Below are positions 1 to 40,535 of a stretch of DNA of 40,535 nt, in pieces. Position numbers and translations under genes: made by a program. Where the stretch lies: positions 1-40,535 of IMG/VR virus record IMGVR_UViG_3300049173_000046; one strand, given 5' to 3'. Positions within the stretch are counted from its first letter, which is position 1; every line of letters starts with the position of its first letter. Source of the stretch: a virus (Duplodnaviria; Caudoviricetes). The notes beneath the pieces are model-generated. The model ran no database searches. It saw nothing but the letters and a program-made list of their open reading frames with translations, and had not been told where the DNA came from.

Positions 1-127
1 ACGACGGGGCAACGGCTCGGCTCCTGTTGGCCTGGGCCTTTTGTCTCGTGCCTGGTAGGTCAAGGGGTGGCCGGCTCTGAATTTTTCCGCCGTTCCTCTC
101 CCTGGGGGGTAAGGGCGTCTGAATCGC
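1..127. repeat. Terminal direct repeat (assembly overlap) identical to 40409-40535; circular contig, unit genome 40,408 bp
   Basis: First 127 nt match last 127 nt exactly and split the HNH gene; 127 is a standard assembler k-mer. Confidence 0.95.
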
Positions 128-148
128 TGTAGCTGACCCGGCGGCCCC

Positions 149-160
149 CTGTTGCCGGCA
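149..160. other. Candidate cos site / 3' overhang CTGTTGCCGGCA
   Basis: Lies in the non-coding gap between HNH and terminase genes where cos usually sits; resembles ..GTTGCCGGCA overhangs I recall from Arthrobacter siphoviruses (unverified). Confidence 0.35.
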
Positions 161-225
161 GTGATCCGTCTCCCCCCTGGGATCGTGCCGGGGGTCGCGC
201 GCGCGCGCGGGCGGGGTTGCTCCGG

Positions 226-657
226 CTAGGGCTTGTAGACACTCCACGGTTTAGCTACCCGGTGGCGTTTCCGGACCGGTGCCAGTCCTAGCACTTCCCG
301 CCGTTTGTAAACGGACCGAATGGACCGGCCTAGCTGGACGGCTAGTTCCTCGTATCCGGTGCCGGCGTCGATGCCGGCGCGCAGCTGCTTGTCGTCCTCG
401 GCGCTCCATAGTCGGTACTTGTTCACTTGCTGCGCTTCGGGCGGCCGCGGTGCCGGGACTCCGATGCCGCGCTGCTCGCGGTCCTGCTTTTTCTGCGCGT
501 TCTGGCACTTGTGGCAGACGTGCCGGCGGCCGCTGGCTAGCTGCGGGAAGCTGTCGCCGTCTGCAAGTTCTCCACATTTCCGGCAGGTACGGGCCAGGAC
601 GGTTCGGCCGCCGGATGAAAACGGGCTGTTTGGGCCCTTGCTGGGTAGACGGTCCAC
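226..657 (-). CDS. Zn-finger (CxxC..CxxC) + Myb/HTH-like DNA-binding protein
   Basis: CRKC and CHKC motifs, then WSAEDDKQL..YEELAVQLGRSIRSVYKRREVLGL (Myb/SANT-like HTH signature). Confidence 0.7.
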   Translation of the reverse strand: MDRLPSKGPNSPFSSGGRTVLARTCRKCGELADGDSFPQLASGRRHVCHKCQNAQKKQDREQRGIGVPAPRPPEAQQVNKYRLWSAEDDKQLRAGIDAGTGYEELAVQLGRSIRSVYKRREVLGLAPVRKRHRVAKPWSVYKP

Positions 658-679
658 CTATCAACGATAAAGGGGCGGG

Positions 680-757
680 GTGATTCTCGTGGATTGGGTT
701 GTGCTGCTGCTGGCGCTAATTCTGGTTGTGCTGATTATCGGGGCGGTGCGTCGCTAA
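680..757 (+). CDS. 25-aa single-TM micropeptide MILVDWVVLLLALILVVLIIGAVRR (not in ORF track)
   Basis: AAAGGGG SD, GTG start, TAATG stop/start overlap with terS. Confidence 0.6.
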   Translation: MILVDWVVLLLALILVVLIIGAVRR

Positions 758-1065
758 TGGACGTCTGGACTACTACCAACGAGGCGATTCAAGCCGGCAA
801 ACGGGCCGGGCAGCTTACCGATATGGACGAGGGCGCTTGCTCGGTCCTGCTGCAACTGGCGGAACGGCTGGACGATCCGGACTTCCCGGTGATCGACGGC
901 AAATTCGATAACGTCACGCAGGCGCTGTACTTCAAGGCTTGCGAACAACTCGGGCTAACGCCGGCCGGCCGGTCCCGTCTCGCGGAAAAGAAGGAAACGG
1001 GGGGTGGCAAACTTGCGCAACTCCGGGCGGTCCAGGGTGGTCAAGGGCGGAAGCGCGCCGGCTAA
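757..1065 (+). CDS. terS: Terminase small subunit
   Basis: Directly upstream of TerL; C-terminal LGLTPAGRSRL..KLAQLR motif typical of actinophage TerS; ATG at 757. Confidence 0.85.
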   Translation: MDVWTTTNEAIQAGKRAGQLTDMDEGACSVLLQLAERLDDPDFPVIDGKFDNVTQALYFKACEQLGLTPAGRSRLAEKKETGGGKLAQLRAVQGGQGRKRAG

Positions 1066-2650
1066 GCTCTACGGCGACGAAATTCCGCGGGTCTTTACTC
1101 CACCTTTGCGCCGGCTGACTCCTAAGACGTCGGCCGGCTTTGCCTGTATCGAATTTGCGGAAGACGTCCTGGGGCTGACCCTCTACCCGTGGCAAAAATT
1201 TTTTTTAGTTCACGCGCTGGAACTGCTGCCGGACGGGTCCTTCCGCTTCCGGACCGTGGTTCTCCTGGTGGCGCGGCAAAACGGTAAAAGCACGCTTGCT
1301 CAAGTCCTCGCGCTGTTCTTTATGTACCTTCGGGGCGCGCGGCTTGTGATCGGTACGGCGCAAAACTTGGACATCGCGGAAGAAGTCTGGGCCGGGGCCG
1401 TCGAAATTGCGGAAGATTGCGACGAACTGGCCGCGGAAATAAAGCGGGTCAATCAAACGAACGGCAAAAAGTCGCTGGACCTCACGACGGGCGAACGGTA
1501 CAAAGTCCAGACGGCTTCCCGCCGTGGCGGCCGTGGCCTGTCCGGGGATCTCATCCTCTTGGATGAACTCCGGGAACATCAGTCTTGGGATGCCTGGGGC
1601 GCTATCACTAAGACAACGATGGCGCGGGCGCTGGCGCTGATCTTGGCGCTTTCGAACGCCGGCGACGCGTCCTCTATCGTCCTTCGGTATCTGCGGAAAA
1701 TGGCGCACGCTGCACTCGGGGACCCGGACGGGATAAACGCGGACGGGCTCGGGCTGCTGGAAGTCGTGGAAGCGGTGCCGGAAGATATCGCGGAAGACGC
1801 GCCGGACGCCGACGACGATTCCCTCGGCATTTTCGAATGGTCGGCCCCGCCGGGCTGCTCGCTGGACGATAGGGCCGGCTGGGCTGCGGCTAACCCGTCG
1901 CTAGGGTACGCGATAACTGAACGGGCCATTGCGGCAGCGCGGAAGACGGACCCGGAATGGGTTTTTCGAACTGAGGTGCTGTGTCAGTGGAACGACGGCA
2001 CGACGGAGGGGCCGTTCCCGTCCGGGTCCTGGGAAGCGGGGACGGATCCGGCTTCGGCTATTCCTGCGGGGGCCCCCGTTACGTTCTGCGTGGACACTGA
2101 GCACGACCGTTCTCGGTCCTTTATCGCGGCAGCCGGCCGGCGGGAAGACGGCGACGTCCATGTGGAAGTGGTGGCGTCGCGGTACGGCTCGGCCTGGGCC
2201 CTGGATTGGTTCCGGGAACGGGCCACGGAAGCGTCGCCGCTGCGGGTAGTAATTCAAGCTCGAGGCGCTCCGGCGTCCGGGCTGATCGCGGACCTAAAGG
2301 AAATTCCGTTTTTGGAAGTCGTGGAATGGGGCGGCTCGGACCTGGGCGGCGGGTGCGGCAAATTCTATGACGGCGTAAAAGCTCACTTATGGCAGCCGGA
2401 CCCGGCGGAAAACGAAACGGAAGCGGACCGGCCGGCCCGGATTTGGCATCTTCCGCAGCCGGTTCTGGACCTGGCCGCCGGTACGGCGGTTACTAAACCG
2501 CTTGGGGATGCCTGGTGTTGGAACCGGAAGGCGTCGCCATACGGGGCGGCTCCGCTTATGGCCGTTACCGGTGCCGCGTGGGACGTCCTCCTGCCGGTGG
2601 AAGCTGTCGCCGTCTCGGCTTACGAATCGGCGGACCTAATGATCGTTTGA
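1004..2650 (+). CDS. terL: Terminase large subunit
   Basis: LYPWQ, Walker A ARQNGKS, Walker B LILLDE, ANPSLG motif, 548 aa. Confidence 0.97.
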   Translation: MANLRNSGRSRVVKGGSAPAKLYGDEIPRVFTPPLRRLTPKTSAGFACIEFAEDVLGLTLYPWQKFFLVHALELLPDGSFRFRTVVLLVARQNGKSTLAQVLALFFMYLRGARLVIGTAQNLDIAEEVWAGAVEIAEDCDELAAEIKRVNQTNGKKSLDLTTGERYKVQTASRRGGRGLSGDLILLDELREHQSWDAWGAITKTTMARALALILALSNAGDASSIVLRYLRKMAHAALGDPDGINADGLGLLEVVEAVPEDIAEDAPDADDDSLGIFEWSAPPGCSLDDRAGWAAANPSLGYAITERAIAAARKTDPEWVFRTEVLCQWNDGTTEGPFPSGSWEAGTDPASAIPAGAPVTFCVDTEHDRSRSFIAAAGRREDGDVHVEVVASRYGSAWALDWFRERATEASPLRVVIQARGAPASGLIADLKEIPFLEVVEWGGSDLGGGCGKFYDGVKAHLWQPDPAENETEADRPARIWHLPQPVLDLAAGTAVTKPLGDAWCWNRKASPYGAAPLMAVTGAAWDVLLPVEAVAVSAYESADLMIV

Positions 2651-2669
2651 ACCTGGAAGGCGGGCTGCC

Positions 2670-2945
2670 GTGGCAGTGGTGGAAATTGTGGCGGTGGTCC
2701 TGCTCATTGTGGCGGCGGCGGTGTATCTGCTCCGGCCGTGGTGGTCCTGGCGGCCCCTGTTGGCTCGTCGGGTGGTGGTCAATCTCAAGTCCGGCCGGGG
2801 TATCTCCGGGCTGCTGGTCCGCCGGTCCGGCGACTTGCTATTCATCCGGGACGCCGTGGCGCTCGAACCGGGCGCGGAACCTGCGGCCGCGGACGGGGAA
2901 GCTGTAGTGGCTCGGGCCGATATCGACTTTATCCAGGCACTATGA
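2670..2945 (+). CDS. Membrane-anchored Sm/LSm-like (putative RNA-binding) protein
   Basis: N-terminal TM helix, then RVVVNLKSGRGISGLL (Sm1-like) and GEAVVARADIDFIQ (Sm2-like). Confidence 0.6.
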   Translation: MAVVEIVAVVLLIVAAAVYLLRPWWSWRPLLARRVVVNLKSGRGISGLLVRRSGDLLFIRDAVALEPGAEPAAADGEAVVARADIDFIQAL

Positions 2946-2961
2946 ACCGGGCGGTGAAACT

Positions 2962-4932
2962 GTGGCTTTTGTAGTCTCTGAGGGCGCACTGCGGGGGGTG
3001 GCGGTTCCTGTCCGGGGCCCCGTTGCGTCGGTTCAACTCGCCGCGGACTTAACGCAGGATTATGCGGCTATCTGGCGGACCCAGGGCGCGGTTCGAACCG
3101 TCGTGGATTTCCTGGGCCGGAATATCGCGTCGCTTGGGCTGCATCAGTTCCGGCGCGTGTCCGATACGGACCGGGAACGGCTGACGGATACGGACCTAAT
3201 CCGGCTTATCAATCAACCTAACCCGTCTACTACTAAGTACCGGCTACTCGACGCGCTGGTGCATGATATGGGCATTTACGACCGGGCCTATTGGCTCAAG
3301 GCGCGGACCAAAAAGGGGCAGCCGTTCCTGCTCCGGCTGCCGCCGGCGTATGTCCGGCCTATCGGCACGTGGATGTGGGCGGACGCGTTCGAATTCAACG
3401 GCGGCCGGGAACGCAAGATTTACCCGGCGGACCAGGTGGTTCACTTCCGCGGCTACTCGCCGGACGGCGACGCGTCCGGGGCGTCTCCTATCGAATCGCT
3501 GCGCCGGGTGCTGGCGGAAGAATATGAAGCGGGCCGGATGCGGGAAAACACGCTGCGGAACGGGGCCCGCGTCTCGGGTTACCTGGAACGGCCGGCCGGT
3601 GCGCCGGCCTGGTCCGACACTGCGGCGGACCGGTTCCGCCGGTCCTGGCAGGCTCAATATGCCGGCAGCGGTCCCATGGCCGGCGGTACTCCCATTTTAG
3701 AAGATGGGATGAAATTTGTTGCCGCGTCGCAAACGGCGGAACAACTCCAATATGTGGAAGCGCGGAAGCTTACGCGGGAAGAAGTCGCCGCGGCCTATTT
3801 CATCCCGCCGACCATGGTTGGCGTTATGGACTCGGCCACCTTTTCGAACATAAAAGAGCAACATAAACACTTGTACCAGGACACGTTGGGGCCCTGGCTG
3901 CAAATGATCGCGGAAGAACTGGCGCTGCAACTGCTCGGGGACTTCCCGGACTCTCAAGGTACTTACCTAGAGTTCAACCTGGCCGAAAAGCTCCGCGGGT
4001 CCTTTGAAGAACAAGCGGCGCAACTGCAGGCGTCTGTCGGCGGTCCGTTCATGACTCGGAATGAAGCGCGGGCACTGTCTAACCTGCCGGCTATCGACGG
4101 CGGCGACGAACTAATCGTTCCGATGAACGTGACGGAAGGCGGGCAGGCGTCGCCACAGGACTCGGCACCGGACGGGCTTATGGCCGGCGGGGACCGGCTG
4201 GCGCTCAAGGGGGCCCCCGTTCCGCGGGTCAAGGCCGGCCCGGACCTGACGGACGAACAAAAGGCCGGCGCGATGGCCTTGTTTGAGGGGTTCTTCGAAC
4301 GGCAGCGGAAAACGGTGGTTTCCGCTATCGCTGCCGGCGGGGAATGGTGGGACGCGGAACGCTGGAACGCGGAACTTGCCGCGGACCTGGAAGCGTTCGC
4401 GCTGTCGCTGACTACTGAGGTCGGCCGGGCTCAAGCTCTGGCGCTCGGTTTCGACGCGGCGGACTATGACGTGGAACGGACCCTGGAATTCCTGGCGTCC
4501 GTCGCGGCGTCTCGGGCCGAAATGGTCAACACTTCCACGGAACGGACCCTGCGGGCCGAACTGGAAGCGGCGGAAGAAGAACTGGAAGAAGAAGAAGACG
4601 CGGACCGGGCGCGGGCATATGCGGCCGGGGCCGTCTTCGATAACGCCGTCGCTCAACGGGCCGGCGCTGCCGGTTCTGCGTTCGCCGTCAACCTGGCGTC
4701 GTTCGCTTCGGTGGAAGCGGGGGAAAAGCTCGCCGGCGATTCCCTCGTCAAAACGTGGCGCGTAACGTCCAATAACCCGCGGACGGCTCACGTCCGGATG
4801 AACGGGGAAACGGTCCCTATCGGGGAGAAGTTCTCGAACGGGATGAACTGGCCGGGGGACCCTCGGGGCGGCCCGGATGAAGTGGCCGGCTGTGAATGCT
4901 CGGTCGACGTGTCCTATGCGGAAGACAACTAA
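2962..4932 (+). CDS. HK97-type portal protein fused to MuF-like minor head domain
   Basis: INQPNP, VVHFR, GASPI, ILEDGMKF, MTRNEAR portal motifs; C-terminal KTW..PRTAH..NGE..PGDP..CECS MuF-like motif. Confidence 0.92.
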   Translation: MAFVVSEGALRGVAVPVRGPVASVQLAADLTQDYAAIWRTQGAVRTVVDFLGRNIASLGLHQFRRVSDTDRERLTDTDLIRLINQPNPSTTKYRLLDALVHDMGIYDRAYWLKARTKKGQPFLLRLPPAYVRPIGTWMWADAFEFNGGRERKIYPADQVVHFRGYSPDGDASGASPIESLRRVLAEEYEAGRMRENTLRNGARVSGYLERPAGAPAWSDTAADRFRRSWQAQYAGSGPMAGGTPILEDGMKFVAASQTAEQLQYVEARKLTREEVAAAYFIPPTMVGVMDSATFSNIKEQHKHLYQDTLGPWLQMIAEELALQLLGDFPDSQGTYLEFNLAEKLRGSFEEQAAQLQASVGGPFMTRNEARALSNLPAIDGGDELIVPMNVTEGGQASPQDSAPDGLMAGGDRLALKGAPVPRVKAGPDLTDEQKAGAMALFEGFFERQRKTVVSAIAAGGEWWDAERWNAELAADLEAFALSLTTEVGRAQALALGFDAADYDVERTLEFLASVAASRAEMVNTSTERTLRAELEAAEEELEEEEDADRARAYAAGAVFDNAVAQRAGAAGSAFAVNLASFASVEAGEKLAGDSLVKTWRVTSNNPRTAHVRMNGETVPIGEKFSNGMNWPGDPRGGPDEVAGCECSVDVSYAEDN

Positions 4933-4950
4933 CCGGCCGGGGAGGTCATT

Positions 4951-5709
4951 GTGAAAGTCAAGGATTTACCCGTTCGGGTGAAATTCGATGAAGACGGGCT
5001 GGAAGACGGGCAATTCGTCGGCTATGCGTCCGTTTTCGGCAATATCGATAGCTACGGGGACGTGGTCATGCCGGGCGCGTTCGCTAACACGCTTGCCGAA
5101 TGGAAGGCGTCGGGCAATTCGTTGCCGGTCCTCTACGGGCACAACATGAGCGACCCGGAATACAATATCGGGCACGTTCTGGAAGCGGCGGAAGACGAAC
5201 GCGGCCTGCGGGTCCGTTCCCAGCTGGATCTCGATTCCCCAAAGGGCGCGGCGTCTTACCGGGCCGTCAAGGGTAAGCGAATTTCGCAAATGTCCTTTGC
5301 CTATGACGTCGTGCGCGGTGCGCCGGCGACTCGGGACGGCGTGGACGTTTACGAAATTCACGAGGTCAAGCTTTACGAGGTGTCGTTGGTGCTGATCGGT
5401 GCCAACCAGGAAACTTCCATTCTCGCTGTCAAGGCGGCCGCGGAAGCGGTGGCCGGCGGGGTGAAAGAAGGCCGGGTCCTCTCGGCCAAACATGTGGACT
5501 CGCTGCGGAACGCGCGGGACTCCATCGACGCCGTGTTGTCTGCGGCGGAAGTAGTAACCGAACAAGAGAAGGCCAGCGGTACTGGTGCCGGCGTTAAGGA
5601 CGAGGCGGCTTCCGGCCGTAAGTCTGAGGACCCGGCCCCCAATCCGTCCGCGCGGACCTTGACGGGCTATCTGGCGCTGGAAGCGGACCTAATCGCGGCC
5701 GGCGTCTAA
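4951..5709 (+). CDS. Capsid maturation (prohead) protease, HK97 family
   Basis: GYASVF..DSYGD, LYGH, MSFAY, LYEVSLV..GAN motifs. Confidence 0.95.
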   Translation: MKVKDLPVRVKFDEDGLEDGQFVGYASVFGNIDSYGDVVMPGAFANTLAEWKASGNSLPVLYGHNMSDPEYNIGHVLEAAEDERGLRVRSQLDLDSPKGAASYRAVKGKRISQMSFAYDVVRGAPATRDGVDVYEIHEVKLYEVSLVLIGANQETSILAVKAAAEAVAGGVKEGRVLSAKHVDSLRNARDSIDAVLSAAEVVTEQEKASGTGAGVKDEAASGRKSEDPAPNPSARTLTGYLALEADLIAAGV

Positions 5710-5727
5710 CAACTCAAAAACGAAACT

Positions 5728-5758
5728 AACCGTTCGGCTCCTGCCGGGCGGTTTTTTT
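5728..5758 (+). terminator. Intrinsic terminator-like hairpin just upstream of capsid gene
   Basis: AACCGTTCGGC-TCCT-GCCGGGCGGTT then T run. Confidence 0.6.
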
Positions 5759-5780
5759 GATGCCTGGAAGGGGCGACATT

Positions 5781-7070
5781 ATGAGCGAAAAGCTCAAGCG
5801 ACTGCAGGAAGCTGCGGCGGCTGCCGCGAAAACTGCGCGGGAAATTGCGGAAAAGGCGGACGCCGAGGGGCGTTCTCTGACGGATGCCGAAAAGGGCGAC
5901 TACGACGCGGCTATGCTCAAGGGCCGGGACCTGCTGGACTCCATCCGGGCCGCTAAAGCGGACCTGGAAGTCCTCGACTCGGCGCGGGCCCTGGCCGCTG
6001 AAATTGGCGAACCGGCCGTGGCTGACCTGGACCACCAGGCTAAGTCCGGCGACACGGTCCGCCGTATGCGGAACCTCGGGCTGGAAGTCGTGGGCTCTGC
6101 TGCTTTCAAGGCGGCTATGGCTCCGTTCGGGGACCGTGTCCCGGAAAAGGCGCGTTTCCAGACTGACCCGATTTCGGTGAAGTCGCTTTTTACCGGCACC
6201 GATGCCACTTCGGCCGGCGTCTTCGTCACGGCTGAACAGACGGGCATCCTCGAAACGCTCGGCCGCCGGCCCCTGACTATCCGAAACGTGATTTCGGTGC
6301 GCCGGACCGGCTCGGACACGGTGGAATATGTGCGGCAGACGGCGCACACTAACGCGGCCGCGACGGTTCCGGAAGCTACTAGCTCCGCAACGGATGGAAC
6401 CGCCACCACGATTACGGGCGGCTATAAGCCGGAAGGCTCGTGGGCGTTCGAACGTCAGACGGCGACGGTTAAGACCATTGCCGAATGGGTCCCGGCTACT
6501 AAGCGCGCTTTGGCGGACGCCGGGCAGCTTGAGGGGCTTATCAATGACGAATTGCGCGCGGATATCGCGGAAGAAGAAGAAAACCAGATTCTCTCGGGCG
6601 ACGGCTCCGGGGAAGACTTGACGGGCATCTTCAACACTTCCGGGATTCAAACGCAGGCGTTTGCTACTGACATTTTCACAACGGTCCGTAAGGCCATCAC
6701 AAAGGCGCGGGTCGTCGGCCGCGTCGTGCCTAACGCCGTTGCGCTCAATCCTGAGCAGGTGGAAGTGGTGGACCTGGCGCGCGAAAACGGCGCGACGGGT
6801 GCTTTCCTCGGTGCCGGCCCGTTCGCTATGGGTCCGCGGACCCTGTGGGGTCTTCCCATCGTGGAATCGGAAGCAATCCCGGCCGGCCGCGGCCTGGTGG
6901 GCGACTTCACAAAGGCCGTCCTGTGGGACCGCGAACAAACCACGGTGACTGTTACCGATAGCCACGCGGATTTCTTCATTCGGAACCTCGTGGCCATTCT
7001 CGCGGAAGAACGCGTCGCGTTCGGCGTGACTCGTCCGACCGCTTTTGTCGATACGGACGTGGCGGCTTAG
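5781..7070 (+). CDS. Major capsid protein (HK97 fold, N-terminal delta domain)
   Basis: Follows protease; coiled-coil N-term, KPE, LADAGQL, ILSGDG, RTLWGLPIV, GDF, RNLVAILAEER motifs; GGAAGGGG SD before ATG 5781. Confidence 0.96.
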   Translation: MSEKLKRLQEAAAAAAKTAREIAEKADAEGRSLTDAEKGDYDAAMLKGRDLLDSIRAAKADLEVLDSARALAAEIGEPAVADLDHQAKSGDTVRRMRNLGLEVVGSAAFKAAMAPFGDRVPEKARFQTDPISVKSLFTGTDATSAGVFVTAEQTGILETLGRRPLTIRNVISVRRTGSDTVEYVRQTAHTNAAATVPEATSSATDGTATTITGGYKPEGSWAFERQTATVKTIAEWVPATKRALADAGQLEGLINDELRADIAEEEENQILSGDGSGEDLTGIFNTSGIQTQAFATDIFTTVRKAITKARVVGRVVPNAVALNPEQVEVVDLARENGATGAFLGAGPFAMGPRTLWGLPIVESEAIPAGRGLVGDFTKAVLWDREQTTVTVTDSHADFFIRNLVAILAEERVAFGVTRPTAFVDTDVAA

Positions 7071-7086
7071 TCCGTCTTTCCTGACT

Positions 7087-7128
7087 GACGGCGGGGCCCC
7101 CGTTCGGGGGTCCGGGGGCCCTGCCGTC
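7087..7128 (+). terminator. Strong hairpin after capsid gene
   Basis: GACGGCGGGGCCCCCG/CGGGGGCCCTGCCGTC stem; no clear U tract. Confidence 0.5.
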
Positions 7129-7154
7129 CTCAAACGGATAGGAGGGGTTCTGCC

Positions 7155-7352
7155 ATGGCTGGACTCAAGAGCTACACAACGGAAGTAAACGGCATTCAGA
7201 CAACTCTGCGGCTCTCGGATGCGGACGCGAAAACGCGCGGGCTAACCGCGGATAAGCCGGCCGCGGCCGCGGACATTCCGGAAGACGCGCCGGCCCAAAA
7301 GGCGGCACCGGCTCCGGCCAATAAGTCGCGGACCGCGGCCACCAACAAATAA
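7155..7352 (+). CDS. Small virion-associated protein after capsid
   Basis: AGGAGG SD; PANKSR C-terminal motif common in this position. Confidence 0.75.
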   Translation: MAGLKSYTTEVNGIQTTLRLSDADAKTRGLTADKPAAAADIPEDAPAQKAAPAPANKSRTAATNK

Positions 7353-7370
7353 CGGGAAGGCGGGGCGGCC

Positions 7371-7961
7371 GTGACGACCGAAATTATCGAACCGGACGGC
7401 GCGGCGTTCCGTCTGCCGCCGTTGGTCACGCCGGAGGAATTTTCGGCGTGGACCGGCGGGAAGGTGCCGGCAGCGGACCCGCGGGTGGGTCCGCTGCTCG
7501 CCGGCGCTTCGGCCGGCATCCGGCGGTGGTGCCGTTGGCATGTTGCGCCGGTACTTGAGGAAACGCTGACCGGCGACGGTCCGGGCGGCGGGCTGCTGCT
7601 GCTGCCTACGGGCCGGCTCCTGGCGGTGCTGTCCGGAACTAACGCCGGCGCTCCGGTGGACGTCGCCGGCCTGGACTTTTCCCAAAACGGGATGGTGGAA
7701 CTTCGGGACTTGCGGACCTGGGCCCCTCGGTTCGGCGGCGTCTCGCTGCGGGTCCGGCACGGCTATGACTTGGCGGACGTTCCGGACCTCCAGGCAATAG
7801 TCAAGCAAGTAACCGCGAATGCTCTGGCGTCTCCTATGGGCGCGACGCGGGAACAAGCGGGCACGGTTTCCGTTGCCTGGTCCACTACTGCGCCGGGCGT
7901 CTCCGGCGGTCTTTCGCTGCTGCAGCGGGATCTCGAACTACTCGCCGCGTTCAAAATTTAG
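7371..7961 (+). CDS. Head-to-tail adaptor
   Basis: Synteny; IRRWCRWHVAP, VRHGY, LL..D..LL..FKI motifs. Confidence 0.85.
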   Translation: MTTEIIEPDGAAFRLPPLVTPEEFSAWTGGKVPAADPRVGPLLAGASAGIRRWCRWHVAPVLEETLTGDGPGGGLLLLPTGRLLAVLSGTNAGAPVDVAGLDFSQNGMVELRDLRTWAPRFGGVSLRVRHGYDLADVPDLQAIVKQVTANALASPMGATREQAGTVSVAWSTTAPGVSGGLSLLQRDLELLAAFKI

Positions 7962-7969
7962 GGGGTCCG

Positions 7970-8314
7970 GTGCTGCCGTCATTTGCGAACGATACGCCGG
8001 TCCTCGTCCGGCCGGTCTGGACTACGGACGCGCGGGGGACCCGCCGGCCGGACTACGGGCCGGCGGCTTCGCGGGCCCCGGTTCCGGGCTCGCTGCTCCA
8101 GCCGGGTGCGTCGCTGGAAGTCCTGGAAGGCCGGGTGTCTGCTGTCGCGGTCCGCTGGTCCTGGTTCGCTCCGGCGGGCACGGATATTCAAGCTTCGGAC
8201 GCCGTCGAATGGGAAGGCCGGCTGTACGCCGTGGACGGCGAACCGGCCCGGCACCGTTCTCCTACTGGTGCCGTCTCCCACGTCCTTGCTCTGCTGATCG
8301 ACTGGAAGGGGTAG
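7970..8314 (+). CDS. Head-to-tail stopper
   Basis: Synteny; LQPG, APAGTDI..SDAVEW.G..Y.VDGEP motifs. Confidence 0.85.
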   Translation: MLPSFANDTPVLVRPVWTTDARGTRRPDYGPAASRAPVPGSLLQPGASLEVLEGRVSAVAVRWSWFAPAGTDIQASDAVEWEGRLYAVDGEPARHRSPTGAVSHVLALLIDWKG

Positions 8315-8317
8315 GGC

Positions 8318-8581
8318 GTGGGCTCGACGTCAAAAGTAACCCGTATCAAATTCAACGGCGCGACGTTCCGGAAATTGCTTAGGGGCGACCAGGGCATTCG
8401 GCCGGACCTGATCCGGCGCGGGTCCGCTATCGCTGCGGCAGCGGGGGACGGCGTCGGCGTCAAGGTCACAACGGGCGCTAACCGTATGCGCGTCACTGTT
8501 GCTACTGAATCGCTGGAAGCGGTGAAACGGGAAGCAACGGACAAGACGCTGACTCGGTCGCTAGGGGCCGGCCGTGGCTGA
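8318..8581 (+). CDS. Neck/tail-completion protein (HK97 gp10-like position)
   Basis: Synteny, basic 87 aa, L.R.LG C-term. Confidence 0.6.
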   Translation: MGSTSKVTRIKFNGATFRKLLRGDQGIRPDLIRRGSAIAAAAGDGVGVKVTTGANRMRVTVATESLEAVKREATDKTLTRSLGAGRG

Positions 8582-9014
8582 CTTCGTGGAAGGCGCGGAC
8601 GGTGAAACGGTCCTAATCGGTTACCTGCGGAACCTCCTGGGGCAGCAGCCGGGCTTCGAATCGGTGGAAGTCGTGGGGGCCATGCCGTCCTCAAGTAAGG
8701 ACTATGAACCGCCGGCGGAAGCTGTGACGGTTCGGCTAACCGGTGGAACTCCGCGGGACGTCCTGGTGGATAACTGCCAATTGACCATTACGGCGTGGGC
8801 GGGCGACGGCGGGGAAGTCCGGGCGTCCGATATCTGCCGGCGGGCGGCCGGCCTGATCCGGGCCGCGGAACGTCTCGGCTACATGGGCGCGACGGTCTGC
8901 ACTTCGGTTCAGGTCCTCTCGCTGCCGTATATGGACCCGGACCCGGTGACGTCTCGGGCCCGGTATTCAGCCACTTTCGTGGTGTCAATGCGCGGGCAAG
9001 TTGTCCGTACATAA
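8574..9014 (+). CDS. Tail terminator
   Basis: Just before major tail; V.LTGG..D, PDP..ARY motifs. Confidence 0.8.
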   Translation: MADFVEGADGETVLIGYLRNLLGQQPGFESVEVVGAMPSSSKDYEPPAEAVTVRLTGGTPRDVLVDNCQLTITAWAGDGGEVRASDICRRAAGLIRAAERLGYMGATVCTSVQVLSLPYMDPDPVTSRARYSATFVVSMRGQVVRT

Positions 9015-9044
9015 GTAAGTAATGATGCCTGAAAGGGGCAGAAA

Positions 9045-9878
9045 ATGAGCGTAAACGCTTCGCAAGTCCTTACCGGGGCCCCCGATCAACTGACTACGGG
9101 CCCTATCCTCTCGGCACCGCGCGGCACGCCGTTGCCGGGCTCCATCGCGGACGCGCTGGACGCGGCCTTTGAAGATTCCGGGTACGTCTCGGAAGACGGG
9201 CTGACCCTTACGCCGGAACGGTCCACGGAACAAGTCCGTGACTGGTCCGGCTCCGTGGTCCGGGAACTGCTGACCGAATTCGCGGCGAAACTGGCCTGGT
9301 CGCATCTTGAGACAAACGAAACAAGCCTAAAGAACTACATGGGCGACGATAACGTCACGGTGACGGCCGCAACTGCCACGGAAGGCAAAAGGATTACGGC
9401 GCTTCTGCGCTCGTCCGAACTGCCGCGGAAGTCCTGGACATTCAAGATGAAGGACGGCGACGCGCGCGTCCTTATCGTCGTTCCGGACGGGCAGGTTTCC
9501 GAAACGGGCGAGGTGTCCTTCGTCAAGTCCTCGGCGCTGACGTGGCCGGTAACGCTGACAACTTACCCGGACGCGGACGGGGTAAACGTCTATATCTACC
9601 TGGACGACGGCACTGTCCTTACTGCCGGCGTGCCGGTGGTGTCCTCGGTTACCGGTTCGCCGGACCCGGCCGGCGCTGGCCAGCTCGTTACCCTCAAGGG
9701 CTCGCGGCTGACCGGTTCCACCTCGGTCACGGTGGACGGTACTCCGGTTACGGACTTCGTGGTGGTGGACTCCGAAACTATCGTCGCTACCCTGCCGGCA
9801 GGCGACGCGGGCCCGGCTGACGTCCTGGTCACTAACGGCGTGGGTGCTTCCACGGCGTTCTCCTACACTCGCGCGTAA
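9045..9878 (+). CDS. Major tail protein with C-terminal IPT/TIG Ig-like domain
   Basis: GYVSEDG, WSG, LETN motifs; C-term PVVSSV..GQLVTLKG..VTVDG..VVDS..IVATLPA..FSY. Confidence 0.92.
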   Translation: MSVNASQVLTGAPDQLTTGPILSAPRGTPLPGSIADALDAAFEDSGYVSEDGLTLTPERSTEQVRDWSGSVVRELLTEFAAKLAWSHLETNETSLKNYMGDDNVTVTAATATEGKRITALLRSSELPRKSWTFKMKDGDARVLIVVPDGQVSETGEVSFVKSSALTWPVTLTTYPDADGVNVYIYLDDGTVLTAGVPVVSSVTGSPDPAGAGQLVTLKGSRLTGSTSVTVDGTPVTDFVVVDSETIVATLPAGDAGPADVLVTNGVGASTAFSYTRA

Positions 9879-9897
9879 CGCGCGGGTTCCTCCTACT

Positions 9898-9940
9898 GGT
9901 GGCCGGGCTGCGCTGCGGGGCCCGGCCCGGCCACCTTTTT
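9898..9940 (+). terminator. Intrinsic terminator after major tail gene
   Basis: GGTGGCCGGGC...GCCCGGCCACC + TTTTT. Confidence 0.6.
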
Positions 9941-9983
9941 ACTGCATACCCGGCCCCCGTTCGTTCCCTGGAAGGCTCCGCAA

Positions 9984-10337
9984 ATGGTTTTTGAGGTCCC
10001 GGCGTCTCGCGCGTCGATAAAGCAGAATCAATTCGAATTCAAGGTTCCCGGCGAAAAGAAAACGCGGTCGCTGCCGCTGCTCAAGTTCGTGCCGGTGGGT
10101 TACCGGGACCGGCTGCAACGGCTGGCCGAACCTATCCACGCGGCGCAAAAGGCCGGAACGGACCCGGACCAGGCGGACCTTGCCGCGTTCGGGTCCTTCC
10201 AAATTGACCTGCTCGAACGGTACGCGCCGGGGATTACGGACCTTATGGACGATGAACAACTCGCCGCGCTGCTCAAGGCATGGACTCAAGCTTCCGGGAT
10301 TTCCGTGGGGGAATCGCGGGTCTCTGCTGGCTCCTGA
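9984..10337 (+). CDS. Tail assembly chaperone (short form)
   Basis: Between major tail and tape measure; W..ASG.SVGE ending at slippery site. Confidence 0.9.
   Translation: MVFEVPASRASIKQNQFEFKVPGEKKTRSLPLLKFVPVGYRDRLQRLAEPIHAAQKAGTDPDQADLAAFGSFQIDLLERYAPGITDLMDDEQLAALLKAWTQASGISVGESRVSAGS
10307..10313 (+). other. -1 programmed frameshift site G GGG GAA
   Basis: GTG GGG GAA in frame 0; -1 frame is the open ORF ending 10696. Confidence 0.85.
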
Positions 10338-10696
10338 GTCGTCACGCGGAGGCTATTGAAATTGACCTAATCCGGCTAGGGCTCCGGCTGGACGATTTGG
10401 GAACGCTCGCGCTGTCGTGGCGTGACTTGCTGGTGATCGTCCGCCGGTCCTCGCCGGGTTCGGACCTGGCTCGGGAAATAAACGGCGGGGAACCGCCGTG
10501 GGGTGTTACCGACTACCTTCTGGCCGCCGTGGTGGACCTGTTGGCGAATGCCAACTGGCAGCGGCAGGGCAAAAAGTCGGCACCTAAACCGCGGCCGATA
10601 AAGCGGCCGGGGCAGACGGTGGAAGGCCAAAAGTACGGCAGCAAGCCGATTCCTATTCGTGACTTCGACGCGTGGTGGGATAACCCGGAAAGATAG
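10307..10696 (+). CDS. Tail assembly chaperone, frameshifted extension (long form)
   Basis: Open -1 frame; W..TDYLLA..D.L..ANWQR..PKP..RPG motif. Confidence 0.85.
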   Translation, partial: GGIAGLCWLLSRHAEAIEIDLIRLGLRLDDLGTLALSWRDLLVIVRRSSPGSDLAREINGGEPPWGVTDYLLAAVVDLLANANWQRQGKKSAPKPRPIKRPGQTVEGQKYGSKPIPIRDFDAWWDNPER

Positions 10697-13057
10697 GTGG
10701 ACGCCGTGGCGAATGCGGTAGAACTGGCGACGGCTTACCTGTCCTTGGTTCCTTCCATGGAAGGCAGCCGGGAGAAGATTTCGCGGGAACTGATCCCGGC
10801 GGCGGAAAAGGCCGGGCAAGACGCCGGCGATAAAGCCGGCGAGGGCTTTGGGTCCCGGATGAAAACGGCCGGCATCGGGAAGGCGCACGCGGCTGGGCTC
10901 GATATCGGGGCCCGGCTTATGGACGGCTTCGGAATGGCGGCCGAACAGGCGGAACTCGGGCAAAAGCTCGCCGCGCAGCTGGCTCTGACTCCGGCCCAAA
11001 GTGCGAACGCCGGCGCGGCAGCCGGGAAGCTCTACGCCGGCGCTTATGGCGGCAGCCTGGAAGACGTCAACACGGCCGTGGGCGCGGTCATGTCTTCCAT
11101 GTCCGGAATGTCCACGGCATCCCAGGCGGAAATTGAAGCGGTCACGGCTAAGACGCTTGATCTTGCTTCGGCGTTTGATGTGGACGTAAACGAGGCCACT
11201 AACGCGGCCGGCGTTCTCATGAGTACCGGCCTGGCCGGGAACGCTACGGAAGCAATGGACCTAATAACCGTTGCCATGCAAAAAGTACCGGCGCAAATGC
11301 GCGGGGAAGTCTTCCCTATCGTGGAGGAATACTCTAAGCACTTCGCTACCCTCGGGCTCGACGGCGAAACTGCCATGTCGATGATCGTTGGGGCGTCCTC
11401 CGGCGGTATGCAAGCAATCGACAAAACGGGCGACGCGTTAAAGGAATTTTCGCTAATCGCTGTAGGGGCAGCCGGTGACAAAAAGCTAACGGAAGCTTTC
11501 GACTCCATCGGCCTGTCCGCGGACGAAATGTCGCGGGCCATGGCTAACGGTGGCGCGGAAGGTCAAGCGGCAATGAAGCGGACGGCCGAGGGGCTGTTGG
11601 CTATTGAGGACCCGGCGACGCGGGCCCAAACGGCTATTCAGTTGTTTGGCACTCCGCTGGAAGACTTGGGCACGGATCAAATTCCGGGGTTCCTGTCCTC
11701 CCTCGCCGGGGCCGGCAACACTATGGGCGACGTCGCCGGGCAGTCGGCCGAATTCTCGAAAACGCTGAATTCCGGGCCGAAAACGGCCATGCTCACTCTG
11801 CAACGGACCGCGGACACGGCGTTCGCCGGTATCGCTACGGCCGCGCTGCCGGTCCTTACGGAAGTGACGGGCTGGCTAAGCCAAAACGCGTGGGCGTTCG
11901 GGGTTATTGCCGCCGTTATCGGGGTAACCATGGTGGCGGCTTTTACTGCGTGGGCCGTTTCCGCGTGGGCCGTCGTGGCTCCGCTGCTGGCTAACCCGAT
12001 TACCTGGATTGTCCTCGGCATCGTCGCGCTAATCGCGGCGCTTGTCCTCCTGGTGATGAACTGGGACACGGTCGTCGCGTGGGTCACGGAAGTGTGGGGC
12101 GGTTTCGTCAACTGGGCCGGGGAAGCATTCGCCGGCCTGGGCTCCTGGCTCGCTGAAATTTGGAACGGGATTTCGTCCTGGTTCATGGGGGCCCTGTCCG
12201 GCTTCGGCTCCTGGTGGACCGGCATGTGGGGCGGCTTTTTCAACTGGGTCGGGGAAATTTTCGGCGGCTTCGGTAACTGGATAATGTCCATTTGGAACGG
12301 GATAGCGGCCTGGTTCATGGGGGCCCTTTCGGCTTACCTGTCGTTCTGGTCCTCCATCTGGACGAACGTGTCCAATTTCGTGATGTCCGTTTGGAACGGG
12401 ATAACCGGATTTATTGCCGGGATTCCGGGCGCTATCTTCGGTTACCTGGGGCAGCTTGCGGCCCTGGGCGGCATGGCGCTCGAATGGTTCGGGGGCATCC
12501 TGTCCGCCGGCATGGCGAAACTCGGGGAACTCATCGGCTTCGTGGCCGGCATTCCGGGCCAAATAGTCGGGTTCTTTGCCGGGCTCGGCGGGATGCTGTG
12601 GGACGCCGGCAGCCAAATTATCGGCGGGCTGCTCGACGGGCTCAAGGCCGGGTTTCAGGGTGTTATGGATTTCGTCGGCGGGATCGCCGGCTGGATCGCT
12701 GAACATAAGGGGCCCAAAGCTTACGATATGGGGCTCCTGATCCCGGCCGGCGGCTGGATTATGGGCGGGCTCGAAAAGGGGCTGCGGTCCGAAATTCCGG
12801 CGCTCGAAAAGACGCTGGAAGACATAACGGCCGTGGTCCGGGTGGGGGCTCCGGACTCGGTCGGGCTCGGCCCGGTGGGCGACGTCGCCGGCAGCGTCAC
12901 GGCCGCGGCGTCCGCGTCCGGGTACGGGCCGGCCCCCGTTGGGGCCGGCGTCGTGAACAACATAGAAGTCAATAACCCGGTGCCGGAACCTGCCGGCGCT
13001 TCCATTACTGGCGCGCTGTCTAAAGCTGCCTATCTCGGGCTGGACGGGGGCGAATAG
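10697..13057 (+). CDS. Tape measure protein
   Basis: 786 aa, ELATAY N-term, DK.GDALKEF, TM segments and periodic Trp/Phe repeats; start may be GTG 10706. Confidence 0.95.
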   Translation: MDAVANAVELATAYLSLVPSMEGSREKISRELIPAAEKAGQDAGDKAGEGFGSRMKTAGIGKAHAAGLDIGARLMDGFGMAAEQAELGQKLAAQLALTPAQSANAGAAAGKLYAGAYGGSLEDVNTAVGAVMSSMSGMSTASQAEIEAVTAKTLDLASAFDVDVNEATNAAGVLMSTGLAGNATEAMDLITVAMQKVPAQMRGEVFPIVEEYSKHFATLGLDGETAMSMIVGASSGGMQAIDKTGDALKEFSLIAVGAAGDKKLTEAFDSIGLSADEMSRAMANGGAEGQAAMKRTAEGLLAIEDPATRAQTAIQLFGTPLEDLGTDQIPGFLSSLAGAGNTMGDVAGQSAEFSKTLNSGPKTAMLTLQRTADTAFAGIATAALPVLTEVTGWLSQNAWAFGVIAAVIGVTMVAAFTAWAVSAWAVVAPLLANPITWIVLGIVALIAALVLLVMNWDTVVAWVTEVWGGFVNWAGEAFAGLGSWLAEIWNGISSWFMGALSGFGSWWTGMWGGFFNWVGEIFGGFGNWIMSIWNGIAAWFMGALSAYLSFWSSIWTNVSNFVMSVWNGITGFIAGIPGAIFGYLGQLAALGGMALEWFGGILSAGMAKLGELIGFVAGIPGQIVGFFAGLGGMLWDAGSQIIGGLLDGLKAGFQGVMDFVGGIAGWIAEHKGPKAYDMGLLIPAGGWIMGGLEKGLRSEIPALEKTLEDITAVVRVGAPDSVGLGPVGDVAGSVTAAASASGYGPAPVGAGVVNNIEVNNPVPEPAGASITGALSKAAYLGLDGGE

Positions 13058-13860
13058 TGGAAACGTGGACTATTGACGGGGTTCCGCTGCTGACTTTGGC
13101 GGCTGACGTGCAACGGATCGACTCGGCTCTGGCTCCGCCGTTGCGCGGCGGCGACCGGCAGTACGCGTTCCGGCCCGGTGCCGAATTCCGGCCGCGGGTC
13201 ACGGACTCGCGGACTATTACGCTGGGGCTGTGGCTGCTCGGGCAGGACGGGCCCGGCTCGACGCCGGCAGCCTACGAGGTGAACTACGCCGGCGCGGAAC
13301 GGAAGCTGCAGCGGCTGCTCCGGCCGGACGCCGGCCGGCAATTCGAAATATCCCGGACGTGGACGGACGATTTGGGGACCCATACGGCGACGGGTCACGG
13401 CATCGGGGACACTATCGAACGGAAACGCTCCGGCCGGTTCTCCGGCCGGGTAACCGTCGATATTTTCATGGCGGACCCGTTCTTTTACGGGGACCCGGTG
13501 GCCGTGCCGCTGGCGGTCGGGGCGGCCACGGTCGTCTCGAACGCCGGCGACGACTCCACTACGGCCGTTGTCCTCGACTTCGCCGGCCCCCTGTCTAACC
13601 CGACCGTGACTAACTCCACGCTAACGCCGGAAGTGTGGGTCAAGGCCGGCACGGACCTGGCGAACGGCGACGGGCTGACCCTGGACGTCCGGGCCACCTC
13701 GGTACTGCGGGACTCGGACGGCGGGAACCTTATCGGGGCCGTGACTCATTCCGGCGCGCGGGCCTGGCTGTCGCTGGGCCGCGGTGCCAACACGGTCACG
13801 CTGTCCACGGATTCCGGGGCCGGCTCCGCGGTCCTGACCTTCCAGCCGGTCTACTACTAA
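13057..13860 (+). CDS. Minor tail protein (distal tail/Dit-like)
   Basis: First gene after TMP; DPFFYG, GP..NP, L..G.N motifs. Confidence 0.85.
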   Translation: METWTIDGVPLLTLAADVQRIDSALAPPLRGGDRQYAFRPGAEFRPRVTDSRTITLGLWLLGQDGPGSTPAAYEVNYAGAERKLQRLLRPDAGRQFEISRTWTDDLGTHTATGHGIGDTIERKRSGRFSGRVTVDIFMADPFFYGDPVAVPLAVGAATVVSNAGDDSTTAVVLDFAGPLSNPTVTNSTLTPEVWVKAGTDLANGDGLTLDVRATSVLRDSDGGNLIGAVTHSGARAWLSLGRGANTVTLSTDSGAGSAVLTFQPVYY

Positions 13861-13876
13861 ACGCAAGGGGTAAACG

Positions 13877-14059
13877 ATGCCTATCGAACGCGACGGCAAA
13901 CACTGGTGCGAACCGGCAGCGGAAACGCCGGACGAAAACGGCCGGTGGTCCTGCACTTGCGGGACCGTCTGGACCTATGACGCGGCCGGCCGGCTTTGGT
14001 CGCCGGAACCGGCAGACACAAAACGGAAGACGCGGGCGCGGAAGGCGGGGGCTGAATAA
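13877..14059 (+). CDS. Small His/Cys protein
   Basis: AAGGGG SD, HWC..WSCTCG, TAATG coupling to next gene. Confidence 0.6.
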   Translation: MPIERDGKHWCEPAAETPDENGRWSCTCGTVWTYDAAGRLWSPEPADTKRKTRARKAGAE

Positions 14060-14910
14060 TGGCGGGCAACTATCCGGACGCGCCGTCCTGGCGTATGGCT
14101 TACGATCGGGACGGCACCCAGGTCTACATAATCAATTCGTCTAACGTCATAACCCAGCAAACCTCCGGAACGATTCTTTCCCTGAACGATGACGGCGACA
14201 CGCAGGTCGCTATCCAAAGCACGAACGCGACTAACTCCCTTGTGTTCATCTTCCCGGAACTGCGGGACCTGGACGGGTTCCTGCATATGGGCAGCGGCGG
14301 GCCGTCCTCCATTACCGTCTCCGTTTCGGCGGACACAACAAACGGGCTCGATGGGACTTGGACAACTATTGGGACGGCGCAGCCAATTGGCGGGGCCGTC
14401 AAACCGCTTTACCGGACTTCGATAGTCTCCACCACGGTCCTGGCTATCCGGGCGTTCAAAATTCGGGGCGTTACTGGTGCTTCGAATACCTGGTCCGTTT
14501 CCGCCGTCCACCTTTACGGGGAACCGGTGCCGGGCGCTAACCCTAACCGGTTGGAACTGTGGCACCCTACGCTGGACGAAAAGTTGCCGCCGGCCTATTT
14601 CGATTGGGGCGACGTGCCGCGGTCCTCGTCCGCGGACCGGACGTTCCGGGTCAAGAATCTTTCTGGCTCCATGACGGCCGGTTCCGTCCGGGTTGCCATG
14701 GAATCGCTGACGGATACCACGCCGTCTGTGGTGGCTCAGCATACTTTGAGCTATAACGGCGGAACGTTCCTGGCGCAGGTCAATATTGGGGACCTCGCCG
14801 CGGGGGCGATTAGCGGGCCGCTGACTCTGCGGCGGGTTACTCCGTCTAATGCGGTTCTGTCGCTGTGGTCCTTCCGGGTCTTTGCCGAATCTTCGACGGT
14901 GTGGACGTAA
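14059..14910 (+). CDS. Minor tail protein
   Basis: Tail module position, Ser/Thr-rich beta protein. Confidence 0.7.
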   Translation: MAGNYPDAPSWRMAYDRDGTQVYIINSSNVITQQTSGTILSLNDDGDTQVAIQSTNATNSLVFIFPELRDLDGFLHMGSGGPSSITVSVSADTTNGLDGTWTTIGTAQPIGGAVKPLYRTSIVSTTVLAIRAFKIRGVTGASNTWSVSAVHLYGEPVPGANPNRLELWHPTLDEKLPPAYFDWGDVPRSSSADRTFRVKNLSGSMTAGSVRVAMESLTDTTPSVVAQHTLSYNGGTFLAQVNIGDLAAGAISGPLTLRRVTPSNAVLSLWSFRVFAESSTVWT

Positions 14911-14913
14911 ATC

Positions 14914-15330
14914 ATGGCAACGGTACTGGAACGGAATGCGACACTTCGGGCGCACTTCGGCGCGGACCGGGGGGCGGTGTCGCTGGGCACGCTGTACTTC
15001 GCGCTTTTCAACGGGGACCCGTTGGCGGCCGGGGTGGAACCAACGGCCGCCGGCGGGTACGCGCGGGTGGCTAAGGCAAATAACGCGACGGTTTGGGGAA
15101 CCATTGCCGCCGGGGCAACTTCGGTTAGTAACTCCGGCGCGTCCGGCGAAATACTCTGGCCGGCCCTGTCTGCGCTTTGGTCCCAGGCTCAAGTGACGCA
15201 CTGGGCTATTTTCGATAATTCGACGGGCGGCGCGATGTGGTACTCGGGGGCGCTGTCCTCTCCTATCGTGCCTACCGGGGCGGGTGATGTTCCGCGGATT
15301 CCCGCGGGGTCCTTCTCTATCAATGCGTAG
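14914..15330 (+). CDS. Minor tail protein
   Basis: LYFALF.GDP..E..GGYARV, THWAIFD..TGG motif family common in phage tails. Confidence 0.8.
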   Translation: MATVLERNATLRAHFGADRGAVSLGTLYFALFNGDPLAAGVEPTAAGGYARVAKANNATVWGTIAAGATSVSNSGASGEILWPALSALWSQAQVTHWAIFDNSTGGAMWYSGALSSPIVPTGAGDVPRIPAGSFSINA

Positions 15331-15340
15331 GGGTTAAACC

Positions 15341-16261
15341 ATGGCAACTTTTGACCGGTCCGCGACGGGGACTATTGACTCGCTCCGGTTCTCCGCGGCC
15401 GGCGTCGCTTCCGGCTATGCCGTGGCTCTGGCGGGTCCGCCGGCCGGGACCCGGCCCCCGTCGCTGGCGGTGCCGCTGTCCCTGCTCGTGTCCTCGACGT
15501 CGGCCCTAAACACGGACGTGGCGGTGCAAGTTTCCGTGGATCCGGCTTTCGGCTCGCTGGCGTACTCCAACACGCTAACGAACCGGGCGGACGGCATTCA
15601 CTCCGTCACGGTGTCCGGCCTGGCTGACCAAACGAAATATTACTGGCGGGCGCGGGCAGCGGAAACGGGAACCACTACGTGGACCGCGTGGACTCCGGCG
15701 TGGACCTTTACGCCGGACCTGTCGGCCGGTAAGGCGTTTGGTTATGTCTATCTGAACGCCGGCGCGGACGCGGTCCCGGATCCGGACTCCGTGGGGTGGG
15801 TTGCCGAAAACGTGGGGGTCGCGGTCACGCCGTCCTCGGTGGGCTTCGGTTCCGTCTCGGAAAACGTCGGGGTCGCGGTCACGCTGTCCGGGGTGGGCTT
15901 CGGATATGCGCACTACGGCGACGCGTCCACTAACCCGCCGGACCCTCGAATCTGGTTTTTGCTGCCGGCCGCCGGCAGGTCCGGGGACGGGATCCGCATC
16001 TTCTGCTTCGGCGTGGGGGACCTCGCGGCGACATTTTCCGGAAGTGTTGAACTGGACTACGGCTCAATTTTGGGCTGGGTTGCGGTCCCGGTGATCTCCT
16101 GGCAGACGTTCCCGCCGGGCCCGGAAGCGTACACGGCACTTCGGAAGCTGGACCCGGCCGCCGGCTATATCGACATGCAGCACACGGTTATTGAAATTGT
16201 GATTCCGGACGGCGCGGTTCCTCCGGGCTATCCGGTGCGGATTAGGACGGTGACTCCGTGA
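15341..16261 (+). CDS. Minor tail protein with FN3-like domain
   Basis: L.D.TKYYWRARA FN3 signature; internal 18-aa repeat. Confidence 0.75.
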   Translation: MATFDRSATGTIDSLRFSAAGVASGYAVALAGPPAGTRPPSLAVPLSLLVSSTSALNTDVAVQVSVDPAFGSLAYSNTLTNRADGIHSVTVSGLADQTKYYWRARAAETGTTTWTAWTPAWTFTPDLSAGKAFGYVYLNAGADAVPDPDSVGWVAENVGVAVTPSSVGFGSVSENVGVAVTLSGVGFGYAHYGDASTNPPDPRIWFLLPAAGRSGDGIRIFCFGVGDLAATFSGSVELDYGSILGWVAVPVISWQTFPPGPEAYTALRKLDPAAGYIDMQHTVIEIVIPDGAVPPGYPVRIRTVTP

Positions 16262-18318
16262 CGGTTCGGCTAAGTAATGAAGCGTTTCTAACCGTCCTTC
16301 CCCCTCGGTCCCTGGACGGGGTGGGCTGGACGTGCCGGGTCCTCTCGGAACGTGACTACTCCTCACCTATCGCACTTGTGGAACGGTTCGCCGGGCTGGG
16401 GTTCACGGTGGAGGCGAACGCGGAAGGCGGCGCAACGGTAACGCTCGACGCCGACGACGCTGTCTTTACGGCAGCGCTGCCGGTGGGCGAAACGGTCCGG
16501 CTTGCGGACCAGGAGGCGCTTTGGCAGATATTGGAAGACGGGCAGGTTAGGTTCGAATTCCTGGCGGAAGACGTGGACGCGGACGTTATCGCGGAAGGCG
16601 GCGGCCCGCGGGAAACGGTCATAACCGGCCGCGGGACCGCGTCCGTCCTCGAATGGGCCCCCGTTTTGCCGGCCGGGATGCCGACGCCGTCTTCTATGTC
16701 CCGGACCTTTCAACTTCATCCCATGGCGGCGTGGCACGCGTTGTTCCTGGAAGCTCAAGCGGCCGGGTTCCTCACTTGGGTAAACCTGTCCTTTGATGAA
16801 GTGGAGGACTCGACGGGGACCGCGTGGGGGCCGGCTCAATCGCTGACGGTAAACGCCGGCGATACCCTCCTGGACCTGCTCAAACGGTGGGCGGAAGCAA
16901 ACGAACTGCGGTGGCGTATGCTGCCGGGGTTCACGCTGGAAGTACGGCAGGGCGACGGCTCCCATTTGGAAGATTCGGTGGTCTTCACGCAGTTCCGTTC
17001 TCAAGGCGGGCACCGGCGGAAGGTTACCCGGCGGGAACTGGCGAACGTGGTTTATGCCGATTCCGGGGACAACGGGGTGGCTATCGCTCAAGACGGGACC
17101 TCGGCGGCTAAGTGGCGGAAGCGGGCCGCGTGGGTCACGGCCGGCGACGCTTCGGACGCTTCGGCTCGGTCCATGGTGGCGAACGTGTCCCTTGGGCTGG
17201 CAAAAGACCAGCGGATATCGCGGACTATTGCGCTTATCCCGGACCGGGAAGGCCGGCACCCTTTTGTGGACTTCAACGTCCACGATTGGGTGGGCGTGGA
17301 AGTCCCGGACGATGAAACGGAATCGGGGGCCCGGAAGGTCGCCGGCCTGGCGGTCGATATCGACGCGGACGGCGTGGTGCAATACGAGGCCACCTTGTCC
17401 TCGCGGTTTGAAGTCCGGGCGGTCAAAACGCAACGGCTCCTGGATAAGCTGGGCGGCTCGGAACGCTCGGGCTCCGGCGGGGCCGCGTCCTCTCCGATCC
17501 CGGTGTCTAAAATCGTTTCCGCCACTAACCTGGCGGACCTCTCGGACGTGGACCTCACTGCGCCGGCCCCCGGTTCGCTGCTGCAATACTCCGGCGGCCG
17601 CTGGGTGGACGTCGTGGCGAACCTGGACCTGCTCGCGGACGTCGCAACGGCCGGGGCTTCGGCTCCTACTGCTGGGCAAGTCCTGACCTATGACGCGGCG
17701 GCCGGGCTGTGGAAGCCGGCCACGCCGGCTGCCGGCGGCGGCGGCTCGGCGTGGGAAAAGGTTATCGACGTTCCGGGGACTACCTGGACGCCGGCGGACT
17801 GGATCGTGGCGGCCGGGACCTGGGGTTCGGACGGCGCGGCGATAACCCAAACGTCTACGGCGGCGAACCTCCGGGCCCGGCTAAGCAAAAAGGTACTAAC
17901 CGGCTTTTGCATAGTCGACGCGGAAATTCTCGTGGTGTCCTCCACTACGTCCGACACTCAAGCCGGCATCCTGATCGGCACGGCCGGCACCGGCGGAACG
18001 GTCGGGACCTCGGGCACGCTGTTCCGGCTCCATATGAACCTGGCGACGGCGGACAAGGTGGAAATAGAACAAGACCAAACGGCGGCCCGTTTTAGTTCGG
18101 CTATGAACTGGGGCGGCCTGAACGTCTGGAAAAAGGTCCGGGCCGTTCAAATGGGCGGCGTTGCGTCCGTCTACCTGGACGGGGTCCTGCTCGGCTCCGC
18201 TGGCAATAACGCTAACGCGTCGAATGACGCGTCCTGGGTCGGTCTTAAGGCGTCTTCGGCGTCGGTCAAGTTCCGGAATATCAAGGTTTGGAATCCGGTC
18301 ATGCCGGCGCTTCCGTGA
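16258..18318 (+). CDS. Large minor tail / baseplate hub with putative receptor-binding lectin-like C-term
   Basis: 686 aa; LADLSDV..G.LL.Y..W linker repeats; C-term VYLDGVLL..VGL..VKFRNIKV (ConA/LamG-like). Confidence 0.8.
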   Translation: MTVRLSNEAFLTVLPPRSLDGVGWTCRVLSERDYSSPIALVERFAGLGFTVEANAEGGATVTLDADDAVFTAALPVGETVRLADQEALWQILEDGQVRFEFLAEDVDADVIAEGGGPRETVITGRGTASVLEWAPVLPAGMPTPSSMSRTFQLHPMAAWHALFLEAQAAGFLTWVNLSFDEVEDSTGTAWGPAQSLTVNAGDTLLDLLKRWAEANELRWRMLPGFTLEVRQGDGSHLEDSVVFTQFRSQGGHRRKVTRRELANVVYADSGDNGVAIAQDGTSAAKWRKRAAWVTAGDASDASARSMVANVSLGLAKDQRISRTIALIPDREGRHPFVDFNVHDWVGVEVPDDETESGARKVAGLAVDIDADGVVQYEATLSSRFEVRAVKTQRLLDKLGGSERSGSGGAASSPIPVSKIVSATNLADLSDVDLTAPAPGSLLQYSGGRWVDVVANLDLLADVATAGASAPTAGQVLTYDAAAGLWKPATPAAGGGGSAWEKVIDVPGTTWTPADWIVAAGTWGSDGAAITQTSTAANLRARLSKKVLTGFCIVDAEILVVSSTTSDTQAGILIGTAGTGGTVGTSGTLFRLHMNLATADKVEIEQDQTAARFSSAMNWGGLNVWKKVRAVQMGGVASVYLDGVLLGSAGNNANASNDASWVGLKASSASVKFRNIKVWNPVMPALP

Positions 18319-18338
18319 CGCTAACAAAAGGGGGCGTG

Positions 18339-18794
18339 ATGCTCGGACGGCCGAAAACGGCAGCGGGCCGGCGGCGGTCCGCTGCCATGGGGCTGCTGCA
18401 ACTGGTCCACGAACCGGCAGCGATAAACGCGGCTCAAGTCGTGGCGTACATAACGGCCGGCGCGGCGGGTTTGCTCGCCGCGCTGGGCGGGGTGCCTACT
18501 CTCCTAACGGGCACTATCGGGCCGGTTATGTCGGTCTTCGTGGGCTCGGTCCTCGTGGTCGGCGGGATACTCGGCGCGGTCGCGGTGCTGTCCGGTCACT
18601 GGTGGCTGGAACGGGTCGCGCTGCTGATAGTAGGGCTGGGGTGGGTGATGGTCCTGCCGGCCGCGCTGACGTTCGCCGTCTCGGGTAGGTCCTCGGCGGT
18701 GTGGCTGGTGGTGGCGCTGGTGGTCACGGCGCTGTCGGACATCTTCAAACGATTTAGGCGGATTGACTGGGCCTATTTGGACCCGACGAAATAG
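18339..18794 (+). CDS. 4-TM membrane protein (lysis-associated)
   Basis: Four hydrophobic segments, upstream of endolysin. Confidence 0.75.
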   Translation: MLGRPKTAAGRRRSAAMGLLQLVHEPAAINAAQVVAYITAGAAGLLAALGGVPTLLTGTIGPVMSVFVGSVLVVGGILGAVAVLSGHWWLERVALLIVGLGWVMVLPAALTFAVSGRSSAVWLVVALVVTALSDIFKRFRRIDWAYLDPTK

Positions 18795-18804
18795 GGGGGC
18801 CGGC

Positions 18805-19104
18805 GTGACTCCGGAAGTGATAACGGCGCTGCTCGGCGTCGGCGGTCTGTCTGTCATTCTCCCCAAAATTATCGACGGGCTGCGGGCCTGGAAGTCCGGC
18901 CGGGCCATGGCCGAAAAGGTCAATAACCGGTCCCTGCTGTCCCGGCTGACGGACGCGGAAGCAAGGGCGGAAGCTGAGGCCGGATTCCGCCGGAAGTTGG
19001 AAGAATACGCCGGCACGCTGCGTCTGCTCCTGGTCAATGCCGGATTTCCGGCCGAAAAGTTGCCGCCGTGGCCGGTCCGTAGTGAAAAGGACCAGGCGCA
19101 CTAA
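18805..19104 (+). CDS. 1-TM + coiled-coil membrane protein (lysis-associated)
   Basis: ITALLGVGGLSVIL TM, coiled coil, PPWP end. Confidence 0.75.
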   Translation: MTPEVITALLGVGGLSVILPKIIDGLRAWKSGRAMAEKVNNRSLLSRLTDAEARAEAEAGFRRKLEEYAGTLRLLLVNAGFPAEKLPPWPVRSEKDQAH

Positions 19105-19139
19105 GCCACGGCGGGCCCCGCGTCCATCTTGGGCGCTCT

Positions 19140-19170
19140 CCCTCCTACCCGTCCGGGTGGGGGGTTTTTT
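19140..19170 (+). terminator. Intrinsic terminator-like hairpin just upstream of endolysin
   Basis: CCTCCTACCC-GTCC-GGGTGGGGGG + TTTTTT. Confidence 0.65.
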
Positions 19171-19193
19171 ATTGCCTGGAAGGACTGGAAAAC

Positions 19194-20045
19194 ATGGCTT
19201 ACGAGTCGATTACTGAGCATACGGCGACTTTCTCCCATCCTCGGCCGGCCGGCCACCGGTACGTCGGGATTGCGATTCACTGGTGGGGGGACCCGGCGCA
19301 ACGTCCGACGTTCGACGGAACTATTCAATATCTCGTGTACGGCGGGGCCCGGAACTCGGCGTCCGTCCATTACGTCGCGGAAGCGGGCCGGGTGGCCTGT
19401 CTGCTGGACCCGGACACGGACCTGAGTTGGGGGCAGGGCGACGGGGCGAACGGCTACGGGAACAATTTTTTCATTTCGATTGAATGTAACCCGCGGGCGT
19501 CGGACGGGGACTACGCGACGGTGGCCGAACTGATCGCGGAACTTCGGGAGACTTACGGGCCCTTGGTCCTCAAGCCACACCGGGACTTCACGTCCACGGC
19601 TTGTCCTGGTGTGTGGGACCTCGGCCGGCTGGACCGGCTGGCGCGCGGCGTCACGGCGGCCCCCGTTGCGCCGGCTCCTGCGCCGGCACCGGCTCCTGCT
19701 CCTGCGCCGGCCCCCGCCGGCCCGGCGGACCCGAACCGGCTGCACTGGGTTGTGGAACCTGGCGACACGCTGGGCAAGATATCGGACTACTACGGCGGGC
19801 CCGCGGTGGGCGCTCCGTCCGCGGCCGATATCGCGGCATTCAATGGGATCCCGGACCCTAACCGTATTTCGGTGGGGCAGGTTATCTACATTCCCGGCCC
19901 GTTGGCCTGGACCGTGGACCCTGGCGACACGCTAACGAAAATTGCCGATTACTACGGCATGACTCCGGAAGTGATCGCGGCGAATAACGGCATAGACGTA
20001 AACGCGACGATTTATCCGGGGCAGACTCTCCGGATTATTGACTAG
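19194..20045 (+). CDS. Endolysin: N-acetylmuramoyl-L-alanine amidase + 2 LysM
   Basis: IAIHWW, SVHY, ISIEC, H.D..STACPG; (AP)n linker; two V.PGDTL..I LysM repeats. Confidence 0.95.
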   Translation: MAYESITEHTATFSHPRPAGHRYVGIAIHWWGDPAQRPTFDGTIQYLVYGGARNSASVHYVAEAGRVACLLDPDTDLSWGQGDGANGYGNNFFISIECNPRASDGDYATVAELIAELRETYGPLVLKPHRDFTSTACPGVWDLGRLDRLARGVTAAPVAPAPAPAPAPAPAPAPAGPADPNRLHWVVEPGDTLGKISDYYGGPAVGAPSAADIAAFNGIPDPNRISVGQVIYIPGPLAWTVDPGDTLTKIADYYGMTPEVIAANNGIDVNATIYPGQTLRIID

Positions 20046-20054
20046 GGGGCCGGC

Positions 20055-20462
20055 GTGGCTGAATCGGATTATGACTGGTTCCAGCGGAACCTCGCGCCGG
20101 CAGCGGCAGCGGCAGCGGTGGTCCCGTCTCAAGTGGCGCGGCCGTGGCGGGCGACGCTGCGGACCGTGCTGCAGGTCGGCTTGCCGGCCTTTGCGCTGCT
20201 AGTCGGCGTCCTGCCGGAAGTCCTCGCCGCGGTCCTCGACGGGATGGGCGACACGCTGCCGGACGGGCTCCGGCTCTGGCTGCTCGGGGCAGCGGCAGCG
20301 GTCACGGCGCTGGCCGGGACCTTGGCGCGTATTGCCGCTATTCCGGGCGTGAACCGGCTGCTGGCGTCGGTAAATTTAGACGCCGGCGCGCCGGCCGTCT
20401 TTGGACGGCACGCGGCTGGCGGCTATCCTGGTTCTGCTAGTCCATCTGAGACCGTGGACTAG
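20055..20462 (+). CDS. Holin
   Basis: After endolysin; PWRATLRT..Q and ARI.AIPGVN..L with two TM segments. Confidence 0.75.
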   Translation: MAESDYDWFQRNLAPAAAAAAVVPSQVARPWRATLRTVLQVGLPAFALLVGVLPEVLAAVLDGMGDTLPDGLRLWLLGAAAAVTALAGTLARIAAIPGVNRLLASVNLDAGAPAVFGRHAAGGYPGSASPSETVD

Positions 20463-20528
20463 TCGGGGGCATCCTGGCGCGGGGGAACCTCCCCCCAGCT
20501 TGGGTTCCCCTCGCAGGATGTTTCTCAA

Positions 20529-20573
20529 CGAAAAAGGCCGGGCCCCCGTCGGATGGGGGCCCGGCCTTTTTCG
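20529..20573. terminator. Bidirectional terminator between convergent late and accessory operons
   Basis: CGAAAAAGGCCGGGCCCCC...GGGGGCCCGGCCTTTTTCG. Confidence 0.9.
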
Positions 20574-20725
20574 TGTTTCCGGCCTGCGGGCCGGCCGTCT
20601 CGCCGTGCCGGGTTCCGGGCTGGTGCCGGGCCGGTGACTACTTTTTAGCGGCAGCCGGCGGGGCCTTGGGAGCCACAAGTGTCAGCAAGGGACCCGGCCG
20701 CGCGCGCCGGCTGCCGTTCCTCATT

Positions 20726-20824
20726 CTACCCGGCCCGCCGGCGGCCGCGGGGCTTCGGCCGGGGCTGCAAGACGCGGACCCAAAAGGCCAGCCAACTATT
20801 GATGAACCGCCGGCCGGTCGTCAC
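20726..20824 (-). CDS. 32-aa basic peptide
   Basis: GTGA overlap with upstream gene and GGAG SD; MTTGRRFINSWLAFWVRVLQ.. Confidence 0.4.
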   Translation of the reverse strand: MTTGRRFINSWLAFWVRVLQPRPKPRGRRRAG

Positions 20825-21048
20825 TGCTCCGGCTCCATCCCGGCAGCCTTCCGGCGTTCGGCTTGGGTCCTCAACCTGGACGGCCGGGCAGCGTTCCACG
20901 CGTCGATAGTTGCCGGCAGCCATCCCAATTGCCGGGCCCCTATCTGCGCGTCCGCCGGCGGCAGCAAGTACCGGTTTAGGGTGTCCGGCTTTACTCCGAT
21001 ACGTTCCGCGACTTCGGGCCGGCTCAAGTATCTAGCGGGGGCGGTCAT
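20821..21048 (-). CDS. AlpA/excisionase-like HTH protein
   Basis: YLSRPEVAERIGVKPDTL..LPP.D..GW..TIDAW; ATGA overlap at 21048. Confidence 0.8.
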   Translation of the reverse strand: MTAPARYLSRPEVAERIGVKPDTLNRYLLPPADAQIGARQLGWLPATIDAWNAARPSRLRTQAERRKAAGMEPEQ

Positions 21049-21608
21049 AGTAGTGTCTCGCCGTTCTCTTTCTGGCGCTTGCGCTCCTGCCGGCGGTGTT
21101 CCCGGATAGCTTCCTGGGCTCGGTCGTACTGGTCTATGTACTCTTGCGGGATTCGGCCCGTTGGGCTTATCTCGATGCCTTGTTGGGCTATCCATTCGCG
21201 CATTGCCAGGCGTTCTTTTGTGGACCTGCCGGTTAGTCCTGCGCCGGGCTTTAGCTTCCCGCGGGGCCCTTTTCCGGCCGGCTTAGGTGCTGCCGGCCGT
21301 GGTGCGTGTAGCTCGCGCGCCGGGGTCCTTCTCGGTTCCGCTATTCCGTAGGTGTCCACCTCGTTCTGCTCGTCGTCAATGGTTATCGAACCGTCAAGGA
21401 TTCGGGCCATTTGGCGCGCGTGGGCGGCGTTCGCCGGCAGGGCGTCGGCATAAGCCAGGGCCCTGTCTATCCGGTTTTGCTGCTCGATGGTTCGCTCGAT
21501 ACTCGCCGCGGCGATTCGCGGCATTTGGTCCTCTGCTCCAAAGGAAACAAGTAGGGCGTTTGCTGCTGCTATGTCAGCTAGCGCGATGGTGTTCTTCGGC
21601 GTCTGCAT
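21045..21608 (-). CDS. Lsr2-like DNA-binding protein
   Basis: C-terminal MREWIAQQGIEISPTGRIPQEYIDQY matches the Lsr2 DNA-binding domain. Confidence 0.8.
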   Translation of the reverse strand: MQTPKNTIALADIAAANALLVSFGAEDQMPRIAAASIERTIEQQNRIDRALAYADALPANAAHARQMARILDGSITIDDEQNEVDTYGIAEPRRTPARELHAPRPAAPKPAGKGPRGKLKPGAGLTGRSTKERLAMREWIAQQGIEISPTGRIPQEYIDQYDRAQEAIREHRRQERKRQKENGETLL

Positions 21609-21894
21609 TTAGGTAGGTAACCTGTCGTTGCTGTTGCGGGGCTGGCCGTTTCACTGGCTGGCCTTTGGGCGTGTGGTAAACGATGGTGAGAATAAGCGAG
21701 ACACTAACGCCGTATCTCTCGGCCAGCTGCTTAGTGGTGAACTTGCCTTTTCGATATTCGCGCATAATTGCGGTCATTGCGCCGGCGGCTAGCTTCCGCG
21801 GTCGTCCTACTGAGTCGTAAAAACGTTCTTCCGCTTCGTGCTGTGCCTGCTCCGATTCGATTCGTTCGGGCTGCTGCTGGGCTTGCTCGCTCAT
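21574..21894 (-). CDS. HTH DNA-binding protein
   Basis: GRPRKL..TTKQLAERYGVSVSLI. Confidence 0.75.
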   Translation of the reverse strand: MSEQAQQQPERIESEQAQHEAEERFYDSVGRPRKLAAGAMTAIMREYRKGKFTTKQLAERYGVSVSLILTIVYHTPKGQPVKRPAPQQQRQVTYLNADAEEHHRAS

Positions 21895-22055
21895 TCTCGG
21901 ACCTCGTTTCTCGGTGGCCGGCTTGTCCCTGCCGTCTATAAAGCTACAGGACGTTTTAGACGGCAGGGTGCTTAGCGTCTAAATTTCGGGCCTTTATGTC
22001 TGCGGGTCCTGGTATGTCCTCCCGTTCTTCGTCATTGCGTACTTACTTACTGACG

Positions 22056-22721
22056 TTATGGAATGATGTGGGCTTCATACGGGGCGGCGGCTCGCTTGGC
22101 GGATTCTTCGGCTTCTTCCGGGGTGGGCCGGTTTACTCCGAAACTGTCCCAGCCGGCTCGAATCGGCTTTTCTCGGTCCGACGTCGTCCCGTTCGTTTCA
22201 CGCTCGATTAGCTCGTGAATGCCGGCCTTATGCCGGCGCTCAAGTTCGGCGCTGTAAGCCTTTTCGGCGTCTTTGCTCTTGCGGGCCATTTTCCGCGCGT
22301 CGGCGCTCTTGCCTGGCGTCAAAAGGTAGTCCACGCAAATGCGGGCGTAGGTGTCCTGGTCCTGGCGCAGCCGGTCGTAGTCCCTATCGGTCAAGCCTTC
22401 CGGCTGGGGGCCCGGTGCCGGCGGAAGCTCGGGCCGTTCCGCTATCCGGTGGAACATGGCGTCGGCCGGGTACGTCTCGACGTGGTCGGCCCCCCTTGCG
22501 CTCGTCCATCCGATGCGGACCCGCGGAACCTCGCGGTGGTAGTCCTGCGGGTCCGGTTCGGCTTCCTCGACAAACCGGACCGTCCGGAACCGGTCCGGGT
22601 CGATGAAAAGGTGGGTAAGGCCGGCGGCCGCGGCTATGACGTCGCCGCGGCGGACCTCGTGGGCCTGGATGCGTTCGGACTTCTTGGCGTTGTCGTATTC
22701 GTCCATGTTGGTTCTGCTCAT
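22056..22721 (-). CDS. Hypothetical protein
   Basis: AAGGAG SD, 221-aa ORF in leftward operon. Confidence 0.7.
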   Translation of the reverse strand: MSRTNMDEYDNAKKSERIQAHEVRRGDVIAAAAGLTHLFIDPDRFRTVRFVEEAEPDPQDYHREVPRVRIGWTSARGADHVETYPADAMFHRIAERPELPPAPGPQPEGLTDRDYDRLRQDQDTYARICVDYLLTPGKSADARKMARKSKDAEKAYSAELERRHKAGIHELIERETNGTTSDREKPIRAGWDSFGVNRPTPEEAEESAKRAAAPYEAHIIP

Positions 22722-22733
22722 TGCGGGGGCTCC

Positions 22734-22931
22734 TTATCGGGTGGGCAAAACGTCGGTGACTTGCTGGAACGCGTTTAGTGCCGCGGTGACGGTCGGCCAT
22801 GCAAGGGCTAGGGCGACGGCCGGGACTAAGAAGAAAAGCAAACCACTAAGCCAGTCGGCCCGGATGGTCTGCCGGCTGGTGTTGGGCCGGCCCCCGTTGC
22901 GGGGGCCTGGGCGGTCGCTGGGCCAGGACAT
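22734..22931 (-). CDS. Small membrane protein
   Basis: Hydrophobic WLSGLLFFLVPAVALALAW; tight operon packing. Confidence 0.6.
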   Translation of the reverse strand: MSWPSDRPGPRNGGRPNTSRQTIRADWLSGLLFFLVPAVALALAWPTVTAALNAFQQVTDVLPTR

Positions 22932-22936
22932 TGCCG

Positions 22937-23431
22937 CTAGTCCTCAACCATAAGGGCGGCGATAACGGCGGCGACGCGGGCGGCCGTGGTGGTCGGCCGG
23001 TCCAGGCTGATTATCTCGACGGTGGACCGGAACGGCCGGCAAAAGTGGATAGTGATGCTTTCGTCGTCCTGGCTGAAAGTGAAAGACGCGCCGTCCTGGT
23101 GCCGGAACTCGCGGCCGCGGAAGTCCATAACCCAGGCGGGCTTGCCGGGCAGCGCGGCCAAAATGTCCATGCCGGCGACGTGGCCGGGGACGCTGCGGCG
23201 GGCTGTCTCGGTGCCGGCGGCTTCGGCCCTCATGCGGCGGGCGGCTTCGTTGGCGACGGCCGGCAGCATTTCGGGGTGGCATTCCCGGTTATAGATTCCC
23301 ATGTCGTATGCGGCGCGGCGGCAGATATCGCGGATAGCGGCGGGGCTGAATTCGTCCGCGACTTCCGGGCCGGCGATATCGGCGGCACCCTGGGCGGCTT
23401 CGGCGGGGTCGACTGCGATTGTCTTCGTCAT
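22937..23431 (-). CDS. Hypothetical protein
   Basis: AGGAG SD before ATG 23431 (MTKTIAV..). Confidence 0.7.
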   Translation of the reverse strand: MTKTIAVDPAEAAQGAADIAGPEVADEFSPAAIRDICRRAAYDMGIYNRECHPEMLPAVANEAARRMRAEAAGTETARRSVPGHVAGMDILAALPGKPAWVMDFRGREFRHQDGASFTFSQDDESITIHFCRPFRSTVEIISLDRPTTTAARVAAVIAALMVED

Positions 23432-23528
23432 CTTGTTCTCCTGGTCTGCTCTATGATGTGGGGGTGCCGGCCCCCCGTTCGGTGTCATGGGGGTGCTTTT
23501 TGGGGGGCCGGCCGTTTTGCTGGTGGGG

Positions 23529-23930
23529 CTATTCGTTGGGGATGAACTCGGAAACGGCGCGGCCGGGGGTGGTTATCCAGGTTCCCTCGGGGACCTCGCG
23601 GACCTCGCGCGTCCTGAGTGCTTCAATACAGGCGGGGCAGGTTACCTGCCGGAAGTAAATGGTGGAATTGCCGGGCTCGCCGCACGCCGTCTTATAGGGC
23701 TGGTTTCCTGCGTTGCCAACATTGGTGGCCATATGAAGCGGGGCCGGCTCCGCGGTCCGGTTTAGCTGCTCGGTGATCGCGTCGCGGATTTGCTCAAGCT
23801 CGGACCGGCTGAACGTCGCGTAAGCCTGGACCGTCGAACCGTCGACGGGGTCCTTCGCGACGATTCCCAGCGTGTTGCCGTGGATGCTGGCGGCGGCGGT
23901 TCCGGCGGTGGTTCTGATGAACGTTTCCAT
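23529..23930 (-). CDS. Hypothetical protein with H..C..TCxxC Zn motif
   Basis: AGGAG SD before METF; LHM..TACG..VTCPAC. Confidence 0.7.
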   Translation of the reverse strand: METFIRTTAGTAAASIHGNTLGIVAKDPVDGSTVQAYATFSRSELEQIRDAITEQLNRTAEPAPLHMATNVGNAGNQPYKTACGEPGNSTIYFRQVTCPACIEALRTREVREVPEGTWITTPGRAVSEFIPNE

Positions 23931-23941
23931 TTGGGGGGCTC

Positions 23942-24046
23942 CTACTTCGTGGCTTTGGCTTGCTGGGCTTGCTGGCGGTCGTGGTTCCTGGCCGGCTGGA
24001 TCATTGCGCCGGCCAGGATGGTTAGGGCGACTAGTAGTGCTTCCAT
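23942..24046 (-). CDS. 34-aa hydrophobic/polar micropeptide MEALLVALTILAGAMIQPARNHDRQQAQQAKATK
   Basis: Fills the gap between two leftward genes; start codon inside a 13-bp inverted repeat. Confidence 0.5.
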   Translation of the reverse strand: MEALLVALTILAGAMIQPARNHDRQQAQQAKATK

Positions 24047-24060
24047 CCTGGCCGGGCCCT

Positions 24061-24498
24061 TTATCCCTCAAGCTCGACGGTTCCAACGGGTGACCCGTAA
24101 GGGTGGGTCGTGATAACCAGCGTTTTCTTGCCGATTATCTCGGTCCGGACGTCGTGGGCTTCGGTGGTGATACCTTCCGCGGTGGTGATCTCAACTTTCC
24201 AGTAACCGCGGGCGGTGAATCGGGCGGACACGGTATCCGTTGCCGGGATCATGGCGGAAAAAACGGATTCAATGCCGGCCTGAATATCGGTTACGGTGCT
24301 GATGCCGGCGGGCCGGCGGGCCGGGCTTTCGACGGGGACGTGGGCGCTTTCCTCGCTGGCGGCTTTCCACGCTTCGGATGCCTTGCAACGGGGGCAGGTG
24401 GTGAGGTCCGGGTCCGCGTCGCGCAGGCTGTTGCGCTGGCCGTAAGCGTCGGCACCGCAAACGAACGTAGAACCGGGGTAAGTGGAAAAGTGCTGCAT
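24061..24498 (-). CDS. Hypothetical protein with H..C..TCxxC Zn motif
   Basis: AAGGAG SD; QH..VCG..TTCPRC. Confidence 0.7.
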   Translation of the reverse strand: MQHFSTYPGSTFVCGADAYGQRNSLRDADPDLTTCPRCKASEAWKAASEESAHVPVESPARRPAGISTVTDIQAGIESVFSAMIPATDTVSARFTARGYWKVEITTAEGITTEAHDVRTEIIGKKTLVITTHPYGSPVGTVELEG

Positions 24499-24571
24499 GG
24501 TGGCTCCTTTAGGTGGTCTTTTCTTCCCTTGCTGACTCCTAAAGTATACACGCCTAACCGTGTATTCGGTG

Positions 24572-24595
24572 TACTTATCTACTTACCTAAGTAAC
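24572..24595. promoter_or_regulatory. parS-like 8-bp repeats downstream of par genes
   Basis: TACTTATC TACTTACC TAAGTAAC; a related array lies upstream of parA. Confidence 0.65.
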
Positions 24596-24602
24596 TTTTC
24601 CG

Positions 24603-24908
24603 TCACTTTTTCAGCGTCCGGATTAGGCGGGCAGCGACGGCGGCCCGGACCTCGTCATTCGTCAAAAGCTCGTCCACTAAGGCGCGCATAATGTCCATGG
24701 TCGGGACCTGGGCCCGGCCTAGCTGCTCCGGGATCCTCAACTCGTCCGGGTACGCTTTCAGGTCCCGGTAAGTCTCCTTGCCTAAGTCCACGGATAGGCG
24801 GACGGGCCGGCTCCGGCTCGGGCCGTTCGCCGGTGCCGGCGCTGCTGCCGGCTGGCGGGCTAGGACGGCGTCCGCTGCGGCGTCCAGGTCGTCTTGCCGG
24901 CGGCTCAT
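24603..24908 (-). CDS. Partition centromere-binding protein (RHH/ParG-like)
   Basis: ATGA-coupled to parA; flexible N-term then VRLSVDL..Y..LK..DIMRALVDELL ribbon-helix-helix pattern. Confidence 0.75.
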   Translation of the reverse strand: MSRRQDDLDAAADAVLARQPAAAPAPANGPSRSRPVRLSVDLGKETYRDLKAYPDELRIPEQLGRAQVPTMDIMRALVDELLTNDEVRAAVAARLIRTLKK

Positions 24909-25546
24909 GCGCGGGCCCCCGTTTCAAGCTCGGAAGCTGCGGAAAAGTACCCGTATAGGTTCCCGACTATCGGCCGGCCGAATGCGCCGGCGCTGATCGC
25001 TTCCCGCCGGCGTATCTCGGTTCTGAGGACTCGGCAGCCTAACGGCTCAAGCTTCCGCCGGAACCTGCCGGCACTTAGCGCGGTCGGGTTTATCCGGTTC
25101 AAAAGGACCTGGACCCGGACCGGCTCGGGCCGGTGCCGGTCTACCCTCGCCGCGGCGTCCAAAAGTTCCGGGACCTCTGCAAGTTCCATAAGGGACGGGG
25201 CCATGGGAAGCACGACGGCGGACGCGGCGCGCATGGCGCTCTCCACGATGCCGGCTTCCCTCTCAAGTGGGGGCGTATCGATGATAACGACGTCGAACCG
25301 CCGGCCGATTAGTCCGGGCAACTCGCGGTGAATGTGCGGCGTCGCTAGTCGCTCCGTTCGGATGCTCCAGCCGGCTAGGGCGGCCCACTTGCTTAGGCTG
25401 CCGGCCTTGCGGGTGCTGTCTGCGTCCACTAGCAGGACGTTGTGGCCTAACTCCTGGAAGGCGTGGGCTAGGTAAGCGCACGACGTTGTCTTGCCGGTGC
25501 CACCTTTGAAGTTAGCCAGGGCGATTATCTGCGGTTCCGTATCCAT
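24905..25546 (-). CDS. parA: ParA partition ATPase (type Ib-like)
   Basis: KGGTGKTT deviant Walker A, VLLVDAD, IIDTPP, LLNR; probable leaderless start MDTEPQ. Confidence 0.95.
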   Translation of the reverse strand: MDTEPQIIALANFKGGTGKTTSCAYLAHAFQELGHNVLLVDADSTRKAGSLSKWAALAGWSIRTERLATPHIHRELPGLIGRRFDVVIIDTPPLEREAGIVESAMRAASAVVLPMAPSLMELAEVPELLDAAARVDRHRPEPVRVQVLLNRINPTALSAGRFRRKLEPLGCRVLRTEIRRREAISAGAFGRPIVGNLYGYFSAASELETGARA

Positions 25547-25618
25547 GCCGCAAATATAGACGGCGTACTTGCCTAAGTACATAAGGACACGCGGCCGGGC
25601 TGTCTATATAGTGGGGGC
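25547..25618. promoter_or_regulatory. Back-to-back leaderless promoters with parS-like repeats
   Basis: -10 TATATT 6 nt before parA ATG (minus); -10 TATAGT (25607-12) 6 nt before GTG 25619; TACTTGCC TAAGTACA at 25566-25581. Confidence 0.55.
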
Positions 25619-26002
25619 GTGGATTGGTATTTCGATAGGGCCGGCCGACCTATGACTCGGGACGCGTGGGCGGCCGCGGTGACGTCCGGCAGCGGGAAGC
25701 GCGTGGCGCTCACTAACTGCGGGAAGGCCGGGACCGTCTCGACGGTCTGGACCGGCCTGGACCTCGGGTTCGCTCGGCCGGCCCCGGTGATCTTCGAAAC
25801 GATGATTTTCGGCGGGCCCCTCGACGGCGAATGCTCGCGTTACTCCACGGAAGCGGACGCGCTGGCCGGGCACCGGTTCCACGTTCTCTGGCTCCAAACG
25901 GTCGCCGGACTACCTGGCCGGCCCCGCCGGCAGCGGCCCGGACCTCGGCCGGTCCCTGTTCGCCGGCGGATCCTCATTCATAACGGCCGGCGTTTTTCCT
26001 GA
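25619..26002 (+). CDS. Conserved phage hypothetical protein
   Basis: VSTVW.G.D..FETMIFGG..RY.T..A..GH motif I recognise from other phage hypotheticals. Confidence 0.7.
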   Translation: MDWYFDRAGRPMTRDAWAAAVTSGSGKRVALTNCGKAGTVSTVWTGLDLGFARPAPVIFETMIFGGPLDGECSRYSTEADALAGHRFHVLWLQTVAGLPGRPRRQRPGPRPVPVRRRILIHNGRRFS

Positions 26003-26257
26003 GCGCGCGAATTTTCGCGCGCGCGTTAACTTAGGTGGGGTACTCGATAACGTCTTGGCCGTGGTGGGTTGGGTATCTAGTAGTTCTGTTTTTCCGGGGC
26101 AAGGAAAAACGCGCTTGCGCGCTTTTCCGCGGCAGCGGGGGGGCGGTCCGCTTTGCGGGCCGGGGGGCCGGGCCCCCTCTCGCCGCTGGTAGGTGGCCTT
26201 AGCTCACCTAGTCTTGGACTACTTACCCGGCCGGCCCCCACGCGAAAAATTCGCGCA
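26003..26257 (+). ncRNA. Candidate structured non-coding RNA / prophage origin
   Basis: Nested complementary segments and internal hairpins, several G-U pairs favouring + strand; no credible ORF. Confidence 0.4.
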
Positions 26258-26505
26258 TAATCCTCCCTTTACCCGGCGTCCTCCGGGGCATCATTCCCGG
26301 AACTGGGGCGGGGGCCTAACCCGCAAAAAGGCTGGGCCACTGCAACGTGGGTTCGAACCGGGGATGAAGCGGCCCCCGGAATTCTAGGCGCGACAAAATG
26401 GCCGTACCGGGCGGCGGCCTGTCCTCGGGTCCTGCTCTGTGTCCTGTTTTCGGGCGTGGGGTATTACGGCGGGGACTTCACGTCCTTTCGGCGTCTCGTT
26501 TTTGG

Positions 26506-26542
26506 GCAAAAAAATAACCGGTAAGCGACACGCGCTTCCGGT
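26506..26542 (-). terminator. Leftward intrinsic terminator inside the non-coding region
   Basis: Minus strand ACCGG-AAGCG-CGTGT-CGCTT-A-CCGGT + TATTTTTTT. Confidence 0.6.
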
Positions 26543-26701
26543 CCTCCTGCTGCTATACGTCGTTGCGGTAGACTTCTAGACAACGGCAATACTGCGGCAA
26601 ACGTTCACGGTTTGCGGGTGTTGCTGGAAGTCTCCGAATTGGCGTTCGGGGGCTTCCGTCTTTTAGACACTAGCAGCCGGATTCGGCCGGCTAGCGGATT
26701 A

Positions 26702-26745
26702 AGGGCCGGACGCGCCGGGGTGGCGTGTCCGGCCCTTTCTTTTTA
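26702..26745. terminator. Terminator hairpin at repressor 3' end (U tract on + strand)
   Basis: AGGGCCGGACGCGCC/GGCGTGTCCGGCCCT + TTCTTTTT. Confidence 0.7.
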
Positions 26746-27123
26746 TGCGCTCCTTGCCGGCCTGAGCTTCCGGCGGTCCCGTAGCGAGTTGATAACGGCG
26801 CTGACTGTCTCTAGGTCCTCCGGGGATAGCTCCCGTAAGGATGCGGCCAAAATGTCCACGCGCTGCTGGCCCCCTGTTCCCTCCGGCGTAAGGCCGGCGG
26901 ACGCCATGGCGGCTTGCTGGATAACCCGCAACGGCTGGCGTAGTCCTTTAGCCAGCTTCTCTAGCGTCTCGGCCCGCGGCATGCTGTTCTGCTTGGCGAT
27001 GGCAAGTTGGCCTATCTTCGCTTTCGATAGGCCGGCGCGGGCGGCTATTACTGAATAGCTCTCGCCGGTGCTGTCCTGGTGCGTATGGATTAGCTCGGCT
27101 AACGTTACGGCTTTTGTGTTCAT
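26743..27123 (-). CDS. Immunity repressor (XRE HTH)
   Basis: SYSVIAARAGLSKAKIGQL..P..ETLEKLAKGL; divergent from Cro-like gene. Confidence 0.85.
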   Translation of the reverse strand: MNTKAVTLAELIHTHQDSTGESYSVIAARAGLSKAKIGQLAIAKQNSMPRAETLEKLAKGLRQPLRVIQQAAMASAGLTPEGTGGQQRVDILAASLRELSPEDLETVSAVINSLRDRRKLRPARSA

Positions 27124-27195
27124 CTGGCGTTCTGCTCCCTAGCTTTTTTGACTTGACACGACTGCTCTGTCTGACGTTTCCCCTAACGTGTTGAG

Positions 27196-27225
27196 AGTCT
27201 ATAACTTGTAGACGGTCCCGGACAA
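27196..27225 (-). promoter_or_regulatory. Repressor promoter overlapped by operator GTCTA-N7-TAGAC (27197-27213)
   Basis: Minus strand TTGTCC-18-TAGACT; palindromic operator. Confidence 0.6.
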
Positions 27226-27336
27226 CATTTAGACGAACCTGCGCAAGTCTTGATGGTTTCTTGATCTGTCCCTCTTGCGCCGTTGTGTCCTACCCGGACG
27301 CGGACCGGCGCAAACGGGGCGTGCTGTGGTGGTTCG

Positions 27337-27389
27337 TTGCGGCGCTCACTTTGGATTGCTATGGTTCAACCGTCTAAAGAAAATAGACG
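27337..27389 (+). promoter_or_regulatory. Early lytic promoter with operator at +1
   Basis: TTGCGG-17-TATGGT with TGn extension; CGTCTA-AAGAAAA-TAGACG at 27371-27389. Confidence 0.7.
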
Positions 27390-27410
27390 TTCGAACGGAA
27401 GGCGTAGACG

Positions 27411-27683
27411 GTGGAACAAAACGAGGTGCGGGTTTTCATCCGGCCGCGGACGGCGGAAGACTCGGCCGGGGAAGTGAAAACGGCGCTGCGGCTGGCTATG
27501 GACTCCGGCGGCTGGTCTACCCGGACCCTTCAGGCTGCTTCCGGCGTTTCCCGTCCTACCATTGCGAACCTTGCGCGCGGTAAGGGCGGGGTCGAAAAAC
27601 GGAAGGCGGTCGCGCTTTCGGAAGCTCTCGGGCTCAAGGTGTGGGACCTTTTCCAGCACGGCGACTCTGCGGAAGTGGCCTAA
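27411..27683 (+). CDS. Cro-like HTH protein
   Basis: WSTRTLQAASGVSRPTIANL..ALSEALG..DLF; first gene of rightward operon. Confidence 0.85.
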   Translation: MEQNEVRVFIRPRTAEDSAGEVKTALRLAMDSGGWSTRTLQAASGVSRPTIANLARGKGGVEKRKAVALSEALGLKVWDLFQHGDSAEVA

Positions 27684-27685
27684 GT

Positions 27686-27811
27686 GTGGACGCGCTGGCG
27701 CGGCTCGACGCGCTGGTCTTCCGCTGTCCGTCCTGCGGTGCCTGGCGGCTGCCGCCGGAATACATGCGCCGGCCGCACTCCTGCTTCCGGAACCGGGGGC
27801 TGGTCCGGTGA
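27686..27811 (+). CDS. 41-aa Zn-ribbon peptide (not in ORF track)
   Basis: MDALARLDALVFRCPSCGAW..HSC; GTGA overlap with exonuclease. Confidence 0.55.
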   Translation: MDALARLDALVFRCPSCGAWRLPPEYMRRPHSCFRNRGLVR

Positions 27812-28851
27812 CGCTTGAACTGTGGCCGGACCATGGCCGGCTTGTCCTCGCTGCCGGCGACTATAAGCGGGACCGGGCGGCGTGGCTCAAGGCGCGGAAG
27901 TCCGGGCTGGGCGCTTCGGATACGGCCGCTATTCTCGGGCTCAATCCGTACAAAACGGCGCTGGACGTATGGCGGGAAAAAACGGCAGCGGCGGACCCGG
28001 ACGACCGGGAAGTCTCGGAAGCGGCAGCCATGGGGCATCTTTTCGAAACGCCGGTCGCGCGCCGGACGGTCAAGCAACGGCCGGACCTCGGGAAGCTCGT
28101 GGCAACTCCTGGACTCCTGGGGCATCCGGAACATTCGTGGATGCTGGCCACGGTGGACTTCGGCCTGGCTCCGCGCGGCAGCCGGGGGGCCCCCGTTCGG
28201 GACCTGCTGGAAGTGAAAACGACGTCGGTCCGTGCCTACCGGAACAACTGGCGCGACGGCATCCCGCCGGCGCTGGTGCAAGTACAGGCGCAGCAACAAA
28301 TGGCGGTAACCGGGGTCGGCCGGTGCTGGGTGACTGTCGCCGTGGGCGGGCTCGGTTCCGGGCTCTGCTCCATCCCGGACCCTTACCCGGTGGACTATTC
28401 GCCGGACGTCTTCCGGCAACTGGTGGACTACGCCGGCCGCTGGTGGGAAGACTTCGTGGTCGGCGGCGTCATGCCGGCCCCGGTGCCGGCGGACGCCGGG
28501 AAGCTGGGGGACCTCTGGCCGGTGGACGATTCCCTCGACGCGGCGGAACTAACGCCGGACCTCGAGGCGACTCTTGCGGACTACCTGGACGCGAAACGCC
28601 GGCGCGACGCGGCGGCGCTGGACCTCGACGCGGCCGCGGTCAAGCTGCAGGCAGCTATCGGGCCCCGTTCGGCCCTGGCGGACCTCGACGGCCGGGCCGT
28701 CGCTACCTGGAAGCAATACGCCGGCAAACGGACCCTAGACAAAAAGGCGCTGGCCGCGGAACGGCCGGACGTCGCGGAAGTGGTCGAACAATTTACCCGG
28801 ACCGGCGAACCTTACCGGCGGTTCATAGTGAAAGAAGAAGTGGACGCATGA
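27808..28851 (+). CDS. YqaJ/RecE-like exonuclease
   Basis: WL..RK.GLGASD.AAILG..PY, GH.FE, ATVD, LEVKT, Q.QQQM.V motifs. Confidence 0.93.
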   Translation: MTLELWPDHGRLVLAAGDYKRDRAAWLKARKSGLGASDTAAILGLNPYKTALDVWREKTAAADPDDREVSEAAAMGHLFETPVARRTVKQRPDLGKLVATPGLLGHPEHSWMLATVDFGLAPRGSRGAPVRDLLEVKTTSVRAYRNNWRDGIPPALVQVQAQQQMAVTGVGRCWVTVAVGGLGSGLCSIPDPYPVDYSPDVFRQLVDYAGRWWEDFVVGGVMPAPVPADAGKLGDLWPVDDSLDAAELTPDLEATLADYLDAKRRRDAAALDLDAAAVKLQAAIGPRSALADLDGRAVATWKQYAGKRTLDKKALAAERPDVAEVVEQFTRTGEPYRRFIVKEEVDA

Positions 28852-29627
28852 CGGAACAAGCGAACGCCGGGCAGGACTTGGCGGCAGTGATCGGGGAAAA
28901 GGCAGTCCAGCGGGGGCAGGCGTCCGCGTTCGATTTGGTGTCCTCCATGGCCGGGCAGTTCGGGCGGACCCTGCCGCCGGAATACCCGGTGGACAAGTTC
29001 GTCCGGGACGCGATAACCGAACTAAAGCAAAACGCGGACCTGCAAGCGTGTACGGGGGAAAGTCTCCTGGGGGCGTTCATGACGGCGGCCCGGCTGGGCC
29101 TGGAAGTGGGCGGGCCCCTCGGGCTGTTCTATCTCACTCCGCGCCGGCTCAAGGGCGTGCCGACCGTGGTTCCTATCGTCGGTTACCGGGGCCTGGTGGA
29201 ACTGGCGCGCCGGTCCGGCCGGGTCGGTGCCGTCAAGGCGTGGGTGGTTTACGAGGGGGACTTGTTCCGGGAAGGCGCGAATTCGGAACGCGGGCCGTTC
29301 TTCGACTTCGAACCGCTGCCGGGCGGGCCGGCCGGCCGGCCGGAAGTGGGCGTGCTCGCCGCGGCCCGGCTGTCCGGCGGCGACGTTCAGCACGTCTATC
29401 TCACGATAGAAGAAGTAAACGCGCGAAAAGGCCGGGGCGCGGCGGGCGACTCCGGACCCTGGCGAACGGACCGGGCGGCAATGATCCGGAAAACGGGGGT
29501 CCGGGCCCTGGCCGGTGATCTTCCCCAAAGTTCCGCGCTTGCTCTGGCGCGGGTAGTCGATGAACAAGTGCAAACCTTCGTACCCGGCGAAACGCTGGAT
29601 CCCGGAACGGGTGAACTTGCGCCGTGA
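28848..29627 (+). CDS. recT: RecT-like single-strand annealing protein
   Basis: L..CT.ESLLGA..AARLGL, GYRGL.ELARRSG, VYEGD.F, PW..D..AM.RKT motifs. Confidence 0.93.
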   Translation: MTEQANAGQDLAAVIGEKAVQRGQASAFDLVSSMAGQFGRTLPPEYPVDKFVRDAITELKQNADLQACTGESLLGAFMTAARLGLEVGGPLGLFYLTPRRLKGVPTVVPIVGYRGLVELARRSGRVGAVKAWVVYEGDLFREGANSERGPFFDFEPLPGGPAGRPEVGVLAAARLSGGDVQHVYLTIEEVNARKGRGAAGDSGPWRTDRAAMIRKTGVRALAGDLPQSSALALARVVDEQVQTFVPGETLDPGTGELAP

Positions 29628-29764
29628 TAGGCGCGGCGTCGCTTTTCGTGCTGGCGGTCCTGTGTATCCAGGTACTGCTCATATGGGCGGCAGCGTTCGC
29701 CGTGGCCGGGGTCATGCTCATTCTCCTGGTAGTCGGTTCTATGTGGAAAAGGTGGGGTAAATGA
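29624..29764 (+). CDS. 46-aa membrane peptide (not in ORF track)
   Basis: GTGA/ATGA overlaps on both sides; nearly all hydrophobic. Confidence 0.6.
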   Translation: MIGAASLFVLAVLCIQVLLIWAAAFAVAGVMLILLVVGSMWKRWGK

Positions 29765-30141
29765 TCGAACGGAACGCCGGGCCGGTCCGGACCGGGGACC
29801 CGGAAACTTCCCATATGGCGGCCGCCGTGGTGGGCCCTTCTATTCGGACCGTCCGGACTCGGGTCCTCCTGCTGCTCTCCGGCGCGGACGCTGACAACGG
29901 GCTGACCCACGACGAACTAATCGCGTTATATCGCAAGCGGGGCCGGCTGCTGGGCTGGCCGGCGGCGTCGGATTCCTCCATCCGGACCCGGTGTAATGAA
30001 CTTTTCAAGGACGGGGAAGTGGAACGGGTCCCGGATACGGTCGGGAAGTCTCGGGCCGGCAATACGTCCTTGCTTTGGCGTGCCGTCGTTGTCCACAAAG
30101 AAAAGACGATTGGGGATAAACCTGTGGACGGTGTCGCGTGA
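29761..30141 (+). CDS. Winged-helix DNA-binding protein
   Basis: R..DP.TS..AA, GLT.DEL, RTR..EL..G.V motifs. Confidence 0.75.
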   Translation: MIERNAGPVRTGDPETSHMAAAVVGPSIRTVRTRVLLLLSGADADNGLTHDELIALYRKRGRLLGWPAASDSSIRTRCNELFKDGEVERVPDTVGKSRAGNTSLLWRAVVVHKEKTIGDKPVDGVA

Positions 30142-30605
30142 CGCCGTGGCTTTTCGGGCTCGACGTCGACGGCGTTCCGGTTCCTCAAGGCAGCAAGCGG
30201 ATAGGCCGGAACCGGGGGACCGGCCGGCCGGTGCTGCTGGACGATAACCGGAACCTGGAAGCGTGGCGGGCCCTGGTGGCGCTCCGGGCCCGGCAGGCGT
30301 GGGGCGGCCGGCCCCCCATTGCCGGCCCGGTGTCGGTATGGGCTGACTTTTACCTGCCGCGGCCGGCCGGGCACTTCGGCACCGGCCGGAACGCCGGCGT
30401 CCTCAAGGCGTCCGCGCCGTTTTATCCGGCGGTCAAGCCGGACGGGGACAAACTCCTGCGGGCCGTCTTCGACTCGCTCACGACGGCCGGCGTCTGGAAA
30501 GACGATTCCCTCGCCGTCGTGTGGTCCGGGGCCAAACATTACGCCGGCCCTCTGCGGGTGCCGGGCGTGTCCATTCAAATTCGGGATATGGGGGTGCTGT
30601 CGTGA
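30138..30605 (+). CDS. rusA: RusA-like Holliday junction resolvase
   Basis: PVPQGSK, KPD.DKL.RAV.DSL..W.DDS.V..K.Y. Confidence 0.93.
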   Translation: MTPWLFGLDVDGVPVPQGSKRIGRNRGTGRPVLLDDNRNLEAWRALVALRARQAWGGRPPIAGPVSVWADFYLPRPAGHFGTGRNAGVLKASAPFYPAVKPDGDKLLRAVFDSLTTAGVWKDDSLAVVWSGAKHYAGPLRVPGVSIQIRDMGVLS

Positions 30606-31399
30606 GTATCGAGGCTGTTTCGTGGGCGCTGAACTTTGCGGACGTCCGGGACCCTGGGGAAGCTCTCGTGCTAATCGGGATTGCGAATCATGCCGGGAAG
30701 GACGGCCGCGGCTGCTGGGCCGGGCAGGCGACGCTGGCGCACTATGCGCGTTGCTCGGAACGGACCCTGCGGCGGAAGCTGTCCGCGCTGGAAGCGCGCG
30801 GGGTGATCGTCCGCGGCGACCAGGCACTTGTGGACCATATCCCGGCGTCTCGCCGTCCGGTGGTGTGGGACTTGGAATGGCCGGGACAAAATGGCCGGCC
30901 GGTCAGTCTGTCCGGTCAAGTTGGGCAGCGGGGGCCGGTCACTGGTGGCAGCATGGCCGGTCAAAATGAACCGAGTGGCCGGTCACGGATGTCCGACAAA
31001 CCGGAAGATAAACCGTTAGGGGAACCGTCAGACTTAAAGAACTCGGCCGGCGGCTACAGTTTCGCGGATTTTTGGACCGTTTACCCTCGGCGCGAAAAGC
31101 GGGCGGAAGCGGTCAAGGCGTGGGAAAAGGCAGTCAAGCGGGCGGACCCTGGCGCGATTGTCGCCGGGGCCATCCGGTACTTGCAGGACCCTAACCGGGA
31201 CCCGGCCTTTACGGCGCACGCGTCCTCGTGGCTGAACGGGGACCGGTGGGAAGATGAACCGCTGCCGGCGCGCGGCAGGCAGGCGGACCGGGGGGCCGGC
31301 ATCCTGCAGGCGGAATACCTGGCGGCTCAAGCTGCGGACGCTGCCGGCGTCCTCGGGTACGTTCCGGGCCAGCTCGCTATCGACGGGGGCCCCCGATGA
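30602..31399 (+). CDS. Replication initiator (N-terminal wHTH, C-terminal FW..YP domain)
   Basis: MSIEAVSWA..VLIGIANHA..SERT..L..LE..G; F.DFW.VYPRR..K.A..AW, H.SSWLN.DRW.D. Confidence 0.85.
   Translation: MSIEAVSWALNFADVRDPGEALVLIGIANHAGKDGRGCWAGQATLAHYARCSERTLRRKLSALEARGVIVRGDQALVDHIPASRRPVVWDLEWPGQNGRPVSLSGQVGQRGPVTGGSMAGQNEPSGRSRMSDKPEDKPLGEPSDLKNSAGGYSFADFWTVYPRREKRAEAVKAWEKAVKRADPGAIVAGAIRYLQDPNRDPAFTAHASSWLNGDRWEDEPLPARGRQADRGAGILQAEYLAAQAADAAGVLGYVPGQLAIDGGPR
30897..30985 (+). repeat. Iteron-like GGCCGGTCA repeats (candidate lytic origin)
   Basis: Copies at 30897, 30910 (GTCCGGTCA), 30933, 30955, 30977; last three exactly 22 bp apart. Confidence 0.6.
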
Positions 31400-32721
31400 C
31401 TCTGGAGCCTTACTTCGCGGACGATTCCGCGACGGTTTACGCCGGCGATTGCCTGGACGTCCTCCGGCAGCTTCCGGACAACTCGGTCGACGCCGTGGTG
31501 ACTGATCCGCCGTATGGGCTGGGCAACACTACGCCGGACCTCGTGGCGCAAACTCTGACGGCGTGGGTAGGCGGGGACCGGGAATTCATCCCGGAAGGCC
31601 GGGGCTTTATGGGCCGGCCCTGGGATGCTTTCGTTCCGCCGGTGGCCGTGTGGGATGAAGTGGGCCGGGTCCTCAAGCCGGGCGGCCACGCGCTGGTCTT
31701 CGCCGGGTCCCGGACTCAGGACCTTATGACGCTAGGGCTCCGGCTGGCCGGCCTGGATATCCGGGACACGATCATGTGGGCCTATGGGTCCGGGTTCCCT
31801 AAGTCAAAAGACGTTACGGAAGCTATGGGCCGGTTCCTCGCCGGCGAACGGCCGGCGTCCGGGATAGCTCCGGACGTCTACCGGGTGACGGGTTTCCTCA
31901 AGGCAGCGCGCGACGCTGCCGGCTGGACTAACCGGCAGATAGACGAAATTTTCAAGACTAACGGGATGGCCGGACATTGGACCAGCCAGGCTTCTCAACC
32001 GTCCGTGCCGTCCGTCCGTCAGTGGGAAATTCTCAAGGGGCTTTTAGGGTTCGGGGACGAAATGGACGAACTCGTGGCGGACCTCGGAAGCACTGAACGG
32101 CCGGAAGACTGGGGGCAGGGGGACGGCGACGACCAGTTCCTTTCCACGCTGCGGAAGAACGTGGAATATGCGAATTCGGGCGGCTGGGGTACTGCGCTAA
32201 AGCCGGCTTACGAGCCGATTATCGTGGCGCGTAAACCGGTGGCCGGCAGCATAACGGCGAACGTCAACGCGTGGGGAACGGGCGCGTTCAATATCGACGG
32301 CTGCCGGACCGGCACGGAAGGCGGGGACGCCGGCGGCGGCCGCTGGCCGCTGAATGTCCTGGTGGACGAATCGCAAGCGGGGGAACTGAACCGGCAGGCA
32401 CCGGGGGAATTGCCGGGCCGGTTCTTCCCGACCTTCCGTTATGAAGCTAAGGCGTCCACGGAAGAACGGCCGGCGGTAAACGGCGTTAGCCATCCAACTG
32501 TCAAACCTCTGGAACTTATGCGCTGGCTCTGCCGGCTGGTCACTCCGCCGGGCGGGGTGATCCTGGACCCGTTCGCCGGGTCCGGCTCCACGGTGGAAGC
32601 GGCCGTCCTGGAACGGTTCCGGGCCGTGGGCGTGGAACGTCAGCCGGAATACCTGCCGCTAATCCGGGCCCGGCTGACTAAACCGCTGCAGCCGGTCCTC
32701 GACTTCGGGGCCCTGGTATGA
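31396..32721 (+). CDS. DNA methyltransferase, N4-C/N6-A beta class, with HTH insertion
   Basis: TDPPY, HPTVKP, ILDPFAGSGST. Confidence 0.93.
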   Translation: MTLEPYFADDSATVYAGDCLDVLRQLPDNSVDAVVTDPPYGLGNTTPDLVAQTLTAWVGGDREFIPEGRGFMGRPWDAFVPPVAVWDEVGRVLKPGGHALVFAGSRTQDLMTLGLRLAGLDIRDTIMWAYGSGFPKSKDVTEAMGRFLAGERPASGIAPDVYRVTGFLKAARDAAGWTNRQIDEIFKTNGMAGHWTSQASQPSVPSVRQWEILKGLLGFGDEMDELVADLGSTERPEDWGQGDGDDQFLSTLRKNVEYANSGGWGTALKPAYEPIIVARKPVAGSITANVNAWGTGAFNIDGCRTGTEGGDAGGGRWPLNVLVDESQAGELNRQAPGELPGRFFPTFRYEAKASTEERPAVNGVSHPTVKPLELMRWLCRLVTPPGGVILDPFAGSGSTVEAAVLERFRAVGVERQPEYLPLIRARLTKPLQPVLDFGALV

Positions 32722-33182
32722 ACGGCCGGGGCATGACGCAAACGGAAGCACTCGGCCTGGTGGCATACCTGAACCGGGCCGGGATGCTGCCGGCCATGGA
32801 AGGTCAGGCGGCGGTCTGGAAGGACGCGCTGTGGGACGTCCGGGCCCCCGATGCCATGGAAGCGGCGCGCCGGCTCGTGCGGCAGCCGGACCGGGTGGCA
32901 TACGTCAAGCCGGGCGACGTCCTGCGGGAAGTGCGGAAGCTCCGGGCGGACCGTATCGGCGGCCGCCGGCCGCCGGCCCCGCCGGAACCGCTGGAACCGG
33001 TGCGGGATCTCGAATTTCAGCGGGTCTACCTGGTGGCGCTCGGGGACGGGGCAACGGAAGCGGAAGCGGACGCGGCGGCTTGCTCGGCGCTGGGGCAGGT
33101 CCGCGGGCAGCTTCCGCCGGCGGACCTGCCGCGGCTGCGGGCGCTTATGGCCGGCAAAACGGAAGGCGGGGCGAATGGGTAA
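32718..33182 (+). CDS. Hypothetical (helicase loader/inhibitor-like)
   Basis: W.DAL..A..A..KPGDV..VRK.R pattern near initiator. Confidence 0.5.
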   Translation: MNGRGMTQTEALGLVAYLNRAGMLPAMEGQAAVWKDALWDVRAPDAMEAARRLVRQPDRVAYVKPGDVLREVRKLRADRIGGRRPPAPPEPLEPVRDLEFQRVYLVALGDGATEAEADAAACSALGQVRGQLPPADLPRLRALMAGKTEGGANG

Positions 33183-33783
33183 CTATGCGGCGGAATGGGA
33201 AGCGGAACAAGCGCGGGCCCTGGCGGCTCATATCGGCCGGACCGTGTCCCGGCTCGAATCGCTGGCCGAAAAGTACGGGCAGCTTCGGGGGATGCTGGGC
33301 GACGTCGGGCAGCCGGGGGGCGGGGATGAAGTCCGGACGCCGTCGCGGCCGGGCAGCCGGCCCCCGTTGCGGGTGGACGTCCTCGACACGTTGGGCGACG
33401 TCGAACGCTTCGTGGAGGAACTGTTGCCGCTGGTCCGGGGAACGCTCCGGCTCGGGCCGGGGCCGGGGGCAGCCGGCCGGGGCGTCCGGGTCCGGGCCGG
33501 GCTGGCGGTCATGGCGGCCGGGCTCGGCGGCGTCTATTCTGAGGACCCTGGGTTGGGCGATGCCGTTTCGTCCGCGGCGTGGAAGCTCGAACGCCGGGCC
33601 GCGTGGATTTTCGGGGAACGGTCGAGGGCGTTTGCTCTTACTGAGCCTTGCGCGGCGTGCGGGATGCCGGCCCTTTGGGTTGTCCCGGAACGGATGGTTA
33701 TCCGCTGCGGTAACCCGGCCTGCGGGGATACTCGGCCGGTCGACGTGGTCCTTCCCGTCTACGTTTCCGGGCCGGCATCCTAG
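33175..33783 (+). CDS. Hypothetical protein with C-terminal Zn ribbon
   Basis: P.SRPPL..D.LD, CAACG..C.NPAC; ATG 33175. Confidence 0.65.
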   Translation: MGNYAAEWEAEQARALAAHIGRTVSRLESLAEKYGQLRGMLGDVGQPGGGDEVRTPSRPGSRPPLRVDVLDTLGDVERFVEELLPLVRGTLRLGPGPGAAGRGVRVRAGLAVMAAGLGGVYSEDPGLGDAVSSAAWKLERRAAWIFGERSRAFALTEPCAACGMPALWVVPERMVIRCGNPACGDTRPVDVVLPVYVSGPAS

Positions 33784-33835
33784 CGGCTTTATGACGGAAA
33801 AAACAGCGTACTTACTACCTGAAAAAGCTTGTGAC

Positions 33836-33872
33836 TTGCTCCACTCAATCGATTAGTCTATAAAACGTAGAC
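33836..33872 (+). promoter_or_regulatory. SigA-type promoter overlapped by operator
   Basis: TTGCTC-17-TATAAA; GTCTA-TAAAACG-TAGAC at 33856-33872. Confidence 0.7.
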
Positions 33873-33901
33873 GGGGACACTAACCAAAGAAGGCGGGCAC
33901 T

Positions 33902-34147
33902 ATGACGGCGGCTCAAGAATGGCAGGTAACTGCTCCGGGTTTTGCGGTCGGACCGGAACGCGTGGTGGAAGGCACCGGGGGCGCGCGGGCCGCGATTTCG
34001 GTGTTCTGGACGGACGAGGACGGGCTTTGCGTCAATGTGGACGCGGGCGACGTGCTGTGGCCGGCAGCTATGGCGGAAGCTGTCGCGCTGGAACTGGTCC
34101 GGCTTGCCGCGCTGCCGGCTCCGGTCCTCTCGGAATTCGCGGCATAG
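33902..34147 (+). CDS. Hypothetical protein, stand-alone transcription unit
   Basis: Own promoter/operator, SD and downstream terminator. Confidence 0.7.
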   Translation: MTAAQEWQVTAPGFAVGPERVVEGTGGARAAISVFWTDEDGLCVNVDAGDVLWPAAMAEAVALELVRLAALPAPVLSEFAA

Positions 34148-34151
34148 TAGG

Positions 34152-34185
34152 TCGGGCGCTTCGGCGCGCTTCGGGCGTCTTTTTT
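34152..34185 (+). terminator. Probable terminator
   Basis: GGGCGCTTCGG..TTCGGGCGTCT + T run. Confidence 0.5.
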
Positions 34186-34245
34186 GCCTGGACGCGGGCG
34201 GTCCTAAATTTAGACGGTCAATAGACGGAACCAGAAGGGGTACTA

Positions 34246-34533
34246 GTGGAAGAAGAAGAAAACGGCCGAACCGATATCCGGGTCCTGCTCCGTCCGGCGC
34301 GCTATCCGTGCGACTGTGGGGAATGCCGGCCGGAAGTCGTGCCGGTGGTGGTCGGGGTCCTGCCGGCCCTGGTGGTCACTTTCGCGGAAGAATCTGGCCG
34401 GCTCTCGCTGGTCCATGTCGATTCGACGGGGCCGGAAACGCTGGAAGAACTCGCGGACTTTCTGGAATCGATGGCGCACTCGCTCCGGGCCGGGACCGTG
34501 ACGCCGGTGGAAGGTCCCGGCGGTGGCGACTGA
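34246..34533 (+). CDS. Hypothetical protein
   Basis: AAGGGG SD, CDCGEC. Confidence 0.65.
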   Translation: MEEEENGRTDIRVLLRPARYPCDCGECRPEVVPVVVGVLPALVVTFAEESGRLSLVHVDSTGPETLEELADFLESMAHSLRAGTVTPVEGPGGGD

Positions 34534-34945
34534 ACCGCCGGCCCAGGCTACTCTCTATCTGGCCGGCCCGATGTCCGGTTTGCCGGATTTCAATCGGCCG
34601 GCGTTTGACCTGGCGGCCCGTAAGTTGCGCGGGGCCGGGTTCGCCGTCCTCAATCCGGCGGAACTGCCGGAACCTGGGCCGGCCCCTGTTTGGTCCGATT
34701 GGATGCGGCCGGCGCTGCGGCTGCTGCTCGACGCGGACGCCGTGGCGCTGCTGCCGGGCTGGCGGGAATCGCGGGGCGCGGTGATCGAATCGGACCTGGC
34801 GCGGGCCCTGGACCTGCCGCGGCTGCCGGTCCTCGGCTGGCTTACTGCCGCCGGGCAGAATGCTTACCGGGGCCGGCTGCTCGGGCCGGATTATGACCTG
34901 ACTGTGCTAGATGAAGTAGGGGGCCGGCATGGCGGGGAAGGCTAA
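34523..34945 (+). CDS. DUF4406 / nucleoside 2-deoxyribosyltransferase-like protein
   Basis: LYLAGPMSG..FN..AF..VLNPA..LPGW..S.GA..E. Confidence 0.85.
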   Translation: MATEPPAQATLYLAGPMSGLPDFNRPAFDLAARKLRGAGFAVLNPAELPEPGPAPVWSDWMRPALRLLLDADAVALLPGWRESRGAVIESDLARALDLPRLPVLGWLTAAGQNAYRGRLLGPDYDLTVLDEVGGRHGGEG

Positions 34946-35192
34946 GCGGCCGGCCGGCGACGCGGGCCGGGCCGTCCGGGACAACGTCCGGATAGCGCGC
35001 GGGTTCATGCCGTATGCCGAACTGTCGCGCCGGCTCGGGGAAAAGGGCGTGGATATCCCGCCGTTAGGGCTCCGGCGTATCGAAAAGGGGGCGCGGCGCG
35101 TGGACGTGGATGAACTTGTGGCGTTCTCGGACGTCTTCGGCATTCCGGTTATTGTCTTGCTCGGGCGGTCCGGCATCCGGGGGGCAAAATGA
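34929..35192 (+). CDS. XRE-family HTH protein
   Basis: YAELSRRL..LRRIEKG.RRVDVDELVA. Confidence 0.85.
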   Translation: MAGKAKRPAGDAGRAVRDNVRIARGFMPYAELSRRLGEKGVDIPPLGLRRIEKGARRVDVDELVAFSDVFGIPVIVLLGRSGIRGAK

Positions 35193-35623
35193 CGCCGGGG
35201 CCGTTCTACTACCACGGCGGGGTGGACGGGCTCCGGCCGGGGGACCTCCTGCTGCCGGGGCATCCTCGGAAGTCGCACGACGGTTGTCCCTGGTGCGCGG
35301 CGCGGGAAGCGGGCGGCGCTCACCTCGGTATGGACGGGCCCAGCCAACTGCCGGCGGTCTACTTCACGCCGGTCCGGCTGTACGCGAAATATCACGCCAG
35401 CCTGTATGGCCGGGGGGACCTCTACCGGGTGGAACCGGTGGGCGACGTCGTCCGGTCCCTGGAAGACTCGCTGGAAACGTGGGCGGCTCCGGCCGCGCGG
35501 GTCCTCGCGGTTATTGACCGGGCTGTGCTACTAACCGACACGGAACGCCGGAAACTTTCCCGGATATGGGAAGCGGCAGACAACGAGATGAAAAGGGCGG
35601 GAATATGGCCGGGGAAACACTGA
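35189..35623 (+). CDS. Arr-like ADP-ribosyltransferase fold protein
   Basis: FYYHG..L.PGDLL.P, VYFT, G..YRVEP.G..ED pattern as in rifampin ADP-ribosyltransferase Arr. Confidence 0.65.
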
Positions 35624-36120
35624 TAACCGTGGTGGGGAACCTGACGGCGGATCCTGAACTCCGCTTTACGCCGGGGGGTTCGGCGGTGTCGAACTTCACG
35701 GTGGCATCCACTCCGCGGCACTTCGACAAAAACACGAACGAATGGAAAGACGCGGAAACGCTGTTCTTGCGCTGCGCTATCTGGCGGGAAGCGGCCGAAT
35801 ATGTGGCCGAATCGCTCAAAAAGGGAATGCGGGTTATCGTCCAGGGCCGGCTCAAGGCGCGGACCTATGAGGATAAGGCCGGCGAAAAACGGACGGTTTA
35901 CGAACTGGACGTGGAAGAAGTGGGCCCCTCGCTGCGGTACGCGTCCGCGACGGTCAAGCGAATGACGCGGCAGGCGGACCCGTCCGGCGGCTATACGAAC
36001 GGCGGGGGCAACTCGGGGCAGGCAGCGGCAGCCGGCGGGGCCCCCGTTGGGCAGCCGGCGGAAGCTGCCGGCGACTGGGGCGGCGGCTGGGGTTCGCCGG
36101 AAACGGAGCCTGTCTTTTAG
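35605..36120 (+). CDS. ssb: Single-stranded DNA-binding protein
   Basis: [26 protein letters not shown], acidic tail EPVF. Confidence 0.97.
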
Positions 36121-36126
36121 TCGTGC

Positions 36127-36160
36127 CGTCTAATTTTCCTAGACGTTTGCCGGTAGAATG
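36127..36160 (+). promoter_or_regulatory. Operator and -10 upstream of PLD gene
   Basis: CGTCTA-ATTTTCC-TAGACG (36127-36145), TAGAAT at 36154. Confidence 0.6.
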
Positions 36161-36194
36161 GTAGACGTCAGCAAGGGAAGCAAGGGAGAACAAA

Positions 36195-36926
36195 ATGGCG
36201 AATTTCGGCGGGCAGCAGCAAAAGTTCCGGCGCGGGGATGAACTGCCGCTAAACGTGGAACCGGCCCCAGACGTCTCGGGCGTCCGGGGGATAGTCCGGC
36301 CCCGGACCAAACGCCGGCACCGGATGCTCCGGACCGCTTCGGCGTTCCGGGCCCTGGAACCGTTCACGCCGGGTGTTGATTATGAGGTTATGACTAACGG
36401 GGAATTCTCCCTGCTGGACGCCGTCCTCGTGCTGCTGGAACGGTCCGGGCCCGCGGACGTCTCCATCTGCACTTGGTCCGCCGGGCTCTATGACTCGGAA
36501 GTAATGAACCGGTTCATCGAAACGGGCAATATTCGGACGTTCCGGCTCGTGCTGGACGTCGGGTTCAACAAACTAGCGGGCAAGCAAGATTACGCCGTAA
36601 CGCTTATGGACGTCTTCGGGGAGGAACATATCCGGACTACCCGGACCCACGCGAAATTCGTCACTATCTCCAACGAAACGCACGCGTTCTCAATCTCAAG
36701 TACGGCGAACCTGAACGATAACAAGCGGCTGGAACTGTTCTACCTGTCGGACGACCCGGTTCGGTGCCAGTGGTTCGAAACGGTGGTCGACGAACTGTTC
36801 CTAGACGTCAAGCCGGGCTGGAATCCGGACCGCGGCGCGCCGGCGCTCAAGCGGGTGGACCCGACCTCGGTTCCGGTGCAAATGGCTAAGGGCAAAATTC
36901 AAATGGGAAGGCTAGGCGATGGCTGA
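36195..36926 (+). CDS. Phospholipase D/Nuc-superfamily protein (single HxK motif)
   Basis: THAKFVTI..SSTANLN..RLE. Confidence 0.7.
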   Translation: MANFGGQQQKFRRGDELPLNVEPAPDVSGVRGIVRPRTKRRHRMLRTASAFRALEPFTPGVDYEVMTNGEFSLLDAVLVLLERSGPADVSICTWSAGLYDSEVMNRFIETGNIRTFRLVLDVGFNKLAGKQDYAVTLMDVFGEEHIRTTRTHAKFVTISNETHAFSISSTANLNDNKRLELFYLSDDPVRCQWFETVVDELFLDVKPGWNPDRGAPALKRVDPTSVPVQMAKGKIQMGRLGDG

Positions 36927-37023
36927 ATACATGCGGCGGGCTGAAAAGGCACTTAGGACGGGGCAGCCGGGGCTCGCGCTGCTCTACATGCGGCGGGGCC
37001 TGGAAGTAGGGGCCCGGAAGTGA
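36919..37023 (+). CDS. 34-aa peptide (not in ORF track)
   Basis: GGAAGG SD; overlaps both neighbours. Confidence 0.5.
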   Translation: MAEYMRRAEKALRTGQPGLALLYMRRGLEVGARK

Positions 37024-37358
37024 CGCCGGCGGCTAAGCGTCCGCCGGCGGACCCGTTCCCGGCACCGGACCACCTCGACTCGGCGGCCGCGGCCGTTTGG
37101 GTGGAAGTGGTCACGGCGCACGATAACCCGGCCAAAATAGTGGGCCCGGACCTGGAAGCGTACTGCGGGCAAGTGGCCTTGCTCCGCGACGCGCGGGCCC
37201 GGATAGCGCGGGAAGGTTTGATAATTGAAGACGAACGCGGCCGGCCGGATGTTCATCCCGCTATCGCTCTTGAGACTAAGGCACAAGCGGAAATTAGGGC
37301 GTGGGGCGATAAATTCCGGGGCAGGACTCCACGGCCGGAACCTCGGCGGGCCGGCTAA
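37020..37358 (+). CDS. Second, P27-family terminase small subunit-like protein
   Basis: PAPDHL..A..VW..D.LEAYC..I.REG..G..HPA. Confidence 0.7.
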   Translation: MTPAAKRPPADPFPAPDHLDSAAAAVWVEVVTAHDNPAKIVGPDLEAYCGQVALLRDARARIAREGLIIEDERGRPDVHPAIALETKAQAEIRAWGDKFRGRTPRPEPRRAG

Positions 37359-37591
37359 TGGCCGTCGAAACTTTCCGGATGATATGGCCGGTTATCGACA
37401 CGCGCCGGACCCGGCAGGAACTCATGGCGGAAGCGGCGGCGGACCTCCGGGCCGAATATGAAAAGTTAGGGGTCCGGCCGGTGTCTGCTCCGACCTTCAA
37501 TTTCAAGCCGGACGATATCGGCCGGCCGGCGCTTTGGGCTCAAGTCGCCGTGGTGATGCTGCCGCGGCTGCCGGAAGGCGGGGCAGGGTGA
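37358..37591 (+). CDS. Hypothetical protein
   Basis: TAATG coupling. Confidence 0.65.
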   Translation: MAVETFRMIWPVIDTRRTRQELMAEAAADLRAEYEKLGVRPVSAPTFNFKPDDIGRPALWAQVAVVMLPRLPEGGAG

Positions 37592-37815
37592 ACGAACGCG
37601 CGGACCAAAGGGCAGCGGCCCAGGACCGCTTTACTCGCGCCGTCACGGCATGGTGCCGGAAAACGTGGAACCTCGACGTCGTCGTGTTGGAAGCAATGGA
37701 CCGGCCGGACGGGCTCGACGTCATACGGGCGGACGGGCAGGAATTCACGCCGGCTCAAGCTCGGGCCCTGGCCGGCTGGCGGCTGGGGTACGCGGTACTA
37801 GGGGGGCGGTTTTAG
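37588..37815 (+). CDS. Hypothetical protein
   Basis: GTGA coupling, MNERADQ.. Confidence 0.6.
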   Translation: MNERADQRAAAQDRFTRAVTAWCRKTWNLDVVVLEAMDRPDGLDVIRADGQEFTPAQARALAGWRLGYAVLGGRF

Positions 37816-38021
37816 TGGCTGGATTCAACGCGGGGAAGGACCTGGACGAATGGCGGGAACGGTGCGACGGGGCCCCCGATAACCCGGCCCTGGCGTCCGA
37901 AACGGTGGAAAAGGCGGAAGCGCGGGCGGCCGCCGGCTGGACGTGGCCGGTATCCGGCGACGAAACGGCGCGATATCGGGCCCGCGGGATCCCATACTTC
38001 GGAAGGCGGCGGAACAAGTGA
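37815..38021 (+). CDS. Hypothetical protein
   Basis: TAGTG coupling, MAGFNAGK.. Confidence 0.6.
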   Translation: MAGFNAGKDLDEWRERCDGAPDNPALASETVEKAEARAAAGWTWPVSGDETARYRARGIPYFGRRRNK

Positions 38022-38260
38022 CGGCGGAACAAACGGCGGACGCTATCGCGGACGCGTGGGGTTATGTCCTCAGTACCCAGGAACATATGGAATTGCTCGT
38101 CCTCTGCCGCGGCGGGGTCACGCTGGACGACTTCGAATTCGCGCGGGCCGCGCTGCTCCGGTCCTGGCGGGTGAATGAAGAATGGGGCTACTTGCGGACG
38201 GTCATGCTCTGCCATAGGGCGGAACGGCTCGTGGTCCGGGCGGAAGCTCTGGCCGAATGA
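38018..38260 (+). CDS. Hypothetical protein
   Basis: GTGA coupling, MTAEQTAD.. Confidence 0.6.
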   Translation: MTAEQTADAIADAWGYVLSTQEHMELLVLCRGGVTLDDFEFARAALLRSWRVNEEWGYLRTVMLCHRAERLVVRAEALAE

Positions 38261-38379
38261 CGGCGGACCCTTGCGGCCGGCGGACCCTGGACGAATGGCA
38301 GGCGGAACATAGGGCGGCCTGCGCGGAATGCCGGAAGGCGGAACAAGTGAGCGGGGGTGAGTCTGGTGAGTTTGGGTGA
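38257..38379 (+). CDS. 40-aa Cys/His peptide (not in ORF track)
   Basis: ATGA coupling; C..H..CAEC. Confidence 0.5.
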   Translation: MTADPCGRRTLDEWQAEHRAACAECRKAEQVSGGESGEFG

Positions 38380-38401
38380 ATCTGGTGAATCTGGTGAATC
38401 T
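38356..38401 (+). repeat. 9-bp tandem repeat GGTGA(A/G)TCT x5
   Basis: Direct reading; copy 2 is 10 bp (GGTGAGTTTG). Confidence 0.9.
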
Positions 38402-38581
38402 GTCGTCCTCGTGGATACCCTCGCCGCGGCCGCGGCAGTGAACCGGCCCGCCGGCACGGTCCGGCGCTGGGCAAACGAGGGCCGAATAGTACGGCAGGGG
38501 ACCGACAAAAAGGGCCGGACCGTCTACCGGCTGGAGGACGTCTACCGGGCAGCTTCCGAACTCCGATACGGGAAGCGTTAG
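38357..38581 (+). CDS. MerR-like HTH protein
   Basis: VDT.AAA..RP.GTVRRWA..G..Y.L.DV. Confidence 0.75.
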   Translation: MSLVSLGESGESGESVVLVDTLAAAAAVNRPAGTVRRWANEGRIVRQGTDKKGRTVYRLEDVYRAASELRYGKR

Positions 38582-39024
38582 GACCCGTTCCGTCCTGGGA
38601 CCCGTAACGTCTGCGCGTCCGCGCTGATCCGGGAAGCTCGGGACCAGGCACGGTTCGCGCCGGCATAGTCGCCGCGGTTGCTCCGCTGGTTGCCTATGCG
38701 CTCGACGTGCCGGGCCAGGTTCATTAGTCGCCGGTATCGGACTAGGTTCTCGGGCGGAACATGCACGCTTATTCGCTTCCGGGGGGCCGGGTCCTCGCGG
38801 GCCGGCGGCGGGGTGGGGTTATGGCACTCGGGGCACTTCGGGTCCGGCGGGTGGCCGGCGTTACGGGTCCACTCAACAAAAGACGCGCGCCGGCCGGTTA
38901 TCCGGCTCTTATGCTCCACGGCATAACCGTGGCGCTTCCCTTCCACGGCTTCGGCATACGGCAGGTGGTAGACGTCGCCGGCCATTCCGGGCGCGCTGCT
39001 GTCGCAAATGTTGAACAAGTACAC
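38578..39024 (-). CDS. Hypothetical protein
   Basis: 148-aa ORF, H..CPEC; TAGGCT -10 7 nt before GTG (leaderless). Confidence 0.6.
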   Translation of the reverse strand: MYLFNICDSSAPGMAGDVYHLPYAEAVEGKRHGYAVEHKSRITGRRASFVEWTRNAGHPPDPKCPECHNPTPPPAREDPAPRKRISVHVPPENLVRYRRLMNLARHVERIGNQRSNRGDYAGANRAWSRASRISADAQTLRVPGRNGS

Positions 39025-39277
39025 GCCGGGCAGCCTACCCGGAACGGCAAAAAACTAAGCAATGTGGCGTCCACCACTAGCGGCGTTACCGTCCAGCTTG
39101 ACTGGACTCATTCGACTAGTGAACAATTACGGGCAGGTAGCGAACGTGGCTCGGGTGACGGTTCTGCTCCATTTTCCGGGCGGCGGATTCGCGGCCTAAA
39201 GGCTCCGGCGCTTCCGACGTTTCCCCCATAACTGCGGTCGTGCCGGGGCCGTCTGACTGATTAGGGGGCCCCGCGGC

Positions 39278-39511
39278 ATGACTGAGCAAACGGCGAAATT
39301 CGTGGTGGAAGTGACGGCCGGCATTATTCCCGGCCGCGTCGATGATGCGCACACGCGCCGTTACGTCATAACCGGGGAAGAATGGGCCGATTGTCCGGAA
39401 CCTGCCGGACTCCTGGCCGAACTGAACGGGAAGGCTCAAGGCTACGCCGGGCTGCTTATGCTCCAGCCTGATTACCTGAATTGGGTACGGGTCGATTGGG
39501 TTCTGCTGTGA
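39278..39511 (+). CDS. Hypothetical protein
   Basis: AGGGGG SD; NWVRVDW end. Confidence 0.7.
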   Translation: MTEQTAKFVVEVTAGIIPGRVDDAHTRRYVITGEEWADCPEPAGLLAELNGKAQGYAGLLMLQPDYLNWVRVDWVLL

Positions 39512-39627
39512 CGTCGGAAGCGGAAGCGCACTGGCGCGTTACCTATGACGCGGACGGCGAACCTATCGGGGAAGTCTGCCGATGCGATATCGGGCAGGAC
39601 CATAAGGGAAGCGGGGCCGTCCTGTGA
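39508..39627 (+). CDS. 39-aa peptide (not in ORF track)
   Basis: GTGA overlaps both sides; CRC..DH. Confidence 0.5.
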   Translation: MTSEAEAHWRVTYDADGEPIGEVCRCDIGQDHKGSGAVL

Positions 39628-39974
39628 CGTCGGACCCTTTGGCCGGCTCGGTCCGCTTCGGTGTCGTGTCCTGCGGGAAGCGCGCGCCGGGACCGTTCGC
39701 GGAAAAGCTCGGGCCCTGCATCCTGGAACCTGGACACTCTGACGATGTCCCTTGCCGGTTCAAAAACTTAGACGGGCCGGGCACGGTCAGCGCGGTTGCG
39801 CTGCCGGTGCCGGATGAAATAGCGGCCGCCGTGGCGGACCTCGGGGAACATATCGTCAAGCTCGAACGGACCCGCCGGAACATGCGCCGGACCTCGGCCC
39901 TACTGGGCATGGCGCTCGTGGCTAACCTCGTGTCCTCGGTCTGGTCACTGGGCCGGGCCCTGCACTGGTGGTAA
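39624..39974 (+). CDS. C-terminal TM protein
   Basis: C..H motif, coiled coil, hydrophobic C-term. Confidence 0.6.
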   Translation: MTSDPLAGSVRFGVVSCGKRAPGPFAEKLGPCILEPGHSDDVPCRFKNLDGPGTVSAVALPVPDEIAAAVADLGEHIVKLERTRRNMRRTSALLGMALVANLVSSVWSLGRALHWW

Positions 39975-39976
39975 CC

Positions 39977-40111
39977 GTGCCGGCCGTCTGTCCTGAATGC
40001 CGGGACCAAAAGCACGGCAACTGCATAGGGTACGCGCTAGGCGCGGACGACGTCGTGGTGTCCTGCGGGTGCGACGGCTCGGACTCCTGCGGAACCAACT
40101 TAGCTACTTAG
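39977..40111 (+). CDS. 44-aa Cys-rich peptide (not in ORF track)
   Basis: CPEC..KH.NC..C.C. Confidence 0.55.
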   Translation: MPAVCPECRDQKHGNCIGYALGADDVVVSCGCDGSDSCGTNLAT

Positions 40112-40190
40112 GTACTTAGCTACTGACGGTGGGGGGGTACTCCTGCCGGGGGCGGGGGTACTCCTACTAAGGGTGGGGGGGTGCCTGGCC

Positions 40191-40466
40191 GTGGCTAAGA
40201 ACAGGCAGACTCGCCGGGCTAGGCGATTGGCCGCGGACCTCAAGGCGCGGCACGATGCGTGTTGGCTATGCGGTGAACCTATCGACTACACGCTGCACCA
40301 CTCGGACCCTATGGCTTTTAGCGTGGACCATATCAAACCTTGGTCCACTCATCCTGAACTACGGGAGGACCCAGCCAACCTGGCCGCGGCTCATTCATCC
40401 TGCAACAAACGACGGGGCAACGGCTCGGCTCCTGTTGGCCTGGGCCTTTTGTCTCGTGCCTGGTAG
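40191..40466 (+). CDS. HNH endonuclease (terminase-associated)
   Basis: CWLCG, VDHIKP, NL..AH..CN..RG; last gene before cos. Confidence 0.93.
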   Translation: MAKNRQTRRARRLAADLKARHDACWLCGEPIDYTLHHSDPMAFSVDHIKPWSTHPELREDPANLAAAHSSCNKRRGNGSAPVGLGLLSRAW

Positions 40467-40535
40467 GTCAAGGGGTGGCCGGCTCTGAATTTTTCCGCCG
40501 TTCCTCTCCCTGGGGGGTAAGGGCGTCTGAATCGC
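40409..40535. repeat. Copy of 1-127 (assembly overlap)
   Basis: Exact match. Confidence 0.95.

What the first reader, a model, noticed from the sequence alone, without database searches (positions are those of the whole stretch)
2071..36048. Polar, quasi-periodic 10-mer GGCCCCCGTT along the genome
Seen: exact copies on + at 2071, 4212, 7095, 9952, 12931, 16656, 19658, 22889, 24914, 28188, 33359 and 36039, and I found no exact AACGGGGGCC on +. Gaps are mostly 2.0-3.7 kb; near-matches (GGCCCCCGAT 31388, 32843, 37871; GGCCCCCTGTT 143) fall in the two larger gaps. Copies occur in rightward genes (often GCC CCC GTT, using the locally uncommon CCC codon), intergenic DNA (7095, 9952) and leftward genes (22889, 24914) without flipping. 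Base composition alone predicts well under 1 copy per strand. Known: Cluster A stoperators follow transcription direction, while Chi and KOPS follow replication or translocation. Inference: an undescribed DNA-polarity signal (lagging-strand priming, Chi-like protection from AdnAB/RecBCD, or a translocase/packaging/ejection guide).
Basis: partly seen in the sequence, partly recalled or inferred. Interest (0 to 1): 0.75.

Follow-up and report, generated by a model that had tools for sequence, protein, structure and literature searches.

The report
Cos half-site copied along phage genome
This Arthrobacter-type phage repeats the left half of its own DNA-packaging cut site (cos) about 25 times, evenly and almost only on one strand, and relatives with a different cos repeat their own version, which likely marks programmed single-strand nick sites.

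Summary
Confirmed: GGCCCCCGTT occurs 12 times on +, never on − (codon-shuffle expectation 0.6), evenly spaced. The window is a complete relative of Arthrobacter cluster-AS phages with ParA instead of integrase. The 10-mer is the commonest form of GGCCCC^CNNT (25+/2−, expected 2.2), and one copy is the left half of the phage's cos (GGCCCC^CTGTTGCCGGCA, placed by homology). Relatives repeat their own cos half: CCC^GAGT in eight cultured AS phages, GGC(G/C)C^AAGT and CCC^GAGC in two other lineages. Orientation ignores transcription; candidate host chromosomes show no enrichment or skew, so it is not Chi, KOPS or a stoperator. Three complete sister phages lack the word and lack a PLD nuclease (NucT-like) plus second small-terminase gene, but also the replication initiator/loader and a methylase. 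Best reading: strand-specific nick sites, as in T5, tf and phiKMV, likely cut by a packaging-linked phage nuclease. No nick is shown; no raw reads were available. I found no description of the word in print. Earlier scan notes report polar evenly spaced words in other phages; none of those shown was tied to cos.

The parts
143..152 (+). cos copy of the word, GGCCCC^CTGT; predicted bottom-strand cut between 148 and 149
   Evidence: aligns with the physical right ends of six cultured AS phage records; register inferred by homology
149..160 (+). predicted 12-nt 3' overhang CTGTTGCCGGCA
   Evidence: homologous to the AS overhang GAGTTGCCGGCA (PMC13454727)
2071..2080 (+). GGCCCCCGTT in terL (Ala-Pro-Val)
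   Evidence: kept in L008 and L240, lost in L378; other codons in distant relatives
4212..4221 (+). GGCCCCCGTT in portal
7095..7104 (+). GGCCCCCGTT, intergenic, in a hairpin-like stretch after the capsid gene
9952..9961 (+). GGCCCCCGTT, intergenic before the tail chaperone; AS phages have their own word here
12931..12940 (+). GGCCCCCGTT in tape measure gene
16656..16665 (+). GGCCCCCGTT in minor tail gene; three word-less relatives encode the same W-A-P-V with other codons
19658..19667 (+). GGCCCCCGTT in endolysin
22889..22898 (+). GGCCCCCGTT inside a leftward gene, not flipped
24914..24923 (+). GGCCCCCGTT at the 3' end of leftward parA, not flipped
28188..28197 (+). GGCCCCCGTT in recE
33359..33368 (+). 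GGCCCCCGTT in a rightward gene, Arg-Pro-Pro-Leu frame
36039..36048 (+). GGCCCCCGTT in ssb C-terminal linker
9077..9086 (+). variant GGCCCCCGAT
   Evidence: 4 copies vs null 0.14
31388..31397 (+). variant GGCCCCCGAT
32843..32852 (+). variant GGCCCCCGAT
37871..37880 (+). variant GGCCCCCGAT
13585..13594 (+). variant GGCCCCCTGT, identical to the cos form
   Evidence: 3 copies including cos vs null 0.07
26868..26877 (+). variant GGCCCCCTGT in leftward repressor gene
5634..5643 (+). weaker variant GGCCCCCAAT (may be chance)
   Evidence: lost in L008 and L033
17565..17574 (+). weaker variant GGCCCCCGGT
22488..22497 (+). weaker variant GGCCCCCCTT, leftward gene
23469..23478 (+). weaker variant GGCCCCCCGT, leftward gene
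26171..26180 (+). weaker variant GGCCCCCTCT
30310..30319 (+). weaker variant GGCCCCCCAT
36195..36926 (+). NucT-like PLD-family nuclease, candidate nickase; H152, K154, N172, N174, E180 invariant
37020..37358 (+). second small-terminase-like gene (P27 type, PF05119), candidate partner
   Evidence: gene 54 of Galaxy in PMC5513430
40191..40466 (+). HNH endonuclease beside cos, alternative candidate nickase
757..1065 (+). terminase small subunit
   Evidence: PF23931
1037..2650 (+). terminase large subunit
30602..33182 (+). O-like initiator, N6/N4 methylase and G39P-like loader: genes that share the word's presence pattern and confound the NucT link

Best explanation
The word is a same-strand, evenly spread copy of the left half of this phage's cos site (register by homology), and it likely marks places where a phage nuclease tied to DNA packaging nicks the bottom strand, at the position the cos cut would take (AACG^GGGGCC). 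Shown: enrichment, polarity, independence from transcription, match to cos, joint change of cos and word in four lineages. The enzyme I favour is the NucT-like PLD nuclease guided by the second small-terminase protein (about 0.3), ahead of the cos-side HNH or TerL (about 0.2). A nick every 2-3 kb would let DNA swivel or bend during translocation; redundant copies would decay and long gaps be refilled, which would give the even spacing.
For: (1) 25+/2− vs 2.2 expected; the relatives' G-type word is at chance here (2 vs 1.6). (2) Cos reads GGCCCC^CTGTTGCCGGCA, in register with AS ends. (3) Eight of eight cultured AS phages: GG[GC]CCC^G[AC]NT 15-28 on + vs 0.9-2.1 expected, 2-6 on −, C-type 0-1; the six with ends in the record have CCC^GAG at cos. 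G008 (cos GGACCC^GAGT): GGCCCCGAGT 7+/1−. G009 (CCCGAGTT in the cos region, 4 nt further from CCGGCA): CCCCGAGT 20+/1−. L095 (cos CCC^GAGC): CCCCCGAGC 13+/2− in 17 kb. The L244 lineage (cos ACCGC^AAGT): GGC[CG]CAAGT at 7 sites on +, 0 on −, in about 22 kb of fragments, against 0-3 in each of 14 other genomes. (4) No flip in leftward blocks: AS 43+/5−, window 6+/0−. (5) Same peptides, other codons in relatives. (6) NucT and the second TerS are in 13 of 13 genomes with the word (one weak) and 0 of 3 complete sisters without it. (7) NucT has a PLD/Nuc fold with intact catalytic residues; in 46 of 55 loci scanned a terminase subunit follows within two ORFs; it is gene 1 of Gordonia BetterKatz-type phages and of phi16. 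(8) At columns invariant among G-type phages the window differs at 0 of 30 in HNH, 1 of 43 in TerS, 3 of 293 in TerL, but 15 of 125 in NucT. (9) Known nick motifs have this pattern: 14 one-strand sites in 46 kb in tf (PMC3517423), 13 in Rembedalsseter (PMC11780129).
Against: Only 2 of 17 distant NucT-bearing phages show a dispersed polar word (phi16 ACCCGATC 15/0, BetterKatz GGGCGGCTA 11/0), and neither matches its cos without indels. The NucT-positive prophage in G001 has the word only weakly (6+/0−, expected 1.4, shuffle max 6). G008 is less polar on the wide pattern (12+/8−). Kuleana's cos reads GAGC while its words end in T. RecE, SSB and the initiator differ at G-invariant columns as often as NucT (14%, 11%, 9%), and Mantel tests did not single out any of 14 proteins. 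Even spacing is significant in only 1 of 8 AS genomes. The top-strand half of cos was tested only by raw counts.
Confidence: 0.5

Rival explanations
1. Binding site without cutting: a terminase-type protein that recognises the cos left half binds each copy and orients, pauses or re-engages the packaging motor.
For: Explains cos match, covariation and polarity equally well; a second TerS-like gene tracks the word.
Against: TerS, TerS2 and TerL hardly change where the word changes (1/43, 2/42, 3/293); I know no precedent for genome-wide polar TerS sites (own knowledge).
Confidence: 0.17
2. Replication signal: the sites are nicked or bound inside the cell to switch theta to rolling-circle replication, or to load host helicase/primase on one strand.
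For: The word co-occurs with the O-like initiator and G39P-like loader; no phage primase among the ORFs scanned; a maximum-gap pattern fits a process of limited range.
Against: The initiator gene's own repeats are different words (GGCCGGTCA; GAACCGTCC in AS); no flip at that putative origin; host priming would not change with cos.
Confidence: 0.17
3. Strand-specific methylation mark set by the phage N6/N4 methylase that licenses cos cutting (P1 pac-like; recalled).
For: The 441-aa methylase shares the presence pattern.
Against: Only 4 of 212 G-invariant methylase columns differ, all shared with a lineage that has another word; a gapped 10-bp asymmetric target is unusual for such enzymes (own knowledge).
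Confidence: 0.06
4. Host-read polarity signal (Chi-like for AdnAB/RecBCD, or KOPS/AIMS for FtsK).
For: Lambdoid phages can carry abundant Chi (PMC12315714, abstract).
Against: Four Micrococcaceae genomes hold 2-13 copies of the window word and 9-19 of the Galaxy word, similar to reversed controls and on both strands; 16 patterns sit at Markov expectation without consistent skew in 400 kb of each of two hosts, whose skewed word is GGGGGAG (73/4, 106/9); the phage encodes RecE/RecT; the word changes with cos. The window's true host is unknown.
Confidence: 0.03
5. Stoperator-like repressor sites that block transcription.
For: Asymmetric, dispersed, in a temperate actinophage with a repressor.
Against: No flip in leftward genes: 43+/5− in AS, 6+/0− in the window; most copies are mid-gene.
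Confidence: 0.03
6. Chance or codon-pair bias.
For: 7 of 12 exact copies encode Ala-Pro-Val.
Against: 0 of 500 codon-context shuffles exceed 4; several frames, both coding strands and intergenic DNA.
Confidence: 0.01

Closest known systems
Programmed single-strand nick motifs of Pseudomonas phage tf / LUZ24-like phages (TACT^RTGMC), Rembedalsseter (WACTRTGAC), phiKMV-like phages and T5 (PMC3517423 passages and Discussion; PMC11780129 passages and section 3.9)
   Same: 9-10-bp asymmetric word, one strand only, about one per 3 kb, inside and outside genes, lineage-specific variants.
   Different: Those are lytic phages with direct terminal repeats, and the passages read do not tie the nick word to the genome-end cut. 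Here the phage is a temperate cos siphovirus, the word is half of cos and changes with it, spacing is even rather than clustered in one half, and nicks are not shown.
Cos-adjacent HNH nicking endonucleases such as N.phiGamma (PMC3592412 passages and one Discussion section)
   Same: An HNH gene sits beside cos; such enzymes nick one strand at short sites, and the authors speculate that nicks relieve packaging tension.
   Different: Their sites are 3-8 bp and the passages read report no polar genome-wide array; HNH here is also present in the three word-less phages.
Chi sites in lambdoid phages (PMC12315714 abstract) and actinobacterial AIMS (T/C)GGGGGAG (PMC2830990 passage)
   Same: Short polar words spread through coding DNA.
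   Different: Host-read and abundant or skewed on the host chromosome; this word is neither and differs between related phages.
Cluster A mycobacteriophage stoperators (recalled)
   Same: Asymmetric dispersed word in a temperate actinophage.
   Different: Stoperators follow transcription; this word does not.

Membership tests
Programmed nick (sci) motifs (T5, tf, phiKMV) | Enriched asymmetric word confined to one strand | tested here: met
   12/0 and 25/2
Programmed nick (sci) motifs (T5, tf, phiKMV) | Orientation independent of the coding strand | tested here: met
Programmed nick (sci) motifs (T5, tf, phiKMV) | Ligatable nick at the word in virion DNA | not testable with these tools
   only assembled contigs were available
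Programmed nick (sci) motifs (T5, tf, phiKMV) | Phage genes required for nicking | tested here: inconclusive
   NucT+TerS2 track the word 13/13 vs 0/3 but are confounded
cos nick half-site | Word coincides with a cos cut position | tested here: met
   record ends of six AS phages and the published 12-nt overhang; for the window by homology only
cos nick half-site | Word changes when cos changes | tested here: met
   C, G, A and GAGC types; Kuleana discordant at one position
Chi | Over-represented in the host chromosome | tested here: not met
   on candidate hosts; true host unknown
KOPS/AIMS | Strongly strand-skewed on the host chromosome | tested here: not met
   GGGGGAG is the skewed word
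Stoperator | Orientation follows transcription | tested here: not met
Replication iterons | Clustered at the origin in the initiator gene | tested here: not met
Primase or helicase-loading sites | Priming or loading occurs at the word | not testable with these tools
   needs Okazaki-end mapping or in vitro priming

The most novel reading that the evidence does not exclude
Cluster-AS phages carry a two-gene nicking module (PLD nuclease plus small-terminase paralogue) that makes one of the two cos cuts and nicks the same word every few kb of the packaged strand; cos, the whole genome-wide array and the enzyme are rewritten together when specificity shifts, and overhang length could vary (11, 12 or 16 nt between the two half-sites). 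That would tie programmed genome nicks to terminase specificity and name the enzyme.
Probability: 0.3. Interest if true: 0.85.

Novelty: new variant of a known kind. Interest (0 to 1): 0.72.

Why it matters
Programmed nicks in phage DNA have been known for about 50 years with no function assigned (PMC11780129). This family offers what the papers I read on the known cases do not: a word identical to half of the packaging cut site, four natural specificity variants, natural word-less sisters, a short list of candidate enzymes, and many cultured temperate phages of a harmless soil host (Galaxy has 21 exact copies). One denaturing gel or native nanopore run tests the nick prediction at base resolution; gene deletions name the enzyme. 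If no nicks are found, the array is a cos-derived genome-wide signal of a kind I could not find described.

Tried and rejected
Raw reads for nick pile-ups: the one run search (Andrew left arm) gave 8 runs, all contigs; laying 4 of them showed no start/end information. Complex prediction of NucT dimer with TerS2: no answer, score 0.00, neither for nor against. Mantel tests of word profile against 14 proteins: rho 0.14-0.51, no discrimination, noisy profiles. PDB sequence search with the NucT profile: nothing; Pfam has no family for it. The careful TerL tree did not finish; the quick tree of 40 rows was used. Metagenome scan gave 21 loci, mostly short or duplicates. Cos-like words in G005-G007: no strand excess at up to 2 mismatches (122/131, 94/111, 82/105). 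Ten NucT-less distant relatives plus L102 and L098: best words log10 p −3 to −8, positions not examined. Top words of G040, G041, G049, G053 are tandem arrays; those of G038, G042, G047 were not checked by position. Literature: the four 10-mers gave 61 papers, none of the 20 listed on phages; 'NucT-like'+'phage' 0; 'Arthrobacter phage'+'Galaxy'+'repeated sequence' 0; the Klyczek paper has 0 hits for 'motif' and 'stoperator'; searches listed nothing on this word. Subscription papers and supplements were not seen and may describe it.
Full report
Observation. GGCCCCCGTT occurs at the 12 listed places, all on +, none on −. Dinucleotide shuffles give 0.63 (max 3 of 100). Shuffles that keep each amino acid and the next codon's first base, on genes called by my own script, give 0.60 (max 4 of 500), and the word ranks first among all 10-mers. 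On the 40,408-bp circle (127-nt terminal repeat removed) the gaps have CV 0.36 against 0.90 at random, P=0.0004.

The genome. It is a complete 40.5-kb virus record, about 70% identical over the head genes to Arthrobacter cluster-AS siphoviruses such as Galaxy and LittleTokyo: TerS, TerL, portal, capsid, tail, lysin, a leftward central block, repressor, RecE/RecT, RusA, O-like initiator, methylase, SSB, a NucT-like nuclease, a second TerS-like gene and an HNH beside the end. ParA and a small gene stand where AS phages have integrase, so it is likely a plasmid prophage.

The word is half of cos. Six of the eight cultured AS records fetched end in CCC^GAG(T/C)TGCCGG(C/G)A; Marchesin and Cupello are partial. 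PMC13454727 (part 1 of 3 read) gives the 12-nt 3' overhang GAGTTGCCGGCA; PMC5513430 (passages) lists a 12-base 3' end for Galaxy. The homologous place in the window is 143-163, GGCCCC^CTGTTGCCGGCA^GTG. In that register the 10-mer is GGCCCC^CGTT, and GGCCCC^CNNT occurs 25 times on + and twice on − against 2.2 expected. The wildcard was chosen with cos in view, but the 9 copies that are neither GTT nor GAT exceed all 500 shuffles and the neighbouring patterns are at chance. The cos copy falls in the largest gap; with it CV drops to 0.29, 0 of 20,000. With 24 other copies in 40.4 kb, a given position and strand would carry one by chance about 6 times in 10,000 (arithmetic).

Word and cos change together. 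Eight of eight AS phages have GG[GC]CCC^G[AC]NT 15-28 times on + (expected 0.9-2.1; 2-6 on −) and the C type 0-1 times; the window has the G type at chance. Galaxy has GGCCCCGAGT 21+/1−. G008, in the window's TerL clade but with cos GGACCC^GAGTC, has GGCCCCGAGT 7+/1−, though 12+/8− on the wide pattern. G009 has CCCCGAGT 20+/1− and CCCGAGTT in its cos region, 4 nt further from the conserved CCGGCA. A Micrococcus prophage fragment (L095) with cos CCC^GAGC has CCCCCGAGC 13+/2− in 17 kb. Seven overlapping fragments of another sister lineage (cos ACCGC^AAGTT) have GGC[CG]CAAGT at 7 sites on + (8 contexts, two being strain variants of one site) and none on −, against 0-3 in each of 14 other genomes (pattern chosen from its cos, no shuffle run). 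Discordant or weak: Kuleana's cos is GAGC while its words end in T; the G001 prophage has 6+/0− (expected 1.4, shuffle max 6); G054 has 5 vs 0.5 in 22 kb. Three complete sisters (G005-G007; cos ^CCTTT, ^CATTT, ^CTTTC) have no such word.

How copies arise. At 17 window sites aligned to relatives most orthologous places lack any form of the word; conserved Pro-Val codons at 2071, 16656 and 28188 use other codons. Some soft spots are shared (the hairpin after the capsid gene, the gap before the tail chaperone). In relatives at 88-92% identity 2071 is kept in 2 of 3, 4212 is kept as a variant, 5634 and 37871 are lost. Sites turn over while the array persists.

Not transcription, not host. In the leftward blocks the word stays on +: 43+/5− over eight AS phages and 6+/0− in the window, which rules out a stoperator (definition recalled). 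Four Micrococcaceae genomes hold both words at control levels on both strands; in 400 kb of each of two, 16 patterns sit at Markov expectation, while GGGGGAG is skewed 73/4 and 106/9, the known actinobacterial AIMS (PMC2830990 passage). The true host is unknown. The initiator's own repeats are other words.

Who reads it. HNH, TerS and TerL are in phages with and without the word. NucT, TerS2, the 441-aa methylase and g44 are in 13 of 13 genomes with the word and 0 of 3 without; an O-like initiator follows the same pattern. g44 resembles the G39P helicase loader (lead only). On the quick TerL tree G007 and G005/G006 lie apart, so one or two losses. NucT folds as a single PLD/Nuc domain (pLDDT 86.5; best matches R.NgoAVII, Zucchini, BfiI, NucT, E about 1e-5 to 1e-4) with the HxK and N-x-N..E residues invariant in 89 sequences. 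Of 80 NucT loci I took 61 to a script and scanned 79 downstream ORFs of 55; 46 of 55 have a terminase subunit within two ORFs. It is gene 1 in the Gordonia records listed and precedes TerS/TerL in phi16. Klyczek et al. noted Galaxy's two TerS genes. At G-invariant columns the window differs at 0/30 in HNH, 1/43 in TerS, 3/293 in TerL, 2/42 in TerS2, 4/212 in the methylase and 15/125 in NucT, but also 17/123 in RecE, 7/62 in SSB and 6/67 in the initiator. Four strict-GAGT phages (Galaxy, Abidatro, G008, G054) share one NucT loop type across TerL clades, and the C- and A-type phages share another, yet Mantel tests single out no protein. Against NucT as sufficient: 2 of 17 distant NucT phages have a dispersed polar word, neither an ungapped match to cos.

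Mechanism. A signal with one orientation around the whole genome, equal to the bottom-strand cut half of cos and rewritten with it, is most simply read by a phage enzyme that acts at cos (inference). The closest described pattern is the programmed nick motif: 14 top-strand sites in tf, with T5's sciA/sciB mapped to the late region and nicks of phikF77 reappearing late in infection (PMC3517423 passages and Discussion); 13 sites in Rembedalsseter seen by nanopore, function unknown (PMC11780129 passages and section 3.9). Cos-side HNH enzymes nick one strand at short sites and were proposed to relieve packaging tension (PMC3592412 passages and one section). I commit to nick sites at 0.5 (NucT-TerS2 about 0.3, HNH/TerL about 0.2), with binding-only packaging sites and a replication role at 0.17 each. 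It works like the T5/tf system by pattern; membership is untested because no nick could be looked for.

Novelty. Searches listed under Tried and rejected found no description of the word or of a dispersed cos half-site; subscription papers and supplements were not seen. Earlier scan notes list polar evenly spaced words in other phages, unchecked here, and none of the eight shown mentions cos; no notes exist on look-alike stretches. Verdict: real, selected, cos-derived; a new variant of a known kind; interest 0.72.

Noticed in passing
window 24603-26700: ParA plus a small ParG-sized gene, TACTT(A/G)CCTAAGTA repeats flanking them (24580, 25566; parS candidates) and a largely non-coding stretch replace the AS integrase; four IMG/VR sisters (G005-G008) also have ParA, so there is an uncultured plasmid-prophage branch of cluster AS.
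   Followed up: partly
G005, G006, G007 (L146-L151): No O-like initiator or helicase loader was found in these complete ParA-bearing sisters, so lytic replication may run from the plasmid origin; a 117-127-aa ORF of no known family lies beside parA in them and in the window (25619-26002).
   Followed up: partly
L159-L160 (phi16) and L158 (BetterKatz): Dispersed one-strand words in two cultured NucT-bearing phages: ACCCGATC 15/0 in all frames and leftward genes; GGGCGGCTA 11/0 in the right 60% of the genome.
   Followed up: partly
G001:C1:1-400000 and G002:C1:1-400000: GGGGGAG is strongly strand-skewed (73/4, 106/9), the actinobacterial AIMS; a CTCCCCCC-like tract also lies just right of cos in these phages.
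   Followed up: partly
L155:10830-11060 and L095:499-584: The distance between the two cos half-sites is 16 nt in G009 and 11 nt in L095 against 12 in AS phages and the window.
   Followed up: no
window 30890-30990: Four GGCCGGTCA repeats inside the initiator gene, likely origin iterons.
   Followed up: partly
window 21045-21608 (−): Lsr2 DNA-binding-domain protein in the leftward block.
   Followed up: no
whole window: Glu is coded GAA 541 times and GAG 128 times, unusual at 65% G+C.
   Followed up: no
L300, L308, L313, L288: Tandem arrays in distant NucT phages: 12-nt units (G041), 81-nt units (G049), 15-nt units (G053), 8-nt units (G040).
   Followed up: no

Follow-up and report, generated by a model that had tools for sequence, protein, structure and literature searches.

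The window analysed here, a complete phage genome of 40,535 bp with terminal repeats and of soil origin, contains at 26003-26672 what is probably a Rep-independent, RNA-initiated replication origin. Some role of this region in initiation is very likely, a judgement resting on gene-content logic. As for its repressor-proximal part (26508-26672), we have little doubt, judging from sequence, that it represents a predicted attenuator of pT181/pIP501 type under antisense control. A preliminary description of this DNA had proposed a Rep-independent RNA origin under antisense control; the core of that idea gains support from comparison of relatives, but the anatomy turned out to be different. Coordinates of the features are collected in Table 1.

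Table 1. Features of the candidate origin and of neighbouring genes (positions in the window; A5, alignment of 15 module loci)
Feature	Position	Strand	Basis or remark
Putative ParB-like small ParA partner	24603..24908	-	Position and conservation
ParA	24905..25546	-	phrog_164, E 2e-27; Pfam AAA_31/CbiA
127-aa ORF (orf127)	25619..26002	+	Homologs at 33-52%; usual slot neighbour, dispensable there
Slot RNA family A, reached by predicted read-through; candidate origin and initiator/primer RNA	26003..26507	-	75% to L012
Distal core, most conserved; candidate RNA-to-DNA switch site	26012..26084		78-85% identity to L012
Attenuator terminator, hairpin and U tract	26508..26542	-	CCGG and T tract invariant in A5
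Predicted leader RNA, ~153 nt, ending at attenuator	26508..26660	-	A5 and folds
Predicted -10 box TAGACT, counter-transcript	26569..26574	+	T, A and last T invariant, 15/15
Predicted antisense RNA, ~80 nt, two stem-loops	26581..26664	+	15/15 loci
Predicted antiterminator	26614..26625	-	Pairs with attenuator apex
Recognition hairpin	26626..26657		CGCCAA loop in leader; UUGGCG loop (26639-26644) and terminator in counter-transcript
Predicted -10 box TAGTGT, leftward leader/initiator transcript	26667..26672	-	T, A and last T invariant, 15/15
Hairpin at repressor 3' end	26701..26737		Terminator listing; hairpin at same place in relatives
Immunity repressor	26743..27123	-	PHROG scan; 59-65% identity to counterparts in cultured, integrating Arthrobacter phages
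O-like initiator, lytic operon	30602..31399	+	phrog_270, E 1.7e-31; HTH_36

A PHROG scan of 69 ORFs of the window identified siphovirus head and tail genes, ParA, the repressor, a Cro-like protein, RecE/RecT, RusA and SSB. No integrase was found (PHROG, 69 ORFs; Pfam, 25 ORFs), and no plasmid-type repA was detected by PHROG and Pfam ORF scans or with the RepA-like proteins of two relatives (L003, L005) as queries. Par genes without an integrase are the arrangement of non-RepA RNA-origin prophages. The O-like gene of the lytic operon is, as had been stated before, the only initiator-like gene. A retron was ruled out (no reverse transcriptase among the 69 ORFs), and a rolling-circle or ColE2-type origin, considered on account of motifs, was dropped because no such Rep is encoded. 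In every par-type locus a homolog of the ParB-like partner, which matches no PHROG or Pfam family, comes after parA. On both sides of parAB, short TAC(T/C)T repeats (24570-24592 and 25566-25579) may be parS sites. From the identity of its repressor to those of Arthrobacter phages the host is inferred to be Arthrobacter-like; cultured phages with such repressors include Galaxy, Abidatro, Kuleana and Coral, which we take to be cluster AS phages, and in several of them an integrase is annotated next to the repressor gene. The palindrome GTCTA-N7-TAGAC occurs four times, at 27197, 27372, 33856 and 36128, and probably represents the repressor operator; no copy falls in the slot or the origin module.

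The preliminary description had placed an ORF-less slot between the par genes and the repressor. The slot is real and conserved, and no ORF on either strand of 26003-26520 is conserved between the window and its homolog L012; however, the conserved orf127 intervenes before parA. A region of ~600 bp without conserved ORF near parA is typical of RNA origins, here with the 127-aa ORF in between. No Pfam or PHROG family was found for orf127, and Atlas returned unnamed clusters only. It was ruled out as an initiator, being sited away from the slot in one relative (G003) and present also in RepA-type phages. The latter are larger par-type contigs that encode the same ParA, its partner and orf127 (L003:3031-4564 and L005:3903-5404), having a small repressor-like ORF and a RepA-like gene in place of the RNA slot. 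The two terminators of opposite polarity seen earlier were both recovered, as the minus-strand attenuator terminator and as the hairpin at the repressor 3' end, which likely insulates the leader promoter.

Repressor searches returned 19, 24, 18 and 4 loci in overlapping sets. In one group of relatives an integrase comes after the repressor; in the other, a shared module of ~180 nt is found there. Leaving out duplicates (L018, L019, L043, L044, L047) and contigs ending short of the module (L039, L046, L048, L057), alignment A5 comprises 15 non-redundant loci including the window, its rows being related to each other. The module is kept in all of them with a mean identity of about 60%. ParA is present in ten; the remaining five contigs end first.

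Both predicted -10 boxes are conserved at their three diagnostic positions, the background frequency of TANNNT being 0.35% of window positions. The minus-strand box sits 28-31 nt before the hairpin loop and the facing plus-strand box ~55-70 nt beyond it; the start of the leader was placed near 26660, 7 nt behind its -10 box. The leader is thus predicted to contain converging promoters for sense and antisense RNA, as in pT181/pIP501 attenuators. The counter-transcript (73-87 nt) folds in every locus into two hairpins, the second ending in U residues. Its loop reads UUGGCG in nine loci (the window and eight others), UUGCCG in three and otherwise in three. The recognition hairpin was scored by the terminator listing as a plus-strand terminator, and its two helices are paired in 85% and 93%, with changes on both sides. 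A small antisense RNA with stem-loops and a recognition loop, again as in pT181/pIP501, is thereby predicted. This hairpin, the two facing promoters and the antiterminator were all absent from the preliminary description.

The duplex of antiterminator and terminator is better than that of shuffled antiterminators in 15/15 loci (at most 1% of 500 shuffles in each), and own antiterminator-terminator pairs are better than foreign ones (p 3e-4; 0.02 without the window and L040). On the alignment, 86% of the cells of this helix are paired and 5 of 11 pairs are changed on both sides; its covariation score is equalled by 1 of 500 shuffles and slid controls give 10-45%, the segments having been picked after complementarity was seen and the aligned rows being kin. 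Truncated ahead of the last terminator arm, nascent leaders adopt the antiterminator pairing in all 15 loci. At equilibrium, full-length free leaders favour the terminator in 11/15, the window included (0.77), and the probability of the terminator base stem falls below 0.25 in just four. With the terminator favoured in the majority of free leaders, switching has to be kinetic, that is co-transcriptional. When the antisense-covered part is blocked, terminator probability rises to 0.99-1.00 in 14/15. Sequence and folds therefore yield a terminator and a mutually exclusive pre-emptor pairing under antisense cover, the third element of the pT181/pIP501 layout. Searched against 56 sources, a covariance model of the module matched only the loci used to build it, with no match in integrase-bearing loci, RepA-type loci or RedRock/LadyBird.

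Where a single new RNA family had been proposed, at least four unrelated slot families were found behind the shared module: A (window, L012, L040), B (L010, L016, L017, L022), C (L014, L015) and D (L011, L035, L042, L045). They have no mutual match (nhmmer, either orientation), and no motif common to them or to mycobacteriophage origins was found. Of the two other loci, L013 is cut after an ORF common to L011 and L035, and L041, a contig of 1279 bp without context, has an initiator-type ORF directly behind the module (61 codons; phrog_1032, E 4.7e-6). The distribution of slot families is at odds with the repressor tree and with module similarity: the module of L012 (A) has 75% similarity to one of family D, and L016 (B) clusters with L011 (D) with support 99/97. 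The slot is, by this independence, a swappable cassette. Other insertions occur around it. An ORF of ~131 aa with a good ribosome-binding site and of no known family is inserted directly behind the attenuator in L011 (5643-6035), L013 (4245-4643) and L035 (behind 1770), and is absent in L042 and L045. An extra non-coding block of ~170 nt with a hairpin around TCTAGAATT is common to L045, in the gap between orf127 and family D, and L010, in the gap between orf127 and family B, independently of the slot family.

We also compared replication gene content. Four near-complete relatives (G002-G005) were examined whole, which with the window makes five slot-bearing genomes; G002, G004 and G005 are 99-100% complete by CheckV and classed as 'linear'. 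A tyrosine integrase was not found in any of the four. G003 and the window keep the O-like initiator; G002, G004 and G005 have no phrog_270 or HTH_36 initiator. Thus three of five near-complete slot-bearing genomes, including one with a family A homolog (G002), are without recognisable initiator, primase, helicase and integrase. PHROG scans covered all 110 non-virion ORFs of at least 75 aa in G002 and 106 of 204 such ORFs in G004 and G005, selected by strand and position; no initiator, helicase or polymerase was found among them, and a lone 'primase' label was discarded as a secondary match on a methyltransferase. The initiator gene follows RusA in the window, whereas in G002 RusA runs into the next conserved gene, so its loss is not due to a contig end. 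As G002 carries its family A homolog without an initiator, the element is independent of the 30602 protein. An HTH_36 initiator is present in 5/5 complete integrating relatives against 2/5 slot-bearing genomes, a trend that is not significant by itself (Fisher two-sided p 0.17). Proteins of unknown function common to G002, G004 and G005 could hide an initiator. Between RecT and RusA, G002 (L104:10477-12097) encodes a membrane protein, a GTP-cyclohydrolase-like ORF and phrog_15826, possibly a base-modification cassette.

Family A is 75% identical to L012 over 521 nt (E 1e-79), its only full-length homolog, and 89% identical to L040 over the part covered by that contig. Exact-pattern scans of IMG/VR for this family returned the L012 contig only, and a terminator-pattern scan six contigs, all already among the collected relatives. 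The slot DNA of the window had no real match in cultured phages or plasmids and was not found in 401 Micrococcaceae-family genomes (26 short chance-level matches); model R1 had no match in 151 genomes of this family. The Rfam search proposed in the preliminary description gave no family at gathering score in the window and chance-level matches only at E<=1. In the literature, mostly that outside subscription, no paper on the origin of this phage group was found. The distal core is matched by contigs with unlike flanks in 4/4 soil or rhizosphere runs, some of them very deep, read depth here not being a copy number; an abundant element shares this core. Contigs from sequencing runs offered too few independent variants for a covariation count, and no RNA run was listed as containing the slot.

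Every motif quoted in the preliminary description is present in its place, and the nested plus-strand fold drawn from them stands in part. On either strand, the region 25995-26265 is more stably folded than its shuffles (z -2.6 for plus, -3.8 for minus), but the fold is poorly kept in L012, whose matching part is no more stable than shuffles (z -0.2 and -1.1). There, the outer helix keeps 8 of 11 pairs, CAGCGG/CCGCTG 4 of 6 and TAGGTG/CACCTA 5 of 6 plus an A-C, which on the minus strand reads G-U; the GGTTGGGTA and AGTAGTTC helices are broken in part or gapped, and the GGAAAA hairpin is retained with changed sequence. The helix 26031-26038/26204-26211, which the preliminary description does not mention, is Watson-Crick in L012 at 8/8 pairs. 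The G7 run, which together with the plus-strand fold had prompted the analogy to ColE1, is interrupted in L012, is one of three in the window and is not on the strand of the predicted transcript but on the other. Although about 75% conserved, 26260-26505 is no better folded than shuffles (z -0.1 and +1.4). Consensus folds of family A (two rows, 14 shuffles) score better overall on the opposite strand (z -4.0 versus -2.4 on the leader strand), and in the proximal half the leader strand is ahead (-3.2 versus -1.7), so that the folded strand of this family may be either.

With family A structure not clearly on the transcript strand, and a distal core whose primary sequence is conserved and recurs in unlike contigs, the region might instead be an origin or priming signal at the DNA level, which attenuated transcription just opens for a host or unrecognised phage protein that starts synthesis, the RNA not being the primer. 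Unknown proteins common to the initiator-less genomes (phrog_30790, 32341, 32481) would suit such a role, but they sit in the repressed lytic operon. Moreover, families B and D show covariation over long structured strands, the leader strand scoring better (B, 26 of 140 pairs changed on both sides, z -11.0 versus -8.2; D, 13 of 67 pairs, z -6.8 versus -3.9; 14 shuffles each), and four unrelated slots are exchanged among close relatives with no matching gene exchange seen. We therefore regard a DNA-level signal as unlikely and prefer an RNA origin, a reading limited by family A having two full-length members only.

Distant homologs of family B exist in the cultured phages EvenBluerMoon (nhmmer E 7e-10), JanetJ and Aoka. 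In EvenBluerMoon (L135:3540-4070) and JanetJ (L139:1620-2200) the family B-like region is non-coding and is preceded by a -10 box, two CGCCAA-loop hairpins and a facing -10 box, with no attenuator; gene 30 of EvenBluerMoon, overlapping the promoter, may not be a real gene. The parts of EvenBluerMoon that were viewed bear no annotated replication gene, and a scan of 17 of its proteins revealed none either. Shorter family B-like matches lie beside integrases of Nandita and seven related phages. In Nandita (L138:7001-7390) the stretch is annotated as hypothetical gp40 and adjoins two integrases and a tRNA; a sliding clamp is present and no initiator is annotated within the 21.6-42.4 kb viewed. 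Since these phages integrate, the RNA is not tied to plasmid lysogeny, and its occurrence there fits an origin that would be used in lytic growth.

The same occurrence would also suit a regulatory or defence RNA, or a long parAB leader, with no role in initiation. The predicted transcript indeed heads to parA on the same strand, in L014 parA follows directly after the slot, and three loci carry the ~131-aa ORF behind the attenuator. Against this, L017 and L022 have 700-1700 nt of oppositely oriented genes between slot and parA, no par genes are annotated near the EvenBluerMoon homolog, the module drives a Rep-like ORF in L041, and G002, G004 and G005 would be left without a way to start replication; we hold such a role to be improbable. 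Least credible is maintenance of the prophage by low expression of the O-like initiator, with promoters and terminators as the slot's sole content: the window and G003 do carry the gene, but the family A homolog of G002 resides in a genome that lacks the gene, and a non-coding sequence of 500 nt is kept at 75% identity.

For the preferred RNA-initiated origin we propose the following mechanism, in which a leftward transcript would prime DNA synthesis and the ~80-nt antisense RNA would set copy number via early termination. RNA polymerase would start near 26660 on the minus strand, and the antiterminator of the nascent leader would pair with the terminator apex, permitting read-through. With rising copy number, the counter-transcript, its UUGGCG loop kissing the CGCCAA loop of the leader, would cover the antiterminator, and transcription would stop at 26508. 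In the weakest step of the scheme, the read-through RNA would fold, stay hybridised near the distal core, ~580-650 nt from its start, and be extended by host enzymes, on the model of ColE1 and Inc18 plasmids. Sequence comparison provides the conserved facing -10 boxes, hairpins, terminator and antiterminator complementarity, the lack of a conserved ORF and the exchange with Rep and integrase; the priming chemistry we infer by analogy. ParAB would segregate the plasmid prophage, and relatives without an initiator gene would use this origin to begin lytic replication as well.

More broadly, and with more doubt than confidence, we suggest that actinophages possess unrelated, interchangeable initiator RNAs behind one antisense switch, which replace Rep or integrase and in G002, G004, G005 and EvenBluerMoon act as sole initiator in both lytic and prophage replication. 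RNA-primed replicons were known from ColE1 and from cluster A mycobacteriophages, there without a mechanism. The locus supplies a defined model of control (promoters, antisense RNA, attenuator, antiterminator), and behind its one module Rep, integrase and four RNA families replace each other in nature. It offers a possible answer to how phages without replication genes copy their DNA, for which the cultured Arthrobacter phages are the indicated test systems, and could yield low-copy vectors and orthogonal RNA attenuators for Actinobacteria.

Among known systems, the cluster A parABS mycobacteriophages come first. In five of them (RedRock, LadyBird, Alma, Gladiator, Et2Brutus), ~600-bp non-coding regions are described as replicating plasmids without an ORF (PMC7157519). 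As that paper describes for cluster A, par genes and a non-coding region of ~600 bp replace the integrase here, and close relatives interchange cassettes of integrase, Rep and RNA (PMC7157519). We found no sequence homology of slot or module to RedRock-type origins, and the two are likely analogous, not homologous. In 10/10 cluster A origins (L008, L009, L112-L119) a TAGAAA/TACAAA -10-like box lies 23-29 nt before a loop hairpin (loop CUGCCA/UUGCCG) and a facing TANNNT 38-45 nt behind it, with a counter-transcript of 60-67 nt predicted. Leader promoter, loop hairpin and facing promoter are thus predicted in both systems, whereas the U-tract attenuator between leader and slot of the window was seen in none of the ten mycobacteriophage leaders. 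Such a counter-transcript in mycobacteriophage origins is a prediction absent from the main text of PMC7157519, where antisense RNA or attenuation appears in a reference title only. Mabel and 40AC have only the facing-promoter/hairpin part in common with RedRock, so that a modular build may hold in cluster A too. The direction of the RNA differs: the cluster A RNA is described as starting beside parA and running away from it (PMC7157519), while the transcript predicted here starts beside the repressor and runs toward parA, on the parA strand. Cluster A phages also encode their own DNA polymerase (PMC7157519, Fig. 2 legend), whereas several relatives here lack any recognisable replication gene.

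The module agrees with the attenuator layout described for pT181 and pIP501 (PMC5703833, PMC4981023), sharing with pT181 and pIP501-Inc18 the convergent promoters, the two-hairpin antisense RNA, the leader terminator and the pre-emptor pairing. For Inc18, the read-through transcript itself was proposed as the source of the primer (PMC5703833, PMC4981023). The pT181/pIP501 attenuator gates a rep ORF, whereas no ORF lies behind that of the window; such gating of a rep gene is seen in 1 of 15 loci (L041). A Cop repressor was not identified here.

The primer transcript of ColE1 is about 550-650 nt long, and a G-rich tract is found in this RNA. ColE1 initiates without protein from a transcript, with an antisense RNA directed against its 5' end (PMC7157519, introduction). 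A protein-free start from a transcript of about 550-650 nt, with antisense RNA to the 5' end, is likewise predicted here, and no homology to ColE1 RNA I/RNA II was found in Rfam and plasmid searches. ColE1 control consists in misfolding of the primer; the predicted mechanism here is termination by attenuation, and the conserved features are those of the module, not the plus-strand fold or the G7 run, which, unlike the ColE1 tract, is on the other strand and not conserved. The UUGGCG loop hexamer is the same as in ColIb-P9/IncI antisense systems, where, going by a reference title in PMC3753616, it lies in the loop of the target RNA; here it is in the counter-transcript. The ColIb-P9/IncI systems control translation of rep. 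By sequence a member of neither group, the element most likely operates as the mycobacteriophage RNA origins do, with gating of the pT181/pIP501 kind.
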